NCBI GenBank assembly: GCA_043719295.1
Contig: JAYSUD010000001.1
Location: forward strand, 28,943 to 92,942
Length of the DNA stretch: 64,000 bases
Source of the DNA: a bacterium
GTDB lineage: Bacteria > Patescibacteriota > Minisyncoccia > Phycocordibacterales > UBA918
Reading direction: 5' to 3'
Numbering within the stretch: the stretch's first letter is position 1; each line of letters opens with the position of its first letter. This document shows, piece after piece, positions 1 to 64,000 of this stretch. The position numbers and the translations under genes were made by a program. Under the pieces are notes generated by a model. It was not told where the DNA came from and ran no database searches. It saw only the letters and a program-made list of their open reading frames with translations.

Positions 1-34
1 CGCATGTGGCCTGGACCCAACAGTAATACGTTTA

Positions 35-628
35 TTGCATGGGCTCTTGCTCAAGTATCGGGTCACAACTTTGTATTACCTTTTAATGCCTTTGGGAAAG
101 GATACTCTATTTCAAATAATGCGTAACCTTTATAGTTGTATGAAAAAAGTAACTAAAGTAACTGAAGTGCAGGTAACCGAACTCTACAAGATGAAAGATG
201 GTGAAAGAGTATCAGAGAACAAACATACACTCTTTGCGTCTTCTCCCTCTGCTGGTTTTCCTGCTCCAGGTGATGATCAGGTTGAAAAAATACTTGATAT
301 CAACGATTTGGTAGTTCAAAACAAAGACGCCACTTTCTTTGTCCGCGTTTCAGGTGACTCAATGACCGGAGCTGGTATTTTTGATGGTGACGTATTGGTA
401 ATTGATCGCTCCAAAGAAGCAAAAGACGGAAAAATTGTAGTTGCAGCAGTTAATGGAGAACTTGTTGTCAAACGCCTCTCTATCACAAAACAGACTTCAA
501 GTAACGGGTCAGACCCCTTGATGCAGCTTGTGTCAGAAAATGAAGCGTACAAACCAATCAGCATCGGTGAAGATGAAGAATGTTTCATCTGGGGAGTTGT
601 CGTAGGCTCCGTCCGCCAGTTTCAGTAA
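35..628 (+). CDS. umuD: UmuD-like S24 peptidase (SOS mutagenesis protein; LexA-like autocleaving C-domain without N-terminal DNA-binding domain). True start probably internal (ATG ~191, MKDGERV...)
   Basis: Motif ...SAGFPAPGDDQVEKILDINDLVVQ..ATFFVRVSGDSM...DGKIVVAAVNGELVVKRL aligns residue-for-residue with E. coli UmuD (CGFPSPAADYVEQRIDLNQLL...ATYFVKASGDSM). Ala-Gly cleavage site and Ser/Lys dyad are present; sits upstream of umuC. Confidence 0.8.
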   Translation: MHGLLLKYRVTTLYYLLMPLGKDTLFQIMRNLYSCMKKVTKVTEVQVTELYKMKDGERVSENKHTLFASSPSAGFPAPGDDQVEKILDINDLVVQNKDATFFVRVSGDSMTGAGIFDGDVLVIDRSKEAKDGKIVVAAVNGELVVKRLSITKQTSSNGSDPLMQLVSENEAYKPISIGEDEECFIWGVVVGSVRQFQ

Positions 629-649
629 GTCTCCATAAACATAACTAAA

Positions 650-672
650 TGTGAGGTCTCGTAAACCCCACA
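650..672. repeat. REP-like palindrome TGTGAGGTCTCGTAAACCCCACA (left flank of RAYT)
   Basis: Inverted repeat GTG(A/G)GG...CCCCAC; same unit recurs at 1185-1207, 1412-1435, 1454-1476. Confidence 0.7.
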
Positions 673-677
673 TAGAA

Positions 678-1346
678 TTATTCGTGCAAAAGGTATTTGA
701 TTTGACTTATATCGATATCTTGAAGGTATTCTTCAAGTTGTTTAACATATTGTCCTTCAAACACATCATTGAAGAAATCAGTTTTGAGAATAGAGGGGAA
801 ATTTTTTATACCGATATAGTCTTGGTAGCTACTCCAACGATACGACTTTAAAAATTCTAGAGCAGACACAGAGTCCTCAATCTGACGTTCTCGCCATGCA
901 AGTGCATTCTCTTTTAGATCAAGAGGGTTAAGGTGTATATAGTTGAGTATATGGAGCATATAAGAATCACTGTTGATCAAAATTTTCTTTGTCCTCCCTT
1001 GAAAGAGAGTTCCAACTCTTGTATATCTCGCATTAAAATAGTTAGCGTATCCAGTATTCAGCTTTCTCAAAAAAAGACTCAATCCATTTTCAATACATGG
1101 ACTCAGTAGTAAATGGTAGTGATTACCCATCAGACACCACCCATGTATATCAACAAGTTTTTCGCCAGAAATAACATCTCTGTATGTGGGGTCTCGTAAA
1201 CCCAACATATTGTTACGATATGTATTAATGGCAAGTTCAGTGGTATTGAAAGCATACATGTCATGGATGAAACGAACTCTGTCACCATTATCTATAAATA
1301 TCTGTCGCTTATCTACCCCTCGATTGAGTGCATGATATATATCCAT
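678..1346 (-). mobile_element. REP-associated tyrosine transposase (RAYT, IS200/IS605 Y1 HuH transposase family)
   Basis: N-terminal YHALNRGVDKRQIF motif, HuH motif GNHYHLLL, catalytic-Tyr region NYIHLNPL; flanked by REP-like hairpins. Confidence 0.8.
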
Positions 1347-1411
1347 ACTCTACTAAGCGTAACTCCAATGGCAGATATTTGTAAGTCCGACATATGCGTA
1401 TATATTCTCAA

Positions 1412-1476
1412 TGTGGGGTCTCGTAAACCCCACATGGGCAACAATTTATGTGATGTGGGGTTTACGAGACCCCACA
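1412..1476. repeat. REP doublet (two REP units in opposite orientation, 18 bp apart) on right flank of RAYT
   Basis: TGTGGGGTCTCGTAAACCCCACA at 1412-1435 and its reverse complement TGTGGGGTTTACGAGACCCCACA at 1454-1476. Confidence 0.7.
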
Positions 1477-1498
1477 TTCTAGAGCAAGGTGAAAGGGG

Positions 1499-2761
1499 GT
1501 GTATACTTTTGGGATGATTGGGTTGATGGATTGTAATAATTTTTTTGTTTCTTGTGAACGGCTTTTTAGGCCTGATTTGCGGACGAAGCCGGTTGCTGTT
1601 TTGTCTTCCAATGATGGGTGTATTGTGGCACGAAGTCAGGAAATTAAAGATTTGGGGATTCCTATGGGTGTACCGTATTTTCAGGTGAAGGATGTGTGTG
1701 AAAAGGCTGGCGCGGTGTTATTTTCTTCAAATTTTACGCTGTATAGAGATATTTCTGCACGCGTGATGCGGACGCTTGAAAAGGAGGTTGGTGTGTGTGA
1801 TATCTATTCTGTAGATGAGGCTTTTTTTCATGTTGATGATGATGCTACAGAAGAAGACGTACTTTCAATTCGAGCTCGAATCATGAAAGATGTAGGACTT
1901 CCTGTATCAATAGGGGTTGCAACAACTAAAACACTTGCAAAGCAGGCAAGTTCTATAGCAAAAAAGGGAAATGGGGTCTGTGTCTTAACGCAACAAATGT
2001 GGCTAGAAAGAACTCCTCTGACTTCCTGTGGCACTGTATGGGGTCTTGGGCGTCAGACGGTGACGAAGCTTCGTGGAATGAATATTACTACTGTTGCAGA
2101 ATTTATGAACCTTGATAGGTCGATTGTTCGGAAAGTGTTCGGGGTACAAGGTGATCGTATCTACTTAGAGTTACAAGGGAAACCTGTATACGAGCTTGGA
2201 CAGAACAGTAAGGATATACAGCAAAGTATCATGAGTTCACGATCGTTTGAGAAAACAACACATACGCTATCTGAATTAGAGAGTGCAATTGGGTACCATG
2301 TTAGCTTTGCATCAGAGAAACTACGTCAAAAAAAGTTGGTAGCTAGTAAATTGTATGTACAAATTCTGCCAAGTAGACATGGTGATTTTGCATTACGCAG
2401 AGGTTCTTCTGAAGTCATATTGAGTATTCCAACAGCAGATACGAAGGCGCTTTTGACTGAAGCACTTGCACAAGTACACATGCTGTTTGATCCTGAAGTT
2501 CCGTATAAAAAAGCAGGAATTGCACTTGGAGGGTTGTTACCTGAGGGATATGTCACTAGTTCACTTTGGGGTGAACGTAACACTCAAGTATTAGAATCAA
2601 GCTTAGACAACGTAACTGACATCATTAATCAAAGGTTTGGTAGTGGCACCATACGGTCTGGAGTTGTTCTTACAAGTGGCGCGCGAGGAAGTGCCAAACT
2701 TCGATCAAAAGAGTATACGACATCGTGGAAAGATATCCCCACTGTAAGAGCGATAACGTGA
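1499..2761 (+). CDS. umuC: UmuC, Y-family error-prone DNA polymerase V catalytic subunit
   Basis: N-terminus MIGLMDCNNFFVSCERLFRPDLRTKPVAVLSSNDGCIVARS...SVDEAFF matches E. coli UmuC (MFALCDVNAFYASCETVFRPDLWGKPVVVLSNNDGCVIARN...SIDEAF) and the C-terminal tail aligns. Confidence 0.9.
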   Translation: MYTFGMIGLMDCNNFFVSCERLFRPDLRTKPVAVLSSNDGCIVARSQEIKDLGIPMGVPYFQVKDVCEKAGAVLFSSNFTLYRDISARVMRTLEKEVGVCDIYSVDEAFFHVDDDATEEDVLSIRARIMKDVGLPVSIGVATTKTLAKQASSIAKKGNGVCVLTQQMWLERTPLTSCGTVWGLGRQTVTKLRGMNITTVAEFMNLDRSIVRKVFGVQGDRIYLELQGKPVYELGQNSKDIQQSIMSSRSFEKTTHTLSELESAIGYHVSFASEKLRQKKLVASKLYVQILPSRHGDFALRRGSSEVILSIPTADTKALLTEALAQVHMLFDPEVPYKKAGIALGGLLPEGYVTSSLWGERNTQVLESSLDNVTDIINQRFGSGTIRSGVVLTSGARGSAKLRSKEYTTSWKDIPTVRAIT

Positions 2762-2951
2762 CTATAGGTCAATAAGACATCAAAAACTAGTGACTTTTAG
2801 ACAACAAAGTCCTTTAAGAAACAAATATATAAAAAATAAGTCTATGTGAGCGTGTAACTTATTAAGAACAAGAACAGTTATCAACACACAATTTAAGACA
2901 CAAAGTCAATGTCCTTGTACTATATAAGTAGACCGATACAGATTAAAGATA

Positions 2952-2985
2952 TTGACGAAGTTTAAGGCTACACCTTTTATAAAAC
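2952..2985 (+). promoter_or_regulatory. Possible sigma70-like promoter (TTGACG-N17-TTTTATAAA) ~100 nt upstream of 3084 gene
   Basis: -35-like TTGACG at 2952-2957 with AT-rich -10-like sequence 17-20 nt downstream; weak call. Confidence 0.25.
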
Positions 2986-3083
2986 TTCCATAGTATTCTC
3001 CACAATTATTTGTATCGGATAGTGAATCACATTTTGTATTTGTGAAGCACAACGTTATTTAAAAATATAAATAAAAAAAGAAC

Positions 3084-4151
3084 ATGTTCGTATTAACAAC
3101 GAACGTTTCTGCAAGTTACAGAGTGATCGCGACACTCGTAGCAACTGCGTTAATTTTGTCGGCTACAGGAGTCTACAATTTTGCACAGGCAGCAAACGTC
3201 ACAAGCGTATCTGACACGTTGAGTGATTCAGATAGAAGCGTAGATTCAAACCATACCATCAGGTTCACAACACCAACTGGTATTACCGTTGGACAAACAG
3301 TCACCATAACCTTCCCAGCAGGTTTTAGTCTAACGGGTGTAACAACTGGAGACTTTGCAATTGCAACACCTGATGCAAACTGGACTGAAGGTGTTGCAGG
3401 ACAAGTGGTAACGTTCACTCGAACTACAAGTCCTGTAGCAGCATCTACTACAGTAATTGCCACCTTCACAGGATCAAACAAAATAAATAATCCTTCGACC
3501 ACAGGTTCGTATGAGATTGTTATTGCGGGGACTATGGCCGATTCAGGCCGCACACGCGTAGCGATTGTAGACAATGTTGATGTTACTGCGAGAGTAGATA
3601 CATCGTTTAACTTCACAGTTATTGGAAACGCAACAACAACAGCTGTTAATGGAACAACGACAACTCGCACATCTTCATCTACAACAATTCCGTTTGGAAC
3701 ACTCGTAGCAAATCAAATTACAACACTTGCACAAGATCTAACCGTCCAGACAAACGCCATTCGAGGGTTTGTGGTTACAGTTGCAGAAGATCAACATCTT
3801 CTTTCATCAACAGGAGCTGATATTGACAACTTCTCTGAGGGAGTTACCTCAGCAACACCTGTCGCATGGAATGCTCCCGACAACCTTATTGGAGACGAAA
3901 AGACCTGGGGACATTGGGGTGTTACTTCTGAAGACACTGCAACTACAAGAAGCGTCCAGTTTGGATCAAATCAATGGGTTGGAGTTTCGACAACACCACA
4001 AGTTCTCTTTAGTCACGCTGGTCCATCTGATGGTACAACAGCAGGAATAGGACGAACAAGAGTAGGGTATCAAGTACAAATCTCGCCACTTCAGGAAGCG
4101 GGAGATGACTACAGCACAACCCTTACATACATTGCAACTCCAACTTTCTAA
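3084..4151 (+). CDS. Secreted cell-surface protein with shared N-terminal module and WxL-like C-terminal domain (paralog of 40737..41882)
   Basis: N-terminal TM/signal then AANVTSVSDTLSDS...HTIRFTTPTGITVGQTVTITFPAGF; C-terminus ...TWGHWGVTSEDTATTRSV...GDDYSTTLTYIATPTF, conserved in five proteins of this window. Confidence 0.6.
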   Translation: MFVLTTNVSASYRVIATLVATALILSATGVYNFAQAANVTSVSDTLSDSDRSVDSNHTIRFTTPTGITVGQTVTITFPAGFSLTGVTTGDFAIATPDANWTEGVAGQVVTFTRTTSPVAASTTVIATFTGSNKINNPSTTGSYEIVIAGTMADSGRTRVAIVDNVDVTARVDTSFNFTVIGNATTTAVNGTTTTRTSSSTTIPFGTLVANQITTLAQDLTVQTNAIRGFVVTVAEDQHLLSSTGADIDNFSEGVTSATPVAWNAPDNLIGDEKTWGHWGVTSEDTATTRSVQFGSNQWVGVSTTPQVLFSHAGPSDGTTAGIGRTRVGYQVQISPLQEAGDDYSTTLTYIATPTF

Positions 4152-4171
4152 ACTAATTTAGAACAAAGAGT

Positions 4172-4203
4172 AAGAAAAATCCCCGAAAGGGGATTTTTCT
4201 GTA
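4172..4203 (+). terminator. Rho-independent terminator
   Basis: AAAAATCCCCGAAAGGGGATTTTTCT hairpin plus T-run directly after the 3084..4151 stop. Confidence 0.75.
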
Positions 4204-4287
4204 TGCCGGAGTTTTGTATTCTTGATGTTATATACATAAAATAATTCGATATCCAAGCGTGTAATGTTAAACTGTATGAGTTATTAG

Positions 4288-5370
4288 TTGTACCTATATA
4301 TGTTGCGTAATTCTCTACTAAAGCAGTTTTTATTTATTGTTCTTTTTGCAATCATCCTGCCTTATGCAACTGCTTCTGCACAAAATAGTACAGCTGGAAT
4401 TGGACTTAAACCGGCAACAATTGAAGGAGGGGCAATACCAGGTGAGACTCAAACGCATCCTTTTGGTGTCACAAACTTAAGTGCGGTAAATCAAACATAC
4501 TATCTTTTTACTCGAGATATTACTGGAGTTGAAGAAGGTGGGGTTCCAATATTTGCTGATGAAAATCAAGAAAAAACTGAGTATGAACTTTCTGAATGGG
4601 TAACACTAAGTGCACAAGAAGTAACCCTAGCACCAGGAGAAGAAAAAGTAATTGATGTTACTATTGCGGTACCGTTAACTGCAACACCGTGTAGTCACTT
4701 TGGTGGAGTGTTTGTTTCTATGCAACCACCACGAATGCGCTCAACTGGAGCTTCAGTAGGGTATGAAGTTGCAAACATCATTAGTTTGCGTGTTGCTGGT
4801 GAGTGTGTAGAAGATGCACAAATTCGTTCGTTCTCAACTGACAACTTTATCTATAGTAAACCTCTAGTTGAATTTACGGCTCGTGTTGAAAACAAAGGAT
4901 CGGTATTGGTTCGGCCATTTGGTCCGCTTGAGATAACCAATATGTTTGGAAAACGAGTTGCCATGGTTACGCTAAATGAATCTAAAGGTGGTGTGTTTCC
5001 TCGTACGGAACGCTCTTTTAATATAACTTGGGAAAGTGATGGACCTGGTTTTGGAAGGTATCAAGCTATTTTAAGTATGATTTATGGTGAGCAAGGCAGG
5101 CAATCAACTATTTCGTCTACTGCTTCATTTTGGATACTGCCGATGAACATTATCCTCCCTGCATTAGGTGCACTTGCGTTTTTACTCTTGTGCGCATACA
5201 TCTTTGTGAAGTTGTATATTAATAAAACAGTGCGGAGTATGTCAGGGGGCACACGGCGAATAGTTCGTCGTAAACGACAAGGGGGTATGTCGGCGCTGTT
5301 ACTTGTGGTTGTTGTCATGCTTTCAGTTACTGCGTTATTCCTCCTTATCTTGTTGGCCCTCTTTGCTTGA
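4288..5370 (+). CDS. CscA/DUF916-DUF3324-like cell-surface protein: signal peptide, two beta-sandwich ectodomains, C-terminal TM anchor(s)
   Basis: Signal peptide; ...VTLAPGEEKVIDVTIAVPLTATP...ENKGSVLVRPFGPLEITNMFGK... then hydrophobic C-terminal segment(s); follows a WxL-like protein as in Firmicutes csc loci; paralogs at 36600, 55030, 56021. Confidence 0.5.
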   Translation: MYLYMLRNSLLKQFLFIVLFAIILPYATASAQNSTAGIGLKPATIEGGAIPGETQTHPFGVTNLSAVNQTYYLFTRDITGVEEGGVPIFADENQEKTEYELSEWVTLSAQEVTLAPGEEKVIDVTIAVPLTATPCSHFGGVFVSMQPPRMRSTGASVGYEVANIISLRVAGECVEDAQIRSFSTDNFIYSKPLVEFTARVENKGSVLVRPFGPLEITNMFGKRVAMVTLNESKGGVFPRTERSFNITWESDGPGFGRYQAILSMIYGEQGRQSTISSTASFWILPMNIILPALGALAFLLLCAYIFVKLYINKTVRSMSGGTRRIVRRKRQGGMSALLLVVVVMLSVTALFLLILLALFA

Positions 5371-5387
5371 TGATAGAATAGATAGGT

Positions 5388-5789
5388 ATGAAAGATTCTG
5401 TGTACCACAGCTTGCTTCGAATCTCAGCACTCACCTTAAGTTTAGTGCTGTTGTTTGTTAGTGGCATTTTCTCAGAATCAACAAAAGAACTCTCGCTTAA
5501 TACAGGTTCGTATCTTGCTACCGCAATTGGAATGAATGCAGCAGTTTTGCCAACTGAAATAAATACACTCTCAGCACAACTTCTTGAAAAAGATAAAGAA
5601 ATACAGAGTAGGGAAATTGCAGTGAGTTTAAAAGAAGCAAATCAAAATAAAAGTGATACGGCAACATTTGTGTTAAGTGTTCTCCTTTTTGTACTTCTCA
5701 TTTTGATTGTTCTCAATTACATTCTCGACTACATACGGACACGAAAAATTACACCTCTACCTGTGTCAGGATATGAACAAGCTCACTAA
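5388..5789 (+). CDS. Small two-TM membrane protein, unknown function
   Basis: ORF with hydrophobic helices at both N- and C-termini; no recognisable motif. Confidence 0.35.
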   Translation: MKDSVYHSLLRISALTLSLVLLFVSGIFSESTKELSLNTGSYLATAIGMNAAVLPTEINTLSAQLLEKDKEIQSREIAVSLKEANQNKSDTATFVLSVLLFVLLILIVLNYILDYIRTRKITPLPVSGYEQAH

Positions 5790-6585
5790 GTCAGCTCTTA
5801 TAGGTATTGGTGCTGTAGTTTTATCTACGGTCGCTATTCAAGCAAGTGATCTTGTTGGTGGTATTAGTGGCAATCTCGCGGGTTTAGCAATTGAAAGTCA
5901 GAGTGTATGTGGCGAAGGAGCGACGTTGGTGCTTTTAGGTTCGCAAAGTTTATGTGTTGATACGTATGAAGCCTCACCGAGTGATGCGTGTCCGTATCCT
6001 GTTGTAGATAGTCAAAATAAAACACAAGACAATGCAAATGCTCCTGAGTGCACGGTGGCATCCGCCCAAGATGCAATACCGTGGGCTTTCGTTTCACAGA
6101 TTCAAGCACAGCAATTTTGTGGGAAAGTAGGTAAGCGCCTACCTTCAAATGAGGAATGGTATAAAATTGCCAGTGGATTTAGTAATGAAGGAGCGTGTGT
6201 TATTAACTCTGGGTTATCCTCTCCTTCTAAAACGGGGACAGAAGCGTGTGTCACTCCACTTGGCATCTACGATGTGGTTGGAAATGTATGGGAATGGATT
6301 GATGGTGAAGTAAGTGGGGGAATGTATAACAACCGCGCGTTACCAACTTCAGGGTATGTAGCCATGGTTGATACAAATGGTATTACTATTGAGACAAAAA
6401 ATAGTGCTTTGGAGGAATTTGGAAATGATTACGCACAAACTTCACAAGAAGGGATAAAAGGAATTATCCGTGGTGGTTTTTATGGAAGTAAAAGTGATGC
6501 AGGAATATTTGCTCAAAATCTAGCGGTGCCACTTGATTTTAAATCTGCTGGAGTTGGGTTTCGCTGTGTGAAGACGGTACAGTAA
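5773..6585 (+). CDS. Membrane-anchored SUMF1/FGE-sulfatase (C-type lectin-like fold) domain protein
   Basis: N-terminal TM (MNKLTKSALIGIGAVVL...) then RLPSNEEW...GNVWEWIDGE...RGGFYGSKSDAG...GFRCV, characteristic of the FGE-sulfatase domain. Start moved to ATG 5773 from track 5707. Confidence 0.65.
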   Translation: MNKLTKSALIGIGAVVLSTVAIQASDLVGGISGNLAGLAIESQSVCGEGATLVLLGSQSLCVDTYEASPSDACPYPVVDSQNKTQDNANAPECTVASAQDAIPWAFVSQIQAQQFCGKVGKRLPSNEEWYKIASGFSNEGACVINSGLSSPSKTGTEACVTPLGIYDVVGNVWEWIDGEVSGGMYNNRALPTSGYVAMVDTNGITIETKNSALEEFGNDYAQTSQEGIKGIIRGGFYGSKSDAGIFAQNLAVPLDFKSAGVGFRCVKTVQ

Positions 6586-6635
6586 TTTATTTATAGTTTT
6601 TTTGGGGATTAAGAAGTTCTTTGAACTTCTGATAG

Positions 6636-7457
6636 TTGTATACTATAAATATGAAATGGCTCAAAGTGGGGAGCGTTATATTTGGTGCGCTTATTATTAC
6701 TGCACTTGGTATTGACGCAGCCGATACACTTTCTGGTTCGAGAGGAACACTTCTTGGTCAATTAGTTGGAAGTCCCCAACAAAGTGCCTGTGAAGCAGGG
6801 ATGGTAGAAGTTAATTTGGCTTCAACGTTTACCTGTGTTGATGTATATGAAGCTTCTGCGCTACAAGACTGCCCCTATCCATCACCACAAAATGAAGAAG
6901 AGACTCGATTAAATCTTGAAAGTACTACTTGTGGAGCATCTTCAGGTGCGGAAGTTTTACCCTGGCGTTTTATTACACGTGAACAAGCAAATGTTGCCTG
7001 TATGAAGTCGGGTAAACGACTTCCAACAAACCAAGAATGGCACGTACTTGCATCGGGAACCCGTGATGACAGATCTCTCTGTAACATGGACGGGAGTGGA
7101 GTTTTGCAAACTGCAGCCAATTCACAATGTGTCTCAGCTATCGGAGTTATAAATGCTATTGGTAATGTGTGGGAATGGACCTCCGACGATGTAATTTCTG
7201 GAGTATATAAAGGAAGAGAGCTTCCAAGTTCTGGTTATGTTACTCAAGTTGATAACGAAGGGGTTGCGACACTCACAACACTCACACCTTCAGAATTGTT
7301 TTATAAAGATTATTTCTGGTCTTCAAAAGAAGGTGCATACGGTATTATGCGTGGGGGTTTCTATGGAAGTAAAAGTGATGCAGGTGTGTATGCGGTTCAT
7401 GCACAGACTTTGCCGACTGCAGCGGGGACTGCCATTGGTTTTCGCTGCCTTCGGTGA
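6636..7457 (+). CDS. Membrane-anchored SUMF1/FGE-sulfatase domain protein, tandem paralog of 5773..6585
   Basis: Same motifs: KRLPTNQEWH...GNVWEWTSDD...RGGFYGSKSDAG...GFRCLR; N-terminal TM. Confidence 0.65.
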   Translation: MYTINMKWLKVGSVIFGALIITALGIDAADTLSGSRGTLLGQLVGSPQQSACEAGMVEVNLASTFTCVDVYEASALQDCPYPSPQNEEETRLNLESTTCGASSGAEVLPWRFITREQANVACMKSGKRLPTNQEWHVLASGTRDDRSLCNMDGSGVLQTAANSQCVSAIGVINAIGNVWEWTSDDVISGVYKGRELPSSGYVTQVDNEGVATLTTLTPSELFYKDYFWSSKEGAYGIMRGGFYGSKSDAGVYAVHAQTLPTAAGTAIGFRCLR

Positions 7458-7458
7458 A

Positions 7459-7575
7459 GGCTAAAAATACCCCATTTACTTCGTTGCGTTTCAAAAAATT
7501 TTCCTCTACGTATGTTGAATACGTGTCGAAAAATTTTTTTCACGCGCCTCGTACCTGGGGCATTTTTAGCCTTTA
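7459..7575 (+). repeat. Family-2 structured intergenic element (copy R1): 15-bp outer inverted repeat GGCTAAAAATACCCC/GGGGCATTTTTAGCC around conserved core
   Basis: Core ...CTTCGTTGCG...AAATTTTCCTC...CGTA...CGCCTCGTA shared with copies at 38688-38806, 46897-47020, 61955-62095, 29730-29870(rc), ~9605-9720. Confidence 0.6.
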
Positions 7576-7680
7576 CCACTAGAGTTTGATTTAGAATTGC
7601 TAGGCGTTCATTGTTTATGTAAATCTTATAATGTGTACAGTAGTCATTACTGTTGTGTACATACGTTACAATGGTACGTA

Positions 7681-9600
7681 ATGAATAGGACCTACCTGTG
7701 TAGGAGTCTTGGTGTTATAGCACTTGCTGTTGTTTTAGTGCTCGGTTTTTTCGTCTTTCCGTTTTATAGCAACGCACTTAATATTCACTCATACAGTGAC
7801 ACTATTACCGATTCACGTCCCTTGGGTTATGCAAACCACACACTTGAATTTACGATCAAAACTGATATTGCGCCTTCTGGATTTATTGAAATTGAACCGC
7901 CCTCTGGATTTGAAATTACTTCTGCAGGTACTTTTGGTGAACGTAACGTTGAGGTGTATGTAAATGGGTTGTTGCGAACGGCAAGTTCAACAGGAGGTGC
8001 CACTGTTGATGAAGTAGTTATTACCCGTGGTTCACCTGGACTTATTCGCTATAGTTTAAACCCTACAGCAGGTATTGCAACAGATTCTCTAATTGAAGTA
8101 CGTATCGGTAATCATACTACTGGTGCATTGTATGACAGTGTTTCTTTTAGTAGTACTACAGGCACTACTACAACAATACGTGATACAGAGCCAATTAAAA
8201 ATAGTTCACAAATCGGCACACATAAAGTAGGTATTTCTTTTGGAGGAACTACAGCACCAGCGTATGCTGAGTTTAGTATTGCGGTTGTTAATGCGGTAGG
8301 TACAGGATTTGTTGATACAACTGAAACTGTTCCTCCATATCGTTTTAATGGTGCACCAACAGGTGAGATTGGAGGAACGACATTTAATGTTGAACTATCA
8401 CTTGAAACAGATGAGTTGGCTACGTGTAAGTTTTCGCAAGCATCAGGTACTCCGTATGTTTCAATGAACCGCACTTTTTCTCAAACGGGGCAAGTAGTCC
8501 ACTCGTCAATTGTGTCAGTTGCAACAGGGACACTCAATTCATACTTTGTTCGCTGTCTTGACGATGAAGGAAACTTCAACATTGACGATTACGTTATTTC
8601 TTTTATTTCGCAACCGCCACCATCAGGAAATCCTAACTCTGAAGGAGATGTAGATGGAGACGGAACTGGTACTGGAAATGACGGAACAGGAAGTGGTTCA
8701 GGCAGTGGCGGATCATCGGGAAATTCAAATGGTGGAGGTGGAGGAAGTGGTAGCAGTAGTGGTGGAGGTGGTGGTAGTAGTGGTGGAGGAAGTGGAGGTG
8801 ATAGTGGTACTGAAAATGCCAGTGAATCAGGTGGGGGACTTGAGTCAACTAACGCACCGTATCGAAGTGGTGACGCTGAAGTAGTAATTCGTGGATATGC
8901 ATTCCCTGGAAGTACTGTGTATGGACTTGTTGATGGGTTTCAAACAAAAAATGTAAAAGCAGGCAGTGATGGTAGTTACAGTATGACCATAGAGGAAATT
9001 GCACGTGGAGTGTATACCTTTGGTGTGTACGCAGTTGATGGTAGTGGTAAAAAATCAAGTACGTTTAGTACATCGTTTACCGTCACGGGAGGTAGAACTT
9101 CTAACCTTTCAAATATCAATATCATGCCGTCAATTACGGTAACTCCAAACCCTGTGACATCGGGGCAGTCACTTACTGTTAAAGGCGAATCAATTCCAAA
9201 CGCAGAAGTTACTGTTGAAAATCTAAATGATAAAAGTTCAGCGTCAAGAAAAAGTTTTACTGCAACTGCTAATGCATCAGGTGACTGGTCACTAACTATT
9301 GATACAACTGGCTTCACCAATGGTACGTATAAGATACGCGCAAAATCAAAGCAACTTGCAGGGTTGCTTTTAGAGACAAACTTTTCTGAGTATACATTTT
9401 ATGGAGTAGGTCAAAGTGCGGACGTCCCCTTAAGTGCTGACTTAAACACTGATGGAAAAGTAAACCTAACCGACTTCTCAATCTTACTCTTTTGGTGGGG
9501 AGGTGACGGGGGTAATTCAAACCCCCCTGCTGACATCAATAGAGACAAAAAAGTAAACCTAACCGACTTCTCAATCTTACTCTTCAACTGGACCGGTTAA
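7681..9600 (+). CDS. Secreted dockerin-containing surface protein (shared N-terminal module, Ig-like repeats, Gly/Ser-rich linker, C-terminal dockerin)
   Basis: TM/signal; N-terminal module homologous to 3084/40737 proteins (YSDTITDS...HTLEFTIKT...SGFEIT); (GGS)n linker; C-terminal double repeat DLNTDGKVNLTDFSILLFWWGG / DINRDKKVNLTDFSILLFNWTG matches the dockerin Ca-binding repeats. Track ORF begins 7597; ATG 7681 precedes the signal peptide. Confidence 0.65.
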   Translation: MNRTYLCRSLGVIALAVVLVLGFFVFPFYSNALNIHSYSDTITDSRPLGYANHTLEFTIKTDIAPSGFIEIEPPSGFEITSAGTFGERNVEVYVNGLLRTASSTGGATVDEVVITRGSPGLIRYSLNPTAGIATDSLIEVRIGNHTTGALYDSVSFSSTTGTTTTIRDTEPIKNSSQIGTHKVGISFGGTTAPAYAEFSIAVVNAVGTGFVDTTETVPPYRFNGAPTGEIGGTTFNVELSLETDELATCKFSQASGTPYVSMNRTFSQTGQVVHSSIVSVATGTLNSYFVRCLDDEGNFNIDDYVISFISQPPPSGNPNSEGDVDGDGTGTGNDGTGSGSGSGGSSGNSNGGGGGSGSSSGGGGGSSGGGSGGDSGTENASESGGGLESTNAPYRSGDAEVVIRGYAFPGSTVYGLVDGFQTKNVKAGSDGSYSMTIEEIARGVYTFGVYAVDGSGKKSSTFSTSFTVTGGRTSNLSNINIMPSITVTPNPVTSGQSLTVKGESIPNAEVTVENLNDKSSASRKSFTATANASGDWSLTIDTTGFTNGTYKIRAKSKQLAGLLLETNFSEYTFYGVGQSADVPLSADLNTDGKVNLTDFSILLFWWGGDGGNSNPPADINRDKKVNLTDFSILLFNWTG

Positions 9601-9639
9601 AATGAATTAAATCACTTCATTTGCTTTGTCAGCCTACGA

Positions 9640-9688
9640 AAAAAGACACTCGCTGGGTATTCACCCCACTCGTGTCTTTTTTCTTGTC
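9640..9688 (+). terminator. Probable rho-independent terminator (imperfect hairpin plus T-run)
   Basis: AAAAAAGACACTCGCTGGG...CCCCACTCGTGTCTTTTTTC downstream of the 9600 stop. Confidence 0.4.
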
Positions 9689-9811
9689 TTTCGCGCATCT
9701 AAAGCAATTTACTTCATTTTAATTATTTATAAAAAATTTTAGAAATATCTCGATGCGTAACTGTGCATAAATAACTTCAGTATAAGTAGATAGACACGAT
9801 ATAATTCTTGT

Positions 9812-10276
9812 ATGTCCTTTCTACAAAGACTTAAAGGTCGGGGTGTACGAAGTGGAGAAAAACTACTTTCTTCTGATGAAGCTACTTCGCTTGATAAAAT
9901 TGTGCAACTTGATGTTGACGTGTTTCAAACTGACAACATGATTGTTGTTTATGCACATGCGGCGGGTGCTGATATGTCTGACATTCAAGTTTCCATTGAA
10001 GGAGACGCTGACATTGTACTTATTGAAGGGCGACGACTTCGTCCTGAACATATTGCATTTCCAAAGAAGAAACCTGATGGTGCATTTTTTACTGAAGAAT
10101 GTATCTGGGGCGATTTTTATCGAAGAATTATTTTGCCTGAAAGTGTTGATATCGAAAACGCTGATGCAAAAATTAAAAATGGTGTTCTCATTTTAGTATT
10201 GCCACTTTTGAAAGCTGAAGAAAAAGAAAAAGTAAAACTGAAGATAACTAAAGCAAAGTCAGCACAACGTATGTAA
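9812..10276 (+). CDS. Hsp20/alpha-crystallin family small heat-shock protein
   Basis: ACD pattern VDVFQTDNMIVVYAHAAGADMSDIQVSIEGD..LIEG...GDFYRRIILPESVDIENADAKIKNGVLILVLPL. Confidence 0.75.
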   Translation: MSFLQRLKGRGVRSGEKLLSSDEATSLDKIVQLDVDVFQTDNMIVVYAHAAGADMSDIQVSIEGDADIVLIEGRRLRPEHIAFPKKKPDGAFFTEECIWGDFYRRIILPESVDIENADAKIKNGVLILVLPLLKAEEKEKVKLKITKAKSAQRM

Positions 10277-10285
10277 TAATACATA

Positions 10286-11851
10286 GTGTACTCACATCGT
10301 ATGAATGTTCTTTCTCACACACTCTCTTTCAAAAATTCGCTAATCAAATTAGGTATTGCTGTTTTAGCAGTTTCTATAACTTATTTCTTGTGGGGTATTT
10401 CAAATGCGTATGCAGCTGACTTGGTTGTCTCTCCTTCATCTGGATCATATGCATCGGGACAAACGTTTACCGTAACTATTCAAGCAGATCCAAAAGGTGA
10501 TAGTGTCAATGCGGTTGAAGCTGGACTAACGTTTGATAAAACAAAGCTTTCTGTAGTGAGTGTTTCAAAAACAGGATCTGCGTTTTCACTGTGGACCACT
10601 GAACCAGTTTTTTCAAATACTGCAGGAACTATTACCTTTGGTGGAGGGAGTCCAACTCCGTTTACTGCTAAGTCCACACTTATGAGTGTGACGTTTAGAA
10701 CGCTAACTGAAGGTGCGGGTAGTGTTTCTTTTGGAACTGCGTCAGTTTTGGCTGCAGACGGTAGAGGAACTGATGTGCTTAAAGCAAAAGTTGGAGGAAA
10801 TTACACCGTTACTGCTACAACAGCGCCTGCACCAACGCCAACACCGACCCCAGAGACACCTAAAAAACCTGAAGAAGCACCTAAAACAGAAGATTCAAAT
10901 GCAGCACTTGCGTTTGGAGATCCGCCACGTGCACCTGAAGTCGGATCTGTAACGTTTCTTGATCCTGAGATTTGGTATAACAAAAAAGATGGAGCTTTTA
11001 CCTGGGAGCTTCCGTTTGACGTAAATGCATTACGGGCTGAAATTGCAACCTCAGCATCAAATGTACCAACAACCGTCATAGATCCGCCAAACGAAGAATT
11101 TGTTTTAAATAAAGAAAATATTGTTGACGGTATACAGTACTTGAGTATTCAGTACAAGAACCAAGTTGGTTGGGGTGCTGTTTTAAATCGTAAGATACAA
11201 ATAGATACAACTGCACCAGAGCCATTTGCAATAACTGTGCGAGCTGGAACAACTCCTTCTTCATTCCCACTATTGGTTTTCGATGCAAAAGACGTAACCT
11301 CAGGTATCGAAAAATATGAACTTACTATTGCTTCAAGCGAGCCGGTTATTGTAACTCCTGAAGAAGCACGTTTAGGTTATTTAATTAAAGATCTTGAAGA
11401 CGGTACCTATACAGTCAAAATTGTTGCGTTCGACAAAGCAGGAAACAAAATGGAAAGTAGTGTTCCAATTTTAATTACTGCAGGTTGGATAAAGCCACTT
11501 GATACACTTGAGGAAGTTTCGTTTTGGTCATTCTTAACAGGAACAACTATCTTTGTAACACTTCTTATACTCGCACTCTTGATGCAATTCGCATACTTGG
11601 TATACGAACGAAAGCAATACCGAAAGAAGGAAGAGAAGTTACGAAAAGAGACTCGAGAAATTCAAGATCAAATGGAAAAAATCTTCTCTGCATTACGTGA
11701 TGAGATTTACGATCAAATTAATAATATTTCAAAGCGGCCACGACTATCAGTTAAAGAAAAAGAAGCTGTTGAAGGTCTAAACCAAGCACTTGAAGTATCA
11801 GAGACGCTTATTGAGAAAGAGATTAATGACGTCAAGAAGATACTTAAGTAA
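10286..11851 (+). CDS. Membrane-anchored cohesin-like domain protein (N-terminal cohesin-like module, Pro/Thr linker, Ig/FN3-like domains, C-terminal TM plus cytoplasmic coiled coil)
   Basis: ADLVVSPSSGSYASGQTFTVTIQADP...VSFGTASVLAADGRGTDVLKAKVGGNYTVTA resembles the cohesin beta-sandwich; paralogous modules at 42634, 43679, 46124; C-terminal TM LTGTTIFVTLLILALLMQFAYLV then charged coiled coil. Confidence 0.5.
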   Translation: MYSHRMNVLSHTLSFKNSLIKLGIAVLAVSITYFLWGISNAYAADLVVSPSSGSYASGQTFTVTIQADPKGDSVNAVEAGLTFDKTKLSVVSVSKTGSAFSLWTTEPVFSNTAGTITFGGGSPTPFTAKSTLMSVTFRTLTEGAGSVSFGTASVLAADGRGTDVLKAKVGGNYTVTATTAPAPTPTPTPETPKKPEEAPKTEDSNAALAFGDPPRAPEVGSVTFLDPEIWYNKKDGAFTWELPFDVNALRAEIATSASNVPTTVIDPPNEEFVLNKENIVDGIQYLSIQYKNQVGWGAVLNRKIQIDTTAPEPFAITVRAGTTPSSFPLLVFDAKDVTSGIEKYELTIASSEPVIVTPEEARLGYLIKDLEDGTYTVKIVAFDKAGNKMESSVPILITAGWIKPLDTLEEVSFWSFLTGTTIFVTLLILALLMQFAYLVYERKQYRKKEEKLRKETREIQDQMEKIFSALRDEIYDQINNISKRPRLSVKEKEAVEGLNQALEVSETLIEKEINDVKKILK

Positions 11852-12740
11852 AAATGAGCTACAGAGCGTAGCGACAATAGCGAATTTTGTTCCCAGTTTC
11901 TGCTGCTGACCGAGAGAAATACTTTAAGCCTCAGCTTTGCTGTGCTTAAAGTATTTCTCAGCAGAAACTGCTGGAACTCTCCAACGCTTGGTAATCTCCG
12001 CACCTTGGTATCAAGTATATCGAATTTCCCTTCTTACAGAAGCTGTCCACTCATTGGATACTTTATTTCGTTTCACTCATAAAGTACCTCAATGAGTCTT
12101 GCAAAAGTGTCACACACTTTCTCACCCAGTTTCTGCTGCTGACTCAGAAAAATATTGTACGCCTCAGCTTTAGCTGTGCGTACAATATTTTTCAGCAGAA
12201 ACTGCTGGAACTCTCCAACAGCGACATAACTCTGCATACAGCTATCTTCAACAAAAAACTTCTGGAGCTACCACTCGAACGTAATTCATACTCTATTCTC
12301 TTGTGTGCTACTGAAATCGAGAAAGATCGAGAGTGAGCTAAGCGTTAGAGACGTCCAGCAGTTTCCGCCGATCATAGTTTAGAACACGGCTAGCGCCGAG
12401 TTTCTAAACTATTCTCTAGGGCAAGGCGGAAACTGGGACGCACCGTACTCTGGAGTAGAAGTTTGCTATTGTCGTTTGCATACTACTGAAATCGAGAAAG
12501 ATCGAGAGTGAGCTTAGCGTTGGAGACGTCCAGCGATTTTTGCTGAACAATACTGTCTGCACAGCTAACGCTGAGGCAGACAGTATTGTTCTGGGTCAGT
12601 AGCAAAAATCGGGACGGAAGTTCGTCATTGTCGCTACAGACAGTGGAGTTAACTTAAGGTTCGAGACGTCGATACCAAGCCCAGGAAAGGGCAAGGTACT
12701 GACGGAAATTCGCCATTGTCGTCTGCGACTCTGTGGCTCA
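11852..12740. repeat. Cluster of ~5 family-1 long palindromic hairpin elements (100-190 bp each), both orientations
   Basis: Units built from GTAGCGACAATAGCGAATTTCCGTCCCAGTTTCCGCC ...variable inner stem... CTCAGCTAACGCTGAGG ...GGCGGAAACTGCTGGACGTCTCCAAC. Copies at ~11868-11987, 12125-12224, 12342-12480, 12517-12633, remnant 12660-12735. Confidence 0.8.
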
Positions 12741-12801
12741 TTCCTCTCCACAGTTATAAAGCGCCAAATAAGGGTTTGACGCGTTATAATTATTGAGAAT
12801 A

Positions 12802-12821
12802 CACAGTAATAAATACTGTGT
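12802..12821. promoter_or_regulatory. Perfect 8-bp-arm palindrome ACACAGTA-ATAA-TACTGTGT upstream of giant adhesin gene (candidate operator)
   Basis: Seen directly; located ~175 nt upstream of the RBS-supported start at 12995. Confidence 0.3.
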
Positions 12822-12994
12822 AGGTTGTATGTAACTGGATGAGGTTTTTCTCAAAAAAAAGAGGTGAGAATACTATAATATCCATATTTAAAGCGCTATA
12901 TTTTACAGTGTGTGCTTTTGTTGCATCCTTCTCTACAAAACTAGTACCAAGAAGAATATTTGTCACATACAACTCAATATTGAGGAGATTAAAA

Positions 12995-15900
12995 ATGTCG
13001 ATTATCACTGCCTTGATACTTGTTGGTATTGGTGGTGTGGGTGTGCACTATACATTTTCAAATATCTATGCAAGTGATCATAAGGGTAGTATTAAAAGCA
13101 CACTTTTGGTGTATCCTTCCACTGTATTAGATTCAACATGGGGTGGAGTTACCGATGCGCTCACTTCAGACTTGGATGAAGAATCGATGTATCAAGATTT
13201 TTCTGCACGTAATTCAGCGTATATACTTTTGACTTCAGATGATTCTACTCAACCATCAAATGCAAATACACAATCGCAAAATCAAGTTGTCCCACAACCT
13301 GACGAAAAAACAGATGATGCACCTTTAATTCCTTCAGATGAAACTCAATCATCAGTACTTGAATCTGATGTTGTACCAGATGCTCCTGCTCTAGAAACTG
13401 AAACTGAAAGTGTGAGTGAACCAGTGACTTTAAAAAAGGCTACTGCTTCAGTTTTTACATTCCTTGAAACAGTAACTCGATTATTTCCTTTCGCACAAGA
13501 GACGGTACAAGAACCAGTAAGTGAACAAGAATCAGATTCTGAAGCATCGCTTGAGAATATACCCCAAGCTGAAGTTGTTGAAACTCTGAAGCCAACAGTT
13601 GTTGAAGTTCAAACTGTAGAGGAGCTGCCAGTACCTCTAGAAAATTCAACTGTTTCGACAACATCTCCATCAATAACTCTGCCAATGCTAGCGCCAGTTA
13701 CAAATGAAACGAAAGAAGTAAATGTACAACAGCAAAATTCAGTGCAACACTCGATCACTCTTTCTGATTTTAGTATTCCCGATTTAAAAACAGGTGAATT
13801 TATTACCAACGTTCAGTTGCGTATGTCACTTGGAGCTAAGTACAAAGATCAAGATAGTGAGGTCAAACCAGAAATATCAATTAGTTACAAAACACCATCA
13901 TCGACAAGTGATGTGGGTACCATTATTCTTGAAGATGAAGTTTCAAATGCACTCAATGGTGGATACTTTTTGTTTGCTCTTCCTGAAATTCTCACAGCTT
14001 CAGAGTTACGTGATATACACATTACCGTAACTTACAAAGGTGACATAAAAAAACTTGACGGAGTATTTCTTGATGCAGTATGGCTTGAGATAGATGTTGA
14101 GAGCATTGATAAAGAGGCTCTTGAAGAACAGGTATTAATTGATACACAAATAAAACAGGATGAACCTTTGCTCCACACAATGATTAGCGAACAGGTGGAT
14201 TTTACACGAAGCGAACTTCCAAAATTCAGTCTTAAGTACAATGCACAACGTAATATTGCTGTTCGGTTTTTCCGAGATTTATTTGGTCGTGATTTAGCAA
14301 CTATTGAAGATGTCTCATTTGTACACAGCGATGCTGGTGATATTGGCGCTACTCCTAAAATTGATATGACAAGTGAAGGCTTGCTCACTATTCAGTTTGA
14401 GGAAAATGACATGCGTCGCTTGAAGCCTGGGGAATACACAGTTGAACTTGAGGTAAACGAAGGGGGGGTATCATACACCGACTCATTCTCTTTCCAGTGG
14501 GGACTTTTGTCTTTGAACTCTAACAAGAGTGTCTATACACCAAATGAAACTGCAACAATATCCTTGGGTTCTTTGTCACTTAATGGAAACACTGTATGTG
14601 ATGCAAATTTGCGGTTGTATATTATTGATGGAGCTAATGGTGTTTCAAAATCTGAGGTTACTCCTTCTGGTTTGTGTAACGGAAATAATGTTATTGATAT
14701 TGCAGACTACAGTGCCACATTTATACCAACAACAGTTGGTATACATGAAATGTATCTTGAGCGAATTGATGTTGACGGTACCATTATGTCCCACACTTCC
14801 GATACCTTTGATGTTCGAGAAGTAGTACCACTATCAATAGAGAGAAATGGACCAAGTAGAATCTATCCGAGAGCAACCTATCCGATGGAGCTTATTGTAG
14901 ATGGAAAGTCACCATGGGTAGGAACACTTGTTGAAGTTGTTCCTTCTGATTTTGTAATTTCAGAAACTGATGCGATCGTTACCAAGAGAGGTGATTTCCA
15001 AGAACTTACATGGGATATCAGTGTTGATGTAGATGCGCCACAGACAGTCTCATATACATTTGATGCTCCAGATATTTCACCATTTTTGTATACGGTAGGA
15101 AAAGCAAAACTGGTGGGTATACAACCCGAACCTCAGGTTATTGATGATGCTCAAGTGGAGGTATTGGTACCAAGTGAAGTAGAGCCACTTTCTCCTGTTA
15201 CTGTCCCCGATGATACAGTAATTGATGTCATTGATGCTACAGATACTCCTATTGCTGTAGAGCCCATAGAATCAGTCCCCGAAACAATAGCTACTTCAAG
15301 CACAGAAAGTTCTCTTGAAGAAAAAGACATGCAACCTGTTGAAGAGGAAAAAACGTTGTTAGAAAAAATAATTGATTTTATTCCGTTTATTGGAAACGAT
15401 GAAACGCCCGCATCATCTGAGGTTGTTGAACCCGTATCGGAACTGCAAGTATCTACACCAGAACTTCAAGAGCCTACACCTATGGATCAGGTTGTTGCAT
15501 CAGAAATCGATGCGCTAACTCCTTCATCAGCAGTAGAAACAGAAGTCATAGCTTCTTCAACAATCTTAATGAGTGAAGCTGTTACTGTAGAAGCAATGGG
15601 GGGTGAGACAGTTTTTGAAGAGCATCGTCAATGGCAAATTGCGTCTGATGCAACGGGAAGTATGATTGCCTATTGGACTTCAGGTGCCTCCGTGCCATCA
15701 GGATGGACTTGCTTGTCATGTGGCTCTGGAACTTTTTACCAAAAGTTTGTACGTGGTGGAGCAACTTATAATCAAACAGGAGGCGCTGCTACGCATACGC
15801 ACAACGCAAGTGGTACCGTCAATGCTTCAGCTGTAGCTAACTCAGAAAACAGAGCAGGTGTTAACGTCGCACTTAATTCTCACTCACACACATACACACC

Positions 15901-18900
15901 GACAATTACTGCGTCTACAACATTACCTGCGTACAGAAATTTACGAGTAATTCAAAACAATAGTGCAGGGGAACCTGCAACAGTTCCGGCTGGAGTAGTG
16001 ATGCTGTTTGACGGTACCTTGCCTTCAGGTTGGGTACAATACGCAGCACTTACCAATCGCTATCCACGGGGAGAAAATACTATTGCAAGTTTAGGTACCT
16101 CAACGCACCGCCATACTATCTCCGGTTCAACCCTTGCAGCTTCAGGATCTACTGTTGACGGAAGAGCGGGAGGAACACAGGTTAGCGCATCAGCTAATAC
16201 TCATACGCATACCGTTAGTTCAAATACTGGTTTTGTTAATCATGAACCACCATACGTAAGTGTTATTTTTGCCACTTCAACAACCGCAACTAACACACCA
16301 ACGGGAGCTGTTACTATGTGGACTGATACACCGCCTGCACAATGGCAAAACGCTTCTGCGCAAGCAAGCGATCCATTTTTTGATAAGTTTATTAAGGGTT
16401 CAGCAACCTATGGAACAACTGGAGGAACTGAAACCCATACACACAGTAGTGTTAACGGTATAACAAGTAGTGCTGCAGTTGGAACACAAAATGCACGTAC
16501 GGGGGCAACAGGTGCAAACACTACGCACACTCATGCTGTTGATGTAAGTAGTTTTACAACAACAAATCATTTGCCACCATATATAACTGCAATTTTTGGT
16601 CGAAAGTATGGACCTGTACCCCTCTACACACAAAGTGGTTTTAAGTTTTATGTAAACACCAATGCATCAACACCAACTGACGCGTGGCCAGTTGGAGGGG
16701 ACGCACTATTGGAAAATGAGCCAATTGATGCTGCAAGTGTACCGGTTAAAAACGCTGACGTCGTACGTATCCGAACACAGCTTTCCGTTTCTAACTCTAC
16801 TTCTACAGCAGAATCTTTTAAGTTACAGTTTGCTTCAACAACAGCTTTGTGTACTGACGCTACAACATGGACTGATGTTGGAAATGCGACATCTTCAGCA
16901 CTATGGCGTGGGTACAACAATGCGGGAGTAAGTGATGGAGCGACGCTGTCATCTTCAACAATTTCGGGTACCGATGTATATGGTACCTATGAAGAAATAA
17001 ACCCTACGGTAACGATGCCAAATACTGTTGGTATTGCACGTCAAGGTGAGTGGGACTTTGTGGTGCAGCAAAATGCTGCACTTGAAGGAACTACGTATTG
17101 TTTCAGAATGGTTAAGAGCAACGGCACACCTCTATTTGCGTATGCGCAGTATCCAAGTGTTGTAACAAATGAGGCACCTAATGCACCTTCATTATCAAAA
17201 CTTTTTGACAACGAAAAAACAGCTACAACAACTCCTGATTTTGAGTTTTCGGCTTCTGATAATGAGTCAAATGATTTAACGTATCAAATTCAAATTGATG
17301 ATGACGCGTTGTTTGGATCGGTAACCGTTGATAGAAACAGTGTTACAAACTCTGCGCAATTTGAAAACCTCGCAACTCCAGCAGATAAAGATCCATTTAC
17401 ACAAGGTGAGCTAATTCGTTTTAATAACACCACAGGACTGACTAACGGCACAACCTACTATTGGCGTGTTCGTGCGAGCGACCCAACGGGTTCAAATACA
17501 CAAGGAAGTTGGTCGACGGTTCGAAGCTTCACTGTTGACACAGCACTAACTTTTTCTACGTGGTTTCAAACAACTGATGAGCAGTTTGATACCAACACAC
17601 TTAATGGTGTTGATGGAGTAACTGATCAAGCGCAACTGCGAGTTGGTTCGACCACGGGAACTATGTACAGTGATCCAGTTACTTTTAGTGAGGGACTTGT
17701 TGGTACTGCATGGGGCTCGTTTGCATTTAATGATACTGAAACAAGTAGCGATTTGAAATACACTATTCAATACAATAATGGCGGGACATGGACTGATATT
17801 CCTGATTCCGTTCTTTCTGGAAACGTTGCAGGTTTTGATACTTCACCAGTGTCGCTTCTTGGAGTTAATAAAACAGTGTATAGCGAGTTGCGTATTGAAG
17901 CGAATTTTGTAAACTCTGGTGCCTCACCGTCTTTACAGAACTGGTCTGTTACCTGGGCATACTTAATTGAAACACCAACAATCAATGCTCCTTTTGGTAA
18001 TGAAAAGGTAGCAACTACAACACCCACCTTTGAGTTCACTACAACTGATCCACAAAACGATAGTTTGCAATATCAAATACAATGGTCAACAACCTACGCG
18101 TTTACTGCTTCAACAACACGCAACTCAAATGTGAATGCTGGTTTTTCAAACGCGACAAACGGTGGGGATACTGACCCGTTTAATTCAGGTGATACTATTC
18201 GCTTTAAAATACAGGCGGGCGATGCATTAACAAATGGCACAACCTACTGGTGGCGTGTACGTGCACGTGACCCGTTAGGAAGTAATACCTATTCGTTCTT
18301 TGCTGACCCGAGGAGTCTTACTGTCGATACTACGGTAACAGTTTCAACATGGTTTCAAACTACACGATCACAATTTGGAAATAACACACTTTCAAATACG
18401 TATGCGCGGGGGACAGATGTGATTACTGTTGCAACAACTACACAGACGTCCCTTATTGCCTACGCAGAAGGAACAGTAACAACTCCACGCTATCGAACGT
18501 GGGATGGTTCAGTGTGGTCAATTGAAAGCTCAGCGCTTGATGTTGGTGCAACCATAAACTGGACGGTAACTAAAGCATCACCTACAGAAAGTGAATACAT
18601 TCTTGCAACCATGGGTACTGATGCAGATGTGAACGTACAAGTATTTAAAAATGGTGCATGGGGAAATTTACAAGAAGTAACTGCGTCGATTTCAAATACT
18701 ACTATGCGTGGATTTGATGTGGGATATGAGCAGTCTTCAGGAGATGCAATGGTCGTAACCTGTGATGGGGATGCAAATCCGACCTATTGGATGTGGAATG
18801 GAAGTGCCTGGTCGAATGAGGGTGCCATTGGTTTGTCAGCTGGAAATACCTGTGGTTGGATTAAACTTATTTCTGATCCAACGTCAGATGAAATTATTGC

Positions 18901-21900
18901 GATAACTCGTGATACCACAGGAACAGGATACGAATCACGGGTATGGAGCGGTACCGCGTGGGGTAACTCTGCAACATGGGGTTCAATGAGTCAAACAAAC
19001 CATGAAGGTATTGCTGCGGCGTACGAAGATAGTGGAGGTCAAGCAGTTGTCGCTGTTTCAAACGGAACAGGTTCAAGTTTCTCTTGGAGAGCATGGACGG
19101 GAGCAAGTTGGGGAGCTGCAGCTGCAGCAGTTACTATTGGCGATGACTTTGAATCAGGCTCTATGGTACAAGACGATGGTACTGATAATCTTGGGCTTTG
19201 TTATATTGATGAAGATGGAGACATAGGAGTGATGCGTTGGACAGGTGCCGCGTGGAATACCTTTGTTGCAGCAAGTGACGAGATAGAAACAACGTGGACT
19301 ACTGCAAGTGGTTTGTATAATGATCAACCAATTGATTGTGCGTATGAAGTTGGAGGTGTGCGTGACGGATACCTAACTGCCGTATATAGTGATCGTACCA
19401 ATACACGCTATCGGTCATTTACTGGCACATTACCATGGGTTGCTGAAGCTTCAGTATCGACCCTTGGAGTTGGTCCACGAGTGCAGTTGCGTCGCACGGG
19501 AGCAAATCGTGTGCAAGCAATGTTGTATGCAACAAGTACCGACAGCTATAACTATGCTGATTGGAATGGAACTACGTGGTCTTCACCATTACAGACACTC
19601 GAAAATAATGGATCTGTTGGAGCAACTCCATTTAAGGTTCCATTCATGATTGATCCTTCAAATCCTTCAATTGCAGGAACGGTAGTAGGAACACCTATTG
19701 CAAGTTTCTATGAAGGTTCAGGGCCCTACTGGCAACAGATGTCATGGGCAGACACTACAACCGGTGGCTCTGATATTTTGTATCAAGTTGAATACTACGA
19801 CGGTGATTCGTGGGAACTCATCCCTAATGGCCTTATTCCAGGGAATTCAACGGGAACAACAACAAGTCCTATAAACCTCACCAATGTTTTACCTGCAGCA
19901 ACGTACGACGAAATTCGCCCTGTAGCTAACATGACGTGTAACGTCGGTACCTGCCCGTCGCTCTCTGACTGGACAATTACTTGGGCTGCTGGAATTACTA
20001 TTTCAGGTACAGCTGACGCGTATGATCAGACAACTGATGTGACTTCAGGTACGGTTGCAGTTGCTCTTAATGGTACGGTCCAGATAGGGAAAACTGGTAC
20101 CATCTCGGGAGGTACATGGTCAATTGCAAACGTGAATGCAGCACCAGGCGACGTCGTATCAGTATTTGTTACGGGGGCTGCGACAACTTCTGAAGCGGTA
20201 GTAGTTACAAAATACGACGGGGTTGGAAACATGAGTGGTTTGAATTTGTATCAACGGCACCTCACGATTGGTTCCGATGATTTGGCAACTATTACTAACG
20301 CAAATCTTGGACTCTATGACTTTACTAATACTGAAGATGTCTTCTATGATGTCAATGTCGGTAATGATCTTTCAATTTGTACAACACTAACTGGATGTAC
20401 TGATGCGGAGGTATTCATAAAAGCACGAAATATCTATCAACCGGGAAGTGGTGGTGATGTAGCAACACACGATTTAGAAAATAATGGGACATTGCGGTTA
20501 AACGGTAATACTATGCGTCTTACTGGTTCATGGGACAATAATGCAACAAGTACGCTTGCAACTTCAACGGTTTGGTTTACTGCAACGGGGACAAGTGAGA
20601 CACTTGACGAGACAGGAGCTATAAGTCCTTCATTCAATACACTCACCATTGGTTTTTCAACAAGTACTGCAACATGGACACTTGGAAGTGCGCTCGATGT
20701 TAACGGGAATCTCAACGTAAACGGAGGGACGTTCGCTCGAAATACCCGCGCAATTACACTTGCGGGGAATCTTGTCAGTGCTCTTAATGGTGTATGGACT
20801 GGTGTTGGTACTACAACATTTGATGGTTCAACAGCTTCAAACTGGACCGATGCAAGTGTTGCGTTACAAAATATTGGACGAGTGGTTATTGATGGTACTA
20901 CAAAAACAGTAACCCTTGGGGACGATGCTAAAGCACAATCAATTACTATCGGAAGTGATGACACGTTTGATGCGTCTTCTTCACACTTTGATGTAACGGT
21001 GTTTCGAAATTGGATAAACAATAATACCTTTAATGCCCGGAACGGTACGGTCTTTTTTGGAGCTACAACAACCGGTAGAATCATTACCGCAGGTGGAGAC
21101 AATTTTTATGACATGACGTTTAATGGAGTTGGAGGCTCATGGTCATTTACTGAAAATACACTTGGAGTTACTAATGACTTTGGGATTACTGCAGCTGGAA
21201 CAGTCACGTTACCTACTGCAACAACAACTATTGCGGGATCTTTTACAAACTCAGGCGGTACGTTTGTGCATAATAACGGTCAGCTCTATTTTACTGCGGT
21301 AAGTGCAAAGACACTTACACTTGGAGGAACAGCTTTTACCAATGCATTTTATAATGCGCGCTTTACAGGAAGTGGTAGTTGGTCATTTACCGAAAGCAAC
21401 GCAACCACATCAAATCTCTTTAGAATTACACAAGGAAACGTGACTCTCCCAAGTGGTACGTTGACTGTTGGAGATACCTTTACTAACTCCGCGGGTACCT
21501 TCACGCACAACAGCGGGACCGTGAAGTTCATAAGTGCTGCAACGGAAGTTATTGATACTAATTCATCTTTCAATAGCTTGCGCTTTACTGGAAGTGGCAG
21601 TTTCTCGTTTTTGGATGCGAACGTTACACAACTTGGAAGTCTGACGGTAACGGGAGGTACGGTGACACTACCAAGTGGTACTTTAACCCTCGGAGGATCT
21701 ATAACTAACAGCGCAACACTAACGCATAATAACGGTACGGTGTTGCTTAACTCAACTGATACTGGAGAGACAATCAATCTTGGCAATTCGTCACTGTACA
21801 ACATGACCTTTAACAGCGGTACCGGAGGATGGACTATCAGTGAAAACGCTACTACAACAAATAATACAACGTTGACTTCTTTGAATTCATTTACGCTTGC

Positions 21901-24900
21901 TTCAGGAAAGAGACTTTCTGTAGGGGCAGTCTTTACTAACAGTGTTGGAGGTGGAGCTACCACTTGGACAGGAAGTACTTTGTCACTTGAAGCTGGTGAT
22001 TATAGTCTTAACGCAAAAGCAAATACCGGGGATGCCTACAATATCTTACGGATAGATTCAAATACTGATATTAAGATGTGGAACTCGTCTGCAACAACCT
22101 ATACGGTTGATGCTACTGGATCACTCTATTCTCAAGACCATGCTACTTCTGATGGGGATTTATACATTTTTGGTAACTACCCGCGAAGTAGCGGTACAGA
22201 GTACTGGAGTGGAGCGTATGATTTTGACGGAACAGCACTTGGAGGAAGTAGTCGGCAAGTTGATGTTCGTTTTGCATCGGGAGCTTCTGCGTCATTTACT
22301 AATAGTATTGTGAACATTCAAGGAAGTAGTACTGCGACCACCACCATCGCCAATCAAGGGAGCGGTAATTACACCGTTTCAATGTACGGTGGAACCACAA
22401 CAGCACGATACTACAGCTTTGCTAATTTAGGGGTAACTGGTGTATCACTTGGAGGTCCAAATAATGTCACCTCACTTGCAAATGGAGTCTTTAATGCGGG
22501 TGTTGGAGGGGGAACTGGGTTAACCATTTCATCAACAACTATTGATACAAATCCTGGATTACAAATTTACAATGTTTCATTTGGCACAAGTTCACCTGTT
22601 GTTGCTAACAACGTTAAACAGATTGATGCTGCGCCAGTATCGTACTGGTGGTTTAGAAGTTCTGCAGGGACGCTTGATGGTGAAGCATTCGACCTTGATA
22701 CGGGGGATCCTGGTTCTATTCGTTGGGACAATAGTTCGTTATCGTTTACTATTTCTGGAACAGTGTATAGTGACGATGGAGTAACTCCGCTTGCCGGAGG
22801 AACTTGTAACGGAGTTACAACACCAGTGCGTGTTGTTGTTGATGGTCTGACTTCGTACACCGGTACCTGTAGTGCGCTTAATGGATCGTTTAGTATTCCG
22901 GGAGTGGTTGCTGTTGGAGACCCTACTATTACGGTTTACCTTGATGGTGCCTCAGGAGGACAGCGTGCGGTTACCGTTTCAAAAACACCAACAACCGATA
23001 TTGCGAATTTTAATCTGTATGTAAATCGAGTCATAACTCGTCATGAGGATACTGCACCGATGACCATAGAAGACATGGCGGTCTATGACAGTACAAACGA
23101 TAGCGATATCAAGTTTACTGCTGCAACCGGAAGCCCACATACGCTCCTTGTTTTTGCTGATACTGAACTTTTTATTCACGCATCTACCACATTTACTCCA
23201 GGCGGAACAGTTACTTTGCAGTCCGGAGGTACGTTAAATTCTTATGACGGGTCACTCCATATTGATAACGGTGCAACATTTGTAAGCTCTGCTAGTGCAA
23301 CAACTACTGTGGGTGGTAATTTTGTACTTGATACCAATGCAACCTTTACACATGCATCGGGTACGGTAGTCATGACAGCGACAACTACCGGCAAAGCAAT
23401 TGTTGTAGCAGGAGGTGAAACTGCAACTTTTAATCTTCTTCGATTTACCGGAAGTGGAGGTGCGTGGAATCTAAATGGAAATATGATTGCAGGTAACGCT
23501 ATTGAACTTAAAACAGGGACACTTACGGGTACTGGAAATATCCTAATTCCTAATGGGTCACTCTATGGAAACGGTCTCTTGTCACTTGGTAGTGGTACCA
23601 CAACAATCGAGCGTACCAATACGCTTGGGGGTACACAGGCATGGACTTTTGCAAACCTTGTCTTAGGAAATGGTGTAACTGTTGGAACAACAACCCCAGG
23701 AAGCACAGCCACAACAACAATAGGAGGGAAACTTACACTTCAAACAGGACACTATCTTGATGCGGGTTCTTCACGTTTTAACTTTACTGGTTCGGGAAAT
23801 GTGTTTGTAGAGAATGGAAACTTCTTACAAGACAGTAGTTCCGTCCGATATAGTGGCGTAAGTGCAACAAACATTCTCTCAACAAGTTATTACAACCTAG
23901 AACTTATTGCAGGGGGAGGCACTCCAACCTACACCACCGTTGGTACGGGTATTTTAGTTGGAAACAATCTAACTGTAGGTGGTCCAAACACAACAACAGT
24001 AAACGTAACTTCCAACGACACACCACTTGATGTAAATGGAAATGTAACCATTGCTTCAAACGGTACTTTTATTGCAAGTAACTCTGGACTTTTGAATGTT
24101 GGAGGTAGTTGGGATAATAATGGAACCTTCACGCACAGTAGCGGAAGCATTACGTTTGATGGGGGAGGTTCGCCAGTAATTGACGCAGGAACGTCATGGT
24201 TTAATAATGTAACCATAAACAGTACTGGTTCATTTACGATATCTCCACACGCTACTTCTTCGGGAGCTTTCTCACTTACTGCTGCGACTTCCTTTACGCT
24301 AGGTAGCGGTCAAGTTCTTGCAGTTGGGGGCACATTCACTAACAGTGTAGGAGGAGCTGCTACTGTTTGGACAGGAAGTACACTTCGACTTTATAGCGGA
24401 ACAAACTTCCAAATGAATGCAAAGACGATCTCTGATGCATACAATATCCTTTCTATTGGTTCTAATACTGATGTGCGTATGTGGAACTCGTCTGCAACAA
24501 CATATACCGTTTCAGCATCAGGTTCACTCTACTCACAAGATCATAATGATGTCGCCGGAGATGTGTATGTCTATGGAAATTATGTTGGTAATGGTGCAAC
24601 CGATCATTGGAGTTACGCAACAGATTTTGATGGAGTAGCGCTCGGCGGTAGTAGTCGACAAGTTGATGTCCGCTTCATAAGTGGAGCAAGTATGGAACTT
24701 ACTTCAGGTGGATTAAGTGTACGGGGGATCATATCTGCATCAACTTCAATTCAAAATCAAGGAAGTGGTACCTACGGTATACGTATTGGAGGTACAGCCT
24801 CTACTTCATGGTCATACTACGACGTTGAAGATATGAGTAGTGTAGGATTAACCTTTAGTGGTACTTCACAGGTAATCACGCTTTCCCACGGTGACTTCGA

Positions 24901-27900
24901 AGTGTCGCAGGCAGGTGGTTCAGCAATTACCGTTGGCGGGTCTGTTATAAATACAAACACTGCAAAGACGTTCACCTTTAATACCTTCTCGACAACAACA
25001 GGCATAACTGCATTTAACGTAACGGCTACAGGAACTGCAATCAGTTCTTGGAGATTTACAAATCACACAGGGAATATTGATGGTGAAGCGCGTGATGTTG
25101 ATCCAGATGGTGACCCTGGATACCTTGTGTGGGACGACTCTGCTGCTTCAGTAACTATTTCTGGAAATGTATATAGTGATGAAGGGGTGACTGTTTCAGG
25201 AGTTTGTGATGGGGTTACAAACAACGTGCATCTTCGTATTGCAGGATTAACAAGTTATACAACAACCTGTAACGTAGGTACAGGATTCTATTCAATTCCA
25301 GGAATTGTATTTAGTCCGGGGGATTCGTTGATTGTCTATATTGACGGAGAGACTGAAAAAGCTGCCACAATTACAGAAGATATTTTCTCAAGTATTGGTA
25401 ATTTACACCTCTATGAAAACAGAGTAATTGTTCGTCATGAAGATACAGATTCACTGAGTATTGCTGACATGGCAGTATGGGATAGTACCGATGATGCTGA
25501 CATACCATTTACCGCAGTTGATGCAGGTACGGACACGTTGACGTTACCTGCAAATAGAAAACTTATTGTGTGGGCATCAAAAGAATTTGAACCAAATGGA
25601 AATGTAACACTCTCAGGCGGGGGTGGCGGAGCAGCATATGACGGTACACTTGAAGCCCAAACAAATGCGATTGTGACATTTGCAGGGTCGCAAACACATA
25701 GCATTGGTGGTTCGTTTATCTTAGGAAGTGGTTCAACATTTGACGCAGGGCTATCAACAACTACATTCACCACTTCGGGTGCTTCTCGCACCATTGATAT
25801 CAATAATGAAGGATTTTATAATGTTGCATTTACTGGAAGCGGTAGCTGGGTTGTAACTGACAGTATTCTTGATGTTAATACACTGATTATGGCATCGGGC
25901 GCGTTAACCTTGCCTACAGGAACAACAACGGTCGCGAGTTCGTGGATTGTCAACGGAGGCTCATTTGGAGTTAATGGAAGCACTCTTGTGTTTACGGCAA
26001 CGGCAAGTGGTAAGGTAGTCAAAGCAAATGGATCAAATTTTGAAGAATTGATTTTCAATGGAATAGGTGGCAGTTGGAGCATGACTGATGTTAATGCAAC
26101 CTCAACTGGTTCAGTTACGGTGCGCAAAGGAACAGTATCCTTGCCTTCGGGAATCTTTGCAGTAGGTGGTAACTTGAGAAATGAAGGTGGAGCACTAACC
26201 CACAATACGTCAGAAATCGTACTTACAAATGCTACCTCCGCAACACTTCTTGCTTCAAGTTCTGATCTCTACGGTGTTACCTTTAAAGGAGCAGGAAGCT
26301 TTACCTTAAGTGATGCAAGTTTGGCAGTTTTAGATGACTTTAGAATATTGCAAGGGTCAGTTATCCTCTCCTCAACAACACTTGCAGTTGGTGGATCATG
26401 GACAACAACCGCGGGTACATTTGCTCATGCATCAGGTACTGTGTTCTTTAATTCAACTGATGTGGGTGAAACGATAAATCCGGGAAGTAGTTTGTTCTAT
26501 AACGTGAACATTGGTAACGCAACGGGAGGATGGACCATAAGTGCTTCTGCAACAACAACTCGAAATTTCACTATCAGTAATGCTGCGTCGTTTACTCAAA
26601 CAAGTGGCACGAGACTCTCTGTAGGAAATGTGTTTACCAATAGTGTTGGAGGTTCTGCGACCACATGGACTGGAAGCACGCTTGCGTTGTTGTCACAAAG
26701 TGAATATGCGATAAACTCAAAAACGTTAGGAGGTGATAATTATCAGACGCTTATTGTGGGAGCAAATACCGATATCAGTAGTTGGAATTCTAAAGCAACA
26801 ACTACCTCAGTGTCAGCTTCAGGTTCACTCTATTCACAAGATCACGGTGCTTCAAACGGTGCACTTTCAATCTTTGGAGACTATCATATTGGTACTTCAA
26901 CTAAGTATTGGAGTTATGCAACAGACTTTGATGGAACCGCGCTCGGTGGATCACCACGTTTAGTAACGGTCTCTATTGTAAACGGTGCAACAACTACACT
27001 TGGAAGTGGTGCGCTTTCAATTGTAGGAGTAAGTGGGAATGAGACACTAATAACTAATCAAGGAAGTGGCACCTATGACTTTAATGTAACGGGAGGTACG
27101 TTTAATGCTCAGTACTATAAGTTTAGAAATCTAAACAGTCAGGGACTTACATTTTCAGGTAGCCCAAGTATCACCTCACTTTCATATGGAGACTTTGAGC
27201 TTGCGGTTAACGGAGGAAGTCTCATAAAACTCTCGTCAACAACACTTAACGCAAATGCCTCGATGCTCCACACTGGTAATCGGTTTGCGACAACTACTGC
27301 AATTACCGGTTCGAACGTTACGCTATTAGGTACTACAAGTAACGCATGGACATTTATTACCCATACGGGAAATCTTGATGGAGAAGCATACGATAGCGAT
27401 GGTATTGACGCCTGTGGATCAATTCGTTGGAGTGATAGTTCGTGTCTTCTTACACAACAAACTCACTATCGATTCAGAAACGATGATGGTCTTGTGGGTG
27501 TACCAAATACAGAATGGTTTAATGGAAATTGGAACGCGCGAAAGTCCGTTCGAGTAGAGAATCTTGACGCAACATCCTACACCAACGCAGTAGTAAAACT
27601 TGAAGTAGCATACGACAGTGACATGCAAGTTGACTTTGAAGACATCCGCTTTACCGACAGTAGTGGTACTACAACACTTAATCACTTTATTGAACGGTAT
27701 ACTGCAAGTACCGATGCTGATGTGTGGGTTGAAGTCCCGTCACTTGGTGCATCAGAAACAGAAACTATCTTCATGTACTACAACAACGCAACAGCTTCTT
27801 CAACAAGCTCAAGTACAGAAACATTTATAGCAGCAGACGACTTTGAAGATGGAAATAAAACTGAATACAGTGGGGACACGACACTGTTTGCTGTTGACGG

Positions 27901-29725
27901 AACATTTGCGTATGGTGGATCATACGGACTTGATGCAACCGGTAACGAAAATAGTCGAGCTACAGATGGTATAGCACGATTTGATCAGACGGTAAGCCAA
28001 GGACAAATTATTCGGTATATGCAATATGTTGATGTTGCAGCAAGTGGTGATGATGTTTGTACGTTGTTTGGAGTACAGTCACCAGTAACGAGTAATCAGA
28101 ACTACGCACTTTGCCTGACGCGTTATGTATCTAATAAAATTACACTCGCTGAAAATGTCTCTGATATTGGTTCTTCTGGAACAGTACTTTCATCTTCAAG
28201 CGCTGCCTTTATTGGAACTGCGGCATGGTATGAAGTTGAAATAGACTGGAATGGAAGTTTGATTTCTGTTGAAGTGTCTCAAGATGGCAGCCTCATTGCA
28301 ACTACTTCTGCCACAGATAGCTCTTATACTTCTGGAGGCATTGGATTTACCTACTGGTTCCAGCACGGTGGATGGGATAACTACACGTCACGTGCACGAG
28401 TTAATACCGAACCCGTTATCCGTTTTGGTGGAGAACAGGTAGATGGTGGTGCGTCGTGGAAAGCACTACTTGATACTCCTGCCTCATTTATTGCAGGAGA
28501 TAAAGCTCGTCTTCGATTTGCAATTGAAAACACAGGACTTCAAATTACAAATCAAACTTATGACCTTGAGTATGCAGAAAAAGGAGCAGCTCCAAGTTGT
28601 GAATCAGTAAGTAGTCCAAGTTATACGGCTGTTCCGGTAGCAGCGTCATGTGGATCTTCACCAATTTGTATGACAACGTCAACAAATGTATCCAATGGTG
28701 TTTCAATCGCTGACTTACTCTTTGGACCAATTATTAACTTTATTTTAGGTGAACAAGTTGAAGACCCAAGTTACACAACTGATGCATTAACACTCAATCA
28801 AGACGAATACACTGAACTTGAGTATGTGTTTACTCCAACAGTTAATGCAACCGAACCAGCGTACTGTTTACGAGTAACCGATGCAACAGATCCTTTGGAC
28901 ACCTATCTAAAAGTAGCGGAAATGCAGCTACAATTTGATCCTACTGTGACGAATGTATCAATTAATGAAGGACTTCCAATTTCATTGCTTCCGGGCACAA
29001 CTACACGAGTGTTTGCAACAGGTACCGTAACCGATCTTAACGGTCCAAGTGACTTCAATGGTGCAACATCGACCATCTATCGAAGTGGTGTTGCAGGTGG
29101 TGCTTCATGTACAGAAAATAATAACAACTGTTACATATCACAATGTTCAATTGGTGGCTGTATAGGAAATAGTTGTACTGCAACCTGTTATGCAGACGTC
29201 TATTACCATGCCGATGCAACAGACTCGACGTTTGTTGGAGAAAACTGGCTTGCCTCAATAGAGGTGCGTGATCAAAATGGTGTCATTGATATTGGCAGTG
29301 TCCCTGCAGGACAAGAACTCCTATCGTTACGTGCGCTTGATCTGGTGACCAATAGTATCGGATATGGGTCTCTTGCTTCCGGTTCAACTACAGGAGCCTT
29401 TAACCCAACAACTACCGTACGTAGTTTAGGTAACGTTCCAATTGATATTAGTTTGCAAGGTACAGACTTAACTGACGGCTTGTCTTCAACCATCCCGGTA
29501 TACGAACAATTGTTTGCATCAACAACCTTTACCTATACTGGTTGCCCTTCATGTAGCGTATTGTCTTCAACGACACCAGTTTCGCTTGAGCTTGATCTAA
29601 TAAAACCCACCTCAACGTCAACCGCAATAACCGATGTTGTCTATTGGGGAATTGAGATACCCCCAGTTGGTATTGCCGGAAATCCGCACTCAGGTACTAA
29701 CATCTTTTATGCGGTTGCAGACTAA
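12995..29725 (+). CDS. Giant (~5576 aa) cell-surface adhesin: N-terminal TM anchor, acidic linker, phage tail-collar-like HxH domains, FN3-like domains, ~800-aa beta-helix/Cna-B-like super-repeats x3, DUF2341 plus ConA-like lectin module, WxL-like C-terminal domain
   Basis: Single uninterrupted ORF. Strong RBS GAGGAG 8 nt before ATG 12995 (track ORF begins at 12839). Motifs THTHN..HSHTYTP..NHEPPYVSVIFA (tail collar), TNGTTYYWRVRASDP (FN3), repeated FTGSGSWSFTE.. beta-helix rungs, WNARKSVRVENLD...DIRFTDSSG...VWVEVPSL...IFMYYNN (DUF2341), C-terminal ...VVYWGIEIP...HSGTNIFYAVAD. Confidence 0.85.
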   Translation: MSIITALILVGIGGVGVHYTFSNIYASDHKGSIKSTLLVYPSTVLDSTWGGVTDALTSDLDEESMYQDFSARNSAYILLTSDDSTQPSNANTQSQNQVVPQPDEKTDDAPLIPSDETQSSVLESDVVPDAPALETETESVSEPVTLKKATASVFTFLETVTRLFPFAQETVQEPVSEQESDSEASLENIPQAEVVETLKPTVVEVQTVEELPVPLENSTVSTTSPSITLPMLAPVTNETKEVNVQQQNSVQHSITLSDFSIPDLKTGEFITNVQLRMSLGAKYKDQDSEVKPEISISYKTPSSTSDVGTIILEDEVSNALNGGYFLFALPEILTASELRDIHITVTYKGDIKKLDGVFLDAVWLEIDVESIDKEALEEQVLIDTQIKQDEPLLHTMISEQVDFTRSELPKFSLKYNAQRNIAVRFFRDLFGRDLATIEDVSFVHSDAGDIGATPKIDMTSEGLLTIQFEENDMRRLKPGEYTVELEVNEGGVSYTDSFSFQWGLLSLNSNKSVYTPNETATISLGSLSLNGNTVCDANLRLYIIDGANGVSKSEVTPSGLCNGNNVIDIADYSATFIPTTVGIHEMYLERIDVDGTIMSHTSDTFDVREVVPLSIERNGPSRIYPRATYPMELIVDGKSPWVGTLVEVVPSDFVISETDAIVTKRGDFQELTWDISVDVDAPQTVSYTFDAPDISPFLYTVGKAKLVGIQPEPQVIDDAQVEVLVPSEVEPLSPVTVPDDTVIDVIDATDTPIAVEPIESVPETIATSSTESSLEEKDMQPVEEEKTLLEKIIDFIPFIGNDETPASSEVVEPVSELQVSTPELQEPTPMDQVVASEIDALTPSSAVETEVIASSTILMSEAVTVEAMGGETVFEEHRQWQIASDATGSMIAYWTSGASVPSGWTCLSCGSGTFYQKFVRGGATYNQTGGAATHTHNASGTVNASAVANSENRAGVNVALNSHSHTYTPTITASTTLPAYRNLRVIQNNSAGEPATVPAGVVMLFDGTLPSGWVQYAALTNRYPRGENTIASLGTSTHRHTISGSTLAASGSTVDGRAGGTQVSASANTHTHTVSSNTGFVNHEPPYVSVIFATSTTATNTPTGAVTMWTDTPPAQWQNASAQASDPFFDKFIKGSATYGTTGGTETHTHSSVNGITSSAAVGTQNARTGATGANTTHTHAVDVSSFTTTNHLPPYITAIFGRKYGPVPLYTQSGFKFYVNTNASTPTDAWPVGGDALLENEPIDAASVPVKNADVVRIRTQLSVSNSTSTAESFKLQFASTTALCTDATTWTDVGNATSSALWRGYNNAGVSDGATLSSSTISGTDVYGTYEEINPTVTMPNTVGIARQGEWDFVVQQNAALEGTTYCFRMVKSNGTPLFAYAQYPSVVTNEAPNAPSLSKLFDNEKTATTTPDFEFSASDNESNDLTYQIQIDDDALFGSVTVDRNSVTNSAQFENLATPADKDPFTQGELIRFNNTTGLTNGTTYYWRVRASDPTGSNTQGSWSTVRSFTVDTALTFSTWFQTTDEQFDTNTLNGVDGVTDQAQLRVGSTTGTMYSDPVTFSEGLVGTAWGSFAFNDTETSSDLKYTIQYNNGGTWTDIPDSVLSGNVAGFDTSPVSLLGVNKTVYSELRIEANFVNSGASPSLQNWSVTWAYLIETPTINAPFGNEKVATTTPTFEFTTTDPQNDSLQYQIQWSTTYAFTASTTRNSNVNAGFSNATNGGDTDPFNSGDTIRFKIQAGDALTNGTTYWWRVRARDPLGSNTYSFFADPRSLTVDTTVTVSTWFQTTRSQFGNNTLSNTYARGTDVITVATTTQTSLIAYAEGTVTTPRYRTWDGSVWSIESSALDVGATINWTVTKASPTESEYILATMGTDADVNVQVFKNGAWGNLQEVTASISNTTMRGFDVGYEQSSGDAMVVTCDGDANPTYWMWNGSAWSNEGAIGLSAGNTCGWIKLISDPTSDEIIAITRDTTGTGYESRVWSGTAWGNSATWGSMSQTNHEGIAAAYEDSGGQAVVAVSNGTGSSFSWRAWTGASWGAAAAAVTIGDDFESGSMVQDDGTDNLGLCYIDEDGDIGVMRWTGAAWNTFVAASDEIETTWTTASGLYNDQPIDCAYEVGGVRDGYLTAVYSDRTNTRYRSFTGTLPWVAEASVSTLGVGPRVQLRRTGANRVQAMLYATSTDSYNYADWNGTTWSSPLQTLENNGSVGATPFKVPFMIDPSNPSIAGTVVGTPIASFYEGSGPYWQQMSWADTTTGGSDILYQVEYYDGDSWELIPNGLIPGNSTGTTTSPINLTNVLPAATYDEIRPVANMTCNVGTCPSLSDWTITWAAGITISGTADAYDQTTDVTSGTVAVALNGTVQIGKTGTISGGTWSIANVNAAPGDVVSVFVTGAATTSEAVVVTKYDGVGNMSGLNLYQRHLTIGSDDLATITNANLGLYDFTNTEDVFYDVNVGNDLSICTTLTGCTDAEVFIKARNIYQPGSGGDVATHDLENNGTLRLNGNTMRLTGSWDNNATSTLATSTVWFTATGTSETLDETGAISPSFNTLTIGFSTSTATWTLGSALDVNGNLNVNGGTFARNTRAITLAGNLVSALNGVWTGVGTTTFDGSTASNWTDASVALQNIGRVVIDGTTKTVTLGDDAKAQSITIGSDDTFDASSSHFDVTVFRNWINNNTFNARNGTVFFGATTTGRIITAGGDNFYDMTFNGVGGSWSFTENTLGVTNDFGITAAGTVTLPTATTTIAGSFTNSGGTFVHNNGQLYFTAVSAKTLTLGGTAFTNAFYNARFTGSGSWSFTESNATTSNLFRITQGNVTLPSGTLTVGDTFTNSAGTFTHNSGTVKFISAATEVIDTNSSFNSLRFTGSGSFSFLDANVTQLGSLTVTGGTVTLPSGTLTLGGSITNSATLTHNNGTVLLNSTDTGETINLGNSSLYNMTFNSGTGGWTISENATTTNNTTLTSLNSFTLASGKRLSVGAVFTNSVGGGATTWTGSTLSLEAGDYSLNAKANTGDAYNILRIDSNTDIKMWNSSATTYTVDATGSLYSQDHATSDGDLYIFGNYPRSSGTEYWSGAYDFDGTALGGSSRQVDVRFASGASASFTNSIVNIQGSSTATTTIANQGSGNYTVSMYGGTTTARYYSFANLGVTGVSLGGPNNVTSLANGVFNAGVGGGTGLTISSTTIDTNPGLQIYNVSFGTSSPVVANNVKQIDAAPVSYWWFRSSAGTLDGEAFDLDTGDPGSIRWDNSSLSFTISGTVYSDDGVTPLAGGTCNGVTTPVRVVVDGLTSYTGTCSALNGSFSIPGVVAVGDPTITVYLDGASGGQRAVTVSKTPTTDIANFNLYVNRVITRHEDTAPMTIEDMAVYDSTNDSDIKFTAATGSPHTLLVFADTELFIHASTTFTPGGTVTLQSGGTLNSYDGSLHIDNGATFVSSASATTTVGGNFVLDTNATFTHASGTVVMTATTTGKAIVVAGGETATFNLLRFTGSGGAWNLNGNMIAGNAIELKTGTLTGTGNILIPNGSLYGNGLLSLGSGTTTIERTNTLGGTQAWTFANLVLGNGVTVGTTTPGSTATTTIGGKLTLQTGHYLDAGSSRFNFTGSGNVFVENGNFLQDSSSVRYSGVSATNILSTSYYNLELIAGGGTPTYTTVGTGILVGNNLTVGGPNTTTVNVTSNDTPLDVNGNVTIASNGTFIASNSGLLNVGGSWDNNGTFTHSSGSITFDGGGSPVIDAGTSWFNNVTINSTGSFTISPHATSSGAFSLTAATSFTLGSGQVLAVGGTFTNSVGGAATVWTGSTLRLYSGTNFQMNAKTISDAYNILSIGSNTDVRMWNSSATTYTVSASGSLYSQDHNDVAGDVYVYGNYVGNGATDHWSYATDFDGVALGGSSRQVDVRFISGASMELTSGGLSVRGIISASTSIQNQGSGTYGIRIGGTASTSWSYYDVEDMSSVGLTFSGTSQVITLSHGDFEVSQAGGSAITVGGSVINTNTAKTFTFNTFSTTTGITAFNVTATGTAISSWRFTNHTGNIDGEARDVDPDGDPGYLVWDDSAASVTISGNVYSDEGVTVSGVCDGVTNNVHLRIAGLTSYTTTCNVGTGFYSIPGIVFSPGDSLIVYIDGETEKAATITEDIFSSIGNLHLYENRVIVRHEDTDSLSIADMAVWDSTDDADIPFTAVDAGTDTLTLPANRKLIVWASKEFEPNGNVTLSGGGGGAAYDGTLEAQTNAIVTFAGSQTHSIGGSFILGSGSTFDAGLSTTTFTTSGASRTIDINNEGFYNVAFTGSGSWVVTDSILDVNTLIMASGALTLPTGTTTVASSWIVNGGSFGVNGSTLVFTATASGKVVKANGSNFEELIFNGIGGSWSMTDVNATSTGSVTVRKGTVSLPSGIFAVGGNLRNEGGALTHNTSEIVLTNATSATLLASSSDLYGVTFKGAGSFTLSDASLAVLDDFRILQGSVILSSTTLAVGGSWTTTAGTFAHASGTVFFNSTDVGETINPGSSLFYNVNIGNATGGWTISASATTTRNFTISNAASFTQTSGTRLSVGNVFTNSVGGSATTWTGSTLALLSQSEYAINSKTLGGDNYQTLIVGANTDISSWNSKATTTSVSASGSLYSQDHGASNGALSIFGDYHIGTSTKYWSYATDFDGTALGGSPRLVTVSIVNGATTTLGSGALSIVGVSGNETLITNQGSGTYDFNVTGGTFNAQYYKFRNLNSQGLTFSGSPSITSLSYGDFELAVNGGSLIKLSSTTLNANASMLHTGNRFATTTAITGSNVTLLGTTSNAWTFITHTGNLDGEAYDSDGIDACGSIRWSDSSCLLTQQTHYRFRNDDGLVGVPNTEWFNGNWNARKSVRVENLDATSYTNAVVKLEVAYDSDMQVDFEDIRFTDSSGTTTLNHFIERYTASTDADVWVEVPSLGASETETIFMYYNNATASSTSSSTETFIAADDFEDGNKTEYSGDTTLFAVDGTFAYGGSYGLDATGNENSRATDGIARFDQTVSQGQIIRYMQYVDVAASGDDVCTLFGVQSPVTSNQNYALCLTRYVSNKITLAENVSDIGSSGTVLSSSSAAFIGTAAWYEVEIDWNGSLISVEVSQDGSLIATTSATDSSYTSGGIGFTYWFQHGGWDNYTSRARVNTEPVIRFGGEQVDGGASWKALLDTPASFIAGDKARLRFAIENTGLQITNQTYDLEYAEKGAAPSCESVSSPSYTAVPVAASCGSSPICMTTSTNVSNGVSIADLLFGPIINFILGEQVEDPSYTTDALTLNQDEYTELEYVFTPTVNATEPAYCLRVTDATDPLDTYLKVAEMQLQFDPTVTNVSINEGLPISLLPGTTTRVFATGTVTDLNGPSDFNGATSTIYRSGVAGGASCTENNNNCYISQCSIGGCIGNSCTATCYADVYYHADATDSTFVGENWLASIEVRDQNGVIDIGSVPAGQELLSLRALDLVTNSIGYGSLASGSTTGAFNPTTTVRSLGNVPIDISLQGTDLTDGLSSTIPVYEQLFASTTFTYTGCPSCSVLSSTTPVSLELDLIKPTSTSTAITDVVYWGIEIPPVGIAGNPHSGTNIFYAVAD

Positions 29726-29729
29726 TTGA

Positions 29730-29870
29730 GATGATATGATAAGGACTTACGCAAACGAGTGCAATTCGAGGCGTACAAGTAAAATGTGACGAGGTGTACG
29801 GTATAGTACATAGAGGAATATTTTGCGCAGTACAACGAAGAAGTGTGCCGTTTGCGGAAGTCCTAAAAAA
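29730..29870 (-). repeat. Family-2 element, reverse orientation (copy R6)
   Basis: Reverse complement reads ...CGCAAAATATTCCTCTATGTACTATACCGTACACCTCGTCACATTTTACTTGTACGCCTCGAATTGCAC, near-identical to the core of the 46897-47020 copy. Confidence 0.55.
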
Positions 29871-29871
29871 T

Positions 29872-31350
29872 ATGAGAGCTCTTGTTAGTATTATCATCTT
29901 CACGTTACTCTATCTGCCTTTTTCTGCGTCGGTTACTTTTGCGGTTGATACTGAAGCTCCAGAGATTTCTAATGTAAAAATTGCGTCAACAACTGACAAT
30001 GCGATTACCGTTACGTGGGAAACTGATGAGGATTCAGACTCCTTAATTAACTATGGCTTTCAAGAAGACTACGGAATTGTGCGTGTACCTGAAGCAGATA
30101 AAAAGGCACACACAATAACACTTGATAACCTTGATCCAGGACGCGTCTATTACTTTCGAGTAGTATCAGCCGATGGTGAAGGGAACCAAGGAATTTCAGC
30201 TGACTATAAAGTGCAAACAACCGGAACTCCTCAAGCTATGGGAGAAGGGCAGGCAGATGGACAAGGGGAAGGGCAAGCAACTCCAACGCCACAAGATGTT
30301 CAAAAAATTCAAGAAATAATTAAAGAGATAAAAGATCCTAAACAGCTTGAAGAGATTCTCAATGAAACCGTTAAAGCAATTCAGGGTATTACTGAAGACT
30401 TAACTATTGTCGGTCCACCGACAGTAATTCCAGAAACTACAACTGCGCTCGTTAAGTGGACAACTGACCGTGAAGCAAACTCGACCGTATTTTTCTCTTC
30501 AACAGATGAATATGTCCCAGGCAGTTATGTGTACTCTCAAGCAAGTACTAACGGTGTTACCACAGACCACGAGGTTCGACTTATCGGACTTACCTCATTT
30601 ACCGAATACCACTTTAAAGTTGTTTCAACTGATGCGGTAAATATAACTGGTGAAAGTCGTGACTATACATTCAAAACAAAGGCATCACTTCCTGAAATTC
30701 GAAACTTACGAATTATTAAAGTAGAAGAAAACTCCGCAACGCTTGCATGGGATACAACCGTTCCTGCAAAAGCACTTGTTGAATACCAAGACTTATCAAC
30801 GGGGGGTCAAAACTCAAAAGGACGACCAACCCTCGCCACAACACATCAGATGCGTATTGATGATCTTACCTTGGGTACGCGGTACTTGGCATTTGTGACT
30901 GCAGAAAACGGAGGAGGAGATAGAGTAAAAAGCCAACCTATTACGTTCATTACGGTTAAAGATAATGCACCACCAATCATTAGTAACGTAACCAATGAAT
31001 CAACACTGTTCCCAGGAGGTGATTCACGTGTCCAGAGTATTGTTGAGTGGAAAACAGATGAAGCTTCTTCGTGTGTGATGACGTATCGTGAAGGAGTTGC
31101 AGGAGGAGTTGAGCCAACAGTTATTGAACAAGTGTCAATTTCATATACCGATAAACACGTTGAGGTAATTGTTGATTTTGCACCTGCTACCGTGTATCAA
31201 TTCTGGTTAAACTGTAGTGATGAAGCAGGGAATGCTGTTCAGTCGGAAAACTTTGTGCTCTTTACTCCAATACAAGAAAAAAACATTATTGACTTGATTC
31301 TTGAAAACTTCCAGTCAACGTTCGGATGGGTTAAGAATATTGGGGCGTAA
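29872..31350 (+). CDS. Secreted protein with ~4 tandem fibronectin type III-like domains
   Basis: Signal peptide MRALVSIIIFTLLYLPFSASVTFA; repeated ...TVTWETDE.S...Y..V...TH.I.L..L.PG..Y.FRVVS.D..GN modules. Start moved to ATG 29872 (the track ORF's N-terminal extension overlaps repeat R6). Confidence 0.65.
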   Translation: MRALVSIIIFTLLYLPFSASVTFAVDTEAPEISNVKIASTTDNAITVTWETDEDSDSLINYGFQEDYGIVRVPEADKKAHTITLDNLDPGRVYYFRVVSADGEGNQGISADYKVQTTGTPQAMGEGQADGQGEGQATPTPQDVQKIQEIIKEIKDPKQLEEILNETVKAIQGITEDLTIVGPPTVIPETTTALVKWTTDREANSTVFFSSTDEYVPGSYVYSQASTNGVTTDHEVRLIGLTSFTEYHFKVVSTDAVNITGESRDYTFKTKASLPEIRNLRIIKVEENSATLAWDTTVPAKALVEYQDLSTGGQNSKGRPTLATTHQMRIDDLTLGTRYLAFVTAENGGGDRVKSQPITFITVKDNAPPIISNVTNESTLFPGGDSRVQSIVEWKTDEASSCVMTYREGVAGGVEPTVIEQVSISYTDKHVEVIVDFAPATVYQFWLNCSDEAGNAVQSENFVLFTPIQEKNIIDLILENFQSTFGWVKNIGA

Positions 31351-31793
31351 AAATGAGCAAACGAGCGTAGCGATTATTGCGAATTTTCGTCCAACTTTCC
31401 GCTGTTGCCCGAGAACCTAGTTCATATGTGTAGCGACAGCGGAAGATATGAACTAGGTTCAGCGGAAAGTTCTGGACGTCTCCAACGCTTAGATAACCCT
31501 CGACCTTTCTCAATTTCGAAGATGTGGATACAAAGTAGGTTTGTTTTGGATGAGTGTGTTTTAATAGACGAATAGAAAAGTGTAGACGTATTTGATTGTA
31601 TCTAGCAAATTGAGCGCGATATGCGTTTGAGGGTTCCAGCAGTTTCTGCTCACCTTGCGTTGGAGACGTCCAGCAGTTTCCGCCGAGAGAACTTTAGAAC
31701 TCAGCTAACGCTGAGGTTCGAAAGTTCTCTCTAGGGCAAGGCGGAAACTGGGACAGGAATTCAAAATAGTCACTACGTTCCTTTTTTCATTTC
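31351..31793. repeat. Two family-1 hairpin elements (31365-31493 '+' form; 31631-31776 '-' form) ending in a conserved leader abutting the ABC gene start
   Basis: GTTGGAGACGTCCAGCAGTTTCCGCC GAGAGAACTTTAGAAC TCAGCTAACGCTGAGG TTCGAAAGTTCTCTC ...GGCGGAAACTGGGACAGGAATTCAAAATAGTCACTACGTTCCTTTTTTCATTTCATG. Confidence 0.8.
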
Positions 31794-33116
31794 ATGGCTA
31801 AACCCCTCATCATCTGTCGTAACTTGGACATTACCTATAACAAGGGTAAGTCAAATGAATTTAAGGCGCTTGTGAATGCAAGTACTGATATTTATGAGGG
31901 TGAGTACATCATTCTCTTTGGTGCTTCGGGTTCGGGGAAATCTACACTGATGTACGCTATTCAGGGATCACTACCACCAGGAGGAGGGACGATGCTTATT
32001 GGTGGGGAAGACATCTATTCAATTCCCGTTGATGATAGAATCTACTTTCAGCGGTACGTGATGGGAATTATTTTCCAGTCGTTTAACCTCATTGGTTCGT
32101 TGTCAGTTCTTGATAACGTGGCACTCCCTATGATTTTCTGTAATGCTGATAAACCAACACGCGAACGTCGTGCGCAATCGCTCCTTGAACGTTTCGGAGT
32201 GGGTCACGTATCACATAAAATCCCGTCCATGCTTTCAGGAGGTCAGCAACAGCGTGTGTCTGTTGCCCGTTCGATGGTTAACGATCCAAAAATTCTCTTG
32301 GCTGACGAACCCACAGGAAACCTCGACTCTGTTTCAACACAACAAGTAATGGATAAAATTGATGAGATTAATACGTTCGATAAACGTACTATTATCATGG
32401 TGTCGCACAACGCCGCACACTTAAGTTACGCACACCGCGTGTATTACCTTAAAGATGGGTACATTGTTCGTGAGGTAGTAAATCCACAACGTAAACAAAT
32501 TAAACCGGTAAAAGAAGGCGAGACTATTGTGACGGAACTTGAACAGCTCGCGCGATTGTATCCATACGACTCTATTGAATCACTCCGTGTTAAGAGTTTA
32601 GTTAACTATGTGACACAAGACTATACATTTAGTCAGATTGAACGTCTTGAGCGTGCGTTGGAGTATTTTATTGGAGGGAAAATAGACGATGTGGCAGCAA
32701 TAAAGATGATGATGTCGCCGTATGAACGGGGAGGTATTGGTATTCCTGAAAAAGAAGCTAAACGGATGCTTCATGTTGCAAGTAAAATGCTTTCTCAAGC
32801 AGACGACATTAGACGATTCCGAAAGCAGTATGATCAAGCGCATACTTTTTTTGATCAACATAAGCTTTCAGAACGCCTCCGCGATCACTTGCTCTACGCA
32901 CACCACATGAAACTAACTAAGAAACAAGATGAGAATCTTGTGGAGGTAATTGCCGATAGAGTGGTTGGCGTTTCAGGTGAAGATGATTTTCATGAACGCT
33001 TAGGTAAAACAGTCTCACAAGGTGGGCTTGCGTTATCAAGAGATGAGCAAGATAGCATCACGAGGTATTTTGAGAAGATTATTGCGCAGGGGGTTGACGT
33101 TAGTTATAAGAATTAG
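31794..33116 (+). CDS. ABC transporter ATP-binding protein (MacB/LolD-type NBD) with ~200-aa helical C-terminal extension
   Basis: Walker A GASGSGKST, Q-loop, signature LSGGQQQRVSVARS, Walker B LLADEPTGNLD, H-loop VSHN; extra C-terminal region without recognised motif. Confidence 0.85.
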   Translation: MAKPLIICRNLDITYNKGKSNEFKALVNASTDIYEGEYIILFGASGSGKSTLMYAIQGSLPPGGGTMLIGGEDIYSIPVDDRIYFQRYVMGIIFQSFNLIGSLSVLDNVALPMIFCNADKPTRERRAQSLLERFGVGHVSHKIPSMLSGGQQQRVSVARSMVNDPKILLADEPTGNLDSVSTQQVMDKIDEINTFDKRTIIMVSHNAAHLSYAHRVYYLKDGYIVREVVNPQRKQIKPVKEGETIVTELEQLARLYPYDSIESLRVKSLVNYVTQDYTFSQIERLERALEYFIGGKIDDVAAIKMMMSPYERGGIGIPEKEAKRMLHVASKMLSQADDIRRFRKQYDQAHTFFDQHKLSERLRDHLLYAHHMKLTKKQDENLVEVIADRVVGVSGEDDFHERLGKTVSQGGLALSRDEQDSITRYFEKIIAQGVDVSYKN

Positions 33117-33206
33117 TGGGCAACTCAAGTCTTGCTGTTTCTGGGGATACTGCGAGTACATAGAAAGTACTTGTGTGGTGTAATAGAGGAATAAAGGTAA
33201 GTGCTA

Positions 33207-33326
33207 GCGTTGGAGACGTCCAGCAGTTTCCGCCGAGAGAACTTTAGAACACAGCTAGCGCTGAGGTTCAAAAGTCCTCTCTAGGGCAAGGCGGAAACTG
33301 GGACAGAAGTTCAAAATAGTCATTAC
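33207..33326. repeat. Family-1 hairpin element between ABC ATPase and permease genes, with same conserved leader up to the permease ATG
   Basis: GTTGGAGACGTCCAGCAGTTTCCGCC...GGCGGAAACTGGGACAGAAGTTCAAAATAGTCATTACATTCCTTTTTTCACTTCATG, ~90% identical to 31657-31796. Confidence 0.8.
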
Positions 33327-33343
33327 ATTCCTTTTTTCACTTC

Positions 33344-34552
33344 ATGCGAATACAAGATCTTGCACAACTGTCTACTCGAGCCTTTAAAACGAACCCAATG
33401 CGTACGTGGTTGACGATTTTAGGTATGGGAGTTGGAACAGGGGCTGTGGTAATTTTGGTAGGTCTAGGGTTTGGACTTCAGCAAATTATTCTTGAGCAGA
33501 TTGTGTTCGGAGAAACACTTTTGTCACTTGGTGTTTCGGCAACAGGGGCTCAAAATTTGAAACTTACTCAAGAGACAGTTGCGCAGTTTGAAGCAAATGA
33601 ACACGTGCTTGACGCTGCACCTTTGGCTCGTTTCCCGGCACTTGTTACCTATAAAGGGTTAACAGGAAATGTGTTCATTCAAGGGGTAGAGCCACCGTAC
33701 ATTCGCTATGCAGGAGTGGTCGCTGGAGCAGGTAAAGTATTTACCGATGAAGATGCAGAAAATACAACTGAGATTATGCTTTCTCCAGCGGTATTGAAGC
33801 TTTTTGGTATTGAAGATGAAAAAACATTTATTGGTGAAAAAGTAAAATTTAGAATCTTGGTACCTGCTGAAGATGGAACAGATCAGGTGGATGAAGTTTT
33901 TATTGATAAAGAATATACCGTTAAAGGTATTACAAAAGAACAAGGGGTACTTAATGCAATGATGATGCTTCCTGAACTTCGAAGTCATATTGGTATTGAA
34001 GAGTTTGAACGGGTGCAAGTACGTGTTGATACCAATGAATTTTTGGGAGTTGTAGAAAAAGAACTTATTGAAGCAGGCTACCGAGTAACTGCACTTTCAA
34101 AAACTGTAGAGCAAGCATCAAAGATTTTCCAAGGTGTGCAGATTGTGCTTGCAACATTTGGAGGTATTGCCCTTATGGTGTCTGCTATTGGTATGTTTAA
34201 CACGATGACGGTGACACTTCTTGAGCGTACAAAAGAAATTGGAATTATGCGTACTATTGGCGCGTCACCGTCTGACATCAAGTGGCTCTTTGTTTCTGAA
34301 TCAATTGTAGTAGGTTTTCTAGGAGGAGTTTCAGGTATTGTAATGGGGGTGACGCTTGGTCTCATTATTAACCTCATGCTTAACCTAGCTGCGGGGCAAT
34401 TCGGTGGCCAATCAGTTCGACTGTTTGCCTTTCCATTAAATTTCCTTGTTTTTATTGCATTGTTCTCTGCAGGAGTTGGCTACTTAACAGGAATTTTCCC
34501 CGCAAAAAGAGCTGCGTCTTTAAATCCTTTAGATGCAATTAGGTATGAATAG
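33344..34552 (+). CDS. ABC transporter permease, MacB/FtsX family (N-terminal TM, large extracytoplasmic domain, C-terminal FtsX 3-TM bundle)
   Basis: Architecture and C-terminal ...MRTIGASPSDIKWLFVSESIVVGFLGG...PAKRAASLNPLDAIRYE typical of the FtsX-like permease domain; adjacent to NBD gene. Confidence 0.75.
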   Translation: MRIQDLAQLSTRAFKTNPMRTWLTILGMGVGTGAVVILVGLGFGLQQIILEQIVFGETLLSLGVSATGAQNLKLTQETVAQFEANEHVLDAAPLARFPALVTYKGLTGNVFIQGVEPPYIRYAGVVAGAGKVFTDEDAENTTEIMLSPAVLKLFGIEDEKTFIGEKVKFRILVPAEDGTDQVDEVFIDKEYTVKGITKEQGVLNAMMMLPELRSHIGIEEFERVQVRVDTNEFLGVVEKELIEAGYRVTALSKTVEQASKIFQGVQIVLATFGGIALMVSAIGMFNTMTVTLLERTKEIGIMRTIGASPSDIKWLFVSESIVVGFLGGVSGIVMGVTLGLIINLMLNLAAGQFGGQSVRLFAFPLNFLVFIALFSAGVGYLTGIFPAKRAASLNPLDAIRYE

Positions 34553-34646
34553 GGTATATCCTGTTTATAACACAGCTGGTAAAATGTGTATAACTCTGCA
34601 TCTTTTCGTAAAGTTTTAGTTACAATACTAGTAGTTACTAATATTT

Positions 34647-36500
34647 ATGTCGTACAACATGAAAGAGCTGCCACAATACATCAACACGGCAGGTAAAATA
34701 ACCGTCATCACATCACTTCTTGGAGTGGTTGCTTTTGCAGTTGTCTTCCTGCTTAACATCGGAGCTCAAGAGCTTCGTCAAGCAGAGGCACAAGGAATGG
34801 CGACAACAACTGTCACGGTTTTAAACACTCCTCCGCAATGGACGGTTGACGCAAGAGAATCAACTCCTTCATCTACAACAACCCCAACAAACTCAGGTTC
34901 TGTTATTACTTGGCGAGCAATTGCAACTGACTCGAACGCAGAAAGTTATTACCTGTTGGTTTGTAATAATGGTAACGCGCCAACAGCAAACCCAGCAGCA
35001 GTACCAACGTGTGGAGCTGGTGCAGTACGATGGGCAGTATCTTCCTTTACAGCAAGTGCAGCCCAAGCAAGTGCAGCAACAACAACAACCGAAGCATTTG
35101 CTGAATCAAATGCATGGTTTGCCTGGATTTGTGACGCAGTTGCAGTAAGTCCAAGATGCAACTCTCTTTTCAAACAAGGAACAGGTTCAACTTCTTCTCC
35201 GTTTAACGTAAACCACCGACCAACATTTACCGTATTTGCAGATAACTCACCTGCACTTCCTGGTGCAACAGTAAGCTTTACCTCAACTGCATCTGATGCG
35301 GATACAGTGACGTCGTCTGACACCGTTAAACTCTATGTCTGTTCAACTGCAGTATTTGCAACATCAACTGACACGTGTGGAGGTCTTCTACTTGCTAGTT
35401 CTACACTCTCAGCATCTAATCCAACAGCGAACTATGTCATTCCAATTCCAACACAAGATCAGAACTATGGAGCTTTTGGATACATTGTTGACAATCATGG
35501 CCATGAAGCTTCTGGAGGATCCCAGGCATCAAACTCAATTTTGACTGTTTCTAATGCAACTCCATCTGTAACCGCAGCTCAGATTACTCTTAACGGGGGA
35601 ATTGACATGACGTTAGCTGTAGAAGCAGGTCAAACAACGGGTTACACACTTCAGTATGTAGCTACCGATAACAATAGTTGCCAAAATGCATCCGCAGGAA
35701 GAGAAATAACTCGAAATATTGTTTCAGTGTATCGATCAGGTATTGGATCAACTACGTGTAATGGTAGCGCGGGTGCGTATAATGCAAACAACTGTTACGG
35801 AAGTAGAATCGCAACATCAACTTGGAACCTATCATGTACAGCCTCAACTACAAGTTGTGGAGGGGCAGCTGACACAACTCAGATTTTCGATTGTACGTTC
35901 CCGCTTTGGTATATCGCTGACCCAACTGACGGTACTGCAACAAGTACTCAATATTCAGCACAAGATTGGAGAGCCGCAGTATCAGCAATTGATGACAATA
36001 GTGCAACAAGTTCATTCACGCAAAGTTCAACTGCAAACATTGACGTATTAAGTTATCTATCAATGGCACTTAACACTCTTGCTATACCGTATGGTTCACT
36101 TGAGCCAGGGCAAAGGACTGACCCTCTGGCTGCAACAACCACAATTTCCGCAACAGGTAACGTCGGTCTTGATGAGCGACTAACAGGAGAATCAATGTGT
36201 ACGTACTACACTTCAGCAGTAAGTTGTAACAACTCTGCAACATCAACAGTCGCCGATTTCAATCAGGTATTTGGAACCTCTTCTGTAACGTATGGCTTTG
36301 CAACTTCAGCTGGAAGAACACTTTCATCAACCACACAAAAAGAACTTGAGATTAACGTTAAGAAGTCTACAACAACATTGACACAGGCTACAGGAAGAAC
36401 ATATTGGGGTATTAACATCCCTGCAACTATTACACTCGCAGGTTCATATACAGGTGAAAACACATTCTACGCAGTTGTTGGAGAGTCTGCATTCTGGTAA
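34647..36500 (+). CDS. Secreted Thr/Ser/Ala-rich surface protein with WxL-like C-terminal domain (divergent member)
   Basis: N-terminal TM; C-terminus ...LAIPYGSL...ISATGNVGLD...TYWGINIPATITLAGSYTGENTFYAVVGESAFW parallels the C-termini of the 12995 and 48833 giants. Confidence 0.5.
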   Translation: MSYNMKELPQYINTAGKITVITSLLGVVAFAVVFLLNIGAQELRQAEAQGMATTTVTVLNTPPQWTVDARESTPSSTTTPTNSGSVITWRAIATDSNAESYYLLVCNNGNAPTANPAAVPTCGAGAVRWAVSSFTASAAQASAATTTTEAFAESNAWFAWICDAVAVSPRCNSLFKQGTGSTSSPFNVNHRPTFTVFADNSPALPGATVSFTSTASDADTVTSSDTVKLYVCSTAVFATSTDTCGGLLLASSTLSASNPTANYVIPIPTQDQNYGAFGYIVDNHGHEASGGSQASNSILTVSNATPSVTAAQITLNGGIDMTLAVEAGQTTGYTLQYVATDNNSCQNASAGREITRNIVSVYRSGIGSTTCNGSAGAYNANNCYGSRIATSTWNLSCTASTTSCGGAADTTQIFDCTFPLWYIADPTDGTATSTQYSAQDWRAAVSAIDDNSATSSFTQSSTANIDVLSYLSMALNTLAIPYGSLEPGQRTDPLAATTTISATGNVGLDERLTGESMCTYYTSAVSCNNSATSTVADFNQVFGTSSVTYGFATSAGRTLSSTTQKELEINVKKSTTTLTQATGRTYWGINIPATITLAGSYTGENTFYAVVGESAFW

Positions 36501-36599
36501 AAAACATTCGCAGCAAAACAGTTAGTTATTAGCTGTAATCTTCTTGCGTTCTTAAGGTTTATTGTTGATAATTAACACGTCAAACCCGCAACACTAAAA

Positions 36600-37544
36600 A
36601 TGAAATTTGTTAAATTATTTTGCATAGGGTTGCTCCTTTTTACCCAATTGGGAGCACCATTTGCATTGGCAGGTTTCGGTGTTACTCCCCCCTACGTTCG
36701 TAATACAAGCCTCACACGAAACTCTACTTATGAGCAACAAATTCTTCTAGTTAGAGGAGATCCTGCCTTTCCACTTAAAGCAACAGTAATTGTTGATGCA
36801 CCAGAAATCTTAACGTGGATTGAAATTGTTGAAGGGACTGAGTTTGAGCTTCCAAAAGGTGAACAAAAAGTTCCAATGACCGTGCGAATCAAGGTCCCGA
36901 AAGATGCAGAGTTTAAAAACTATACTGGAGCAATTCGTGTCAAAACAGGTGCATCAAACGATGCAGTCGCGTCAGGTGCCGTTAATATTTCTTTGGGTGC
37001 ACAGATTGATATTGAGCTTGATGTCATTGATAAAGAGATTAAAGATTTTCGTATTCAGAAGATTGGAATATCTGACTTAAATGCAGGTCACAAATTCGCA
37101 TGGCTCTACTTCCCAGGAAAGATCAATTTTAATATGCTTGTAGAGAATATTGGTAACGTTGACGTCGCTCCTTCAAAAGTAACGTTCAGCATCTTTGACG
37201 CAACTGGAAACGTACTTCTTGAAGATATTAAAAATAAAGGCTCAATCAAAGAAGTAGCCCCGTATGGAGCAGAACAAGTAACGGCATCACTTCCAACACG
37301 ATTACCACCAGGTACCTACATAGCGCGATATAAGATTTTTAACGATGACGACATCAAACAAGAGGGTGAGGTTAATGTAAACGTACTGCCGTACGGGACA
37401 TTACAAGTTGCAGGTTTTGGTTTTATAGGTCTTTCACTTGCACATCAGATTTCTGTTATTCTCCCAATCCTCGCACTCTTGTCAATTATAATCTTTACCA
37501 TATACACAGTTAAGGAGCGTCGACTAAGAAAAAATGCCGTATAA
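36600..37544 (+). CDS. CscA/DUF916-like cell-surface protein with C-terminal TM anchor
   Basis: Signal peptide, two beta-sandwich-like halves (…GEQKVPMTVRIKVPKDAEFKNYTGAIRV…; …ENIGNVDVAPSKVTFSIFDATGN…), C-terminal TM ILPILALLSIIIFTIYTV + KERRLRKN; directly follows a WxL-like protein. Confidence 0.5.
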   Translation: MKFVKLFCIGLLLFTQLGAPFALAGFGVTPPYVRNTSLTRNSTYEQQILLVRGDPAFPLKATVIVDAPEILTWIEIVEGTEFELPKGEQKVPMTVRIKVPKDAEFKNYTGAIRVKTGASNDAVASGAVNISLGAQIDIELDVIDKEIKDFRIQKIGISDLNAGHKFAWLYFPGKINFNMLVENIGNVDVAPSKVTFSIFDATGNVLLEDIKNKGSIKEVAPYGAEQVTASLPTRLPPGTYIARYKIFNDDDIKQEGEVNVNVLPYGTLQVAGFGFIGLSLAHQISVILPILALLSIIIFTIYTVKERRLRKNAV

Positions 37545-37547
37545 CGT

Positions 37548-38684
37548 ATGTATGCAACATTGTACGCTTTCAACAAAATTGTAGTTGCATTGCTCATAAT
37601 TCTTTTTCTCGTACAGCCACTTAATTCATTTGCTCAGATAAGCCCAGGGTACGTTTCAACTACTACTTTTACCTTAAGTATTTGCGGAAATGTGCTAGTG
37701 GATGACGGTGAGGAGTGTGATGTGCTTGGAGAAACTGGTGGATACAGCACTACTATCATAGGGCGTCAGTGTGATGTTGATTGTCAGTATGGACCCTACT
37801 GTGGTGATGCAATTTTACAGACTATTTTTGGTGAGGAATGTGACGACGGAAACAATGCTGATGCCGATTTTTGTAGTGCTGAATGTACCATTGAACCAGC
37901 AGGAAGTGGCGGTGGAGGCTCTTCAGGAGGTGGAAGTGGGGGAAGTGGAGGAAGTACTGAAGATCTAGGAGATACAAAAGTGAGTATTACCGGAAGGGGG
38001 TTTCCAAGTCAAACAGTACACGTTCTTTTGGATTCAAGAGAAATAAGTACGGTTCGTGCAGATAGCACAGGTAAATTTACCTTTGCAACAAATGCATCTC
38101 CTGGGACTGTCTCTATGGGTTTTTGGTCACTTGACCTCAATAGAATTAAATCAATTACCTACAATACAACGTTCGATGTAACGCAAGGAGCAATTACAAA
38201 CGTTAATAGTGTTTTGATTCCTCCAACACTTGCAGTTGATAAAGCAGTATTGAATTCTGGCGACACTATAAACTTCAGTGGTCAGACAATACCAAACACA
38301 AAAGTTGAAGTGCATATTAATAACAGTGAAAAAGTACTCACGACAACTTCAGGTGCCAACGGTGTTTGGACAGTACCGTATGTCACAACTGGTTTAAGCA
38401 ACAAAGAGCATACCGCACGCGCACGTTTTATTTTGGGTGCTGGTACACTAACCACACAAAGTAGTTTTAGTACCACGCTGCAGCTTGCTGTGGGGGTTGC
38501 AGGTCGTTCCTCAACACCATCAGACTTGAATCGAGATGGAAACATAAATCTTACTGACTTTTCTATTTTAATTTTCTGGTGGGGAAAAGACGGCGGTAAC
38601 TCAGATCCAAAAGCCGACATCAACGGAAATGGAAATGTAGGCCTAGAAGACTTTTCGATCTTACTATTCAACTGGACGGGCTAA
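37548..38684 (+). CDS. Secreted protein with Myxococcus-type cysteine-rich repeats, Gly/Ser linker, Ig-like region and C-terminal dockerin
   Basis: CGNVLVDDGEECDVLGE...CGDAILQTIFGEECDDGNNADADFCSAECTIE fits the C-x-DG-x-EECDDGN-x-DGDGCS-x-C repeat; C-terminus DLNRDGNINLTDFSILIFWWGK / DINGNGNVGLEDFSILLFNWTG dockerin repeats. Confidence 0.65.
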   Translation: MYATLYAFNKIVVALLIILFLVQPLNSFAQISPGYVSTTTFTLSICGNVLVDDGEECDVLGETGGYSTTIIGRQCDVDCQYGPYCGDAILQTIFGEECDDGNNADADFCSAECTIEPAGSGGGGSSGGGSGGSGGSTEDLGDTKVSITGRGFPSQTVHVLLDSREISTVRADSTGKFTFATNASPGTVSMGFWSLDLNRIKSITYNTTFDVTQGAITNVNSVLIPPTLAVDKAVLNSGDTINFSGQTIPNTKVEVHINNSEKVLTTTSGANGVWTVPYVTTGLSNKEHTARARFILGAGTLTTQSSFSTTLQLAVGVAGRSSTPSDLNRDGNINLTDFSILIFWWGKDGGNSDPKADINGNGNVGLEDFSILLFNWTG

Positions 38685-38687
38685 AGC

Positions 38688-38806
38688 GCAAAAAACAAAC
38701 TCATCTACTTCGTTGCGATGCAGAAATTTTTCTTCAATGTACTCAATGTACACCTCAGAAAAACTTCTTTCCGCGCCTCGTATCTAAGTCTGTTTTTTGT
38801 GCTTTA
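38688..38806 (+). repeat. Family-2 element (copy R2)
   Basis: Outer inverted repeat CTAAAGCGCAAAAAACAAACTCA/TAAGTCTGTTTTTTGTGCTTTAG around core ACTTCGTTGCGATGCAGAAATTTTTCTTC...CGCGCCTCGTA. Confidence 0.6.
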
Positions 38807-38825
38807 GTGAAATGAGCCACAGAGC

Positions 38826-39320
38826 GCAGCGACAATGGCGAATTTCGTTCCCAATTTTATGCTGCTGCCCGAGAACATACTGTAGAACCTCGGCGTTAGC
38901 CGTGTTCTACAGTATGTTCAGCAGAAAATGAGAACTCTCAAATGCTAAATTTACTCAGTCTGTTGTAGCGACAATGGCAAATTTCCGTCCCAATTTTCGC
39001 GTTGACCAAGAGTTCTGTTCTGAGCCTCGGCGTAAGCCGTGCTCTGAATAGAACTCAGCGGAAATTGCTGGACGTCTCTATAATTCCAGTTAACTCAGTC
39101 TGTTGTAGCGACTATTACGAACTTTACCTAATTTTCAACGACCTTAAGGGAGTATGAAAATGGATATACCCTTGTGGTGCCGTCCCAATTTCAGCGTTGC
39201 CCGAGAGTGAGTAGTAGAACCTTGGCGTTAGCAGTGTTCTACGAAGCACGGAGCAGAAAATCTTGCGTCCCAAACGCTATGGAATCTCTGTCTACTGTAG
39301 CGACTGTGGCAAAAAAATTG
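38826..39320. repeat. Cluster of ~4 family-1 hairpin elements plus leader remnants
   Basis: Copies ~38826-38945, 38965-39079, 39176-39280 with leader motif GTAGCGACAATGGC(G/A)AATTTC and loop CCTCGGCGTTAGCCGTG; leader-only remnants at ~39095-39130 and ~39292-39320. Confidence 0.75.
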
Positions 39321-39357
39321 ATCGTCTGCACCCCTCCCTCCACTAATGACTTTATAT

Positions 39358-39379
39358 ATTACTCCAATCGATTGGAGTA
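39358..39379. promoter_or_regulatory. Perfect palindrome TTACTCCAATCGATTGGAGTAA at 3' end of regulator gene (identical copy at 39807-39826)
   Basis: Seen directly; the two identical 20-bp palindromes bracket the 39381..39791 gene. Confidence 0.5.
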
Positions 39380-39380
39380 A

Positions 39381-39791
39381 TTAAGAGCGTATACCTTTGT
39401 ACCTATCGAGACCGACACGGTGGGGTATTATGCCTCCGGCATGTAAGAGTGAATCTACGACTTCAAGGATCGCTATATAAACCTCGAGATGATTTTTAAG
39501 TGTTTTTGTTACTTCTACATAAGCATCACCACTTCTCCTTGCCTGTATGTTTTTTATTGTAGATTGACTTAGTTTTAAAGTTTCAGCTATACGATAACTT
39601 GAATACCCCTCTTTAAGCATCACAATAACAGCAAGTCGTTTAGCGAGCATCAATCGTTCCTCAGGTCCAATCAGTCCATTGAGAAATACACTGATTTTAT
39701 CAGGTGCTAGTTCTCCTAAAACTGTATCCAATTGTTTGTTCAAACTTTTGATGTTCTTGGCAGGGAGTAAATTTTTATTTATGCGTACCAT
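39381..39791 (-). CDS. TrpR/YerC-YecD-like small DNA-binding regulator
   Basis: ...EERLMLAKRLAVIVMLKEGYSSYRIAETLKLSQSTIKNIQARRSG resembles the YerC/TrpR-like HTH (…LAQRLEVARMLREG.TYQDI...ISSATISRV). My hand index puts the stop codon one base earlier, so gene and palindrome coordinates carry a possible ±1 error. Confidence 0.5.
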   Translation of the reverse strand: MVRINKNLLPAKNIKSLNKQLDTVLGELAPDKISVFLNGLIGPEERLMLAKRLAVIVMLKEGYSSYRIAETLKLSQSTIKNIQARRSGDAYVEVTKTLKNHLEVYIAILEVVDSLLHAGGIIPHRVGLDRYKGIRS

Positions 39792-39806
39792 GTACTAAGT
39801 ATAATA

Positions 39807-39826
39807 TACTCCAATCGATTGGAGTA
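39807..39826. promoter_or_regulatory. Palindrome TACTCCAATCGATTGGAGTA immediately upstream (promoter region) of the minus-strand regulator gene; candidate autoregulatory operator
   Basis: Lies 16 bp upstream of the start codon, adjacent to a TATTAT -10-like hexamer on the minus strand. Confidence 0.45.
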
Positions 39827-40008
39827 ACAGTTTTTATGCTAGTTCTAGTATCGTTTTATAAGTTCAATTAATTTTGTTGAGATTTTGTGTAAGATAATTG
39901 AACCAACAAATTGGTATGGTATGTGAAATGTAATTGGTATCACTGCACACATCTGTATCTCTCTCTAAACTAAATCTCGAATTTTGAGTCAAAAGAAAAT
40001 GAGTTCTG

Positions 40009-40440
40009 TTGACGTTGGAGACGCACAATCGGTTTTCACTAAACATGATTGCAAGCACAGCTAATGCTGAGGCAAAAGAGTTATGCTCTATGACAGCAAC
40101 AGAAACTGGGATGGGAAATTACAAGATAGTTTTGTGTCGGTGTTGGAGTGTTCCAGCGGTTTTTTGTTGAACATAATATTGCACACGGCAAGCCGAGGTG
40201 CAATATTATGTTCTTTGGCAACAACAAAAACCGGGTGAGAAAGTGTGGAACACTTTCGCAAGACTCTTTGAGAGACTTTGTGAGAGAAGCGAAATAAAGT
40301 ATCCAATGAGTGGACAGCTTCTGTTAAGAAGATAAATTCGCAATAGTCGCTACTTCTTACAGAAGCTGTTTAGGTCGTCACTATTTTATTCAAAATAGTA
40401 GTCAACCTCTTGCAAAAGCGTCCCACGCTTTTTCACTCGT
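40009..40440. repeat. Cluster of degenerate family-1 elements (two '-' copies ~40013-40138, 40140-40258) plus family-3/leader hairpin modules (40295-40355, 40405-40440)
   Basis: GTTGGAGTGTTCCAGCGGTTTTTTGTTG AACATAATATTGCAC...GTGCAATATTATGTTC ...CAACAACAAAAACCGGG; CAGCTTCTGTTAAGAAG...CTTCTTACAGAAGCTG hairpin enclosing GTAGCGACTATTGCGAATT; CTTGCAAAAGCGTCCCACGCTTTTTCAC. Confidence 0.65.
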
Positions 40441-40736
40441 TTGCTTATTTTTTATGTGTATAACCCATCAATTATTTTTTACAACAAAGCTACAATGAAG
40501 GAGTACTTGTTGCAGATGTAGTCCTTTAGAACTACTGCGTTACGTCGCGTCGTAACGGGCATCTTCAGCCGGATGTTATGCAACGAGTGTACGTACATAT
40601 CTAGTCTCGTGCCTTGGGCGTGGAGACCCGATGCACAACTTCTTTTTGCCCTACCACAAGCAAAATTAAATCTTGAATCTTTGCATACAAACAAAGAAAT
40701 AAGAAAGGTGTGCGTTAAAAACCAACGAAAGAGCAT

Positions 40737-41882
40737 ATGTTGAAAACGGAAAAAACCGTTATATTGCTCAAAACTATTGCAACGGTGGCAGGCTTCGCGA
40801 TCATTTTATGGTCACTTGGTCTGCCGTCACTCCGCTTTGCGGACGCCGCAAACATCACGGATGTTAGCGACACACTCTCAGATTCAGCACCGAGTGCTGC
40901 ATCAGATCACACGCTTTCGTTCGTAACTCCAACAGGAGTTTTAAACGGAGCAACCACAACCATCACGTTTCCAGCAGGATTCACGGGAATTGGTGCACTT
41001 GGTGTTGAAGATGTAGACTTTGCGTCTTCATCTGATATGTCAATTGCAACCACGTGTAGCGGTTCTGAACGAGTAAGATTTATTCCTTCAGGCCAGACGG
41101 TAAGTTTTGTTTTCTGTCCAGGTGACGGAGGAGTGCTTGCAGCTGGTGCTACCACTACTATCCAAATTGGTTTTAATGCCACATTTGGTTCAGCGGGTAA
41201 TTCTCGGATATCGAATCCAGCAGGAGAAGGATCATATGAAATCGGCTTTACGGTCGGTGCATCTGATTCTGGATGGACTCGAGTTGTAATCTTAAGTGAT
41301 GTACTTGTTACAGCGGCTGTTGACACAATCTTTACGTTCGCTGTCGCGGGCTTAGGTGCGGGTCAAACAGTTAATGGGACAACAACAACAGGAATTACTG
41401 GTTCAACCACTATTCCTTTTGGTACACTCGCAGCTGGAGTAGCAACTCGAACAGCACAAAGTCTCACAGTAAATACAAATGCGGCTAATGGGTATGTTGT
41501 CACCGTACAACTTGACCAACCTCTTCAGTCATCAACTGGAGCGGACATTGACGGATTTGCTCAAGGATCGTACACAAATACTCCCGTTGCATGGGTAGCT
41601 CCAACAAGTGTTGTTGGTAGCGAAAACACTTATGGACACTGGGGTATAACTTCTGACGATGCAACCACAACACGAAGCGTAGGAGATGAGTTCAATGCTA
41701 ATGAATTTGCATCAGCAAGCACATCACCTCGCGTAGTTATGAGCCATACAGGACCAACAAATGGTACTATAACTGGCGAAGGGACTACACGTGTAGGTTA
41801 CAAAATTCAGATTGGTGGACTCCAAGAGGCTGGAGATGATTACACTGCTACGCTTACGTACGTAGCAACTCCTACTTTTTAA
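40737..41882 (+). CDS. Secreted cell-surface protein, paralog of 3084..4151 (shared N-terminal module and WxL-like C-terminal domain)
   Basis: ADAANITDVSDTLSDS...HTLSFVTPTGV...TITFPAGF; C-terminus ...TYGHWGITSDDATTTRSV...GDDYTATLTYVATPTF. Confidence 0.6.
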   Translation: MLKTEKTVILLKTIATVAGFAIILWSLGLPSLRFADAANITDVSDTLSDSAPSAASDHTLSFVTPTGVLNGATTTITFPAGFTGIGALGVEDVDFASSSDMSIATTCSGSERVRFIPSGQTVSFVFCPGDGGVLAAGATTTIQIGFNATFGSAGNSRISNPAGEGSYEIGFTVGASDSGWTRVVILSDVLVTAAVDTIFTFAVAGLGAGQTVNGTTTTGITGSTTIPFGTLAAGVATRTAQSLTVNTNAANGYVVTVQLDQPLQSSTGADIDGFAQGSYTNTPVAWVAPTSVVGSENTYGHWGITSDDATTTRSVGDEFNANEFASASTSPRVVMSHTGPTNGTITGEGTTRVGYKIQIGGLQEAGDDYTATLTYVATPTF

Positions 41883-41989
41883 AGAAATAATATACTCGCG
41901 TTACATTATTTTCTTGTACGGTTTATACGAAATATCTGTCGCGTCAGAGAATGCCAGTAAACCGAAAAATTGCAATAGCAAGAGCATCA

Positions 41990-42024
41990 AAAAACCTATC
42001 TCCCACCACGAGTAGGTTTTTTGT
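41990..42024 (+). terminator. Rho-independent terminator after 40737..41882
   Basis: AAAAACCTATCTCCCACCACGAGTAGGTTTTTTG: 8-bp stem AAAACCTA/TAGGTTTT plus T-run. Confidence 0.6.
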
Positions 42025-42029
42025 TTGTG

Positions 42030-42600
42030 AAATGAGCTACAGAGTGAAAAAGTCTGGGAGACTTTTGCAAGAGGTTGACTACTATTTTGAATAAAATAGT
42101 GACAACCTGAACAGCTTCTGTAAGAAGTAGCGACAATAGCGAATTTCCGTCCCAGTTTCCGCCTTGCCCGAGAGTATAGTTTAGAACCTCGGCGTTAGCC
42201 GTGTTCTAAACTATGATCGGCGGAAACTGCTGGACGTCTCCAAAACTAAAACTAACTCTGTCTACTGTAGCGACTATTCTGAATTTCCGTCAGTGATTTT
42301 TATTCCTAATAAAATCATCGACGTCTCTAAAACTACAATATACTTTGTCAGCAGTAGCGACAATAGCGAATTTCCGCCCCAGTTTCTTTCCTACAGAAAC
42401 GGTTCACTTTGTCACTTTTTCTTCAATATATTAAAGAAAAAGTAGTCAAAGTCTTGCGAAGTGACGTTTAGTCACTTCTCACCTTGCCCGAGAGTATAGT
42501 TTAGAACCTCGGCGCTAGCCGTGTTCTAAACTGTGATCGGCGGAAACTGCTGGACGTCCCGAACGTTTAGTTAAATTAGCTCATCTCAAACAAAGTACTA
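42030..42600. repeat. Cluster of family-1 elements (42128-42245; short copy 42268-42340; 42352-42565 carrying a nested extra hairpin) preceded by family-3 hairpin (42040-42075)
   Basis: GTAGCGACAATAGCGAATTTCCGTCCCAGTTTCCGCCTTGCCCGAGAGTATAGTTTAGAACCTCGGCGTTAGCCGTGTTCTAAACTATGATCGGCGGAAACTGCTGGACGTCTCCAA; the third copy has a ~80-bp insertion forming its own stem (GTCACTTTTTCTTCAATATATTAAAGAAAAAGTAGTCAAAG...). Confidence 0.75.
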
Positions 42601-42633
42601 CTTTACATATCAATTTGTGCATAAAACTTCAAT

Positions 42634-43674
42634 TTGAATGTCTACTCACGGTATACTAAACATATGAAAATCTTTCTCCCGATTTTAGCTTTATTCTTTT
42701 TGGTATGTTTGAAGGCTGACGCGGCGTCACTCTATATGGACCCAAACAACACTGAACTTAAACGTGGTGACACCATTAAGGTTTCGGTACGTTTAGATAC
42801 CGAAGAAGGTGAATGTGTGAATGCAGTAGATGGAGTAATTACCTACACTGAGAACATTCAGCCCGTTGATACCTCCAGAGGCAGTTCAATTTTTAGTATG
42901 TGGGTTGAGGAACCTGTTATTGATAAAGTAAAACGAACTATTACTTTTGCTGGGGGAATTCCAAATGGGTACTGTGGACGTATTCCTGGAGATCCTCGCC
43001 TTACTAACAACATTGTCGATCTCTTATTTCAATCACCGGGGATGCAAATTGGAACAACGGAAAGCGGAAACGAGGCCTTAATTGAATTTAATCCAAGTAC
43101 TCAAGTATATTTAAATGATGGATTTGGAACAGTAGCACAAACCTCTTTTTTCGGCTCAAAAATAATTCTTTCCAAAGACGCAGGTGCTACTCAAATCAAT
43201 CCATGGCAAGAAGCTGTTGTAGATGATGCAATTGCTCCTGAGAAATTTAGTATTGCCCTTGAACGTACAACAAACGCTTTCAGTAATGATTATTTTATTG
43301 TGTTTAACACAACAGACAAACAGTCAGGTATTGATCACTATGAAATAATTGAGGAACCACTTAATTCTAAAAATCTTTTTGGTTGGGGAGCTGAAACTGC
43401 ACCATGGCGTGAAATAAAAAGCCCATATGTACTTGAAGATCAGTCGCTTAACAGTACTATCAGAGTTAAAGCAATTGATAAGGCGGGTAATGAATATATT
43501 GCAATTTATGTTGTGGAAGAAGAGAAGCGAACAATTTCAAAGAATACGCTCTATACAATAGGAGGTGCAGTGATTCTTGTCACAATCTTACTGGGACTTC
43601 TTGTTATTGGTATAACACTTATAAGAAGACGAAAAATGAATGTGGTTATACCAGTTGAAGATTCTATTAAATAA
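42634..43674 (+). CDS. Cohesin-like domain protein with Ig-like second domain and C-terminal TM anchor
   Basis: Signal peptide; ASLYMDPNNTELKRGDTIKVSVRLDTEEGECVNAVDGVITYTENIQPVD...ITFAGGIPNG cohesin-like beta-sandwich pattern; C-terminal TM LYTIGGAVILVTILLGLLVIGITLI + RRRK. Confidence 0.45.
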   Translation: MNVYSRYTKHMKIFLPILALFFLVCLKADAASLYMDPNNTELKRGDTIKVSVRLDTEEGECVNAVDGVITYTENIQPVDTSRGSSIFSMWVEEPVIDKVKRTITFAGGIPNGYCGRIPGDPRLTNNIVDLLFQSPGMQIGTTESGNEALIEFNPSTQVYLNDGFGTVAQTSFFGSKIILSKDAGATQINPWQEAVVDDAIAPEKFSIALERTTNAFSNDYFIVFNTTDKQSGIDHYEIIEEPLNSKNLFGWGAETAPWREIKSPYVLEDQSLNSTIRVKAIDKAGNEYIAIYVVEEEKRTISKNTLYTIGGAVILVTILLGLLVIGITLIRRRKMNVVIPVEDSIK

Positions 43675-43678
43675 TCAT

Positions 43679-45442
43679 ATGCAACAACAAACAGTATCTG
43701 CAGTTGCTCACATAAAAAAGCTTATTGTAGTATTTTGTTTTCTCTTTTTCTTAGTATCGATTGACACGGCGTTTGGAGCAACTTTATCAGTTTCACCGGC
43801 AACAGGTGTCTATACAGCTGGGCAAACATTTACTGCTAGAGTTGTGGTCAACACCAGTGGCGCAGCGGTAAATGCAGCTGACGGTACACTATCATTCAAA
43901 CCAAGCGAAATTAGTGTCGTGAGCGTTGCCAAAGGTTCAATTTTTAATCTTTGGACGGCAGACCCATCATTTTCAAACGCAAACGGTACAATAACTTTTA
44001 GTGGAGGAAGTCCAACGGGCTACACAGGGAGCGCTGGTACGGTAATTAGTGTTACCTTTAAAGCAAAGGCAGCAGGCAGTCCCAAAGTCTCATTTTCAAG
44101 TGGTTCAGTGTTAGCAGCTGACGGTAGAGGGACTAACGTTCTTTCAACAATGAATGGAGGAGCTTTTACTATTACTGCACAAGAAACACAGCCACAGGCT
44201 GAAGTAGTTGTTGAATATATAGCGCCAGCGAATACCCCAAGTGCTCCCAAGGTAGAATCAGCAACACATGGAGACCAGACAAAGTGGTATACCAATAAAA
44301 ACGCAGAGCTAACGTGGAGTGTTGGAAGTGACATCGTTGCTGTCCGCACATTACTTGATGCAAACAAAACAACGGTTCCGACAAAAGTCTATGAAGAGCC
44401 GCTTCGAAAAATTTCGCTTTCTGATTTAAGTGAAGGTGTACAGTATTTCCATGTGCAACTTAAAAATGCTGATGGTTGGGGAAAGGTGACTCACTATAGA
44501 CTTGCAATAGATACACAGAAACCAGAATCATTAGAGCTCTCTCTTAAGCCAGATTCTGATTTATCAAGTTCACTTCAAACGCTCAGTATAAAAAGTTCTG
44601 ATGTAACATCAAAAGTTATACGATTTATGGTTCGGATTGATGACAAAGAGCCATTTGAATATATAGACGTACAAGGTAGTTCAACTATTCCGCTTCCATC
44701 TTTGGAGCCTGGGTATCACACTGTTATTGTTGAAGCGTTTGACGAGGCTTCAAACGGTATAATCAATTCTCTTTCATTTACGATTTTAGCATTTGATAAA
44801 CCGCAATTTACTGAATACCCTCAAGAAATTAACGAACAGGTTATTCCAGTAATAAAAGGTATAACACGTCCTAAATCAAAAGTTGTGGTAACGTTAACCG
44901 AACTTGGAGGTGGCACGTCTTCAAACAAAGTGGTAACCCAAGAAGTAACAAGTTCCGATACGGGGGAATTTATATTTATTCCAAACGGCAGACTCACTGT
45001 TGGAGTGTATGAACTTACCGCCGTTGCGGTAGATCAATATGGAGCACAAAGTAGTGTCTCGGATGTGGTGCGTATAGCAGTCCAGCAACCAGGTTACTTA
45101 CGACTTGGTAGTTTTATGGTGAGTTTCTTGTCGGTTCTCATTCCACTTTGTGCACTTGTGGCAGTTATGGTGTTTGGAGCATGGTTGTTGTATCTTAAAC
45201 TCAGATTGTTTAAAAAGGGAGTGAGAAGGGAGTCAAAAGAAGCTGAAGTAATTCTCGCAACTGAGTTTGAACACTTACAAAGTGAAATACTCTATCAGCG
45301 AACACTTCTTGAAGATTCAAGAAAAACAAAAAAGCTCACCAAAGCTGAATTGCTACTCTTTGATACGCTTACTAGTGCACTCATGAAATCCCAACAGAAA
45401 GTACAGAAAGAGATTGAAGACGTTGAACACCTAGTAGAATAA
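43679..45442 (+). CDS. Membrane-anchored cohesin-like domain protein (cohesin-like N-domain, Ig-like repeats, C-terminal TM, cytoplasmic coiled coil); architecture parallels 10286..11851
   Basis: ATLSVSPATGVYTAGQTFTARVVVNTSGAAVNAADGTLSFKPSEISVVSVAKGSIFNLWTADP...VSFSSGSVLAADGRGTNVLSTMNGGAFTITA, clear paralog of the 10286 protein module; C-terminal TM + KLRLFKKGVRRESKEAEV... coiled coil. Start moved to ATG 43679 (the track start at 43640 overlaps the upstream gene). Confidence 0.5.
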   Translation: MQQQTVSAVAHIKKLIVVFCFLFFLVSIDTAFGATLSVSPATGVYTAGQTFTARVVVNTSGAAVNAADGTLSFKPSEISVVSVAKGSIFNLWTADPSFSNANGTITFSGGSPTGYTGSAGTVISVTFKAKAAGSPKVSFSSGSVLAADGRGTNVLSTMNGGAFTITAQETQPQAEVVVEYIAPANTPSAPKVESATHGDQTKWYTNKNAELTWSVGSDIVAVRTLLDANKTTVPTKVYEEPLRKISLSDLSEGVQYFHVQLKNADGWGKVTHYRLAIDTQKPESLELSLKPDSDLSSSLQTLSIKSSDVTSKVIRFMVRIDDKEPFEYIDVQGSSTIPLPSLEPGYHTVIVEAFDEASNGIINSLSFTILAFDKPQFTEYPQEINEQVIPVIKGITRPKSKVVVTLTELGGGTSSNKVVTQEVTSSDTGEFIFIPNGRLTVGVYELTAVAVDQYGAQSSVSDVVRIAVQQPGYLRLGSFMVSFLSVLIPLCALVAVMVFGAWLLYLKLRLFKKGVRRESKEAEVILATEFEHLQSEILYQRTLLEDSRKTKKLTKAELLLFDTLTSALMKSQQKVQKEIEDVEHLVE

Positions 45443-45452
45443 TTTTAATTTC

Positions 45453-46127
45453 ATGTTTACAGTTACCTCGACAAACAAAAAAACGATACTTAATGCTTTC
45501 GTGATACTTTTTTTGCTATTAGTTTGTGTATTTGTGTATATACGCCAAAATCAAGAAAAATTTGTTGCACATACAAAATTGAAAATTTCTGAACAACAAA
45601 CAACTCTTTCTTCAATTGCGTTGCTTACCTCAAAGGACGGTGCAGACATGGTCGTTTCAAAAATTATTAAAGATTGCAGTCCTGAAAACAGAGCTTTGTT
45701 TGATGAAAAGTTGAGTAACTTACCGCAACTTAAAGGGCAGGAGCTTGTACAAATGGAACAACTTTTTAATGCATGTGGGAATTTTTTCGCTGAACAAAAT
45801 GCAGTAATGGTCGCGCGCCTTACACGTGAGTATGAATTCTATGCTGATCTTATTGAGATCAATTCTGTTGTTGGTAAACGATTTGATGAGCGAGTATACA
45901 AAAAAGAAGAATGGGAACAACTTGTTCTCCTTGCAACCAAACGTAGTGAATTATCAACAAAACTTGTTGACGCACAAGGAGCTATAATTCGAGCACTTAG
46001 AAATAATGTGACTATAGCCTCAGATGTGATGCAGGCGGAACTTGTTGAAGCACAAAAAACAAAACAGGAACTTGTAACTGTAACTCTTGATATTGACTCA
46101 CGTCTGCAACAGATCCTTAATCTATGA
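45453..46127 (+). CDS. N-terminally membrane-anchored helical protein, unknown function
   Basis: Single N-terminal TM (ILNAFVILFLLLVCVFVYI), otherwise charged/helical; no recognised motif. Confidence 0.4.
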   Translation: MFTVTSTNKKTILNAFVILFLLLVCVFVYIRQNQEKFVAHTKLKISEQQTTLSSIALLTSKDGADMVVSKIIKDCSPENRALFDEKLSNLPQLKGQELVQMEQLFNACGNFFAEQNAVMVARLTREYEFYADLIEINSVVGKRFDERVYKKEEWEQLVLLATKRSELSTKLVDAQGAIIRALRNNVTIASDVMQAELVEAQKTKQELVTVTLDIDSRLQQILNL

Positions 46128-46894
46128 CCCTATTTAAAAAAATATTATATTTTTTTTGTGCAAGCTGTCGTCCTAACCGAAGCAGCACCGTTCGTTACGC
46201 CTTTCCACTTGTTTTTACCCTCGCTGCATTCTTAGGCGCTGCAGTTATCGTAACTGATAATAAATCCTTTATTCATCTTGAATCTTCTGTTGCTTCAGTT
46301 AATGCAGGAGAATCATTTCAGATAGAAATCTATGTTTCTGCACATGTTCCGGTTAATGCTGTAGACATCACGCTTGAGTTTCCAAAAAACCAGATTAAAG
46401 TTACAAGTATTGATAAAGGGGAATCAGTGTTGACCTTATGGACACAAGAACCAAGGGTTGAAAATAATAAAGTGTATTTAACGGGAGGTACGTTTAGAAG
46501 AGGTTTTATTGGTGACCACCTCATCGCAACTATCAATGCCCGTGCAATTCAATCAGGTTTAGCAAAATTCAGTGTAGATAATGTTTCACTTCTTGCGGGC
46601 GACGGTTCAGGTTCAAAAGTTTCTGTAACTAAAAATGATAAGGAAAGTGCAACACTCTACATAACAAATGCAGATGGTACTAAAACACAGGGAACTGAGG
46701 CTGTGGGGGTACAGGGAGTAACTTCGGTTGTGATCATAACCGACATTGATGGCGATGGACAAGTTACATTAGCCGATATAAGTCGTTTTATGTCAGCATG
46801 GAATACAAAAACAATCACCTATGACTTTAACGGTGATGGTGCTATGTCGTTTAGAGATTTTGGGATAATACTCGCCGATTCCTTCCTCCGCTAA
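46124..46894 (+). CDS. Adaptor-like protein with cohesin-like domain plus C-terminal dockerin
   Basis: N-terminal TM/signal; ...VNAGESFQIEIYVSAHVPVNAVDITLEFPKNQIKVTSIDKGESVLTLWTQEP...FSVDNVSLLAGDGSGSKVSV cohesin-like; C-terminus DIDGDGQVTLADISRFMSAW...DFNGDGAMSFRDFGIILADSF dockerin repeats. Confidence 0.55.
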   Translation: MTLFKKILYFFCASCRPNRSSTVRYAFPLVFTLAAFLGAAVIVTDNKSFIHLESSVASVNAGESFQIEIYVSAHVPVNAVDITLEFPKNQIKVTSIDKGESVLTLWTQEPRVENNKVYLTGGTFRRGFIGDHLIATINARAIQSGLAKFSVDNVSLLAGDGSGSKVSVTKNDKESATLYITNADGTKTQGTEAVGVQGVTSVVIITDIDGDGQVTLADISRFMSAWNTKTITYDFNGDGAMSFRDFGIILADSFLR

Positions 46895-46896
46895 AC

Positions 46897-47020
46897 AAAA
46901 GCCTAAAACTGGCACATTTCTGCGTTGCGCTACGCAAAATGTTCCTCACCGTACTATACGTACGACTCGTCACACTTTGCTTGCACGCCTTGAACTGCAC
47001 TCAGTTTTAGGCTTCTGCAC
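46897..47020 (+). repeat. Family-2 element (copy R3)
   Basis: Outer inverted repeat AGCCTAAAACTGGCAC / GCACTCAGTTTTAGGCT around core CTGCGTTGCGCTACGCAAAATGTTCCTCACCGTACTATACGTACGACTCGTCAC. Confidence 0.6.
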
Positions 47021-47167
47021 TGAGTCGTAATTTGTTTCGAAGTTTACAGATTTCGAATGTTGATAAGTTAAAACGGGGGATTGGCTAAAAAGGTACAATA
47101 GGTATGTGATGGGGATAGTATACAAATACTTGATACCGTATCCTGCTTAGAACACTCTGCTTTTTAC

Positions 47168-48817
47168 ATGCATCAACACCACAAAGAAAATATAGGTTAT
47201 ACAAAAACAACACTCTATAGTGTGGTTTTTGAAAGTTGGTATGTAAAAAGTGCGGTATTTTCTCTTTTTATACTTTTATTGATTCAACCAATTGCTCCTG
47301 CCTTAGCTTCTCTAGAAGAAGGTGACGCACCAGAGCCATCGTTTATATCTCCGACATTTGACACTCCTGAAGTTATTGTAAATTCACCGGTACCTGAAGA
47401 AATAAAAGAAGCCGAAGTTGTTTCCGAAGATGTGTCTCAAAGTGCTGGTGTAGGTACCGAAGTAACACCAGAACAAACAGCAACAATTGTTGCTGAAACT
47501 GAAACTACTATCCCTCTTCCTGTAACTCAAGAACCTTTACCTAATTCAGTAGAACAAACTCAGAATGCCTCAACCTCAGATACAGAAGTTTCTGTGTTAC
47601 CACCTGTTGTTATAGATGAAGAAGTGATAACAGAAACTGAAGTTCAGAGTAGTTCAACATTGCCAAGTGCAACCACAAGTCCAAGTACGGAATTAGAAGA
47701 AGTAGTTGAGGAAGTTATTCAATCAGAAGAAAGTACAACAACAGTAGCTTCGATTGTCGCAACTTCTACTGATGCGGTATTTGGGCGACCTGCTAAAGCG
47801 TTTGAATTTGATACAAAAGAATGTGCGAGCGTTGGTGACGGTGCCTATTATTGTAGTACACCCAAAGACCTGGTTGATCCGCTACAAGATGGGGTATTCG
47901 CACTTCCTGATAATGATGGCGATTTAGAGATTTTTGTCCGAGTAGGAGGGAGTGAAAATAAACTAACCGACAACAAGGTTGACGATAGTGCCCCATACTT
48001 TGATGCAGTATCGAAACGTATCGTGTGGCACACGAGTATCGACGATAGGTACCAAATCATTTCATACGACACAGAAACAACAGAAAAAACACTGATAACA
48101 AAAACCTCATATAACAACATGGAACCTGTGGCATCCGGCAACGTGACACTGTGGCAGGCATGGATTGGTAACAACTGGGAAATAATGATGTATGACAATG
48201 AAGCCGTAGTCCAGCTTACCAACAATACACAACAAGATGTGTCGCCCCACATGCGAGAAGGATATATTGTTTGGCAAACTCAGTTTACAGACGGGTGGAA
48301 AGTAGCAGTGTATGATCAAAAAACAAAAACCATTGAGTACATAAACTCTGAAGGTGGACTTAAAGTAGAAAACCCACGTTTTGTTTTGGTCTATGACAGT
48401 ACAAACGAACAAGGTGATATACAGACTGTAGGATATGATTTAAATAATAAACAGTCGTTTACACTTGGAAGTCTACCTGCACAGTTACCTGAACAACTTC
48501 CCGAGCCTGACCAAACAGGAGAAACGCGTGCTTTGATACAAAATAAACAAAGTTCAAAAGAAGGTGACACAGAAGTGATTGATATACCCCTCCCATCTTC
48601 AGGTAATACCACTTCTACAGCAACAAGTTCTGTGTCATCTCTTGACCTCAGTGTGGGCACAACATCACAAACAAGTGCGACTTCGTCACCAACAGTAATC
48701 TCTGATGTCCTCATCCCTAGCTACACCGCAACTTCAACCGAGAGTCAAGATGTAATTACCATTCCCGACCTAGTTATTCCACCAAACAGTGCTACAACAA
48801 CTGAAGAAATAAGTTAA
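47168..48817 (+). CDS. Secreted/anchored acidic Ser/Thr-rich protein with probable beta-propeller-like (W-x-x-YD) repeats; unknown function
   Basis: N-terminal TM; repeated ...VWHTSIDDRYQIISYD / LWQAWIGNNWEIMMYDNE / VWQTQFTDGWKVAVYDQKT blocks; long acidic and S/T-rich low-complexity tails. Confidence 0.4.
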   Translation: MHQHHKENIGYTKTTLYSVVFESWYVKSAVFSLFILLLIQPIAPALASLEEGDAPEPSFISPTFDTPEVIVNSPVPEEIKEAEVVSEDVSQSAGVGTEVTPEQTATIVAETETTIPLPVTQEPLPNSVEQTQNASTSDTEVSVLPPVVIDEEVITETEVQSSSTLPSATTSPSTELEEVVEEVIQSEESTTTVASIVATSTDAVFGRPAKAFEFDTKECASVGDGAYYCSTPKDLVDPLQDGVFALPDNDGDLEIFVRVGGSENKLTDNKVDDSAPYFDAVSKRIVWHTSIDDRYQIISYDTETTEKTLITKTSYNNMEPVASGNVTLWQAWIGNNWEIMMYDNEAVVQLTNNTQQDVSPHMREGYIVWQTQFTDGWKVAVYDQKTKTIEYINSEGGLKVENPRFVLVYDSTNEQGDIQTVGYDLNNKQSFTLGSLPAQLPEQLPEPDQTGETRALIQNKQSSKEGDTEVIDIPLPSSGNTTSTATSSVSSLDLSVGTTSQTSATSSPTVISDVLIPSYTATSTESQDVITIPDLVIPPNSATTTEEIS

Positions 48818-48832
48818 AATAAAAGGGTATTT

Positions 48833-51800
48833 ATGAACCGACGGCTGTATAACACCGGTAGCTTTTTAGTTGCATATAAATTTCTCTCGATATTACTTAT
48901 CGTTTCTTTTTTCTTTGGAAATCTAGGAGCACTTTTTAATTTTAATACTGCAGAAAAAGCAGAAGCTGCACAGGTGACTATTGATTCAGCAGCTGATGTA
49001 ACGGGAGCTTCGCATATTCATGGTGCAAGTCAATCAGTTTTTATTTCAGATCAAGTTGGATATAAGTTTTATCGTGACGCCCCTGGGTATTGCGTATATA
49101 AAAAAACATCTGACGGAGGATCAACATGGAGTTCTACTACTACTGTAGATGCGCAAATTGACTGTGTAGGAATTTCTGTGTGGTATGACAGATGGACGCC
49201 TGGAGACACGGGTACGAATATTCATATCGTTACCATTGATACTGGTAACGATGATCCTTGGTATAACAGATTAGATACTAATGGTGACACACGTCTTCTT
49301 GGTTCCGCTCCTGTAAGTGCAATCCTTGGGCCACCCGCACAAGGTGCTAATACATTTACTGCGCTTTCAAACTATCCAGCAATTACCAAAGGAACGGATG
49401 GAACGGTGTACATTGCCGTTAGCGACAACGTCGATTCGTATATTGTTGAATGTTCCATTACCTGTCAAACTGCAGCGAATTGGACTGAAACAGGGCCTAC
49501 TGGTACTTTGCCTGCAACACCTGACTTTAACTTGTTGGTTCCACTTGCAAGTGGAAATATTATGCTTATCAATCGTTTGATTGCGTCTGAAGATATTCGA
49601 AGTAAAATTTGGAACAATACAGCGTGGTCGGGTACATGGACGGTAATAGAAGGCAATGGAACTGACAACACTACCTATCCAGTTGGCATGGCTGCAACAG
49701 TAAGCTCCACTACTCCTGGCAATGTGTATTTGGCGTATGTTGCGAGCAACGCAACACTTGGGACTGACGATCAAGTGCGAACACATCGCTATACCGGCGG
49801 TGCTTGGGCAACCACAACGAGCGTCTTAACAGGAACTACTCGTGGTTTAACAAACGTTGCTATCGCATTAGATGCATCAAATGACGATGTATATGTAGCA
49901 TATACTGGGAGGACTACAGCGACTGCGTCGTCAACAGGTAATGTGTATTGGAAAAAATCCTTAGATGACATGGCTACATGGAGTGTTGAATCGCCAGTTA
50001 TTAACACAACATCCAATGATATGTACGGTGTTGACTTAAATATCTCAAGTAATGAGCGGATACAAGCAACGTGGTTTGATAATGCACGAGATGATATTTA
50101 TACTGATACCATTGCTGATGTTTTTTCAGGTATTCATGCGACAACCACGGGTTCTCATACAGGAAGTGCAACTGCAAGTACTTCGAATTTTTATGTTGGT
50201 GGTGCATTTGTCTTATCTCAAAACTACAAAACACAAGATATAACGGACATTACAATTACTGAAAATGGAACAATTGATGGTGATGCTAATATTTCAAACA
50301 TCAAATTGTTTTATGAAATGGATACAACGTTGCCATACAATTGTGCAAGTGTGTCGTATGGGGGTGGCGAATCTCAGTTTGGATCAACTGATACCTCTGG
50401 TTTTTCTGGTCCAAACGGTGTGTCGACATTTTCGGGAACAACGGTGTCAGTTGGCACCACCTCAACAATGTGTGGGTATGTAGTACTCGATATTTTGAAC
50501 TCAACACCAAACGGTTCTACTATTGATCTTTCAATTAACAATCCTGCAACAGATGTCACTGTTACAAATGGAACTGCAGGTCCACCCACCGCACAAACAA
50601 TGACTGGCGCTACAACAGTTACTAACGACAACCTCACACAAATTCGGTATCACTGGCGTAATGATGATAATACTGAAGCTTTGGCAACATCTAAAACGGG
50701 GGGTACTGAAGGGATTTCTTTTAGTGGGTACCAACGTACTCCTGTTCGTTTACGTATGGAAGTTTCAAACGAAGGGGGTGCATCTTCACTTGCTACTCAG
50801 TACAGACTTGAATACAGTCTTGCAACTACAAGTTGTAACTTAGCTACAGGTTGGACAGACGTTGGTGCTTCAAACGGTGACTTTGATATGTCGCCAAGTG
50901 CAAATCTTACCGATGGAAACGATACAACAAATATTGCGGTAGCCCAAGGAGGGGTTACTAATGAAAATACCACTTTTTTAACTCCAAACGGTGGAGTTAA
51001 AGATACTTCTTCGCAAACAGGAAATATTACACTCAGTACTACACAATACGTTGAGCTTGAATACTCAATCATCGCTTCAACTACTGCAGCAGATGGAAAC
51101 ACGTACTGTATGCGGCTTACCAATGCAGGAACACCACTTGATACGTATTCAGTATATCCACAAGTTACTATTCAAGCCGATGTGAATCTTACAACACGTT
51201 TAACACAGACAGCAAACCTCAATGTGCCCTCAACAAACCAAAATGTCGGTGGACAATTTGTACTCACTGATGCAACGGGGTCCCACACTATTACCTCTAT
51301 CAAGCTCACGGAAAACGGAACGGTCAATGCACAAACAGGCTTAGACAATATTCGACTTAAATATGATTTTGATACAACCGCCCCGTATGACTGTGCGAGT
51401 GAATCGTATGGGGGGAGTGAAGCACAGTTTGGAGCAACAAGTACGGCTAGTTTTAGTGGGACTAACGGAACAACAACCTTTTCAGGATCGCTTGGAGTTA
51501 CTACTACTCAAACTGTGTGTATGTATACCGTGCTTGACGTAACAACTTCAGCATCAAACGGACAAACGGTGGAAGTGGAAATAAGTAACGCAACAACTGA
51601 CGCAACCCTTACGTCCGGAAGTTCTGCTCCTTCTAGTGCTCGAGCGCTCCCCGGAACTACAACACTTGTTGGTGCGGTGCTTACCCAGTCTCGCTATCAT
51701 TTTAGAGCCGACAACGGTACTGAAGCTGCTGCAACGTCACTTACAGGAGGGAATGAAAATACAGCATTAACAAATGTCTCACAGAACACTCCCGTTAGAA

Positions 51801-54800
51801 TCCGTATGGAAGTATCAAATGAAGGTACGATTACTTCACCGAATACAGCGCTCCGTCTGGAGTTTGGTACAAAAATTAGTACCTGTTCAGCTGTAGCTTC
51901 GTGGACAGACGTTGGTGCGACGTTAGGTGCCTTTGATATGTTTGCTTCAGCAAACCTAACAGAAGGAGGTAACACAACAAATATTGCTACAGGTATCGGT
52001 GGAGTTACAGACGATAATACTACGTTTAAAACTCCAAACGCCTCAGTTAAAGACACAAGTTCGCAAATAGCAACAACTACTTTTTTATCGACGAACTTTA
52101 TTGAAACGGAGTTTTCAGTTAAGCAAACAGCAAATGCTGCGTACGATACAACGTACTGTTTTAGACTTTCAAACGCGGGGACAGCATTGCAGGCCTACAC
52201 AGCCTATCCGGAGCTTACAACCTCTCCAGAACGTGATTTTGAAATACAGCGAGGTGTCGCTAACTTTAGTGCAACGTCAGTTACCTTAACTGCAGGAGTT
52301 GACTATATCGCGCCAAGTGCTTCAACTAGTGCGTTTGTTCGTATTACAAACTCACATTATACAGGCGCAGGTGATAGTTCAGCAGGTGGAAACTCTAATG
52401 CTGATGACGTAACTGCCTACATTTCAAACCCTTCTAACCTTGTTACTTCGTTTACCATAACAAGACCCGCAACAGCCATAGCTACTACTACACGTGTTGC
52501 CTGGGAAATTGTTGAATTTATTGGAACACCAGGCTCTGATAATGAAATGAAGGTACGTGGCAATGGAACAGTGACCTATACCACTACATCAATTACCGCA
52601 ACAGGAACTGCAGTAACGGGTATTGTTAATGATGCAGACGTCGTTGTGTTTATAACTGGACAAGATAATCCCGATATACTTACTACAGACTACAACACCG
52701 GACAGTCAGTATCACAGTGGCTTTCGGCTTCTGACCAGCCGTCATTTAGACGTGGAGAGGCTTCGGGGGATGCAAGTCGCATTAGTTATGCAGTTGTAGA
52801 ATTTACCGGAGTAAATTGGAAAGTACAACGAGCTTCACACACGTATACAGCAGCAGGTACAACGGAAACAGAGTCTATTACTGCAGTAAATAGTTTATCA
52901 AGAACTTTTATTCATTCTCAGAAACGCATGGGTACGGCGCTTCAAGGTGAAGATGAGTTTGGGCATGAGGTATGGCTTTCAAGTATTGGTGCTGTTTCTT
53001 TTTTCTTACAAGGGGGAGCAACATCACCAGCACTTCAAACTTCAGTTGCGTGGATTATTGAAAATACACAAACAAGCAATGGCGCAATGGTGGTGACACA
53101 AAAAAATAACTTTACAAACGGTGGAGCGGAGCCGCTGACGTTAAGTATGCCAATAGATATTACGCTTGACGATCTCACCAATACATCAATATTTGCAACA
53201 AACCGCGCTGTAGGTACAGGAACGTTGTTCCCTCGCCCAATTGCTGGATTTAGAATTGCATCAACAACACATTTTGAAATTTGGAGAAGTGATACGGGAA
53301 CTCAGATTGATTATCGTGTAGAGATTGTACAGTGGCCAACAGCTGGTTTGGCACTTCATCAAAACGACTACCGTTTTTATGTTGATAATAATGCACTTGA
53401 CCCAACTGACCCGTGGCCTTTAGGTGTTATTGATCTTGGTGAAAACACGGTATTAACAGGAAGTGACGAACCGCTAGGTGATGCAGAGCATATTCGTATT
53501 CGTATGTCGGCTACGGTCTTTAATGCAACATTGCCTGAAGATACTGTAAGTAACAAGTTACAATTTGGGGAGCGTATAACAACCTGTACTGCAATAGGTG
53601 AAATTAATTGGATTGATATTGGCAATGCTACATCAAGTGCAATTTGGCGAGGGTACAATGCTTCTGGTGTTGTAGATGGTACAACATTGTCAACAGATCC
53701 TCCTACAGGAGGTGAACTCAATATTACTGCGTCCGATATTGGGGGAACGTATGAGGAAACAAACAACTCTGCTGTAAACCCGTATACAGTAGAAGAAGGT
53801 GAAGACATTGAGTATGACTGGCACATTCAGCAAAATGGTGCAGATGCTGAAACTTTCTATTGTTTTAGAATGGTTGATAGTAGTGGTTCAGTATTTGGTG
53901 CATATGATGACTATCCGCAGTTACGGACCTCTTCATTTACCGCAAAAACACAAAACTGGCGTTGGTATAGTGATGCAAATAACGAAACCCCAACCCAAGC
54001 ATTAGCGATTGAAAATTCGGCACCTATTGATATTGGTAATGGAAGTACGACAAAATTGCGAGTAACGGTTAAAGAAACTGAAAACATCGCACGTGATGAT
54101 GTTCGTTTTAAATTGCAGTATTCAGAGTATGCCGATTTTTCAAACAATGTGTACGACGTTCTTGCAACAAGTACGTGTATTGCTTCGTCAACATGGTGTT
54201 ACTTTAATGGAGGAGGAAGTGATAATGCGGTTATAAGTACAAAGGTACTTTCTGATGCAGACGCGTGTGTTGCGGGAGTTGGTGATGGTTGTGGTACACA
54301 CAATGAAAGTTCACAGTTACTAACGGGATTTAGACACGAAAATAGCGCTGCTACTGAATACGAATTTACGCTTGAGGCAAAAGCTCTGCGAGCAAATGCG
54401 GTGTATTATTTTAGGTTGTATGACATAACCCAAGACATACCTGTTCTCATAAACACAGGTGAGTCGTATCCTTCACTTGTTGCTGTTGGTGCATCATTGG
54501 TTTTTGACGTTGCAGGGATTACTTCGGGAACCGTTATTGACTCATTTACCGTTGACGTAACTTCAACACCAACTGCGATTCCGTTTGGTACAGTTCCGTT
54601 TAATACTGATTTTGAGGCTGCATACAGACTTAATATAAACACAAATGCAACCCAAGGATATCAAGTGTTAATGTACGCTGATCAACAATTACTTAATTCA
54701 TATGGCACACAAATTCAACCAATAACTGCGACAAATGCAACTCCTGCGGGTTGGAATGATCTTACATTCGGTTGTTTACCCTCTTCTTTTGGTTGTTTTG

Positions 54801-55024
54801 GGTATCACGCAGAAGATGATTCATTAAGTGGAATAAATGGACCACGATTTGGAGCTGATGATACATTTGCACAACTTTCCACAACTACGCCACATGAAGT
54901 TATGTATAGCTCTATTCCTGTTAATGATACTCATGATATTCTATACAGATTAAAGGTGACCGAACAGCAGGCAGCGGGGGAGTATGAAACAACCATAACG
55001 TATATAGCTGTACCTGTGCATTAA
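48833..55024 (+). CDS. Giant (2063 aa) cell-surface protein with internal tandem duplications and WxL-like C-terminal domain
   Basis: N-terminal TM/signal; two ~250-aa tandem repeats (TTLPYNCASVSYGGGESQFG...YCMRLTN vs TTAPYDCASESYGGSEAQFG...YCFRLSN); further (Y/F)R(F/W)Y.D...YCFRMV modules shared with the 5576-aa giant; C-terminus ...AIPFGTV...NTNATQGYQV...GEYETTITYIAVPVH. Confidence 0.8.
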   Translation: MNRRLYNTGSFLVAYKFLSILLIVSFFFGNLGALFNFNTAEKAEAAQVTIDSAADVTGASHIHGASQSVFISDQVGYKFYRDAPGYCVYKKTSDGGSTWSSTTTVDAQIDCVGISVWYDRWTPGDTGTNIHIVTIDTGNDDPWYNRLDTNGDTRLLGSAPVSAILGPPAQGANTFTALSNYPAITKGTDGTVYIAVSDNVDSYIVECSITCQTAANWTETGPTGTLPATPDFNLLVPLASGNIMLINRLIASEDIRSKIWNNTAWSGTWTVIEGNGTDNTTYPVGMAATVSSTTPGNVYLAYVASNATLGTDDQVRTHRYTGGAWATTTSVLTGTTRGLTNVAIALDASNDDVYVAYTGRTTATASSTGNVYWKKSLDDMATWSVESPVINTTSNDMYGVDLNISSNERIQATWFDNARDDIYTDTIADVFSGIHATTTGSHTGSATASTSNFYVGGAFVLSQNYKTQDITDITITENGTIDGDANISNIKLFYEMDTTLPYNCASVSYGGGESQFGSTDTSGFSGPNGVSTFSGTTVSVGTTSTMCGYVVLDILNSTPNGSTIDLSINNPATDVTVTNGTAGPPTAQTMTGATTVTNDNLTQIRYHWRNDDNTEALATSKTGGTEGISFSGYQRTPVRLRMEVSNEGGASSLATQYRLEYSLATTSCNLATGWTDVGASNGDFDMSPSANLTDGNDTTNIAVAQGGVTNENTTFLTPNGGVKDTSSQTGNITLSTTQYVELEYSIIASTTAADGNTYCMRLTNAGTPLDTYSVYPQVTIQADVNLTTRLTQTANLNVPSTNQNVGGQFVLTDATGSHTITSIKLTENGTVNAQTGLDNIRLKYDFDTTAPYDCASESYGGSEAQFGATSTASFSGTNGTTTFSGSLGVTTTQTVCMYTVLDVTTSASNGQTVEVEISNATTDATLTSGSSAPSSARALPGTTTLVGAVLTQSRYHFRADNGTEAAATSLTGGNENTALTNVSQNTPVRIRMEVSNEGTITSPNTALRLEFGTKISTCSAVASWTDVGATLGAFDMFASANLTEGGNTTNIATGIGGVTDDNTTFKTPNASVKDTSSQIATTTFLSTNFIETEFSVKQTANAAYDTTYCFRLSNAGTALQAYTAYPELTTSPERDFEIQRGVANFSATSVTLTAGVDYIAPSASTSAFVRITNSHYTGAGDSSAGGNSNADDVTAYISNPSNLVTSFTITRPATAIATTTRVAWEIVEFIGTPGSDNEMKVRGNGTVTYTTTSITATGTAVTGIVNDADVVVFITGQDNPDILTTDYNTGQSVSQWLSASDQPSFRRGEASGDASRISYAVVEFTGVNWKVQRASHTYTAAGTTETESITAVNSLSRTFIHSQKRMGTALQGEDEFGHEVWLSSIGAVSFFLQGGATSPALQTSVAWIIENTQTSNGAMVVTQKNNFTNGGAEPLTLSMPIDITLDDLTNTSIFATNRAVGTGTLFPRPIAGFRIASTTHFEIWRSDTGTQIDYRVEIVQWPTAGLALHQNDYRFYVDNNALDPTDPWPLGVIDLGENTVLTGSDEPLGDAEHIRIRMSATVFNATLPEDTVSNKLQFGERITTCTAIGEINWIDIGNATSSAIWRGYNASGVVDGTTLSTDPPTGGELNITASDIGGTYEETNNSAVNPYTVEEGEDIEYDWHIQQNGADAETFYCFRMVDSSGSVFGAYDDYPQLRTSSFTAKTQNWRWYSDANNETPTQALAIENSAPIDIGNGSTTKLRVTVKETENIARDDVRFKLQYSEYADFSNNVYDVLATSTCIASSTWCYFNGGGSDNAVISTKVLSDADACVAGVGDGCGTHNESSQLLTGFRHENSAATEYEFTLEAKALRANAVYYFRLYDITQDIPVLINTGESYPSLVAVGASLVFDVAGITSGTVIDSFTVDVTSTPTAIPFGTVPFNTDFEAAYRLNINTNATQGYQVLMYADQQLLNSYGTQIQPITATNATPAGWNDLTFGCLPSSFGCFGYHAEDDSLSGINGPRFGADDTFAQLSTTTPHEVMYSSIPVNDTHDILYRLKVTEQQAAGEYETTITYIAVPVH

Positions 55025-55029
55025 ACTAT

Positions 55030-56049
55030 ATGAATAATTTTAAGTATTCTCTAAAAATCAAGATACAACTTTTTTTGTGTGTTGCATTTTTTCTTCCACA
55101 ACTTGCTTTTGCATCGGTGTACTCTGTTTCTCCGCTTGTTATTGATCATGAGCTAGAAAAACGAGACATTATCGAAGAAACTATAACCCTCACTAATAGA
55201 CAAGAAAGTGTTATCTCAATTTATCCTTCTGTAAATGAAGTGAATGTTAGTGATAAGGGAGCGATTGTAGGATTTGTTGAGCCGTCAATGGTCGAAAACA
55301 GAGGGACTGCCATTACTTCGTGGCTCGCCATCAGTCGTGCAAATATTGAACTACAACCTGGTGAAACAAAAGAAGTTACGTTAACCATTCGGGTGAATCC
55401 TGAAGTTGAACCAGGTGAGTATCATGCATTTATTGGGTTTGGAGAAGGTTCAAATCGCCCAGAAGCAGAAAAAAAGGTACAAGAAGGAACAGCCCCTGGT
55501 ACGGTTGTCCGCATTGGTGTAGATAAGGTTCAAAATGAATTTTTGCGTTTGGAAAAATTTTCAGTTGAACGGTTTATTAAAAATGAATCCGAAGGCGATA
55601 TTGTAATTAAGCTTGCTAACCCGGGAGAAAGTATGGTAATTCCAGGAGGTGAAGTTATTTTTTACGACACCAACGGTATTGAACTTGAATCAATACCACT
55701 TAACGAATCAAAAGTTTCGATTGAACCTGGAAAAAGTATTGAACTTACTCAAGAGGTGCCTGATGTGCTTCAAATGGGTAAGTATAAAGCTTTTTTATCG
55801 GTAGAATATGGAGAAACACAGAAAGCATCACTTAACGACACTGCTTTCTTTTACGTATTACCTTTTAAAAAATTGTTACTTATATTCGCAATTTTGCTTA
55901 TCTTTGCTATTGCGATAGCATTGTTTGTGCACAGAAGGTACGACAAAGAAGACGGACATGAAGATGGTGTAGCTGATGTTGCAATGTACGTCCGTTCAAG
56001 CCGTTCAGAAAGTAAGGATCATGATATCGATTTATCTAAGAATAAGTAA
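55030..56049 (+). CDS. CscA/DUF916-like cell-surface protein with C-terminal TM anchor
   Basis: Signal peptide; ...LQPGETKEVTLTIRVNPEVEPGEYHAFIGF...; second half ...IKNESEGDIVIKLANPGESMVIPGG...; C-terminal TM LLLIFAILLIFAIAIALFV + HRRYDKEDG. Confidence 0.5.
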   Translation: MNNFKYSLKIKIQLFLCVAFFLPQLAFASVYSVSPLVIDHELEKRDIIEETITLTNRQESVISIYPSVNEVNVSDKGAIVGFVEPSMVENRGTAITSWLAISRANIELQPGETKEVTLTIRVNPEVEPGEYHAFIGFGEGSNRPEAEKKVQEGTAPGTVVRIGVDKVQNEFLRLEKFSVERFIKNESEGDIVIKLANPGESMVIPGGEVIFYDTNGIELESIPLNESKVSIEPGKSIELTQEVPDVLQMGKYKAFLSVEYGETQKASLNDTAFFYVLPFKKLLLIFAILLIFAIAIALFVHRRYDKEDGHEDGVADVAMYVRSSRSESKDHDIDLSKNK

Positions 56050-57682
56050 CTCAATATTGTACGGAGTCTTAATTGGACTTGCGACTGCTATTTTTTTAGT
56101 ACCTTCTCAAACACAAGCCCAGACACTCGATGGTTTGTCATTGAGTGTCACCCCAACTCTGTTTGAGATGTCTGTTGTGCCAAGTCAGGTGTGGAACAGT
56201 AATGTAAAAGTAATCAATAACAATAAATATCCGATAACGGTATATGCACAAGTAGTCAATTTTGCACCCCAAGGGGAACAAGGTGAAGGTAAGTTTATCC
56301 CTGTCTTAACAGAGGTGACCGAAGGGTCAACACTTGCAGAATGGATTAAGCTTTCAAATGAACCGTTTGTGATTGAACCTGAGAAAAGTGCTGTCATTCC
56401 ATTTGTTGTTACAGTTCCAGAAGGAGCAAGTCCGGGTGGTCACTTCGCTGCTATCATGGTTGGTACAAAACCACCGAAACTTGATGGCACTATTAAAGTA
56501 GCTACATCGCAGATTGTCACGTCTCTATTTTTTGTTCGTGTTGCAGGTGACGTTATTGAAGACGGACAGGTGCGAGAATTTAGAGTTACAAAATCAATTG
56601 TCGATACGCCTCGCGCTCTTTTTGAAGTTCGGTTTGAAAATAAAGGTAATGTACACGTGCAACCACAAGGAGAGATTGTTATCACAAACATGTGGGGTAA
56701 AGAACGAGGTATTATTCCTATAAATCATCAAACCCATTTTGGTAATGTGCTCCCTAACAGTATTCGCAAGTTTGAATTTAGTTGGGAAGGTGAGTATTCC
56801 TTTTCAGATATTGGTCGATACAAAGCTGACCTTACGCTCAGTTACGGAGATGGTGAAAAAAAGTTTGCAACCAGTCGAGCCTATTTTTATATTATACCGT
56901 TTAAAGCTGGTTTAATACTTTTGTCCTCGCTAGTTTTATTGGTGCTCTTTGTACGGTTCGCTATAAAGTCATACATTCGAAGAATGTTACTACTTGCAGG
57001 AATTGAGCCAGAAGTATACAAACAAAGAAATACTAAAAGTTATCAAAAAGAAGGTGACGTTCGCATTGTAAAACATGCATCAGTACGTGCTCCTGTTTTA
57101 CTTGGTGTATCTGATTTGAAGGAACATTTTAAAGGGAGAGTACAGCTTATTGATAAAGCCAAAGGGTTGGTGCAATTTGTTGTTTTGTACAAGACTTTCT
57201 TCCTTCTTGCATGTCTTGGGATTATCTCAATTGTCGCAGTGACGTTGTTCTTCTTGTCAGTGACAAAAAGCCAACGTGATTATGAAATTATTATAGATAA
57301 TGCAGATACGGATGTTACGCTTTCATCAGAACAAATTTTGTATAATAAAGATAAAGCAATCGCTAAACCAGAATCTGTTTTTGAGGAATCGAATAAAAAA
57401 GATCAATCCTTTAAGCTCATTTTGGTTAACTCAAGTGACACACCTGGGGCCGCTGCAATACTGCAAAAGACATTAGAGAGTAAAGGATATGTCATAGAGG
57501 ATCTCCAATCTGATTTTGAAAAGTCTAAAGAAAAGTCAGTAGTGGTCTACAGTACAGAACTTCAAGAACAAGCACTTGATCTGAGTAAGTACATTGGTGG
57601 AGCCCTGTTGTCTGCACGACCTGAAGGTGATACCGAGGTTCCTACCATAACTTTGTTTATAGGGAATGATTATGTGCAATAA
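56021..57682 (+). CDS. CscA/DUF916-like ectodomain fused via TM segments to a C-terminal LytR_C-like domain
   Basis: Signal peptide MISIYLRISNSILYGVLIGLATAIFL; ectodomain ...EPEKSAVIPFVVTVPEGASPGGHFAAIMVG... and ...ENKGNVHVQPQGEIVITNMWGK... (compare 4288 protein ENKGSVLVRPFGPLEITNMFGK); TM; C-terminal LILVNSSDTPGAAAILQKTLESKGYVIEDLQ...SVVVYSTELQEQALDLSKYIGGALLSARPEGDTEVPTITLFIGNDY resembles LytR_C. Track ORF begins 55976 and overlaps the upstream gene; ATG 56021 used. Confidence 0.45.
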   Translation: MISIYLRISNSILYGVLIGLATAIFLVPSQTQAQTLDGLSLSVTPTLFEMSVVPSQVWNSNVKVINNNKYPITVYAQVVNFAPQGEQGEGKFIPVLTEVTEGSTLAEWIKLSNEPFVIEPEKSAVIPFVVTVPEGASPGGHFAAIMVGTKPPKLDGTIKVATSQIVTSLFFVRVAGDVIEDGQVREFRVTKSIVDTPRALFEVRFENKGNVHVQPQGEIVITNMWGKERGIIPINHQTHFGNVLPNSIRKFEFSWEGEYSFSDIGRYKADLTLSYGDGEKKFATSRAYFYIIPFKAGLILLSSLVLLVLFVRFAIKSYIRRMLLLAGIEPEVYKQRNTKSYQKEGDVRIVKHASVRAPVLLGVSDLKEHFKGRVQLIDKAKGLVQFVVLYKTFFLLACLGIISIVAVTLFFLSVTKSQRDYEIIIDNADTDVTLSSEQILYNKDKAIAKPESVFEESNKKDQSFKLILVNSSDTPGAAAILQKTLESKGYVIEDLQSDFEKSKEKSVVVYSTELQEQALDLSKYIGGALLSARPEGDTEVPTITLFIGNDYVQ

Positions 57683-57725
57683 AAAATGGTATACTAAGAA
57701 ATAATCGATTTAAGAAACTATATCT

Positions 57726-58202
57726 ATGAATCAAAAAGCTGTTGCCGTTGCTATCTCACTTTTTTTGCTCATTGTTGCGGGCATGTTCACCTTTGCCTAT
57801 GTCAAAAAGCAGGAATTAAAAAATCAAGAACCAGCTCCACAAACCCAAACAGGTGATGTTAAATTTGCATCCATAACGAGAATTGACGCAAAACACTATT
57901 ATATTGATGGAGTTCATACGTACGTCGGAGAGATTGCTCTTCCAACCCCTTGTGATTTGCTTGAAACAAGTATGCTTGTTGCCGAATCATATCCAGAACA
58001 AATGCGGATTGATTTTAATGTCATTAACACTGCAGAAGTGTGTGCTCAAGTAGTAACTAACCAACGATTTAAAGTAGATGCAACCGCAAGTAGAGAAGCA
58101 ACCGTGAGTGCACTTTTCATGGGTAGAAATGTTGAACTCAACATCATTGAAGCACTTCCTGGAGAAAAACCTGAAGATTTCGAACTATTTATTAAAGGGT
58201 AG
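57726..58202 (+). CDS. Small N-terminally anchored protein, unknown function
   Basis: N-terminal TM (VAVAISLFLLIVAGMFTFAYV); no recognised motif. Confidence 0.4.
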   Translation: MNQKAVAVAISLFLLIVAGMFTFAYVKKQELKNQEPAPQTQTGDVKFASITRIDAKHYYIDGVHTYVGEIALPTPCDLLETSMLVAESYPEQMRIDFNVINTAEVCAQVVTNQRFKVDATASREATVSALFMGRNVELNIIEALPGEKPEDFELFIKG

Positions 58203-58204
58203 GT

Positions 58205-58753
58205 ATGGCGAAAAATAATGTACTCACCATAGTAATACTTATTGTAATTCTTGCATCTGTAGGTCTGGTTACGTATTACTTTTTCACTGTTCCAAACGAC
58301 AAAGCAAATTCTGAAGCATCAAAAAACTTACAAAGCTCGGAAGATGCAGTGTATACGGATCTTGAAGGTATTCCTATTAGCTTTGAAGCATACGAAGGGA
58401 AGGTGCGCATTGTAAACTCATGGGCAAGTTGGACTCCATTTTCACAGGCCGAGTTACTTGATCTTGAATCACTTGCACAAGAGTATAAAGGTAAAGACAT
58501 TGCATTTTTAGCAATCAACCGTAAAGAACCAAAAGAACTTGCAAAACAGTATTTGAAAACAATCGGCGAGTTCAAAGAACTGACTTTTATTATCGACCTC
58601 ACTGACGCGTACTATCTCAAAACAGGAGGGTATGCGATGCCTGAGACACTTGTATATGACGCAAAAGGAGCAATTGTAATGCATAGACGCGGAGCAATGA
58701 CAAAAGATGAGATGCGACAGTATATTGAACAGGCAGTTGCACAATCGAGATAA
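58205..58753 (+). CDS. TlpA/ResA-like thioredoxin-fold protein lacking the CXXC active site
   Basis: N-terminal TM; ...YEGKVRIVNSWASWTPFS...DIAFLAINRKEPKELAKQYLK...ETLVYDAKGAIV... follows the TlpA-like pattern, but the canonical W-C-x-x-C is replaced by W-T-P-F-S. Confidence 0.5.
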   Translation: MAKNNVLTIVILIVILASVGLVTYYFFTVPNDKANSEASKNLQSSEDAVYTDLEGIPISFEAYEGKVRIVNSWASWTPFSQAELLDLESLAQEYKGKDIAFLAINRKEPKELAKQYLKTIGEFKELTFIIDLTDAYYLKTGGYAMPETLVYDAKGAIVMHRRGAMTKDEMRQYIEQAVAQSR

Positions 58754-58811
58754 GTATAAAATATGCACTCCTTCGCTATCAATATGGTATCTGGTCTGCT
58801 AGAATACAAAT

Positions 58812-59846
58812 ATGATTGTAAACAGAATCGTTGAATACGTTTTCTTCTTCGGCTTTATGGCTGTTGTTGGTTATTTGGTGTGGCAAATGCTCCAGCCGTT
58901 TGTTTCAGCGTTAGCACTTTCGGCTATTATCGTCACTATATGCTATCCAATGTATGAAAAAATACAAAAGAGAATGCCGCGAAAAAACCAAACGCTCGCA
59001 GCTTTTGTAACCACACTCATTGTATTGTTTATTGTTATTATCCCAATGTTTTTCATAACATCGGTATTGGTTAATGAAGCAGTATCTGTCTACAAAGTGG
59101 TAAATGTCGAACAAGTAGGATTCGAGAGCTCATTAAGTAAAGTTGAGTTAGAAATCCAACGTTTTGTTCCCGGCTTTGATCTCAATATAACTGAGTACTT
59201 AAAACAGTCTGCTTCATGGTTTGCGTCGCACCTTGGTGATATTTTCTCTGGTACCGCTTCTACACTCTTTCTTTTCTTTATAGCTATTTTTGGTTCTTTC
59301 TACTTGTTTAGAGATGGTAAATTATTTATTAAAAGTTTAGTAAAAATTAGCCCACTTCCTGATGCACAAGATGAGGTGATTATGGAACGTCTTGCGTTGG
59401 CTATCCGTTCTGTTGCAACAGGCACGGTACTTATTGCTCTCATTCAAGGAGTCCTTACCGCATTTGGCCTTTGGCTTTTTGGTTTTGAGCGGGCAATATT
59501 GTGGGGAGTAATCGCTGCGTTTGGTGCACTTATTCCGGGGATAGGAACACTCATTGTCTTTATACCTGCAATAGCGTATTTGGCATTTTTTGGCATGTAT
59601 ACACAGGCAGTACTTCTCTCGATATGGGGAATGGTTGCAGTAGGACTTATTGATAACTTCTTGGGCCCATATCTCATCAGTCGTGGAAGTAAACTTCACC
59701 CGTTTATGATTCTCTTGGCCGTTTTAGGGGGAGTTTCTGTGTTTGGTCCTATTGGATTTATTGTTGGCCCCGTTCTCGTTAGTTTGTTTATGGTACTTCT
59801 TGAACTCTACTCACTCCACATTTCAGATCACAAAAAAAATAAATAG
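58812..59846 (+). CDS. AI-2E family (PerM/YhhT, UPF0118) membrane transporter
   Basis: ~8 TM segments; conserved C-terminal region ...LIDNFLGPYLISRGSKLHPFMILLAVLGG...GPIGFIVGPVL typical of the family. Confidence 0.7.
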   Translation: MIVNRIVEYVFFFGFMAVVGYLVWQMLQPFVSALALSAIIVTICYPMYEKIQKRMPRKNQTLAAFVTTLIVLFIVIIPMFFITSVLVNEAVSVYKVVNVEQVGFESSLSKVELEIQRFVPGFDLNITEYLKQSASWFASHLGDIFSGTASTLFLFFIAIFGSFYLFRDGKLFIKSLVKISPLPDAQDEVIMERLALAIRSVATGTVLIALIQGVLTAFGLWLFGFERAILWGVIAAFGALIPGIGTLIVFIPAIAYLAFFGMYTQAVLLSIWGMVAVGLIDNFLGPYLISRGSKLHPFMILLAVLGGVSVFGPIGFIVGPVLVSLFMVLLELYSLHISDHKKNK

Positions 59847-59851
59847 TTTCT

Positions 59852-60268
59852 ATGATAGAACGAAGCCAAGTTGAACAATTTCTAAAGTTAAACGGGGTGC
59901 CTGTAACAGCACCTGACGAAGAAATAAAATCTGTACTATTGCGTGCACGATGGGGCGAGAAGGATGTTGAAACTGCACTTTTAATACTCCGGGAAAATAT
60001 TCATAGTCATGAAACTCATGTGGATTCATTGCGTAAAGTATTTCAAACTGACACTGCCTTAAAACCTGAAAACATAACTGCTCTACTTGGAATTGATGTA
60101 TTTGTATCAAAAGAGAGTATCGAAAAAAGAGGACAAAAAAGAAATCGATCAATGACTTTTTTCCAAGGGGTGCAGATGGTCTTTCTATCTTTAGTTCTAT
60201 CTGGGTTGTTTATATTTGGAGCAATGTGGTACATGCAAATTGGGCTGTTTCATATCACGATGCGCTAA
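59852..60268 (+). CDS. Small protein with C-terminal TM helix, unknown function
   Basis: ORF with soluble N-terminal part and a single C-terminal hydrophobic helix (VFLSLVLSGLFIFGAMWYM). Confidence 0.4.
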   Translation: MIERSQVEQFLKLNGVPVTAPDEEIKSVLLRARWGEKDVETALLILRENIHSHETHVDSLRKVFQTDTALKPENITALLGIDVFVSKESIEKRGQKRNRSMTFFQGVQMVFLSLVLSGLFIFGAMWYMQIGLFHITMR

Positions 60269-60277
60269 ATTTTTTAT

Positions 60278-61348
60278 ATGAAAAAACAAAATTTTTTCTA
60301 TGCGTTAGTAAGTGTGTGCTGTATTTTTGTCGTTCTCTTTCCTCTGTTTCTTCATAATGGACATATTGAACAAGTGGAAGGAGAAGAAAGTTTGGCTCAT
60401 AGCAAATCACTTGTCCAAAAGTTGCTAGCAACTGATACAAAAGACACTAAAACCGGAATCGCGTTTACAGGTGACATAATGCTTGCTCGCAATGTTGAAA
60501 ACCTTATGACCGCATATGGGTCTTCGTACCCCTTGTTAGGACTTCAAAAACACAGTGACGATATGTATCTTGTTGGAAATTTTGAATCTGCAATTCCTGT
60601 AACGCATGCGCACACTCCAAGTATGGGATTTTCATTTTCAACAAAAAAAGAAAATCTTGAAGGATTGAAGCAATATGGATTTACACACATGGGAGTTGCA
60701 AACAATCATTCATATGATTTCGGACAAGATGACTTCTTGCATACAAAAAAAATACTTGAAGAGTCGGAATTGCATCCCTTTGGAGATCAGCGAAACTTAG
60801 CTTCAAGTACAGTACAGTTTGTAGAGGTTGAGGGAGAGACCGTTGCACTTGTGGGGGTATTTGCCGTTGATGTTGGACCTACTAAAGCTGATATTTCAAA
60901 ACTTTTTAAAAAAATCGAGACTAAAAGTACACTTCAAGTAGCATACGTACACTTTGGTACAGAATATAAGGCAACTCATTCGTATTTCCAAGAAAATCTC
61001 GCACACACACTTATTGACGCAGGGGCTGATGTGGTTATAGGGCACCATCCTCACGTTGTTCAAGATATTGAAATATACAAAAATAAAGTAATTTTCTATT
61101 CACTTGGTAACTTTATTTTTGATCAATACTTTAGTAAAGAAGTGCAAGAAGGCCTTGTTGTTGAAATGCGTGTAGAGCAAGATGATCTTGTGTTTACCCT
61201 TAAACCGGTTACGAGTATCGGTTCAAGAAGTATGCCCCGTTTTATGGCGCCGTACGAAAGAGACACATTTCTTTCTGAACTTGCAAAGAAAAGTGATACA
61301 GGGCTTGGTGTAATGATAGAAGAGGGAGTTCTACGTACAATACAGTAA
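60278..61348 (+). CDS. capA: CapA/PGA_cap family metallophosphatase-like protein (poly-gamma-glutamate capsule synthesis CapA-like)
   Basis: N-terminal TM; motifs FTGDIMLAR, GNFESAI, VANNHSYDFG, HFGTEY, GHHPHVVQ, YSLGNFIFDQ, characteristic of the CapA family. Confidence 0.8.
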   Translation: MKKQNFFYALVSVCCIFVVLFPLFLHNGHIEQVEGEESLAHSKSLVQKLLATDTKDTKTGIAFTGDIMLARNVENLMTAYGSSYPLLGLQKHSDDMYLVGNFESAIPVTHAHTPSMGFSFSTKKENLEGLKQYGFTHMGVANNHSYDFGQDDFLHTKKILEESELHPFGDQRNLASSTVQFVEVEGETVALVGVFAVDVGPTKADISKLFKKIETKSTLQVAYVHFGTEYKATHSYFQENLAHTLIDAGADVVIGHHPHVVQDIEIYKNKVIFYSLGNFIFDQYFSKEVQEGLVVEMRVEQDDLVFTLKPVTSIGSRSMPRFMAPYERDTFLSELAKKSDTGLGVMIEEGVLRTIQ

Positions 61349-61399
61349 CGCATATACTTGCATTTAGCCGATACATGCGTATTATTTTGGTATTAAACT

Positions 61400-61942
61400 T
61401 TGAGTATGATAAACAAATTTGAGATAATTGGCGTGTTCGCATGTGTAGGGACAATGGCGTTGGCACTTTTTCTTCTGCAACACAACACAAATGGCAGTAT
61501 TCTTTCTTCAGTAACAGCTGATAGCCAAATGGCAACCGTAGTTGCTGTAGATGCCAATACAAAAAATACCGACAATTTAGAAAAAACTATTAAAAATTCA
61601 ATTGATATGAAAGGTAATGTAGACGAACTTATACGTGACGATGTGGTTATTGGAAAAGGAAGCGAAGTGAAAGAAGGTGACACGGTATCAGTACACTACA
61701 TAGGAACATTACAAGACGGACAAGAGTTTGATAACTCAAACAAACGAGGTGCACCGTTTGAATTTACCGTAGGTGAAGGAAGAGTGATTAAAGGATGGGA
61801 TCAAGGAGTAATAGGAATGAAAGAAGGAGGTACACGGATTTTAGTTATACCTGCAAGTTTGGCGTATGGAGCAAATGCAATTGGACCTATCCCCGCACAG
61901 TCTACGTTAGTATTTTCTATAGAGTTACTTGTAATAAAATAA
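61400..61942 (+). CDS. FKBP-type peptidyl-prolyl cis-trans isomerase, membrane anchored
   Basis: N-terminal TM; VKEGDTVSVHYIGTLQDGQEFDNSNKRGAPFEFTVGEGRVIKGWDQGVIGMKEGGTRILVIPASLAYG classic FKBP domain. Confidence 0.85.
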   Translation: MSMINKFEIIGVFACVGTMALALFLLQHNTNGSILSSVTADSQMATVVAVDANTKNTDNLEKTIKNSIDMKGNVDELIRDDVVIGKGSEVKEGDTVSVHYIGTLQDGQEFDNSNKRGAPFEFTVGEGRVIKGWDQGVIGMKEGGTRILVIPASLAYGANAIGPIPAQSTLVFSIELLVIK

Positions 61943-61954
61943 CGCTCGGCTAGA

Positions 61955-62095
61955 TATCACCTCGTCTGCTTTGTCGCACTGCAGAAATTTTCCTCATCGT
62001 ACTACAACGTACGCCTCGTAAAATTGCTTTGTGCTTCGCGCACCCAAGGCAATCTCTAACCAAGCTACGTTGCTCTGTAATTTTGTAGACTTCAA
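61955..62095 (+). repeat. Family-2 element (copy R4)
   Basis: Core CACCTCGTCTGCTTTGTCGCACTGCAGAAATTTTCCTCATCGTACTACAACGTACGCCTCGTAAAATTGCTTTGTGCTTCGCGCACC. Confidence 0.5.
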
Positions 62096-62121
62096 AGTTG
62101 GTTATTTTATAAAATATTTCT

Positions 62122-63369
62122 ATGTCCTTCAAACCAGTAACATTTGAAATTGAAAAAAAGGTAAAAAACACACTTGCGCGAGCTGGTGTTATTCATACGC
62201 TCCATGGTGACATAGAAACACCTGCCTTTGTCGTTGTTGGTACAAAAGCAAGTGTAAAAAGTTTGATGCCAGAAGACTTAACACAATACGTTGGTAATCA
62301 AGTAACACTTGCCAATACATATCACCTTTTTCTACAGCCAGGTCACGAGGTTATTAAAGCTGCAGGAGGTCTCCACGCGTTTACAAACTGGCAAATGCCA
62401 ACCATGACTGACTCAGGCGGATTTCAAGTTTTTTCGCTTGGGGCTGCATTTGGTAAAGGAGTGACAAAGTTTGCTAAAGGTGAGGAAGGCGGGGAAGTTG
62501 AACTACCATCGCGCGCTGCATTAAATGTATACAGTGCGAAGTTTGCAAAAGACCATGGGAAGCTTTGTGTGATTGACGAAGAAGGAGTTACCTTTACCTC
62601 ACATCTTGATGGGTCAATGCATCGCTTTACCGCAGAACGTTCAATTGAGATTCAACATGCAATTGGAGCTGACATTATTGTGGCGTTTGACGAGTGTACG
62701 TCACCAACAGCAGAATACGAATACCAAAAAGAAGCCATGGACAGAACACACCGTTGGGCAAAACGTTCAATCATGGCACATAAACAAAATTACGAAGCAC
62801 TAAAGAAACAAGGTTTGTATGGAGTAATTCAAGGTGGACGATACTTAGACTTGCGAAAAGAAAGTGCAACAGCATTAGGCGATATGGATTTTGATGGGTA
62901 TGCAATTGGCGGTTCATTTTCAAAAGAAGATTTAGGAGAGTCACTTAAGGTTGTAAACGAGCTCCTTACTGAAGAAAAGCCTCGACACCTACTTGGTATT
63001 GGTGAACCAGAAGACATTGTGCAAGGGGTGCTCCAAGGTTGTGACACGTTTGATTGTGTTGCACCAACACGAATTGGAAGAACAGGAACAATCTACGTGA
63101 AAACAGGGAATATGATAACAACACCCTGTGGCACATTTACGTATCCTGAAACAAAAAAAATCAACTTGATGAATGAAAAGTATAAAACAGACCATAGCCC
63201 CCTTGATCCTCTAAGTGATGGATACATTGCTAAAACTTACACTAAAGCGTACGTAGCCCATCTATTCCGCGCCGGAGAGATTCAAGGCCCGCACCTTGCC
63301 TCAATCCACAACCTCAATTTTATAGTGAATTTTACTAAGGATTTGCGAGAGCAGATATTGACAAATTAG
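62122..63369 (+). CDS. tgt: tRNA-guanine transglycosylase (queuine tRNA-ribosyltransferase) homolog; catalytic motifs present, canonical Zn-binding CxCxxC absent
   Basis: PAFVVVGTKASVK, NTYHLFLQPG, MTDSGGFQVFSL, GADIIVAFDECT, GYAIGGS, LLGIGEPEDIVQG, APTRIGRTG, KYKTDHSPLDP align with E. coli Tgt; the region aligning to [10 protein letters not shown] reads LSDGYIAKTY. Confidence 0.8.
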   Translation: MSFKPVTFEIEKKVKNTLARAGVIHTLHGDIETPAFVVVGTKASVKSLMPEDLTQYVGNQVTLANTYHLFLQPGHEVIKAAGGLHAFTNWQMPTMTDSGGFQVFSLGAAFGKGVTKFAKGEEGGEVELPSRAALNVYSAKFAKDHGKLCVIDEEGVTFTSHLDGSMHRFTAERSIEIQHAIGADIIVAFDECTSPTAEYEYQKEAMDRTHRWAKRSIMAHKQNYEALKKQGLYGVIQGGRYLDLRKESATALGDMDFDGYAIGGSFSKEDLGESLKVVNELLTEEKPRHLLGIGEPEDIVQGVLQGCDTFDCVAPTRIGRTGTIYVKTGNMITTPCGTFTYPETKKINLMNEKYKTDHSPLDPLSDGYIAKTYTKAYVAHLFRAGEIQGPHLASIHNLNFIVNFTKDLREQILTN

Positions 63370-63442
63370 GACACTTTTAAATCCCATTGTATTATTAGTA
63401 CAAACACATTGATTCTGATGTGTTTTATTGGAGGAAAGCTGG

Positions 63443-63592
63443 ATGTTTGATTTCAATGGGTTCTTGGGGGTTGTTTGTGCAGTGGCAGCAATCAGCGTCA
63501 GTATTGATGCTGAAAAAAAGCCCACATGGCTGAATGGGCTCGCAATCATTACACTGTTGGCAATAGGGGGTTATCTGGTTTTTGGTTTATGA
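63443..63592 (+). CDS. Possible small (49 aa) single-TM membrane protein (not in ORF track)
   Basis: Strong RBS GGAGGA 7 nt upstream of ATG; hydrophobic peptide MFDFNGFLGVVCAVAAISVSIDAEKKPTWLNGLAIITLLAIGGYLVFGL; followed by a strong terminator. Confidence 0.35.
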   Translation: MFDFNGFLGVVCAVAAISVSIDAEKKPTWLNGLAIITLLAIGGYLVFGL

Positions 63593-63607
63593 TCTTTGCA
63601 TAGGTTC

Positions 63608-63647
63608 GGTACAGGGCGTTGATTCGCCCCGTACCGCGCTTTTTTTA
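63608..63647 (+). terminator. Rho-independent terminator
   Basis: GGTACAGGGCG-TTGATTC-GCCCCGTACC hairpin followed by GCGCTTTTTTTAT. Confidence 0.75.
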
Positions 63648-63676
63648 TATTAAATTTGAAGGTATACTCAAACTCT

Positions 63677-64000
63677 GTGAAATTTGAAATCTCAACTGAA
63701 AAAACTCCGGCGGGAGACCAACCGAAGGCGATTGAAAAATTGCTTAAGGGGATTAATGCGGGAATGCAGCATCAGACGCTTCTTGGTGTTACGGGGTCTG
63801 GAAAAACCTTTACTGCGGCCAACATCATTCAAGCGGTTCAAAAGCCGACGCTTGTAATTGCGCATAACAAAACGCTTGCGGCGCAACTCGCGCAAGAGTA
63901 CAAAGATTTTTTTCCTTTAAACGAAGTGCATTACTTTGTCTCGTATTACGACTACTACCAACCTGAGGCGTACATGTCGGCGTCTGACACGTACATTGAA
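63677..64000 (+). CDS. uvrB: Excinuclease ABC subunit B, 5' partial (runs off window end)
   Basis: Translation [108 protein letters not shown] matches the E. coli UvrB N-terminus (…[89 protein letters not shown]…). Start codon uncertain (GTG 63677 or TTG 63656). Confidence 0.85.

What the first reader, a model, noticed from the sequence alone, without database searches (positions are those of the whole stretch)
7597..46894. Non-cellulosomal cohesin-dockerin surface-display system with TM-anchored scaffoldins, an adaptor and non-enzymatic dockerin cargo
Three proteins end in a textbook two-segment dockerin: 7681..9600, 37548..38684, 46124..46894 (DxNxDGxVNLTDFSILLF(W/N)W, twice). Four proteins carry a ~135-aa cohesin-like beta-sandwich module: 10286, 42634, 43679, 46124. 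Three of these are anchored by a C-terminal TM helix, rather than SLH or sortase, and two add a cytoplasmic coiled coil. One protein has cohesin and dockerin together, like a cellulosomal adaptor scaffoldin. The dockerin cargo are Ig-like or Cys-rich adhesin-like proteins; no glycoside hydrolase is visible. Together this is a complete cellulosome-like assembly logic used for something other than polysaccharide degradation, next to giant adhesins.
Basis: partly seen in the sequence, partly recalled or inferred. Interest (0 to 1): 0.75.

Follow-up and report, generated by a model that had tools for sequence, protein, structure and literature searches.

The report
Membrane-anchored cohesin-dockerin set in Parcubacteria
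A tiny, probably host-dependent bacterium (Parcubacteria) carries a conserved set of cohesin "sockets" fixed in its membrane and dockerin "plugs" on secreted pilin-like and cysteine-rich proteins, so it probably uses the cellulosome's plug-and-socket parts to hold surface structures, not enzymes, on the cell.

Summary
The window holds exactly four cohesin modules (B 10301..11851, D 42664..43674, E 43679..45442, F 46124..46894) and three C-terminal two-repeat dockerins (A 7681..9600, C 37548..38684, F). Pfam passes its own threshold for cohesins B and E and dockerins A and C. D and F are tied in by profile homology, and F also by a predicted fold whose 50 best PDB matches are all cohesins.

No carbohydrate-active enzyme is present, and anchoring is by transmembrane helices. 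F is probably membrane-anchored itself, so it is unlikely to be a free adaptor. No binding was tested.

New points:
- The organism is a Parcubacteria/Paceibacteria (CPR) bacterium, and the whole locus is syntenic in relatives.
- Dockerin protein A, an HSP20 gene and cohesin protein B are adjacent in 59 of 59 metagenome loci.
- A's head is homologous to the N-terminal domain of two neighbouring proteins that weakly match the recently described CPR "Pam" pilus pilin. Chaperone-like genes lie alongside.

Most likely, Ca-dependent dockerin-cohesin binding tethers secreted surface or pilus components to membrane stalks. It is a new variant of a known kind (non-cellulosomal cohesin-dockerin), and I found no description of it in CPR.

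The parts
7681..9600 (+). Protein A (639 aa). Signal peptide, pilin-NTD-like beta-sandwich head (aa ~35-202), fn3-like domain (221-310), Gly-rich linker, Big_6, Big_13, C-terminal type-1 dockerin (nt 9436..9597).
   Evidence: Pfam Dockerin_1 29.3, Big_13 32.2 and Big_6 29.7 bits, all above their gathering scores. AF2 model of the head has pLDDT 88. Head profile vs the window's pilin-like family: 98.8%, E=8e-17. 3991 relatives in the 50%-identity representative library.
9812..10276 (+). HSP20 small heat-shock protein with no signal peptide. It always lies between A and B.
   Evidence: Pfam HSP20 43.4 bits. Present between the dockerin and the cohesin in 59/59 metagenome loci.
10301..11851 (+). 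Protein B (516 aa; ORF opens at 10286). Signal peptide, cohesin (nt 10406..10825), Pro/Thr linker, two Ig/fn3-like domains, TM helix (nt 11516..11608), 80-aa charged cytoplasmic tail.
   Evidence: Pfam Cohesin 25.8 bits, above the 24.1 gathering score. 858 homologues, the best 120 full-length at 63-92% identity. Hydropathy. The tail is the most conserved region: 0.92 mean column conservation, 60% of columns invariant.
37548..38684 (+). Protein C (378 aa). Signal peptide, Cys-rich repeats, Gly-rich linker, Big_6, Big_13, type-1 dockerin (nt 38517..38681).
   Evidence: Pfam Dockerin_1 29.0 and Big_13 27.2 bits. TIGR02232 cysteine-rich repeat 39 bits. Best PDB sequence match is the cellulosomal dockerin 2y3n_B, E=0.0018. 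Orthologue with the same dockerin in L082 and L085.
42664..43674 (+). Protein D (336 aa; ORF opens at 42634). Signal peptide, divergent cohesin with an insertion (nt 42709..43188), Ig-like domain, TM helix (nt 43543..43632), short tail.
   Evidence: No Pfam hit. phmmer to B 2e-12 and to E 1e-11. hhalign to the E-family cohesin 98.9%, E=3e-17, 136 columns. Hydropathy. Orthologues in L082, L085 and L086.
43679..45442 (+). Protein E (587 aa). Signal peptide, cohesin (nt 43760..44194), Ig-like domains including Big_13, TM helix (nt 45095..45211), 75-aa charged tail homologous to B's.
   Evidence: Pfam Cohesin 37.2 and Big_13 32.9 bits. 1133 homologues, the best 120 full-length at 55-100% identity. 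Hydropathy.
45453..46127 (+). 224-aa protein with an N-terminal TM segment and a helical remainder. It lies between E and F in most relatives and is absent in L085.
   Evidence: Hydropathy. Synteny. No family hit above threshold.
46124..46894 (+). Protein F (256 aa). Conserved N-terminus plus TM segment (nt 46190..46261), cohesin (nt 46259..46678), linker, type-2 dockerin (nt 46736..46891).
   Evidence: AF2 plus Foldseek: the 50 best PDB matches are all cohesins. Dockerin_1 22.3 bits against a 22.9 gathering score. Ca-ligand positions are invariant in 103 orthologues. Modelled helices 216-228 and 243-255 each follow a loop. 819 homologues. The N-terminus is far more conserved than cleaved signal peptides.
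3084..4151 (+). Pam-pilin-like protein (355 aa), paralogue of 40737..41882.
   Evidence: NCBIfam NF058581 CPR_Pam_pilin_C, E=1.6e-5, 25 bits, below the cut-off of 55, covering the whole profile. 4 of 5 family members hit it.
4288..5370 (+). Chaperone-like protein (360 aa). Signal peptide, WxLIP_PGBD-like beta-sandwich, C-terminal TM segment(s).
   Evidence: Pfam WxLIP_PGBD 26.6 bits against a 27.3 gathering score. Hydropathy. Architecture as described for PamC/PamD. Present upstream of A-B in 22/22 loci with at least 8 kb upstream.
36600..37544 (+). Second protein with the same build (314 aa): signal peptide, beta-rich ectodomain, C-terminal TM. It lies directly upstream of C.
   Evidence: Hydropathy. 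Syntenic 317-aa orthologues. No family hit above threshold. Assigned by architecture only.
40737..41882 (+). Pam-pilin-like protein (381 aa), directly upstream of D-E-F.
   Evidence: NF058581 E=4.4e-5, 23.6 bits, below cut-off, whole profile. 53% identical to 3084..4151. Its N-terminus is similar to A's (BLASTP 2e-7).
31794..34552 (+). MacB/FtsX-type ABC transporter pair inside the locus: ATPase of 440 aa with a C-terminal extension, and a permease of 402 aa.
   Evidence: NCBIfam and Pfam. Syntenic in L082 and L085. Its role in the system is unknown.
12839..29725 (+). Giant 5628-aa secreted protein directly downstream of B.
   Evidence: ORF list. Pfam DUF2341 and an Ig domain only. Orthologues of 5.7-5.9 thousand aa follow B in L083 and L084.

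Best explanation
WHAT IT IS. This is a lineage-wide, non-cellulosomal cohesin-dockerin set built into the cell-envelope and pilus gene supercluster of a Parcubacteria/Paceibacteria (CPR) bacterium.

PROPOSED MECHANISM:
- B, D and E are exported by Sec and stay in the cytoplasmic membrane through one C-terminal helix. Each holds a single cohesin away from the membrane on two or three Ig-like domains.
- F is held by an N-terminal helix and carries both a cohesin and a divergent dockerin.
- A and C are secreted and have no anchor of their own. Each ends in an Ig-like stalk and a symmetric, Ca-binding type-1 dockerin.
- The dockerins plug into the membrane cohesins, so the heads of A (pilin-like) and C (Cys-rich) are kept on the cell surface on a long composite stalk.
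- The most economical pairing is A to B and C to E. The two similar dockerins would match the two similar cohesins, and each pair is in the same gene block. F's type-2 dockerin would bind D's or F's own type of cohesin and cross-link the anchors.
- A shares the pilin N-terminal domain but lacks the strand-accepting C-terminal domain. It may therefore cap and anchor the cell-proximal end of a Pam-like pilus built from the 355-aa and 381-aa pilin-like proteins.

SHOWN: domain identities, cohesin fold, predicted topology, family sizes, strict gene linkage.

INFERRED: that the modules bind each other, which pairs form, the link to the pilus, and a role in attachment to a host or surface.
For: - Domain identity: Pfam above threshold for two cohesins and two dockerins. 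All four cohesins form one homologous family. F's module is modelled as a cohesin whose nearest solved structures are the A. fulgidus and C. perfringens non-cellulosomal cohesins; that archaeal versions form specific dockerin-cohesin bonds is stated in PMC9012536.
- Dockerins: canonical ligand positions 1, 3, 5, 9 and 12 in both repeats. These are over 90% conserved in 98 representative proteins at 50% identity or less. They are invariant in 103 F orthologues.
- In F's model a helix follows each loop and none precedes it. This is the dockerin loop-helix motif, not an EF-hand pair.
- A and C have no hydrophobic segment other than the signal peptide, so they need a partner to stay on the cell.
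- Linkage: a type-1 dockerin ends 0.6-1.2 kb upstream of B's cohesin in 59/59 metagenome loci, and A's head is present in 43/43. C, D, E and F keep their modules in L082, L085 and L086; A and B keep theirs in L083 and L084.
- Purifying selection: the dockerin helices are nearly invariant in 57 unique A-B pairs. The cohesin is the most conserved part of E, and the dockerin the most conserved part of F.
- Residues invariant across all four paralogous cohesins (N78/A79, W106, P110, a Gly of the GG pair at 121-122, D160/G161/G163 in F numbering) fall on modelled strands 3, 5, 6 and the end of 8. That is the sheet that binds dockerin in solved complexes (my knowledge of cohesin structures; mapped by strand order only).
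- Pilus link: hhalign of A's head vs the pilin-like family gives 98.8%, E=8e-17 over the N-terminal domain plus linker region. The pilin-like proteins hit NF058581. Pilin-like and chaperone-like genes lie upstream of A-B in 22/22 loci. Pam pili are ended and anchored by a TM protein in the published model.
Against: - No binding test of any kind was possible.
- D and F cohesins and F's dockerin miss Pfam's thresholds.
- Sequence matches to solved cohesins are weak (E=0.026).
- There are four cohesins and only three dockerins in the window. The rest of the genome was not examined.
- The F model is only moderate overall (pLDDT 72, dockerin about 70).
- The pilin link rests on NF058581 scores of 23-25 bits against a cut-off of 55.
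- A's segment that aligns with the presumed donor strand loses the alternating hydrophobic pattern of the pilins.
- Fold searches with A's head return only generic Ig-like, pilin and adhesin domains.
- The Pam paper reports Pam pilins mainly in Saccharimonadia and Microgenomatia, not Parcubacteria.
Confidence: 0.6

Rival explanations
1. The modules are real cohesin and dockerin folds but do not bind one another. The cohesin-like sandwiches would act as ligand-binding or spacer domains of membrane stalk proteins, for example binding host-surface or wall polymers. The dockerins would be Ca-stabilised C-terminal modules that bind something else, such as peptidoglycan or the S-layer, or that aid folding and secretion. 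The gene linkage would reflect a shared envelope function, not a direct plug-and-socket contact.
For: No interaction was tested. D, F and F's dockerin fall below the Pfam thresholds. The counts do not match, with four cohesins and three dockerins. The type-1 dockerin helices (DFSILLFWW) are unusually hydrophobic compared with classical dockerins. Cohesin-like domains without known dockerin partners exist, for example TMEM132 (PMC6030884, listed).
Against: Both partner families are present together and strictly linked (59/59). A and C have no other means of retention. The most conserved parts of E and F are exactly the cohesin and the dockerin. The closest solved structures are non-cellulosomal cohesins, and archaeal versions are reported to form specific dockerin-cohesin bonds (PMC9012536).
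Confidence: 0.2
2. The membrane cohesin proteins B and E are receptors or mechanical couplers, not passive anchors. Occupancy or load on the extracellular cohesin would be passed through the single TM helix to a conserved cytoplasmic helix. That helix would recruit a cytoplasmic partner, possibly the HSP20 encoded between A and B.
For: B's 80-aa cytoplasmic tail is the most conserved part of the protein: 0.92 mean column conservation and 60% invariant, against 0.79 and 32% for the cohesin. E has a homologous tail. A cytoplasmic HSP20 gene sits between A and B in 59/59 loci.
Against: E's tail is much less conserved (0.60). D has almost no tail. No signalling domain is present. The link to HSP20 is by adjacency only. 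This reading adds to the tethering model and does not exclude it.
Confidence: 0.12
3. It is a true cellulosome-like enzyme complex for polysaccharide breakdown, whose enzymes are encoded elsewhere or are unrecognised.
For: Cohesin and dockerin modules are the hallmark of cellulosomes. Weak sub-threshold hits to BNR_2 and DUF4832 occur in neighbouring proteins.
Against: No glycoside hydrolase, esterase, lyase or carbohydrate-binding module passes a threshold in any ORF of the 64 kb. There is no multi-cohesin scaffoldin. All three dockerin proteins carry non-enzymatic heads. Of the 150 best representatives of A's family, those that end in the dockerin share the same non-enzymatic head.
Confidence: 0.03

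Closest known systems
Non-cellulosomal cohesin-dockerin modules (Peer et al. 2009, as cited in PMC9012536 and PMC10066038; A. fulgidus cohesin 2xdh; C. perfringens cohesins 2jh2, 2vo8, 2w1n; ANME archaea, PMC9012536)
   Same: Single cohesins and dockerins on proteins unrelated to cellulose breakdown. These are the nearest structural matches to F's cohesin. Proteins combining a dockerin with cohesin(s) also occur in ANME.
   Different: Here the cohesin proteins are integral membrane proteins, with a C-terminal TM helix plus a conserved cytoplasmic helix in B and E, or an N-terminal TM segment in F. The set is a strongly conserved syntenic core locus of one CPR lineage, whereas PMC9012536 describes dockerin/cohesin proteins as varying considerably between closely related species. 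The cargo is pilin-like. I found no paper that mentions dockerin or cohesin domains together with Parcubacteria or Patescibacteria.
Cellulosome anchoring systems (C. thermocellum type I/II cohesin-dockerin with SLH-anchored scaffoldins; sortase-anchored ScaE of R. flavefaciens) and the R. bromii amylosome (PMC4611034)
   Same: A two-repeat Ca-binding dockerin at a protein's C-terminus and a roughly 140-aa nine-strand cohesin. A cell-bound cohesin retains secreted dockerin proteins. The near-identical repeats in A and C recall the dual binding mode.
   Different: No enzymes, no multi-cohesin scaffoldin, and no SLH or sortase anchor. The pairings are unknown.
Pam pilus system of CPR bacteria (Troman et al. 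2026, bioRxiv 10.64898/2026.03.03.709456)
   Same: The locus holds two proteins that match the Pam pilin C-terminal domain model over its full length, and two signal-peptide/beta-sandwich/C-terminal-TM proteins built like PamC/PamD. In the published model a membrane protein ends and anchors the pilus.
   Different: The matches are below NCBIfam's cut-off. The paper does not mention cohesin, dockerin, Parcubacteria or ABC transporters. Its anchor PamR is a single TM protein with its own donor strand. Here that role, if it exists, would be split between A (pilin-like head plus dockerin) and B (cohesin plus Ig/fn3-like domains plus TM).
WxL / DUF916 (WxLIP) surface-protein loci of Firmicutes
   Same: 4288..5370 nearly reaches the WxLIP_PGBD threshold and has the same build of signal peptide, beta-sandwich and C-terminal TM.
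   Different: No WxL domain was found. The resemblance concerns only the chaperone-like gene, not the cohesin-dockerin set.

Membership tests
Cohesin domain (Pfam PF00963) | Score at or above Pfam's gathering score (24.1 bits) | tested here: met
   B 25.8 and E 37.2 bits. D and F give no hit on their own, but precomputed Pfam marks most B and E orthologues and one F orthologue (P0244) as PF00963.
Cohesin domain (Pfam PF00963) | All four proposed modules belong to one homologous family with the Pfam-positive ones | tested here: met
   phmmer 1e-11 to 1e-35 within the window. hhalign: D-E 98.9%, F-E 98.2%, B-E 100%.
Cohesin domain (Pfam PF00963) | Nine-strand jelly-roll beta-sandwich like solved cohesins | tested here: met
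   Tested for F only. AF2 gives nine strands. The 50 best Foldseek PDB matches are all cohesins, E down to 1e-8, target-normalised TM up to 0.81. B, D and E were not modelled.
Cohesin domain (Pfam PF00963) | Binds a dockerin on the 8-3-6-5 sheet | not testable with these tools
   No multimer prediction is available. The only indirect sign is that paralogue-invariant residues fall on modelled strands 3, 5, 6 and 8.
Dockerin type I (Pfam PF00404) | Score at or above the gathering score (22.9 bits) | tested here: met
   A 29.3 and C 29.0 bits. F scores 22.3, just below; nine of the 120 listed F orthologues carry a precomputed PF00404 hit.
Dockerin type I (Pfam PF00404) | Two tandem 12-residue Ca-binding loops (ligands at positions 1, 3, 5, 9, 12), each followed by a helix, at the C-terminus | tested here: met
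   All six loops fit. They are conserved in 98 and 103 relatives. In F's model helices 216-228 and 243-255 follow the loops. EF-hand models score below their own thresholds.
Dockerin type I (Pfam PF00404) | Ca2+-dependent folding and cohesin binding | not testable with these tools
   Needs biochemistry or complex prediction.
Cellulosome | Scaffoldin with several cohesins | tested here: not met
   Each of B, D, E and F has exactly one cohesin.
Cellulosome | Dockerins on carbohydrate-active enzymes | tested here: not met
   No CAZyme domain in A, C, F or any other ORF of the window. The dockerin-ending members of A's family share A's non-enzymatic head.
Cellulosome | Cell attachment through SLH domains or sortase | tested here: not met
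   No SLH or LPXTG/sortase hits. TM helices are used instead.
Pam pilus system (CPR) | Pilin with N-terminal sandwich, linker strand and truncated Ig C-terminal domain (NCBIfam NF058581, cut-off 55 bits) | tested here: inconclusive
   3084..4151 scores 25.0 bits and 40737..41882 scores 23.6 bits, E about 1e-5, over the whole 148-position profile. It is the only family hit, and 4 of 5 family members match. All are below the cut-off.
Pam pilus system (CPR) | PapD-like chaperones that carry a C-terminal TM helix | tested here: inconclusive
   4288..5370 scores 26.6 bits on WxLIP_PGBD (gathering score 27.3) and has C-terminal TM segments. 36600..37544 has the same build but no family hit. Folds were not modelled.
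Pam pilus system (CPR) | Donor-strand exchange between subunits; terminator/anchor protein | not testable with these tools
   A shares the pilin N-terminal domain and the start of the linker and lacks the acceptor domain. Whether it donates a strand could not be tested.

The most novel reading that the evidence does not exclude
In Parcubacteria/Paceibacteria the dockerin-cohesin pair is the membrane anchor of a donor-strand-exchange (Pam-like) pilus. A would be a terminator subunit: a pilin N-terminal domain plus linker with no acceptor domain. It would cap the cell-proximal end of the filament and plug, through its stalk and dockerin, into the TM-anchored cohesin B. B's invariant cytoplasmic helix would couple the filament to a cytoplasmic partner, with HSP20 encoded between the two genes. 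This would be a 'split PamR', the first case of a cohesin-dockerin joint used as a pilus anchor, and a non-covalent, releasable one.
Probability: 0.2. Interest if true: 0.8.

Novelty: new variant of a known kind. Interest (0 to 1): 0.6.

Why it matters
CPR/Patescibacteria make up a large share of bacterial diversity and mostly live attached to other cells. How they build and hold their surface structures without sortase, SLH domains or an outer membrane is largely unknown. This locus is a concrete, testable candidate.

- The set comprises four membrane cohesins and three dockerin proteins, conserved across about 800-1100 sequence clusters per family.
- It is strictly linked to pilin-like, chaperone-like, ABC-transporter and giant surface-protein genes.
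- If the modules bind as in cellulosomes, Parcubacteria use a non-covalent, Ca-dependent joint to tether pilin-like and Cys-rich surface proteins. The released filaments seen in CPR cultures and the anchoring of Pam-type pili could then be studied with simple recombinant modules.
- It would also extend cohesin-dockerin biology to integral membrane anchors with conserved cytoplasmic tails.

Tried and rejected
- Single-sequence PDB search with E found nothing. A 12-sequence cohesin profile gave only weak cohesin hits (E=0.026), so I turned to structure prediction.
- PDB sequence search with the 381-aa pilin-like protein found nothing.
- A full-length B profile against the PDB gave only Ig-like repeat hits and no RbmA/PamR-like match.
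- Covariation between A's dockerin and B's cohesin was prepared on 57 unique pairs and dropped. The dockerin helices do not vary, so no signal can exist.
- The afdb50 library was not available. Peer et al. 2009 is not held. The first exact look-up failed because the ORF start was too far upstream.
- A cellulosome reading was rejected for lack of enzymes and scaffoldin.
- An EF-hand or RTX reading of the C-terminal repeats was rejected. EF-hand models score below threshold and below Dockerin_1 in A and C, and the modelled motif is loop-helix, not helix-loop-helix.
- There are no tRNA or Rfam elements in the window.

Full report
CHECK OF THE OBSERVATION

The ORF map shows a long run of co-oriented + strand genes. 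Pfam assigns Dockerin_1 above its gathering score to A (7597/7681..9600; 29.3 bits) and C (37548..38684; 29.0 bits). F (46124..46894) scores 22.3 bits against a threshold of 22.9. Pfam assigns Cohesin above threshold to B (10286..11851; 25.8 bits) and E (43640..45442; 37.2 bits), but not to D (42634..43674) or F.

Within the window the four proposed cohesin modules recognise each other and nothing else. The values are B-E 1e-35, D-B 2e-12 and F-E 2e-13, and every other six-frame ORF has E>0.08. Profile-profile comparison with orthologue alignments gives D-E 98.9% over 136 columns and F-E 98.2%.

The dockerin Ca-loop pattern occurs six times in all six frames. That is two each at the C-termini of A, C and F. 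A and C share one dockerin type (E=2e-24). F's dockerin is a second, divergent type.

An AlphaFold2 model of F was built from 103 orthologues (pLDDT 72 overall, 80-90 in the sandwich). It has nine strands, and its 50 best Foldseek matches in the PDB are all cohesins. The best are the non-cellulosomal cohesins of Archaeoglobus fulgidus (2xdh) and Clostridium perfringens (2jh2, 2vo8), with target-normalised TM 0.77-0.81. In the same model each Ca loop is followed, not preceded, by a helix. This is the dockerin motif and not an EF-hand pair. C's dockerin has a cellulosomal dockerin (2y3n_B) as its best PDB sequence match.

Hydropathy confirms that B, D and E have a signal-like N-terminus and one C-terminal TM helix. 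B and E add charged tails of about 80 aa.

WHOSE GENOME, AND HOW GENERAL

The tRNA-guanine transglycosylase at 62122..63369 is up to 84% identical to proteins of Patescibacteria MAGs. Most named hits are Parcubacteria, Paceibacteria or Kaiserbacteria.

E, B and F are each large, tight orthologous families with 1133, 858 and 819 hits. The best 120 of each are essentially all full-length, at 53-100% identity.

The whole window is syntenic in relatives. One block reads: fn3 protein, ABC ATPase, MacB/FtsX permease, a protein of about 620 aa, a protein of about 315 aa, C, a pilin-like protein, D, E, (224 aa), F, then proteins of about 550, 2000 and 340 aa (L082, L085, L086). The other reads: DinB, pilin-like, chaperone-like, small TM protein, two FGE-sulfatase-domain proteins, A, HSP20, B, giant protein (L083, L084). 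Family HMMs recover the same cohesin and dockerin complement in each of these loci.

A metagenome scan with the B profile returned 80 further loci. The results of scanning them with family HMMs are:
- A type-1 dockerin ends 0.6-1.2 kb upstream of B's cohesin in 59 of 59 loci that have enough upstream sequence.
- An HSP20 gene lies between them in 59 of 59.
- A's head is present in 43 of 43.
- Pilin-like and chaperone-like genes are present in 22 of 22.

A exhaustive HMMER search of the 50%-identity representative library with A found 3991 relatives, 2033 of them below 1e-10. Of the best 150, 98 end in the same ...DFSI(L/M)L(F/Y)xW(T/S)G dockerin, and those share A's head. Their consensus keeps all Ca ligands at over 90%.

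(i) F has no C-terminal anchor. It does have an N-terminal hydrophobic segment (aa 23-46) preceded by a conserved stretch (S-x-TVR-x-AFP). This region is much more conserved (0.56-0.68) than the cleaved signal peptides of B and E (0.27-0.39). F is therefore probably an N-anchored membrane protein and not a soluble adaptor.

(ii) The most conserved part of E is its cohesin, and of F its dockerin. For B the most conserved part is the cytoplasmic tail, at 0.92 mean column conservation with 60% of columns invariant.

(iii) Residues invariant in all four paralogous cohesins fall on modelled strands 3, 5, 6 and the end of 8. This is the dockerin-binding sheet of solved cohesins. The mapping is by strand order only and rests on my knowledge of cohesin structures.

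(iv) The two repeats of the A/C dockerin are nearly identical to each other, as in dual-binding-mode dockerins. F's two repeats differ.

(v) NCBIfam's model for the C-terminal domain of the CPR 'Pam' pilus pilin (NF058581) is the only family hit of 3084..4151 (355 aa) and 40737..41882 (381 aa). It covers the whole profile at E about 1e-5 but scores below the curated cut-off.

The Pam system was described in 2026 in a Saccharimonadia bacterium. Its pilins have an N-terminal sandwich, a donor linker strand and a truncated Ig acceptor domain. Its PapD-like chaperones carry C-terminal TM helices, and a TM protein (PamR) ends and anchors the filament. That paper does not mention cohesin, dockerin or Parcubacteria.

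In the window, 4288..5370 nearly reaches the WxLIP_PGBD threshold and has C-terminal TM segments. 36600..37544 has the same build.

A's head is homologous to the pilin-like proteins over the whole N-terminal domain and into the linker (hhalign 98.8%, E=8e-17). A lacks the acceptor domain. In its place A has an fn3-like domain, a Gly-rich linker, Big_6, Big_13 and the dockerin. Fold searches with A's head (pLDDT 88) give only generic Ig-like, pilin and adhesin matches and cannot settle the point.

MOST LIKELY MECHANISM

B, D, E and F are membrane-fixed cohesin stalks. A and C are secreted proteins whose only means of retention is the C-terminal dockerin. Ca-dependent dockerin-cohesin binding keeps their heads on the cell surface.

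Similarity and gene order suggest that A pairs with B and C pairs with E. F's second-type dockerin would bind D's or F's own type of cohesin. A may in addition cap and anchor a Pam-like pilus.

Domain identity, fold, topology, family size and linkage are shown. Binding, pairing and the pilus role are inferred. I put 0.6 on the tethering model and about 0.2 on the pilus-anchor version.

The rivals are:
- The modules do not bind each other (0.2).
- B and E act as transmembrane couplers through their conserved tails (0.12; compatible with tethering).
- It is a true cellulosome (0.03). No enzyme domain passes a threshold anywhere in the 64 kb, and there is no multi-cohesin scaffoldin.

COMPARISON WITH WHAT IS KNOWN, AND NOVELTY

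Non-cellulosomal cohesins and dockerins are well documented. Examples are Peer et al. 2009 as cited, ANME archaea, C. perfringens, and Omnitrophota giant proteins.

Full-text searches found no paper that links dockerin or cohesin domains with Parcubacteria or Patescibacteria beyond CAZyme-style counting in biogas MAGs. Public records carry at most automatic labels.

The system fails three defining features of a cellulosome. It meets the domain-level definitions of cohesin and dockerin.

It differs from described non-cellulosomal cases in four ways: integral-membrane anchoring, conserved cytoplasmic tails, strict lineage-wide synteny, and pilin-like cargo next to Pam-like pilus genes.

I therefore rate it a new variant of a known kind, with interest 0.6. 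The modules themselves are not surprising. The anchoring logic could make the open question of how CPR cells hold their surface filaments directly testable.

Noticed in passing
window 9812..10276: A cytoplasmic HSP20 gene lies between dockerin protein A and cohesin protein B in 59 of 59 metagenome loci. There is no obvious reason for a small heat-shock protein to be locked into this position.
   Followed up: partly
window 11609..11848 (B tail) and 45212..45439 (E tail): B's 80-aa cytoplasmic tail is the most conserved region of the protein (60% of columns invariant in 31 orthologues at 64-80% overall identity). E has a homologous but less conserved tail. No known domain matches either.
   Followed up: partly
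window 5707..6585 and 6636..7457: Two tandem secreted proteins with a C-terminal FGE-sulfatase-type domain lie between the pilin/chaperone-like genes and A, and are syntenic in relatives. They may modify surface proteins; the Pam paper reports a modified serine on PamA.
   Followed up: no
window 31794..33116 and 33344..34552: A MacB/FtsX-type ABC transporter sits inside the locus and is syntenic in L082 and L085. Its ATPase has a C-terminal extension of about 200 aa with no family match.
   Followed up: no
window 8310..8625 (A residues ~210-315): A's second, fn3-like domain recurs 4-10 times in proteins of 1000-2800 aa elsewhere in the representative library. It is therefore also a building block of giant surface proteins.
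   Followed up: no
window 38685..40736: About 2 kb of low coding density interrupts the cluster. It holds the only minus-strand gene, a TrpR/HTH-type regulator (39381..39791), just upstream of the pilin-like gene and D-E-F.
   Followed up: no
window 46157..46171 (F residues 12-15): F's conserved cytoplasmic N-terminus contains a CxxC pair (FCASCRPN). The pair is present in the majority consensus of 103 orthologues.
   Followed up: no
window 35..2761: A LexA-like S24 peptidase and a DinB-type polymerase flank an IS200-like Y1 transposase fragment on the minus strand (678..1346). A relative (L083) has a metallo-beta-lactamase-fold gene at that position instead.
   Followed up: no
window 12839..29725 and 48833..55024: Secreted ORFs of 5628 aa and 2063 aa follow B and F respectively, and the arrangement is syntenic. 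Only Ig-like, DUF2341 and weak BNR hits were found, and neither carries a cohesin or dockerin.
   Followed up: partly
window 1..64000: No tRNA gene and no Rfam family occur in 64 kb. Nearly all genes are on the + strand, and cumulative GC skew rises throughout.
   Followed up: yes

Follow-up and report, generated by a model that had tools for sequence, protein, structure and literature searches.

REPINs are doublets of REP sequences that form hairpins and are mobilized by RAYT transposases of the Y1/HUH type (Bertels and Rainey, 2011; PMC3116915), and compensatory changes are common in these mobile hairpins (PMC3116915). The REP sequence is defined as a palindrome of 20–40 bp that carries an unpaired tag, GTAG or CGTC, immediately at one of its ends (PMC3733652). 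ERIC (IRU) sequences of Enterobacteriaceae are imperfect palindromes of about 127 bp, and the pneumococcal BOX element is modular, with a boxA-boxB(n)-boxC organization (PMC3184786). Here we describe a set of intergenic repeats, called family-1, which is best read as a new, previously undescribed family of DNA-level hairpin repeats, some copies of which are kept in a 5'UTR.

The host is a Candidatus Kaiserbacteria bacterium (CPR, ultra-small), and the material examined consisted of one window, i.e., the whole 64-kb stretch of DNA under analysis, and about a dozen short related contigs. The initial annotation had proposed a family of hairpin repeats in intergenic gaps, present in both orientations and open to checking with a covariance model, and all of this was borne out: an nhmmer profile built from 9 seed copies and a covariance model (R1) also run on the window found 15 copies at E<0.03, and the total reaches about 20 once L-box/R-box fragments and two short forms are added, with nine or ten copies per strand, so that the two orientations are equally frequent. 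Family-1 occupies positions 11852–12743, 31351–31793, 33201–33343, 38808–39320, 40006–40442 and 42030–42590; these six gaps are the intergenic gaps longer than 220 bp of the 11.8–42.6 kb stretch (the island), and no copy was found outside them in the 64-kb window. Exact searches of the window for the conserved boxes gave 5 matches for the L-box, 8 for the R-box and 11 for the tip, where shuffles expect 0.00–0.05 each. Pairwise identity among copies ranges from 50 to 94%, in agreement with the earlier view that they did not arise in a recent burst; no target-site duplications were seen. Family-1 also occurs in related genomes, which are saturated at fourfold sites, and there it often takes a short form that lacks the inner hairpin.

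All long copies share one architecture, a long two-storey hairpin in a unit of 125–140 bases. It begins with an unpaired L-box (GTAGCGACAATAGCGAATTTCC) containing two TAGCGA direct repeats, followed by a 5-bp foot (CGTCC/GGACG, with GTTCC replacing CGTCC in one subfamily), a 2-nt bulge and an outer stem of 11–12 bp; beyond this stem come an internal loop of 8–9 nt conserved in sequence (TTGCCCGAGAG), an inner stem of 13–16 bp, a 4-bp tetraloop tip and the R-box (CTGGACGTCTCCAACGC). The pairing of CGTCC-CAGTTTCCGCC with GGCGGAAACTG-ct-GGACG, proposed earlier as the outer arm, stands, whereas the L-box sequence, then counted as part of the stem, is unpaired. The earlier description is also corrected in that the two ends of the unit are not inverted repeats of each other: the L-box and the R-box share only AGCG...CGTCC, and only whole arrays are framed by inverted repeats, owing to their plus and minus copies facing each other. 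The terminal inverted repeats of a classical MITE are thus absent from the unit. Long copies fold as RNA with −32 to −49 kcal/mol (z-scores −6 to −11) and as DNA with about −30 kcal/mol, equally well on either strand. Nearly all copies retain the one-sided internal loop, the 2-nt bulge and a T:T mismatch in the tip. The orientation of the tip matches that of the frame in 11/11 window copies, so that an asymmetric, strand-specific feature is being kept.

The first array, array A, opens with a plus-strand copy (11852..12006; nhmmer; covariance model (CM) 126 bits; z −9.3) made of the terminus AAATGAGCTACAGAGC, which begins 1 nt past the stop codon of gene 10286–11851, and a long form with frame F2 and inner stem GAAATACTTTAAGC. 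A second frame F2 long form (12020..12227, plus; CM 93.9 bits) has its L-box remnant split off by a family-2 insertion (12031–12118, with a family-2 head at 12031). On the minus strand lie a frame F1 long form with a TATAGTTTAGAAC-type inner stem and a 17-nt L-box insertion (12336..12478; CM 108 bits; alignment), a long form with outer stem CGATTTTTGCTAC and inner stem ACAATACTGTCTGC (12511..12637; CM 130.8 bits; z −10.8), and a short form with the outer terminus CTCTGTGGCTCATT (12645..12743; nhmmer fragments; fold), which forms with 11852–11888 a 37-nt terminal inverted repeat (33/37) around the array. Directly after the stop codon of gene 29794–31350 stands a terminus with a long form of variant tip (31351..31508, plus; CM 108.9 bits; z −8.4). 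It is followed on the minus strand by a truncated copy, of which only the R-box and the outer stem's 3' half are left (31611..31652; nhmmer; sequence), and by a frame F1 long form upstream of the ABC ATPase ATG (31651..31793; CM 133.9 bits; alignment A1). Upstream of the MacB-like permease gene, the minus-strand block 33140..33343 (CM; alignment) comprises a duplicated promoter-like block, a long form (33201–33326) and a start-codon context, this copy being part of a segmental duplication of about 200 bp that includes promoter, element and start-codon context.

A 1.6-kb composite (38808–40442) encloses the TrpR-like gene 39381–39791. Its plus-strand copies are a terminus with a long form, the first unit of array C (38808..38951; CM 115 bits), a further long form (38965..39104; CM 126 bits) and an interrupted degenerate long form (39105..39320; nhmmer; CM 70.8 bits) with its L-box at 39105–39135, its hairpin at 39160–39283 and an additional L-box fragment after the hairpin. 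Its minus-strand copies are a degenerate long form (40006..40133; CM 64 bits), a long form with an F3-like frame and inner stem ACATAATATTGCAC (40134..40262; CM 81.9 bits; z −6.3) and, at the right end, an L-box fragment with a family-2 insertion (40354–40436) and the outer terminus tcgtttgcttatttt (40334..40442; nhmmer; sequence). The last array, on the plus strand, directly adjoins the T-run of a conserved terminator and opens with a terminus, a minus-strand family-2 insertion (42046–42126) and the best-scoring long form (42127–42252; CM 140.5 bits; whole copy 42030..42262), and continues with a short form, CGTCAGTGATTTTTATT / AATAAAATCATCGACG (42267..42340; nhmmer; fold), and a frame F1 long form with terminal TTAGCTCATCT that is split by an insertion of about 85 nt (42354..42590; CM hits 42354–42421 and 42458–42572), in which a sequence search found no family-2 head. 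A second repeat family, of the same design and nested at fixed points, thus breaks up several family-1 copies.

The claim that the stems covary between copies was strongly confirmed. Among 21 sequences, double-sided changes were found in 27/36 pairs, a value reached by 0/500 shuffles, and 122 covarying cells were counted vs 37.7 ± 5.6 in shuffles; sliding the partners by 1–3 columns left only 10–34 cells, i.e., controls 3–10 times lower. With 26 distinct sequences including relatives, 170 cells were obtained vs 52.7, and 90% of the cells pair, compared to 36–45% when slid. At least 12 distinct inner-stem alleles exist, with near-perfect pairing in each. Arm-against-arm alignment gave 713 Watson-Crick vs 24 wobble (G:T or A:C) positions (about 3%), and these almost purely Watson-Crick stems show many AU-to-UA swaps and many double transversions. 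Exchange of the inner hairpin as a whole palindrome would account for part of the apparent covariation. It had been argued that compensatory changes imply selection on structure and exclude mobile DNA; pairing is indeed kept and the copies are old, but the second step is not supported, since REPINs are mobile DNA hairpins that covary too and therefore covariation does not exclude mobile DNA. In addition, the sites vary between relatives, frames and inner hairpins differ in their histories, and another repeat family is nested within the copies.

The same family-1 site can hold a copy in one relative and be empty, or hold different contents, in another. The ATPase-permease gap measures 227 bp in the window, with a copy, 1 bp in L108–L111, 24 bp in L115 and 29 bp in L112, and it holds a different repeat in L114 and L116. 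The array 42030–42590 and the composite 38808–40442 are missing from the same sites in L108, and L108 and L110, which show 0–1 mismatches per 100 bp over 1.9 kb upstream, differ in the presence of the element. Comparison of filled and empty sites with L108 and L110 showed no direct repeat at the insertion boundaries, and no clean excision footprint can be defined from it, these relatives being too diverged or the site replaced. In L120, copies lie inside the 3' end of the fn3 gene, and in L035 a gene identified by eye as rplT takes its stop codon from the terminus. Frame and inner hairpin do not share one history: the window copy at 11868 and L124:2482 are identical at 53/53 frame positions and 14/14 tip positions and at only 12/28 of the inner stem, whereas L124:2482 and L120:2869 share 28/28 of the inner stem and 45/53 of the frame, with a flipped tip.

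The initial annotation reported no associated transposase, which is true of the 11.8–42.6 kb island, where no transposase, integrase or other recombinase was found. The same genome, on the other hand, carries a RAYT-like Y1/HUH gene at 678–1346. This ORF is flanked by a different, REP-like palindrome, TGTGGGGTCTCGTAAACCCCACA, present in 4 copies and only there; family-1 is absent beside it. In the 64-kb window we saw no parent insertion sequence and no transposase with family-1 ends, an observation that stands as a counterpoint to a mobile reading.

We lean, by a modest degree, towards old, clade-specific, modular non-coding hairpin repeats of Candidatus Kaiserbacteria that persist by DNA-level copying, conversion or movement. 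Counting against this reading, besides the missing parent transposase, are the lack of terminal inverted repeats on the unit, the site comparisons without a target duplication or clean excision footprint, the concordance of tip and frame, the uncompensated mismatches between close copies and the strong conservation described below. The strongest competing proposal, one that we nevertheless consider unlikely, is that family-1 serves the host above all as a cis-acting RNA, transcribed within 5' and 3' UTRs and selected copy by copy in place, with possible roles as an exonuclease barrier, an operon-punctuating RNase III/RNase E site or a hairpin-cluster terminator. Its best case is the copy 31651..31793, which in the window and, orthologously, in L108, L112, L114, L115, L120, L124 and L125 separates a conserved extended −10 box (TGTGTTCTAAT) from the ABC ATPase ATG, in at least six lineages saturated at fourfold sites, with position and orientation relative to the gene fixed across lineages. 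This hairpin is 97% identical between the window and L114 vs 38% identity at fourfold sites, and the block from the L-box to the ATG is the most conserved part of alignment A1. For this copy, in-situ host selection is the simplest reading. One frame of the window also recurs with 100% identity in L124, at a non-orthologous site; parts of family-1 are therefore conserved far more than neutral expectation allows, which needs continued selection or recent exchange. The strong covariation, the conserved unpaired motifs and tip orientation, and the start of plus-strand copies 0–1 nt past stop codons also favor a cis-acting RNA, and ERIC, Correia and BOX repeats act at the RNA level (PMC3184786).

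Nevertheless, the ATPase is identical or 99.8% identical in L110, L111 and L116 and yet lacks the upstream element, which is therefore dispensable. Position and orientation are not fixed across the family: both orientations relative to transcription occur, the array 42030–42590 follows a conserved intrinsic terminator, and array 11852–12743 lies upstream of a TATAAT-like box seen by eye at about 12787, where the promoter scan called no promoter. Relative to the gene-sense strand the wobble pairs number 9 vs 11 in the window-centred set, i.e., without the G:U excess that an RNA would favor, and the near-purely Watson-Crick stems with their AU-to-UA swaps point the same way. No T-run or U-tract follows the family-1 hairpin on either strand, which sets it apart from an intrinsic terminator such as the genuine one at 41990–42025, with its T-run. 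Rfam gave no match over the whole window at gathering thresholds, and at E≤1 only a 16.7-bit chance hit outside the elements for 38700–42700 and 11800–12900. An RNA function of family-1 is unproven.

Quasi-palindrome template-switch mutagenesis is an established mechanism, and template switching or arm-to-arm conversion during replication could keep the palindromes perfect without selection, every mutation being either removed or transferred to the opposite arm. Near-perfect Watson-Crick arms with few wobble intermediates, the many double transversions and the flipped tip in L120 and L121, which shows recombination within the palindrome, agree with such a process. It should, however, erase asymmetries, and the internal loop, the bulge and the tip mismatch persist, with tip and frame concordant in every one of the 11 window copies; single uncompensated mismatches between closely related copies (31651 and 33201 vs L114) stand unrepaired, and therefore no instant arm-to-arm correction takes place. 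Since it also leaves the conserved L- and R-boxes and the cross-species conservation unexplained, we regard it as improbable.

It is very improbable that every unit forms a small-RNA gene in its own right, equipped with a promoter and a terminator. The conservation of structure, tip and boxes and a weak G:T excess on the element's own top strand (17 vs 7, p=0.06) speak for it, but nothing resembling a promoter or terminator in register with the units was found in the window, Rfam is silent, tandem units abut without spacers, and complementary targets for the inner-stem arms do not exceed chance in the window. Structured recombination sites bounding gene cassettes, recognized as folded single-stranded DNA like integron attC sites, can practically be set aside, as the conserved unpaired bases with variable stems, the transcription units mostly bracketed in the window by minus copies on the 5' side and plus copies on the 3' side, and the different loci of the TrpR-like gene in the window and L124 are outweighed by the absence of an integrase or other recombinase from the island, by ends that are not the inverted core sites of attC, by TrpR-like genes flanked by their own palindromes and not by family-1, and by a gene order unchanged in relatives without the elements, this synteny largely refuting the idea.

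Returning to DNA-level repeats, the parts conserved in sequence (L-box, including its two TAGCGA direct repeats, and R-box, the foot CGTCC/GGACG and its bulge of 2 nt, internal loop and asymmetric tip) may be recognition features for a trans-acting factor encoded outside the island. The single-stranded DNA intermediate and the trans-acting enzyme are inferred, as would be any effect on mRNA. If the stems need only pair in the single-stranded intermediate, the propagating lineages would be those with intact hairpins, and copies would consequently differ by matched changes on both arms. The inner hairpin would behave as a separate module, missing from short forms and swapped between frames as a whole palindrome. 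Copies would build up at positions where a compact genome can tolerate insertions, right after stop codons or terminators and right before start codons, and would be co-transcribed as UTR hairpins, some of them probably kept by the host, such as the ABC-operon 5'UTR copy.

Among known systems, PATEs derived from IS200/IS605 resemble family-1 in their asymmetric ends and hairpin recognition structures, they make no target duplication and none was seen for family-1, and a Y1/HUH enzyme family is present in the family-1 genome; unlike family-1, with its single central hairpin and without a defined target or a bias in strand, they have sub-terminal hairpins that are separate for the two ends and insert by a fixed tetra- or pentanucleotide with strand bias. 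The Correia (CREE) and REP2 repeats of Neisseria are likewise intergenic repeats immediately 5' of genes that can supply a 5'UTR or start-codon context and differ in presence between close strains, although the 26-bp terminal inverted repeats, TA duplication, IHF site and promoters of Correia elements were not found in family-1. ERIC shares with family-1 a similar size, intergenic imperfect palindromes in both orientations, co-transcription with neighbors (predicted for family-1), old diverged copies and internal insertions at fixed points, and it affects mRNA decay (PMC3184786); it differs in its terminal inverted repeats and TA duplications, neither of which was seen in family-1 units, in an unrelated sequence and in a host of another phylum. 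BOX is also intergenic and transcribed, has no transposase of its own, and combines conserved end modules and a variable middle with stable predicted structures; BOX varies in the number of boxB, family-1 in its stem sequence and in whether a palindromic module is nested in it and which one. Compared to REPINs, family-1 is larger (125–140 nt, two stacked stems), has asymmetric boxes outside the hairpin and loops inside instead of two inverted 25-nt REPs, does not flank the RAYT-like gene, and shows GTAG 18–20 nt from the foot rather than adjoining the stem, with CGTCC paired, so that the REP tag is absent. Both are non-coding, extragenic and long-lived within a lineage, occur singly, as inverted pairs and in tandem clusters, have a RAYT-like gene in the genome, and form long hairpins that combine conserved recognition parts with a spacer kept paired through compensatory changes. 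In behavior, family-1 is therefore closest to REPINs, ERIC and pneumococcal BOX.

Family-1, the intergenic hairpin repeat of this island, was recovered in the window both by a profile made from nine hand-picked copies, which found 14 copies, full or close to full, and fragments between 11868 and 42577 on both strands, and by R1, a covariance model of the kind that the initial annotation had proposed (127 positions, 36 base pairs), which matched 15 copies at 19–140 bits and nothing elsewhere in the 64 kb. The recurring intergenic unit described in that annotation is thus real, and its total reaches about 20 once short forms and box fragments are counted. Three parts of the unit, the L-box, R-box and tip, occur 5, 8 and 11 times respectively, against 0.00–0.05 expected from dinucleotide-preserving shuffles. 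On the ORF map, the family occupies six large intergenic gaps (11852–12838, 31351–31793, 33117–33343, 38685–39380, 39792–40736 and 41883–42633), with plus and minus orientations equally frequent. A search with GRAAAYTGCTGGACGTCTCYAA against the contigs of 185,579 species representatives returned one match, by chance and inside a Chitinophagia coding sequence; family-1 is therefore not visible among these representatives at the stringency of that search. An R-box search of metagenome contigs gave 106 stretches, with a true family-1 copy only in the stretch L035, searches of viral, phage and plasmid collections returned nothing real, and no Rfam family matches the element.

Read 5' to 3' on the element's own strand, a unit begins with an outer terminus (AAATGAGCTACAGAGC), present only in the first unit of an array, followed by the unpaired L-box (GTAGCGACAATAGCGAATTTCC) with two TAGCGA direct repeats 9 nt apart. 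Then come a foot (CGTCC/GGACG, or GTTCC/GGAAC in one subfamily) with a 2-nt bulge (CT) on the 3' side, an outer stem of 11–12 bp and variable sequence, a one-sided internal loop of 8–9 nt (TTGCCCGAGAG), an inner stem of 13–16 bp that is the most variable part, and a tip (CCTCRGCGYTAGCYGTG) of 4 bp and a tetraloop with a conserved T:T mismatch; the R-box (CTGGACGTCTCCAACGC) and a variable 20–30-nt tail complete the unit. The two ends are not inverted repeats of each other. All long copies share one common fold (-32 to -49 kcal/mol as RNA, z-scores -6 to -11; about -30 kcal/mol as DNA on either strand). Short forms lack the inner hairpin, and their loop TTTCCTAGA is the counterpart of the long-form internal loop; they lie at 12645–12721 and 42267–42340 in the window, in L035 and in the relatives L108, L112, L113, L115 and L125. 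The long hairpin of the initial annotation holds; the L-box, placed there in the outer arm, pairs with nothing.

The central claim that the stems covary was borne out. In a model-based alignment of 21 sequences, 27 of the 36 pairs vary on both sides, and the double-change cells (non-independent events, as some inner stems are common to several copies) number 122 against 37.7±5.6 in shuffles, with none of 500 shuffles reaching 122 and only 10–34 cells left when the 3' partners are slid by 1–3 columns. With the relatives included (26 distinct sequences), 170 cells were found against 52.7, and 90% of the cells pair compared to 36–45% when slid; RNAalifold on a plain MAFFT alignment agrees (18 of 31 pairs). 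Since at least 12 distinct intact inner-stem alleles exist, together with several outer-stem types, multiple independent matched changes in the stems are certain.

The best named homologues of the TGT gene (62122–63369) and the ABC ATPase gene (31794–33116) belong to Candidatus Kaiserbacteria/Patescibacteria, on which account a cyanobacterial origin as Nostoc-type SDRs/MITEs was dropped. Giant surface proteins bearing cohesin, dockerin, fn3 and Big domains are among the products of the island, which also codes for a MacB-type ABC pair and a CPR Pam-pilin-like protein. Syntenic contigs of relatives (L108–L116, L120–L125) were obtained through ATPase homologues; their ATPase proteins are 86–100% identical and their fourfold-degenerate sites 25–49% identical, that is, saturated, and the lineages are deeply diverged.

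Across these genomes the sequence-conserved frame and the inner stem that it carries behave as separate modules. The window copy at 11868 and the L124 copy at 2482 are identical in frame (53/53) and tip (14/14) and share 12 of 28 inner-stem positions, every change being compensated; this L124 copy and the L120 copy at 2869 have the same inner stem (28/28), 45 of 53 frame positions in common and a flipped tip. Each of three frame types (F1–F3) occurs with two or three different inner stems across genomes and loci, and frames remain the same between lineages with saturated fourfold sites even as their inner stems change. As inner stems are swapped between frames, part of the covariation is the exchange of whole palindromic cassettes. 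In the minus-strand copy at 31651–31793, which lies in the 5'UTR of the ABC ATPase gene, the window hairpin matches at 97% identity that of L114, a contig that ends inside this copy, so that its last 120 nt could reflect assembly repeat collapse; in the same comparison the L-box-to-ATG segment is about 80%, coding DNA 79–83% and fourfold sites 38% identical. That caveat does not touch the identical frame in L124, which lies inside an 8-kb contig. Conservation in parts of family-1 is far above neutral. It extends to the one-sided loop, the bulge and the tip mismatch, all 11 window copies compared have tip and frame in matching orientation, and recent single mismatches are still present in the copies at 31651 and 33201. 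Taken together, these asymmetries, tips, lasting mismatches and above-neutral conservation argue against a purely selfish or mutational maintenance.

The content of the gaps turns over between genomes. The ATPase-permease gap measures 227 bp with a family-1 copy in the window, 1 bp in L108–L111, 24 bp in L115 and 29 bp in L112, and holds a different repeat in L114 and L116. This filler is family-3, a dispersed intergenic repeat (...CTTCGTTGCG.TGCAGAAA.TTTTC...GTAC...) located at 7463–7512, 38692–38741 and 46904–46953 in the window and at L114 1461–1618, L116 3517–3739 and L120 ~2560–2650. The array 42030–42590 starts exactly after the T-run of a terminator, at whose site in L108 the next gene follows and no array is found. 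That canonical intrinsic terminator (41990–42025, AAAAAACCTA...TAGGTTTTTT; 91% conserved with L108) shows that U-tract terminators are in use in this organism, and the family-1 hairpins differ from it in this respect. L108 is also without the 1.6-kb composite 38808–40442. L108 and L110 encode an identical ATPase protein, the element being missing in L110; the two (L108 8000–12600) differ by 0–1 mismatches per 100 bp across 1.9 kb upstream of the ABC operon and by 2–5% from the element site onwards, synonymously within the ATPase gene, and this jump means that a recombination breakpoint coincides with the repeat. Family-1 copies lie within the 3' end of an fn3 gene in L120, where a relic C-terminus is left, and in L035 the terminus closes a gene, by eye that of ribosomal protein L20, contributing its final two codons and its stop. 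The copy 33201–33326 was rejected as a discrete insertion because it belongs to a duplicated promoter/5'UTR module, a ~200-bp duplication of the ATPase promoter, 5'UTR and start context that also exists in L124, there with a different hairpin. Two window proteins (10286–11851 and 29794–31350), both ending just before plus-oriented copies, share a C-terminal motif, ...VKKI.../...GWVKNI... (11831–11851 and 31330–31350), that is kept in relatives and may be a sorting signal; through this common motif, repeat family D19 reaches into coding sequence.

Upstream of the ABC ATPase, alignment A1 contains a conserved block (ATGTGGATACA...TGTGTTCTAATAG...ATAGAA) that can be read as an extended -10 promoter; after it, in the window, L108, L112, L114, L115, L120, L124 and L125, stand one or two copies in minus orientation and then the ATG. 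These leader copies have a common locus-specific L-box variant (GTAGTGACTATT.TGAATT), which makes their left end orthologous, and a hairpin that varies between lineages. It is short in L108 (outer stem GAATTAGC/GCTAATTC), L112 (GACTTTTTC/GAAAAAGTC) and L115 (AGGACTTTTTC/GAAAAAGTCCT), and long in the window and L114 (CAGTTTCCGCC/GGCGGAAACTG), in L124 (AAGTTTTTGTTG/CAACAAAAACTT) and in L120 (CAGTTTCTGC/GCAGAAACTG, the 5' arm diverging further on). The leader copy must be transcribed and has persisted at its site. L110, L111 and L116 have no such copy; in L116 the genes before the ABC operon (150–2189) are a DNA methylase and an ORF of 339 aa, the gap being 4 bp, and the operon has neither promoter block nor repeat, its ATPase being 99.8% identical in protein and 86% in DNA. 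Most genes are without a Shine-Dalgarno sequence and many have a TAnAAT-like box 6–10 nt before the ATG (e.g., 9812, 34647, 58812, 62122), which suggests leaderless or very short-leader mRNAs, so that a long structured leader is unusual for this organism. Separately, a 250-nt non-coding block (40489–40736) upstream of the Pam-pilin-like gene (40737–41882) is 78% identical to L108 16870–17113 despite saturated fourfold sites; with a fold z-score of only -1.8 and no Rfam match, it could serve as a long conserved leader or as a region bound by protein.

The most likely explanation, held with somewhat better than even confidence, is that family-1 is a new family of modular hairpin repeats, old and still dynamic, that is maintained at the DNA level; stem pairing would be needed for the propagation of the element, and a few copies would be retained in UTRs. 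When the 5' arm of each copy was aligned to the reverse complement of its 3' arm, 713 Watson-Crick, 17 G:T and 7 A:C pairs were counted on the element top strand (wobble of about 3%), intact copies having 33–36 perfect pairs and 0–2 wobbles. Many stem changes are AU-to-UA or AU-to-CG swaps, which cannot pass through a G:U intermediate. One array is placed after a terminator, and another lies upstream of a TATAAT-like box read by eye at ~12787, where the promoter scan called no promoter. The low wobble, its even split relative to gene sense, these swaps, the equal frequency of both orientations and the placement of these arrays are unlike the usual strand-specific structured RNA and fit a DNA palindrome. 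The main rival, a primary function as host RNA, finds its best support at the ABC 5'UTR copy and is considered rather unlikely. With the sense strand of neighbouring genes as reference, wobble pairs show no bias (9 vs 11 in the arm alignment). Whole-unit folds gave wobble counts of 40 vs 40, folding is slightly more stable on the sense strand in ~10 of the 13 informative copies, and the G:U vs A:C counts and plus vs minus fold energies held no usable signal of a sense-strand RNA. Inner stems considered as guides or antisense to local genes gave no matches beyond shuffled controls. Improbable, finally, is a new kind of hairpin-cassette element, with a sequence-conserved frame that is identical between species saturated at synonymous sites, an exchangeable and always perfectly paired inner palindrome and an orientation-controlled tip, which would imply a dedicated mechanism. 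If this were true, hairpin-templated copying or exchange (HUH-type single-strand or snap-back, not yet described) or, alternatively, a stem acting as programmable specificity determinant would operate in streamlined CPR genomes.

Family-2 (~85 nt) sits inside family-1 at fixed points (12031, 40354, 42126), which lie either between CAGAG(C) and GTAGCGAC or directly behind the L-box. A variable palindrome is enclosed by asymmetric ends that are conserved (TTCTTACAGAAGCTGT...CTTTTTCAC); the element has the form TTCTTACAGAAGCTGT - variable palindrome - CTTGCAAAAGyGTCmCACrCTTTyTCAC, and is located at 12031–12118 (+), 40354–40436 (+) and 42046–42126 (-) in the window and at L035 ~878–980, L112 ~9690–9790 and L115 ~8030–8086. 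Its design principle, asymmetric ends enclosing a variable paired core, is the same as that of family-1. An ~85-nt insertion at 42400–42472 is partly family-2-like, yet no family-2 head was found there. The island also contains a TrpR/YerC-like HTH gene (39381–39791, minus, 136 aa) between two identical perfect palindromes (TACTCCAATCGATTGGAGTA, 39355–39830). The corresponding site in L108 has a single similar palindrome (16719–16738) and no such gene, and L124 carries a TrpR-like gene at another locus (345–835) with a different bracketing palindrome (TCACTATCATATATGATAGTGA); gene and palindromes could be a mobile one-gene cassette or an operator pair. The gene was rejected as a transposase, since its product is an ordinary HTH protein of the YerC/TrpR-like type. 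A RAYT-like Y1/HUH transposase ORF (678–1346, minus, 222 aa; motifs HYH and YIHLNP) scores 24.1 bits with Pfam Y1_Tnp (cutoff 23) and E 1.3e-7 with NCBIfam REP_Tyr_transpos, below the cutoff of that model. In the segment 643–1480, a 23-nt palindrome (TGTGGGGTCTCGTAAACCCCACA) flanks it at 650, 1412 and 1454 (minus), the gene itself contains a fourth copy at 1185, and the pair 1412–1476 looks like a REPIN doublet. A link between this gene and family-1 was rejected, since within the window the palindrome is confined to the gene and its immediate surroundings.

The genomes of CPR bacteria (Patescibacteria) are small, with densely packed genes. In this Kaiserbacteria lineage, at least three structured repeat families take up as much as ~1 kb per intergenic gap, one of them kept across species-level divergence with content differing between close strains. 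The repeats break metagenome assemblies, as where L114 ends, mark recombination breakpoints, as between L108 and L110, and supply 5'UTRs in an organism mostly without Shine-Dalgarno sequences. In the literature searched, no paper was found that pairs CPR bacteria with MITE or REP repeats. Because identical frames carry different stems at orthologous and non-orthologous sites, family-1 is a clean test case of whether hairpin covariation in REP-like elements serves element propagation or a host RNA.

Among known systems, anatomy and synteny led to the rejection of the CRISPR, attC and terminator readings, there being no integrase in the island and conserved synteny in the case of attC and no U-tract in that of intrinsic terminators. 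Family-1 also differs from a classical MITE in lacking terminal inverted repeats, no duplications being visible at its boundaries in comparison with diverged relatives, and from REP/REPIN sequences, whose definition includes an adjacent GTAG or CGTC tag (PMC3733652) that family-1 does not have, the RAYT-like gene moreover being flanked by its own palindrome and not by family-1. It also resembles the ERIC, BOX and Correia elements, which are modular, intergenic and co-transcribed and sometimes supply 5' leader functions (PMC3184786).
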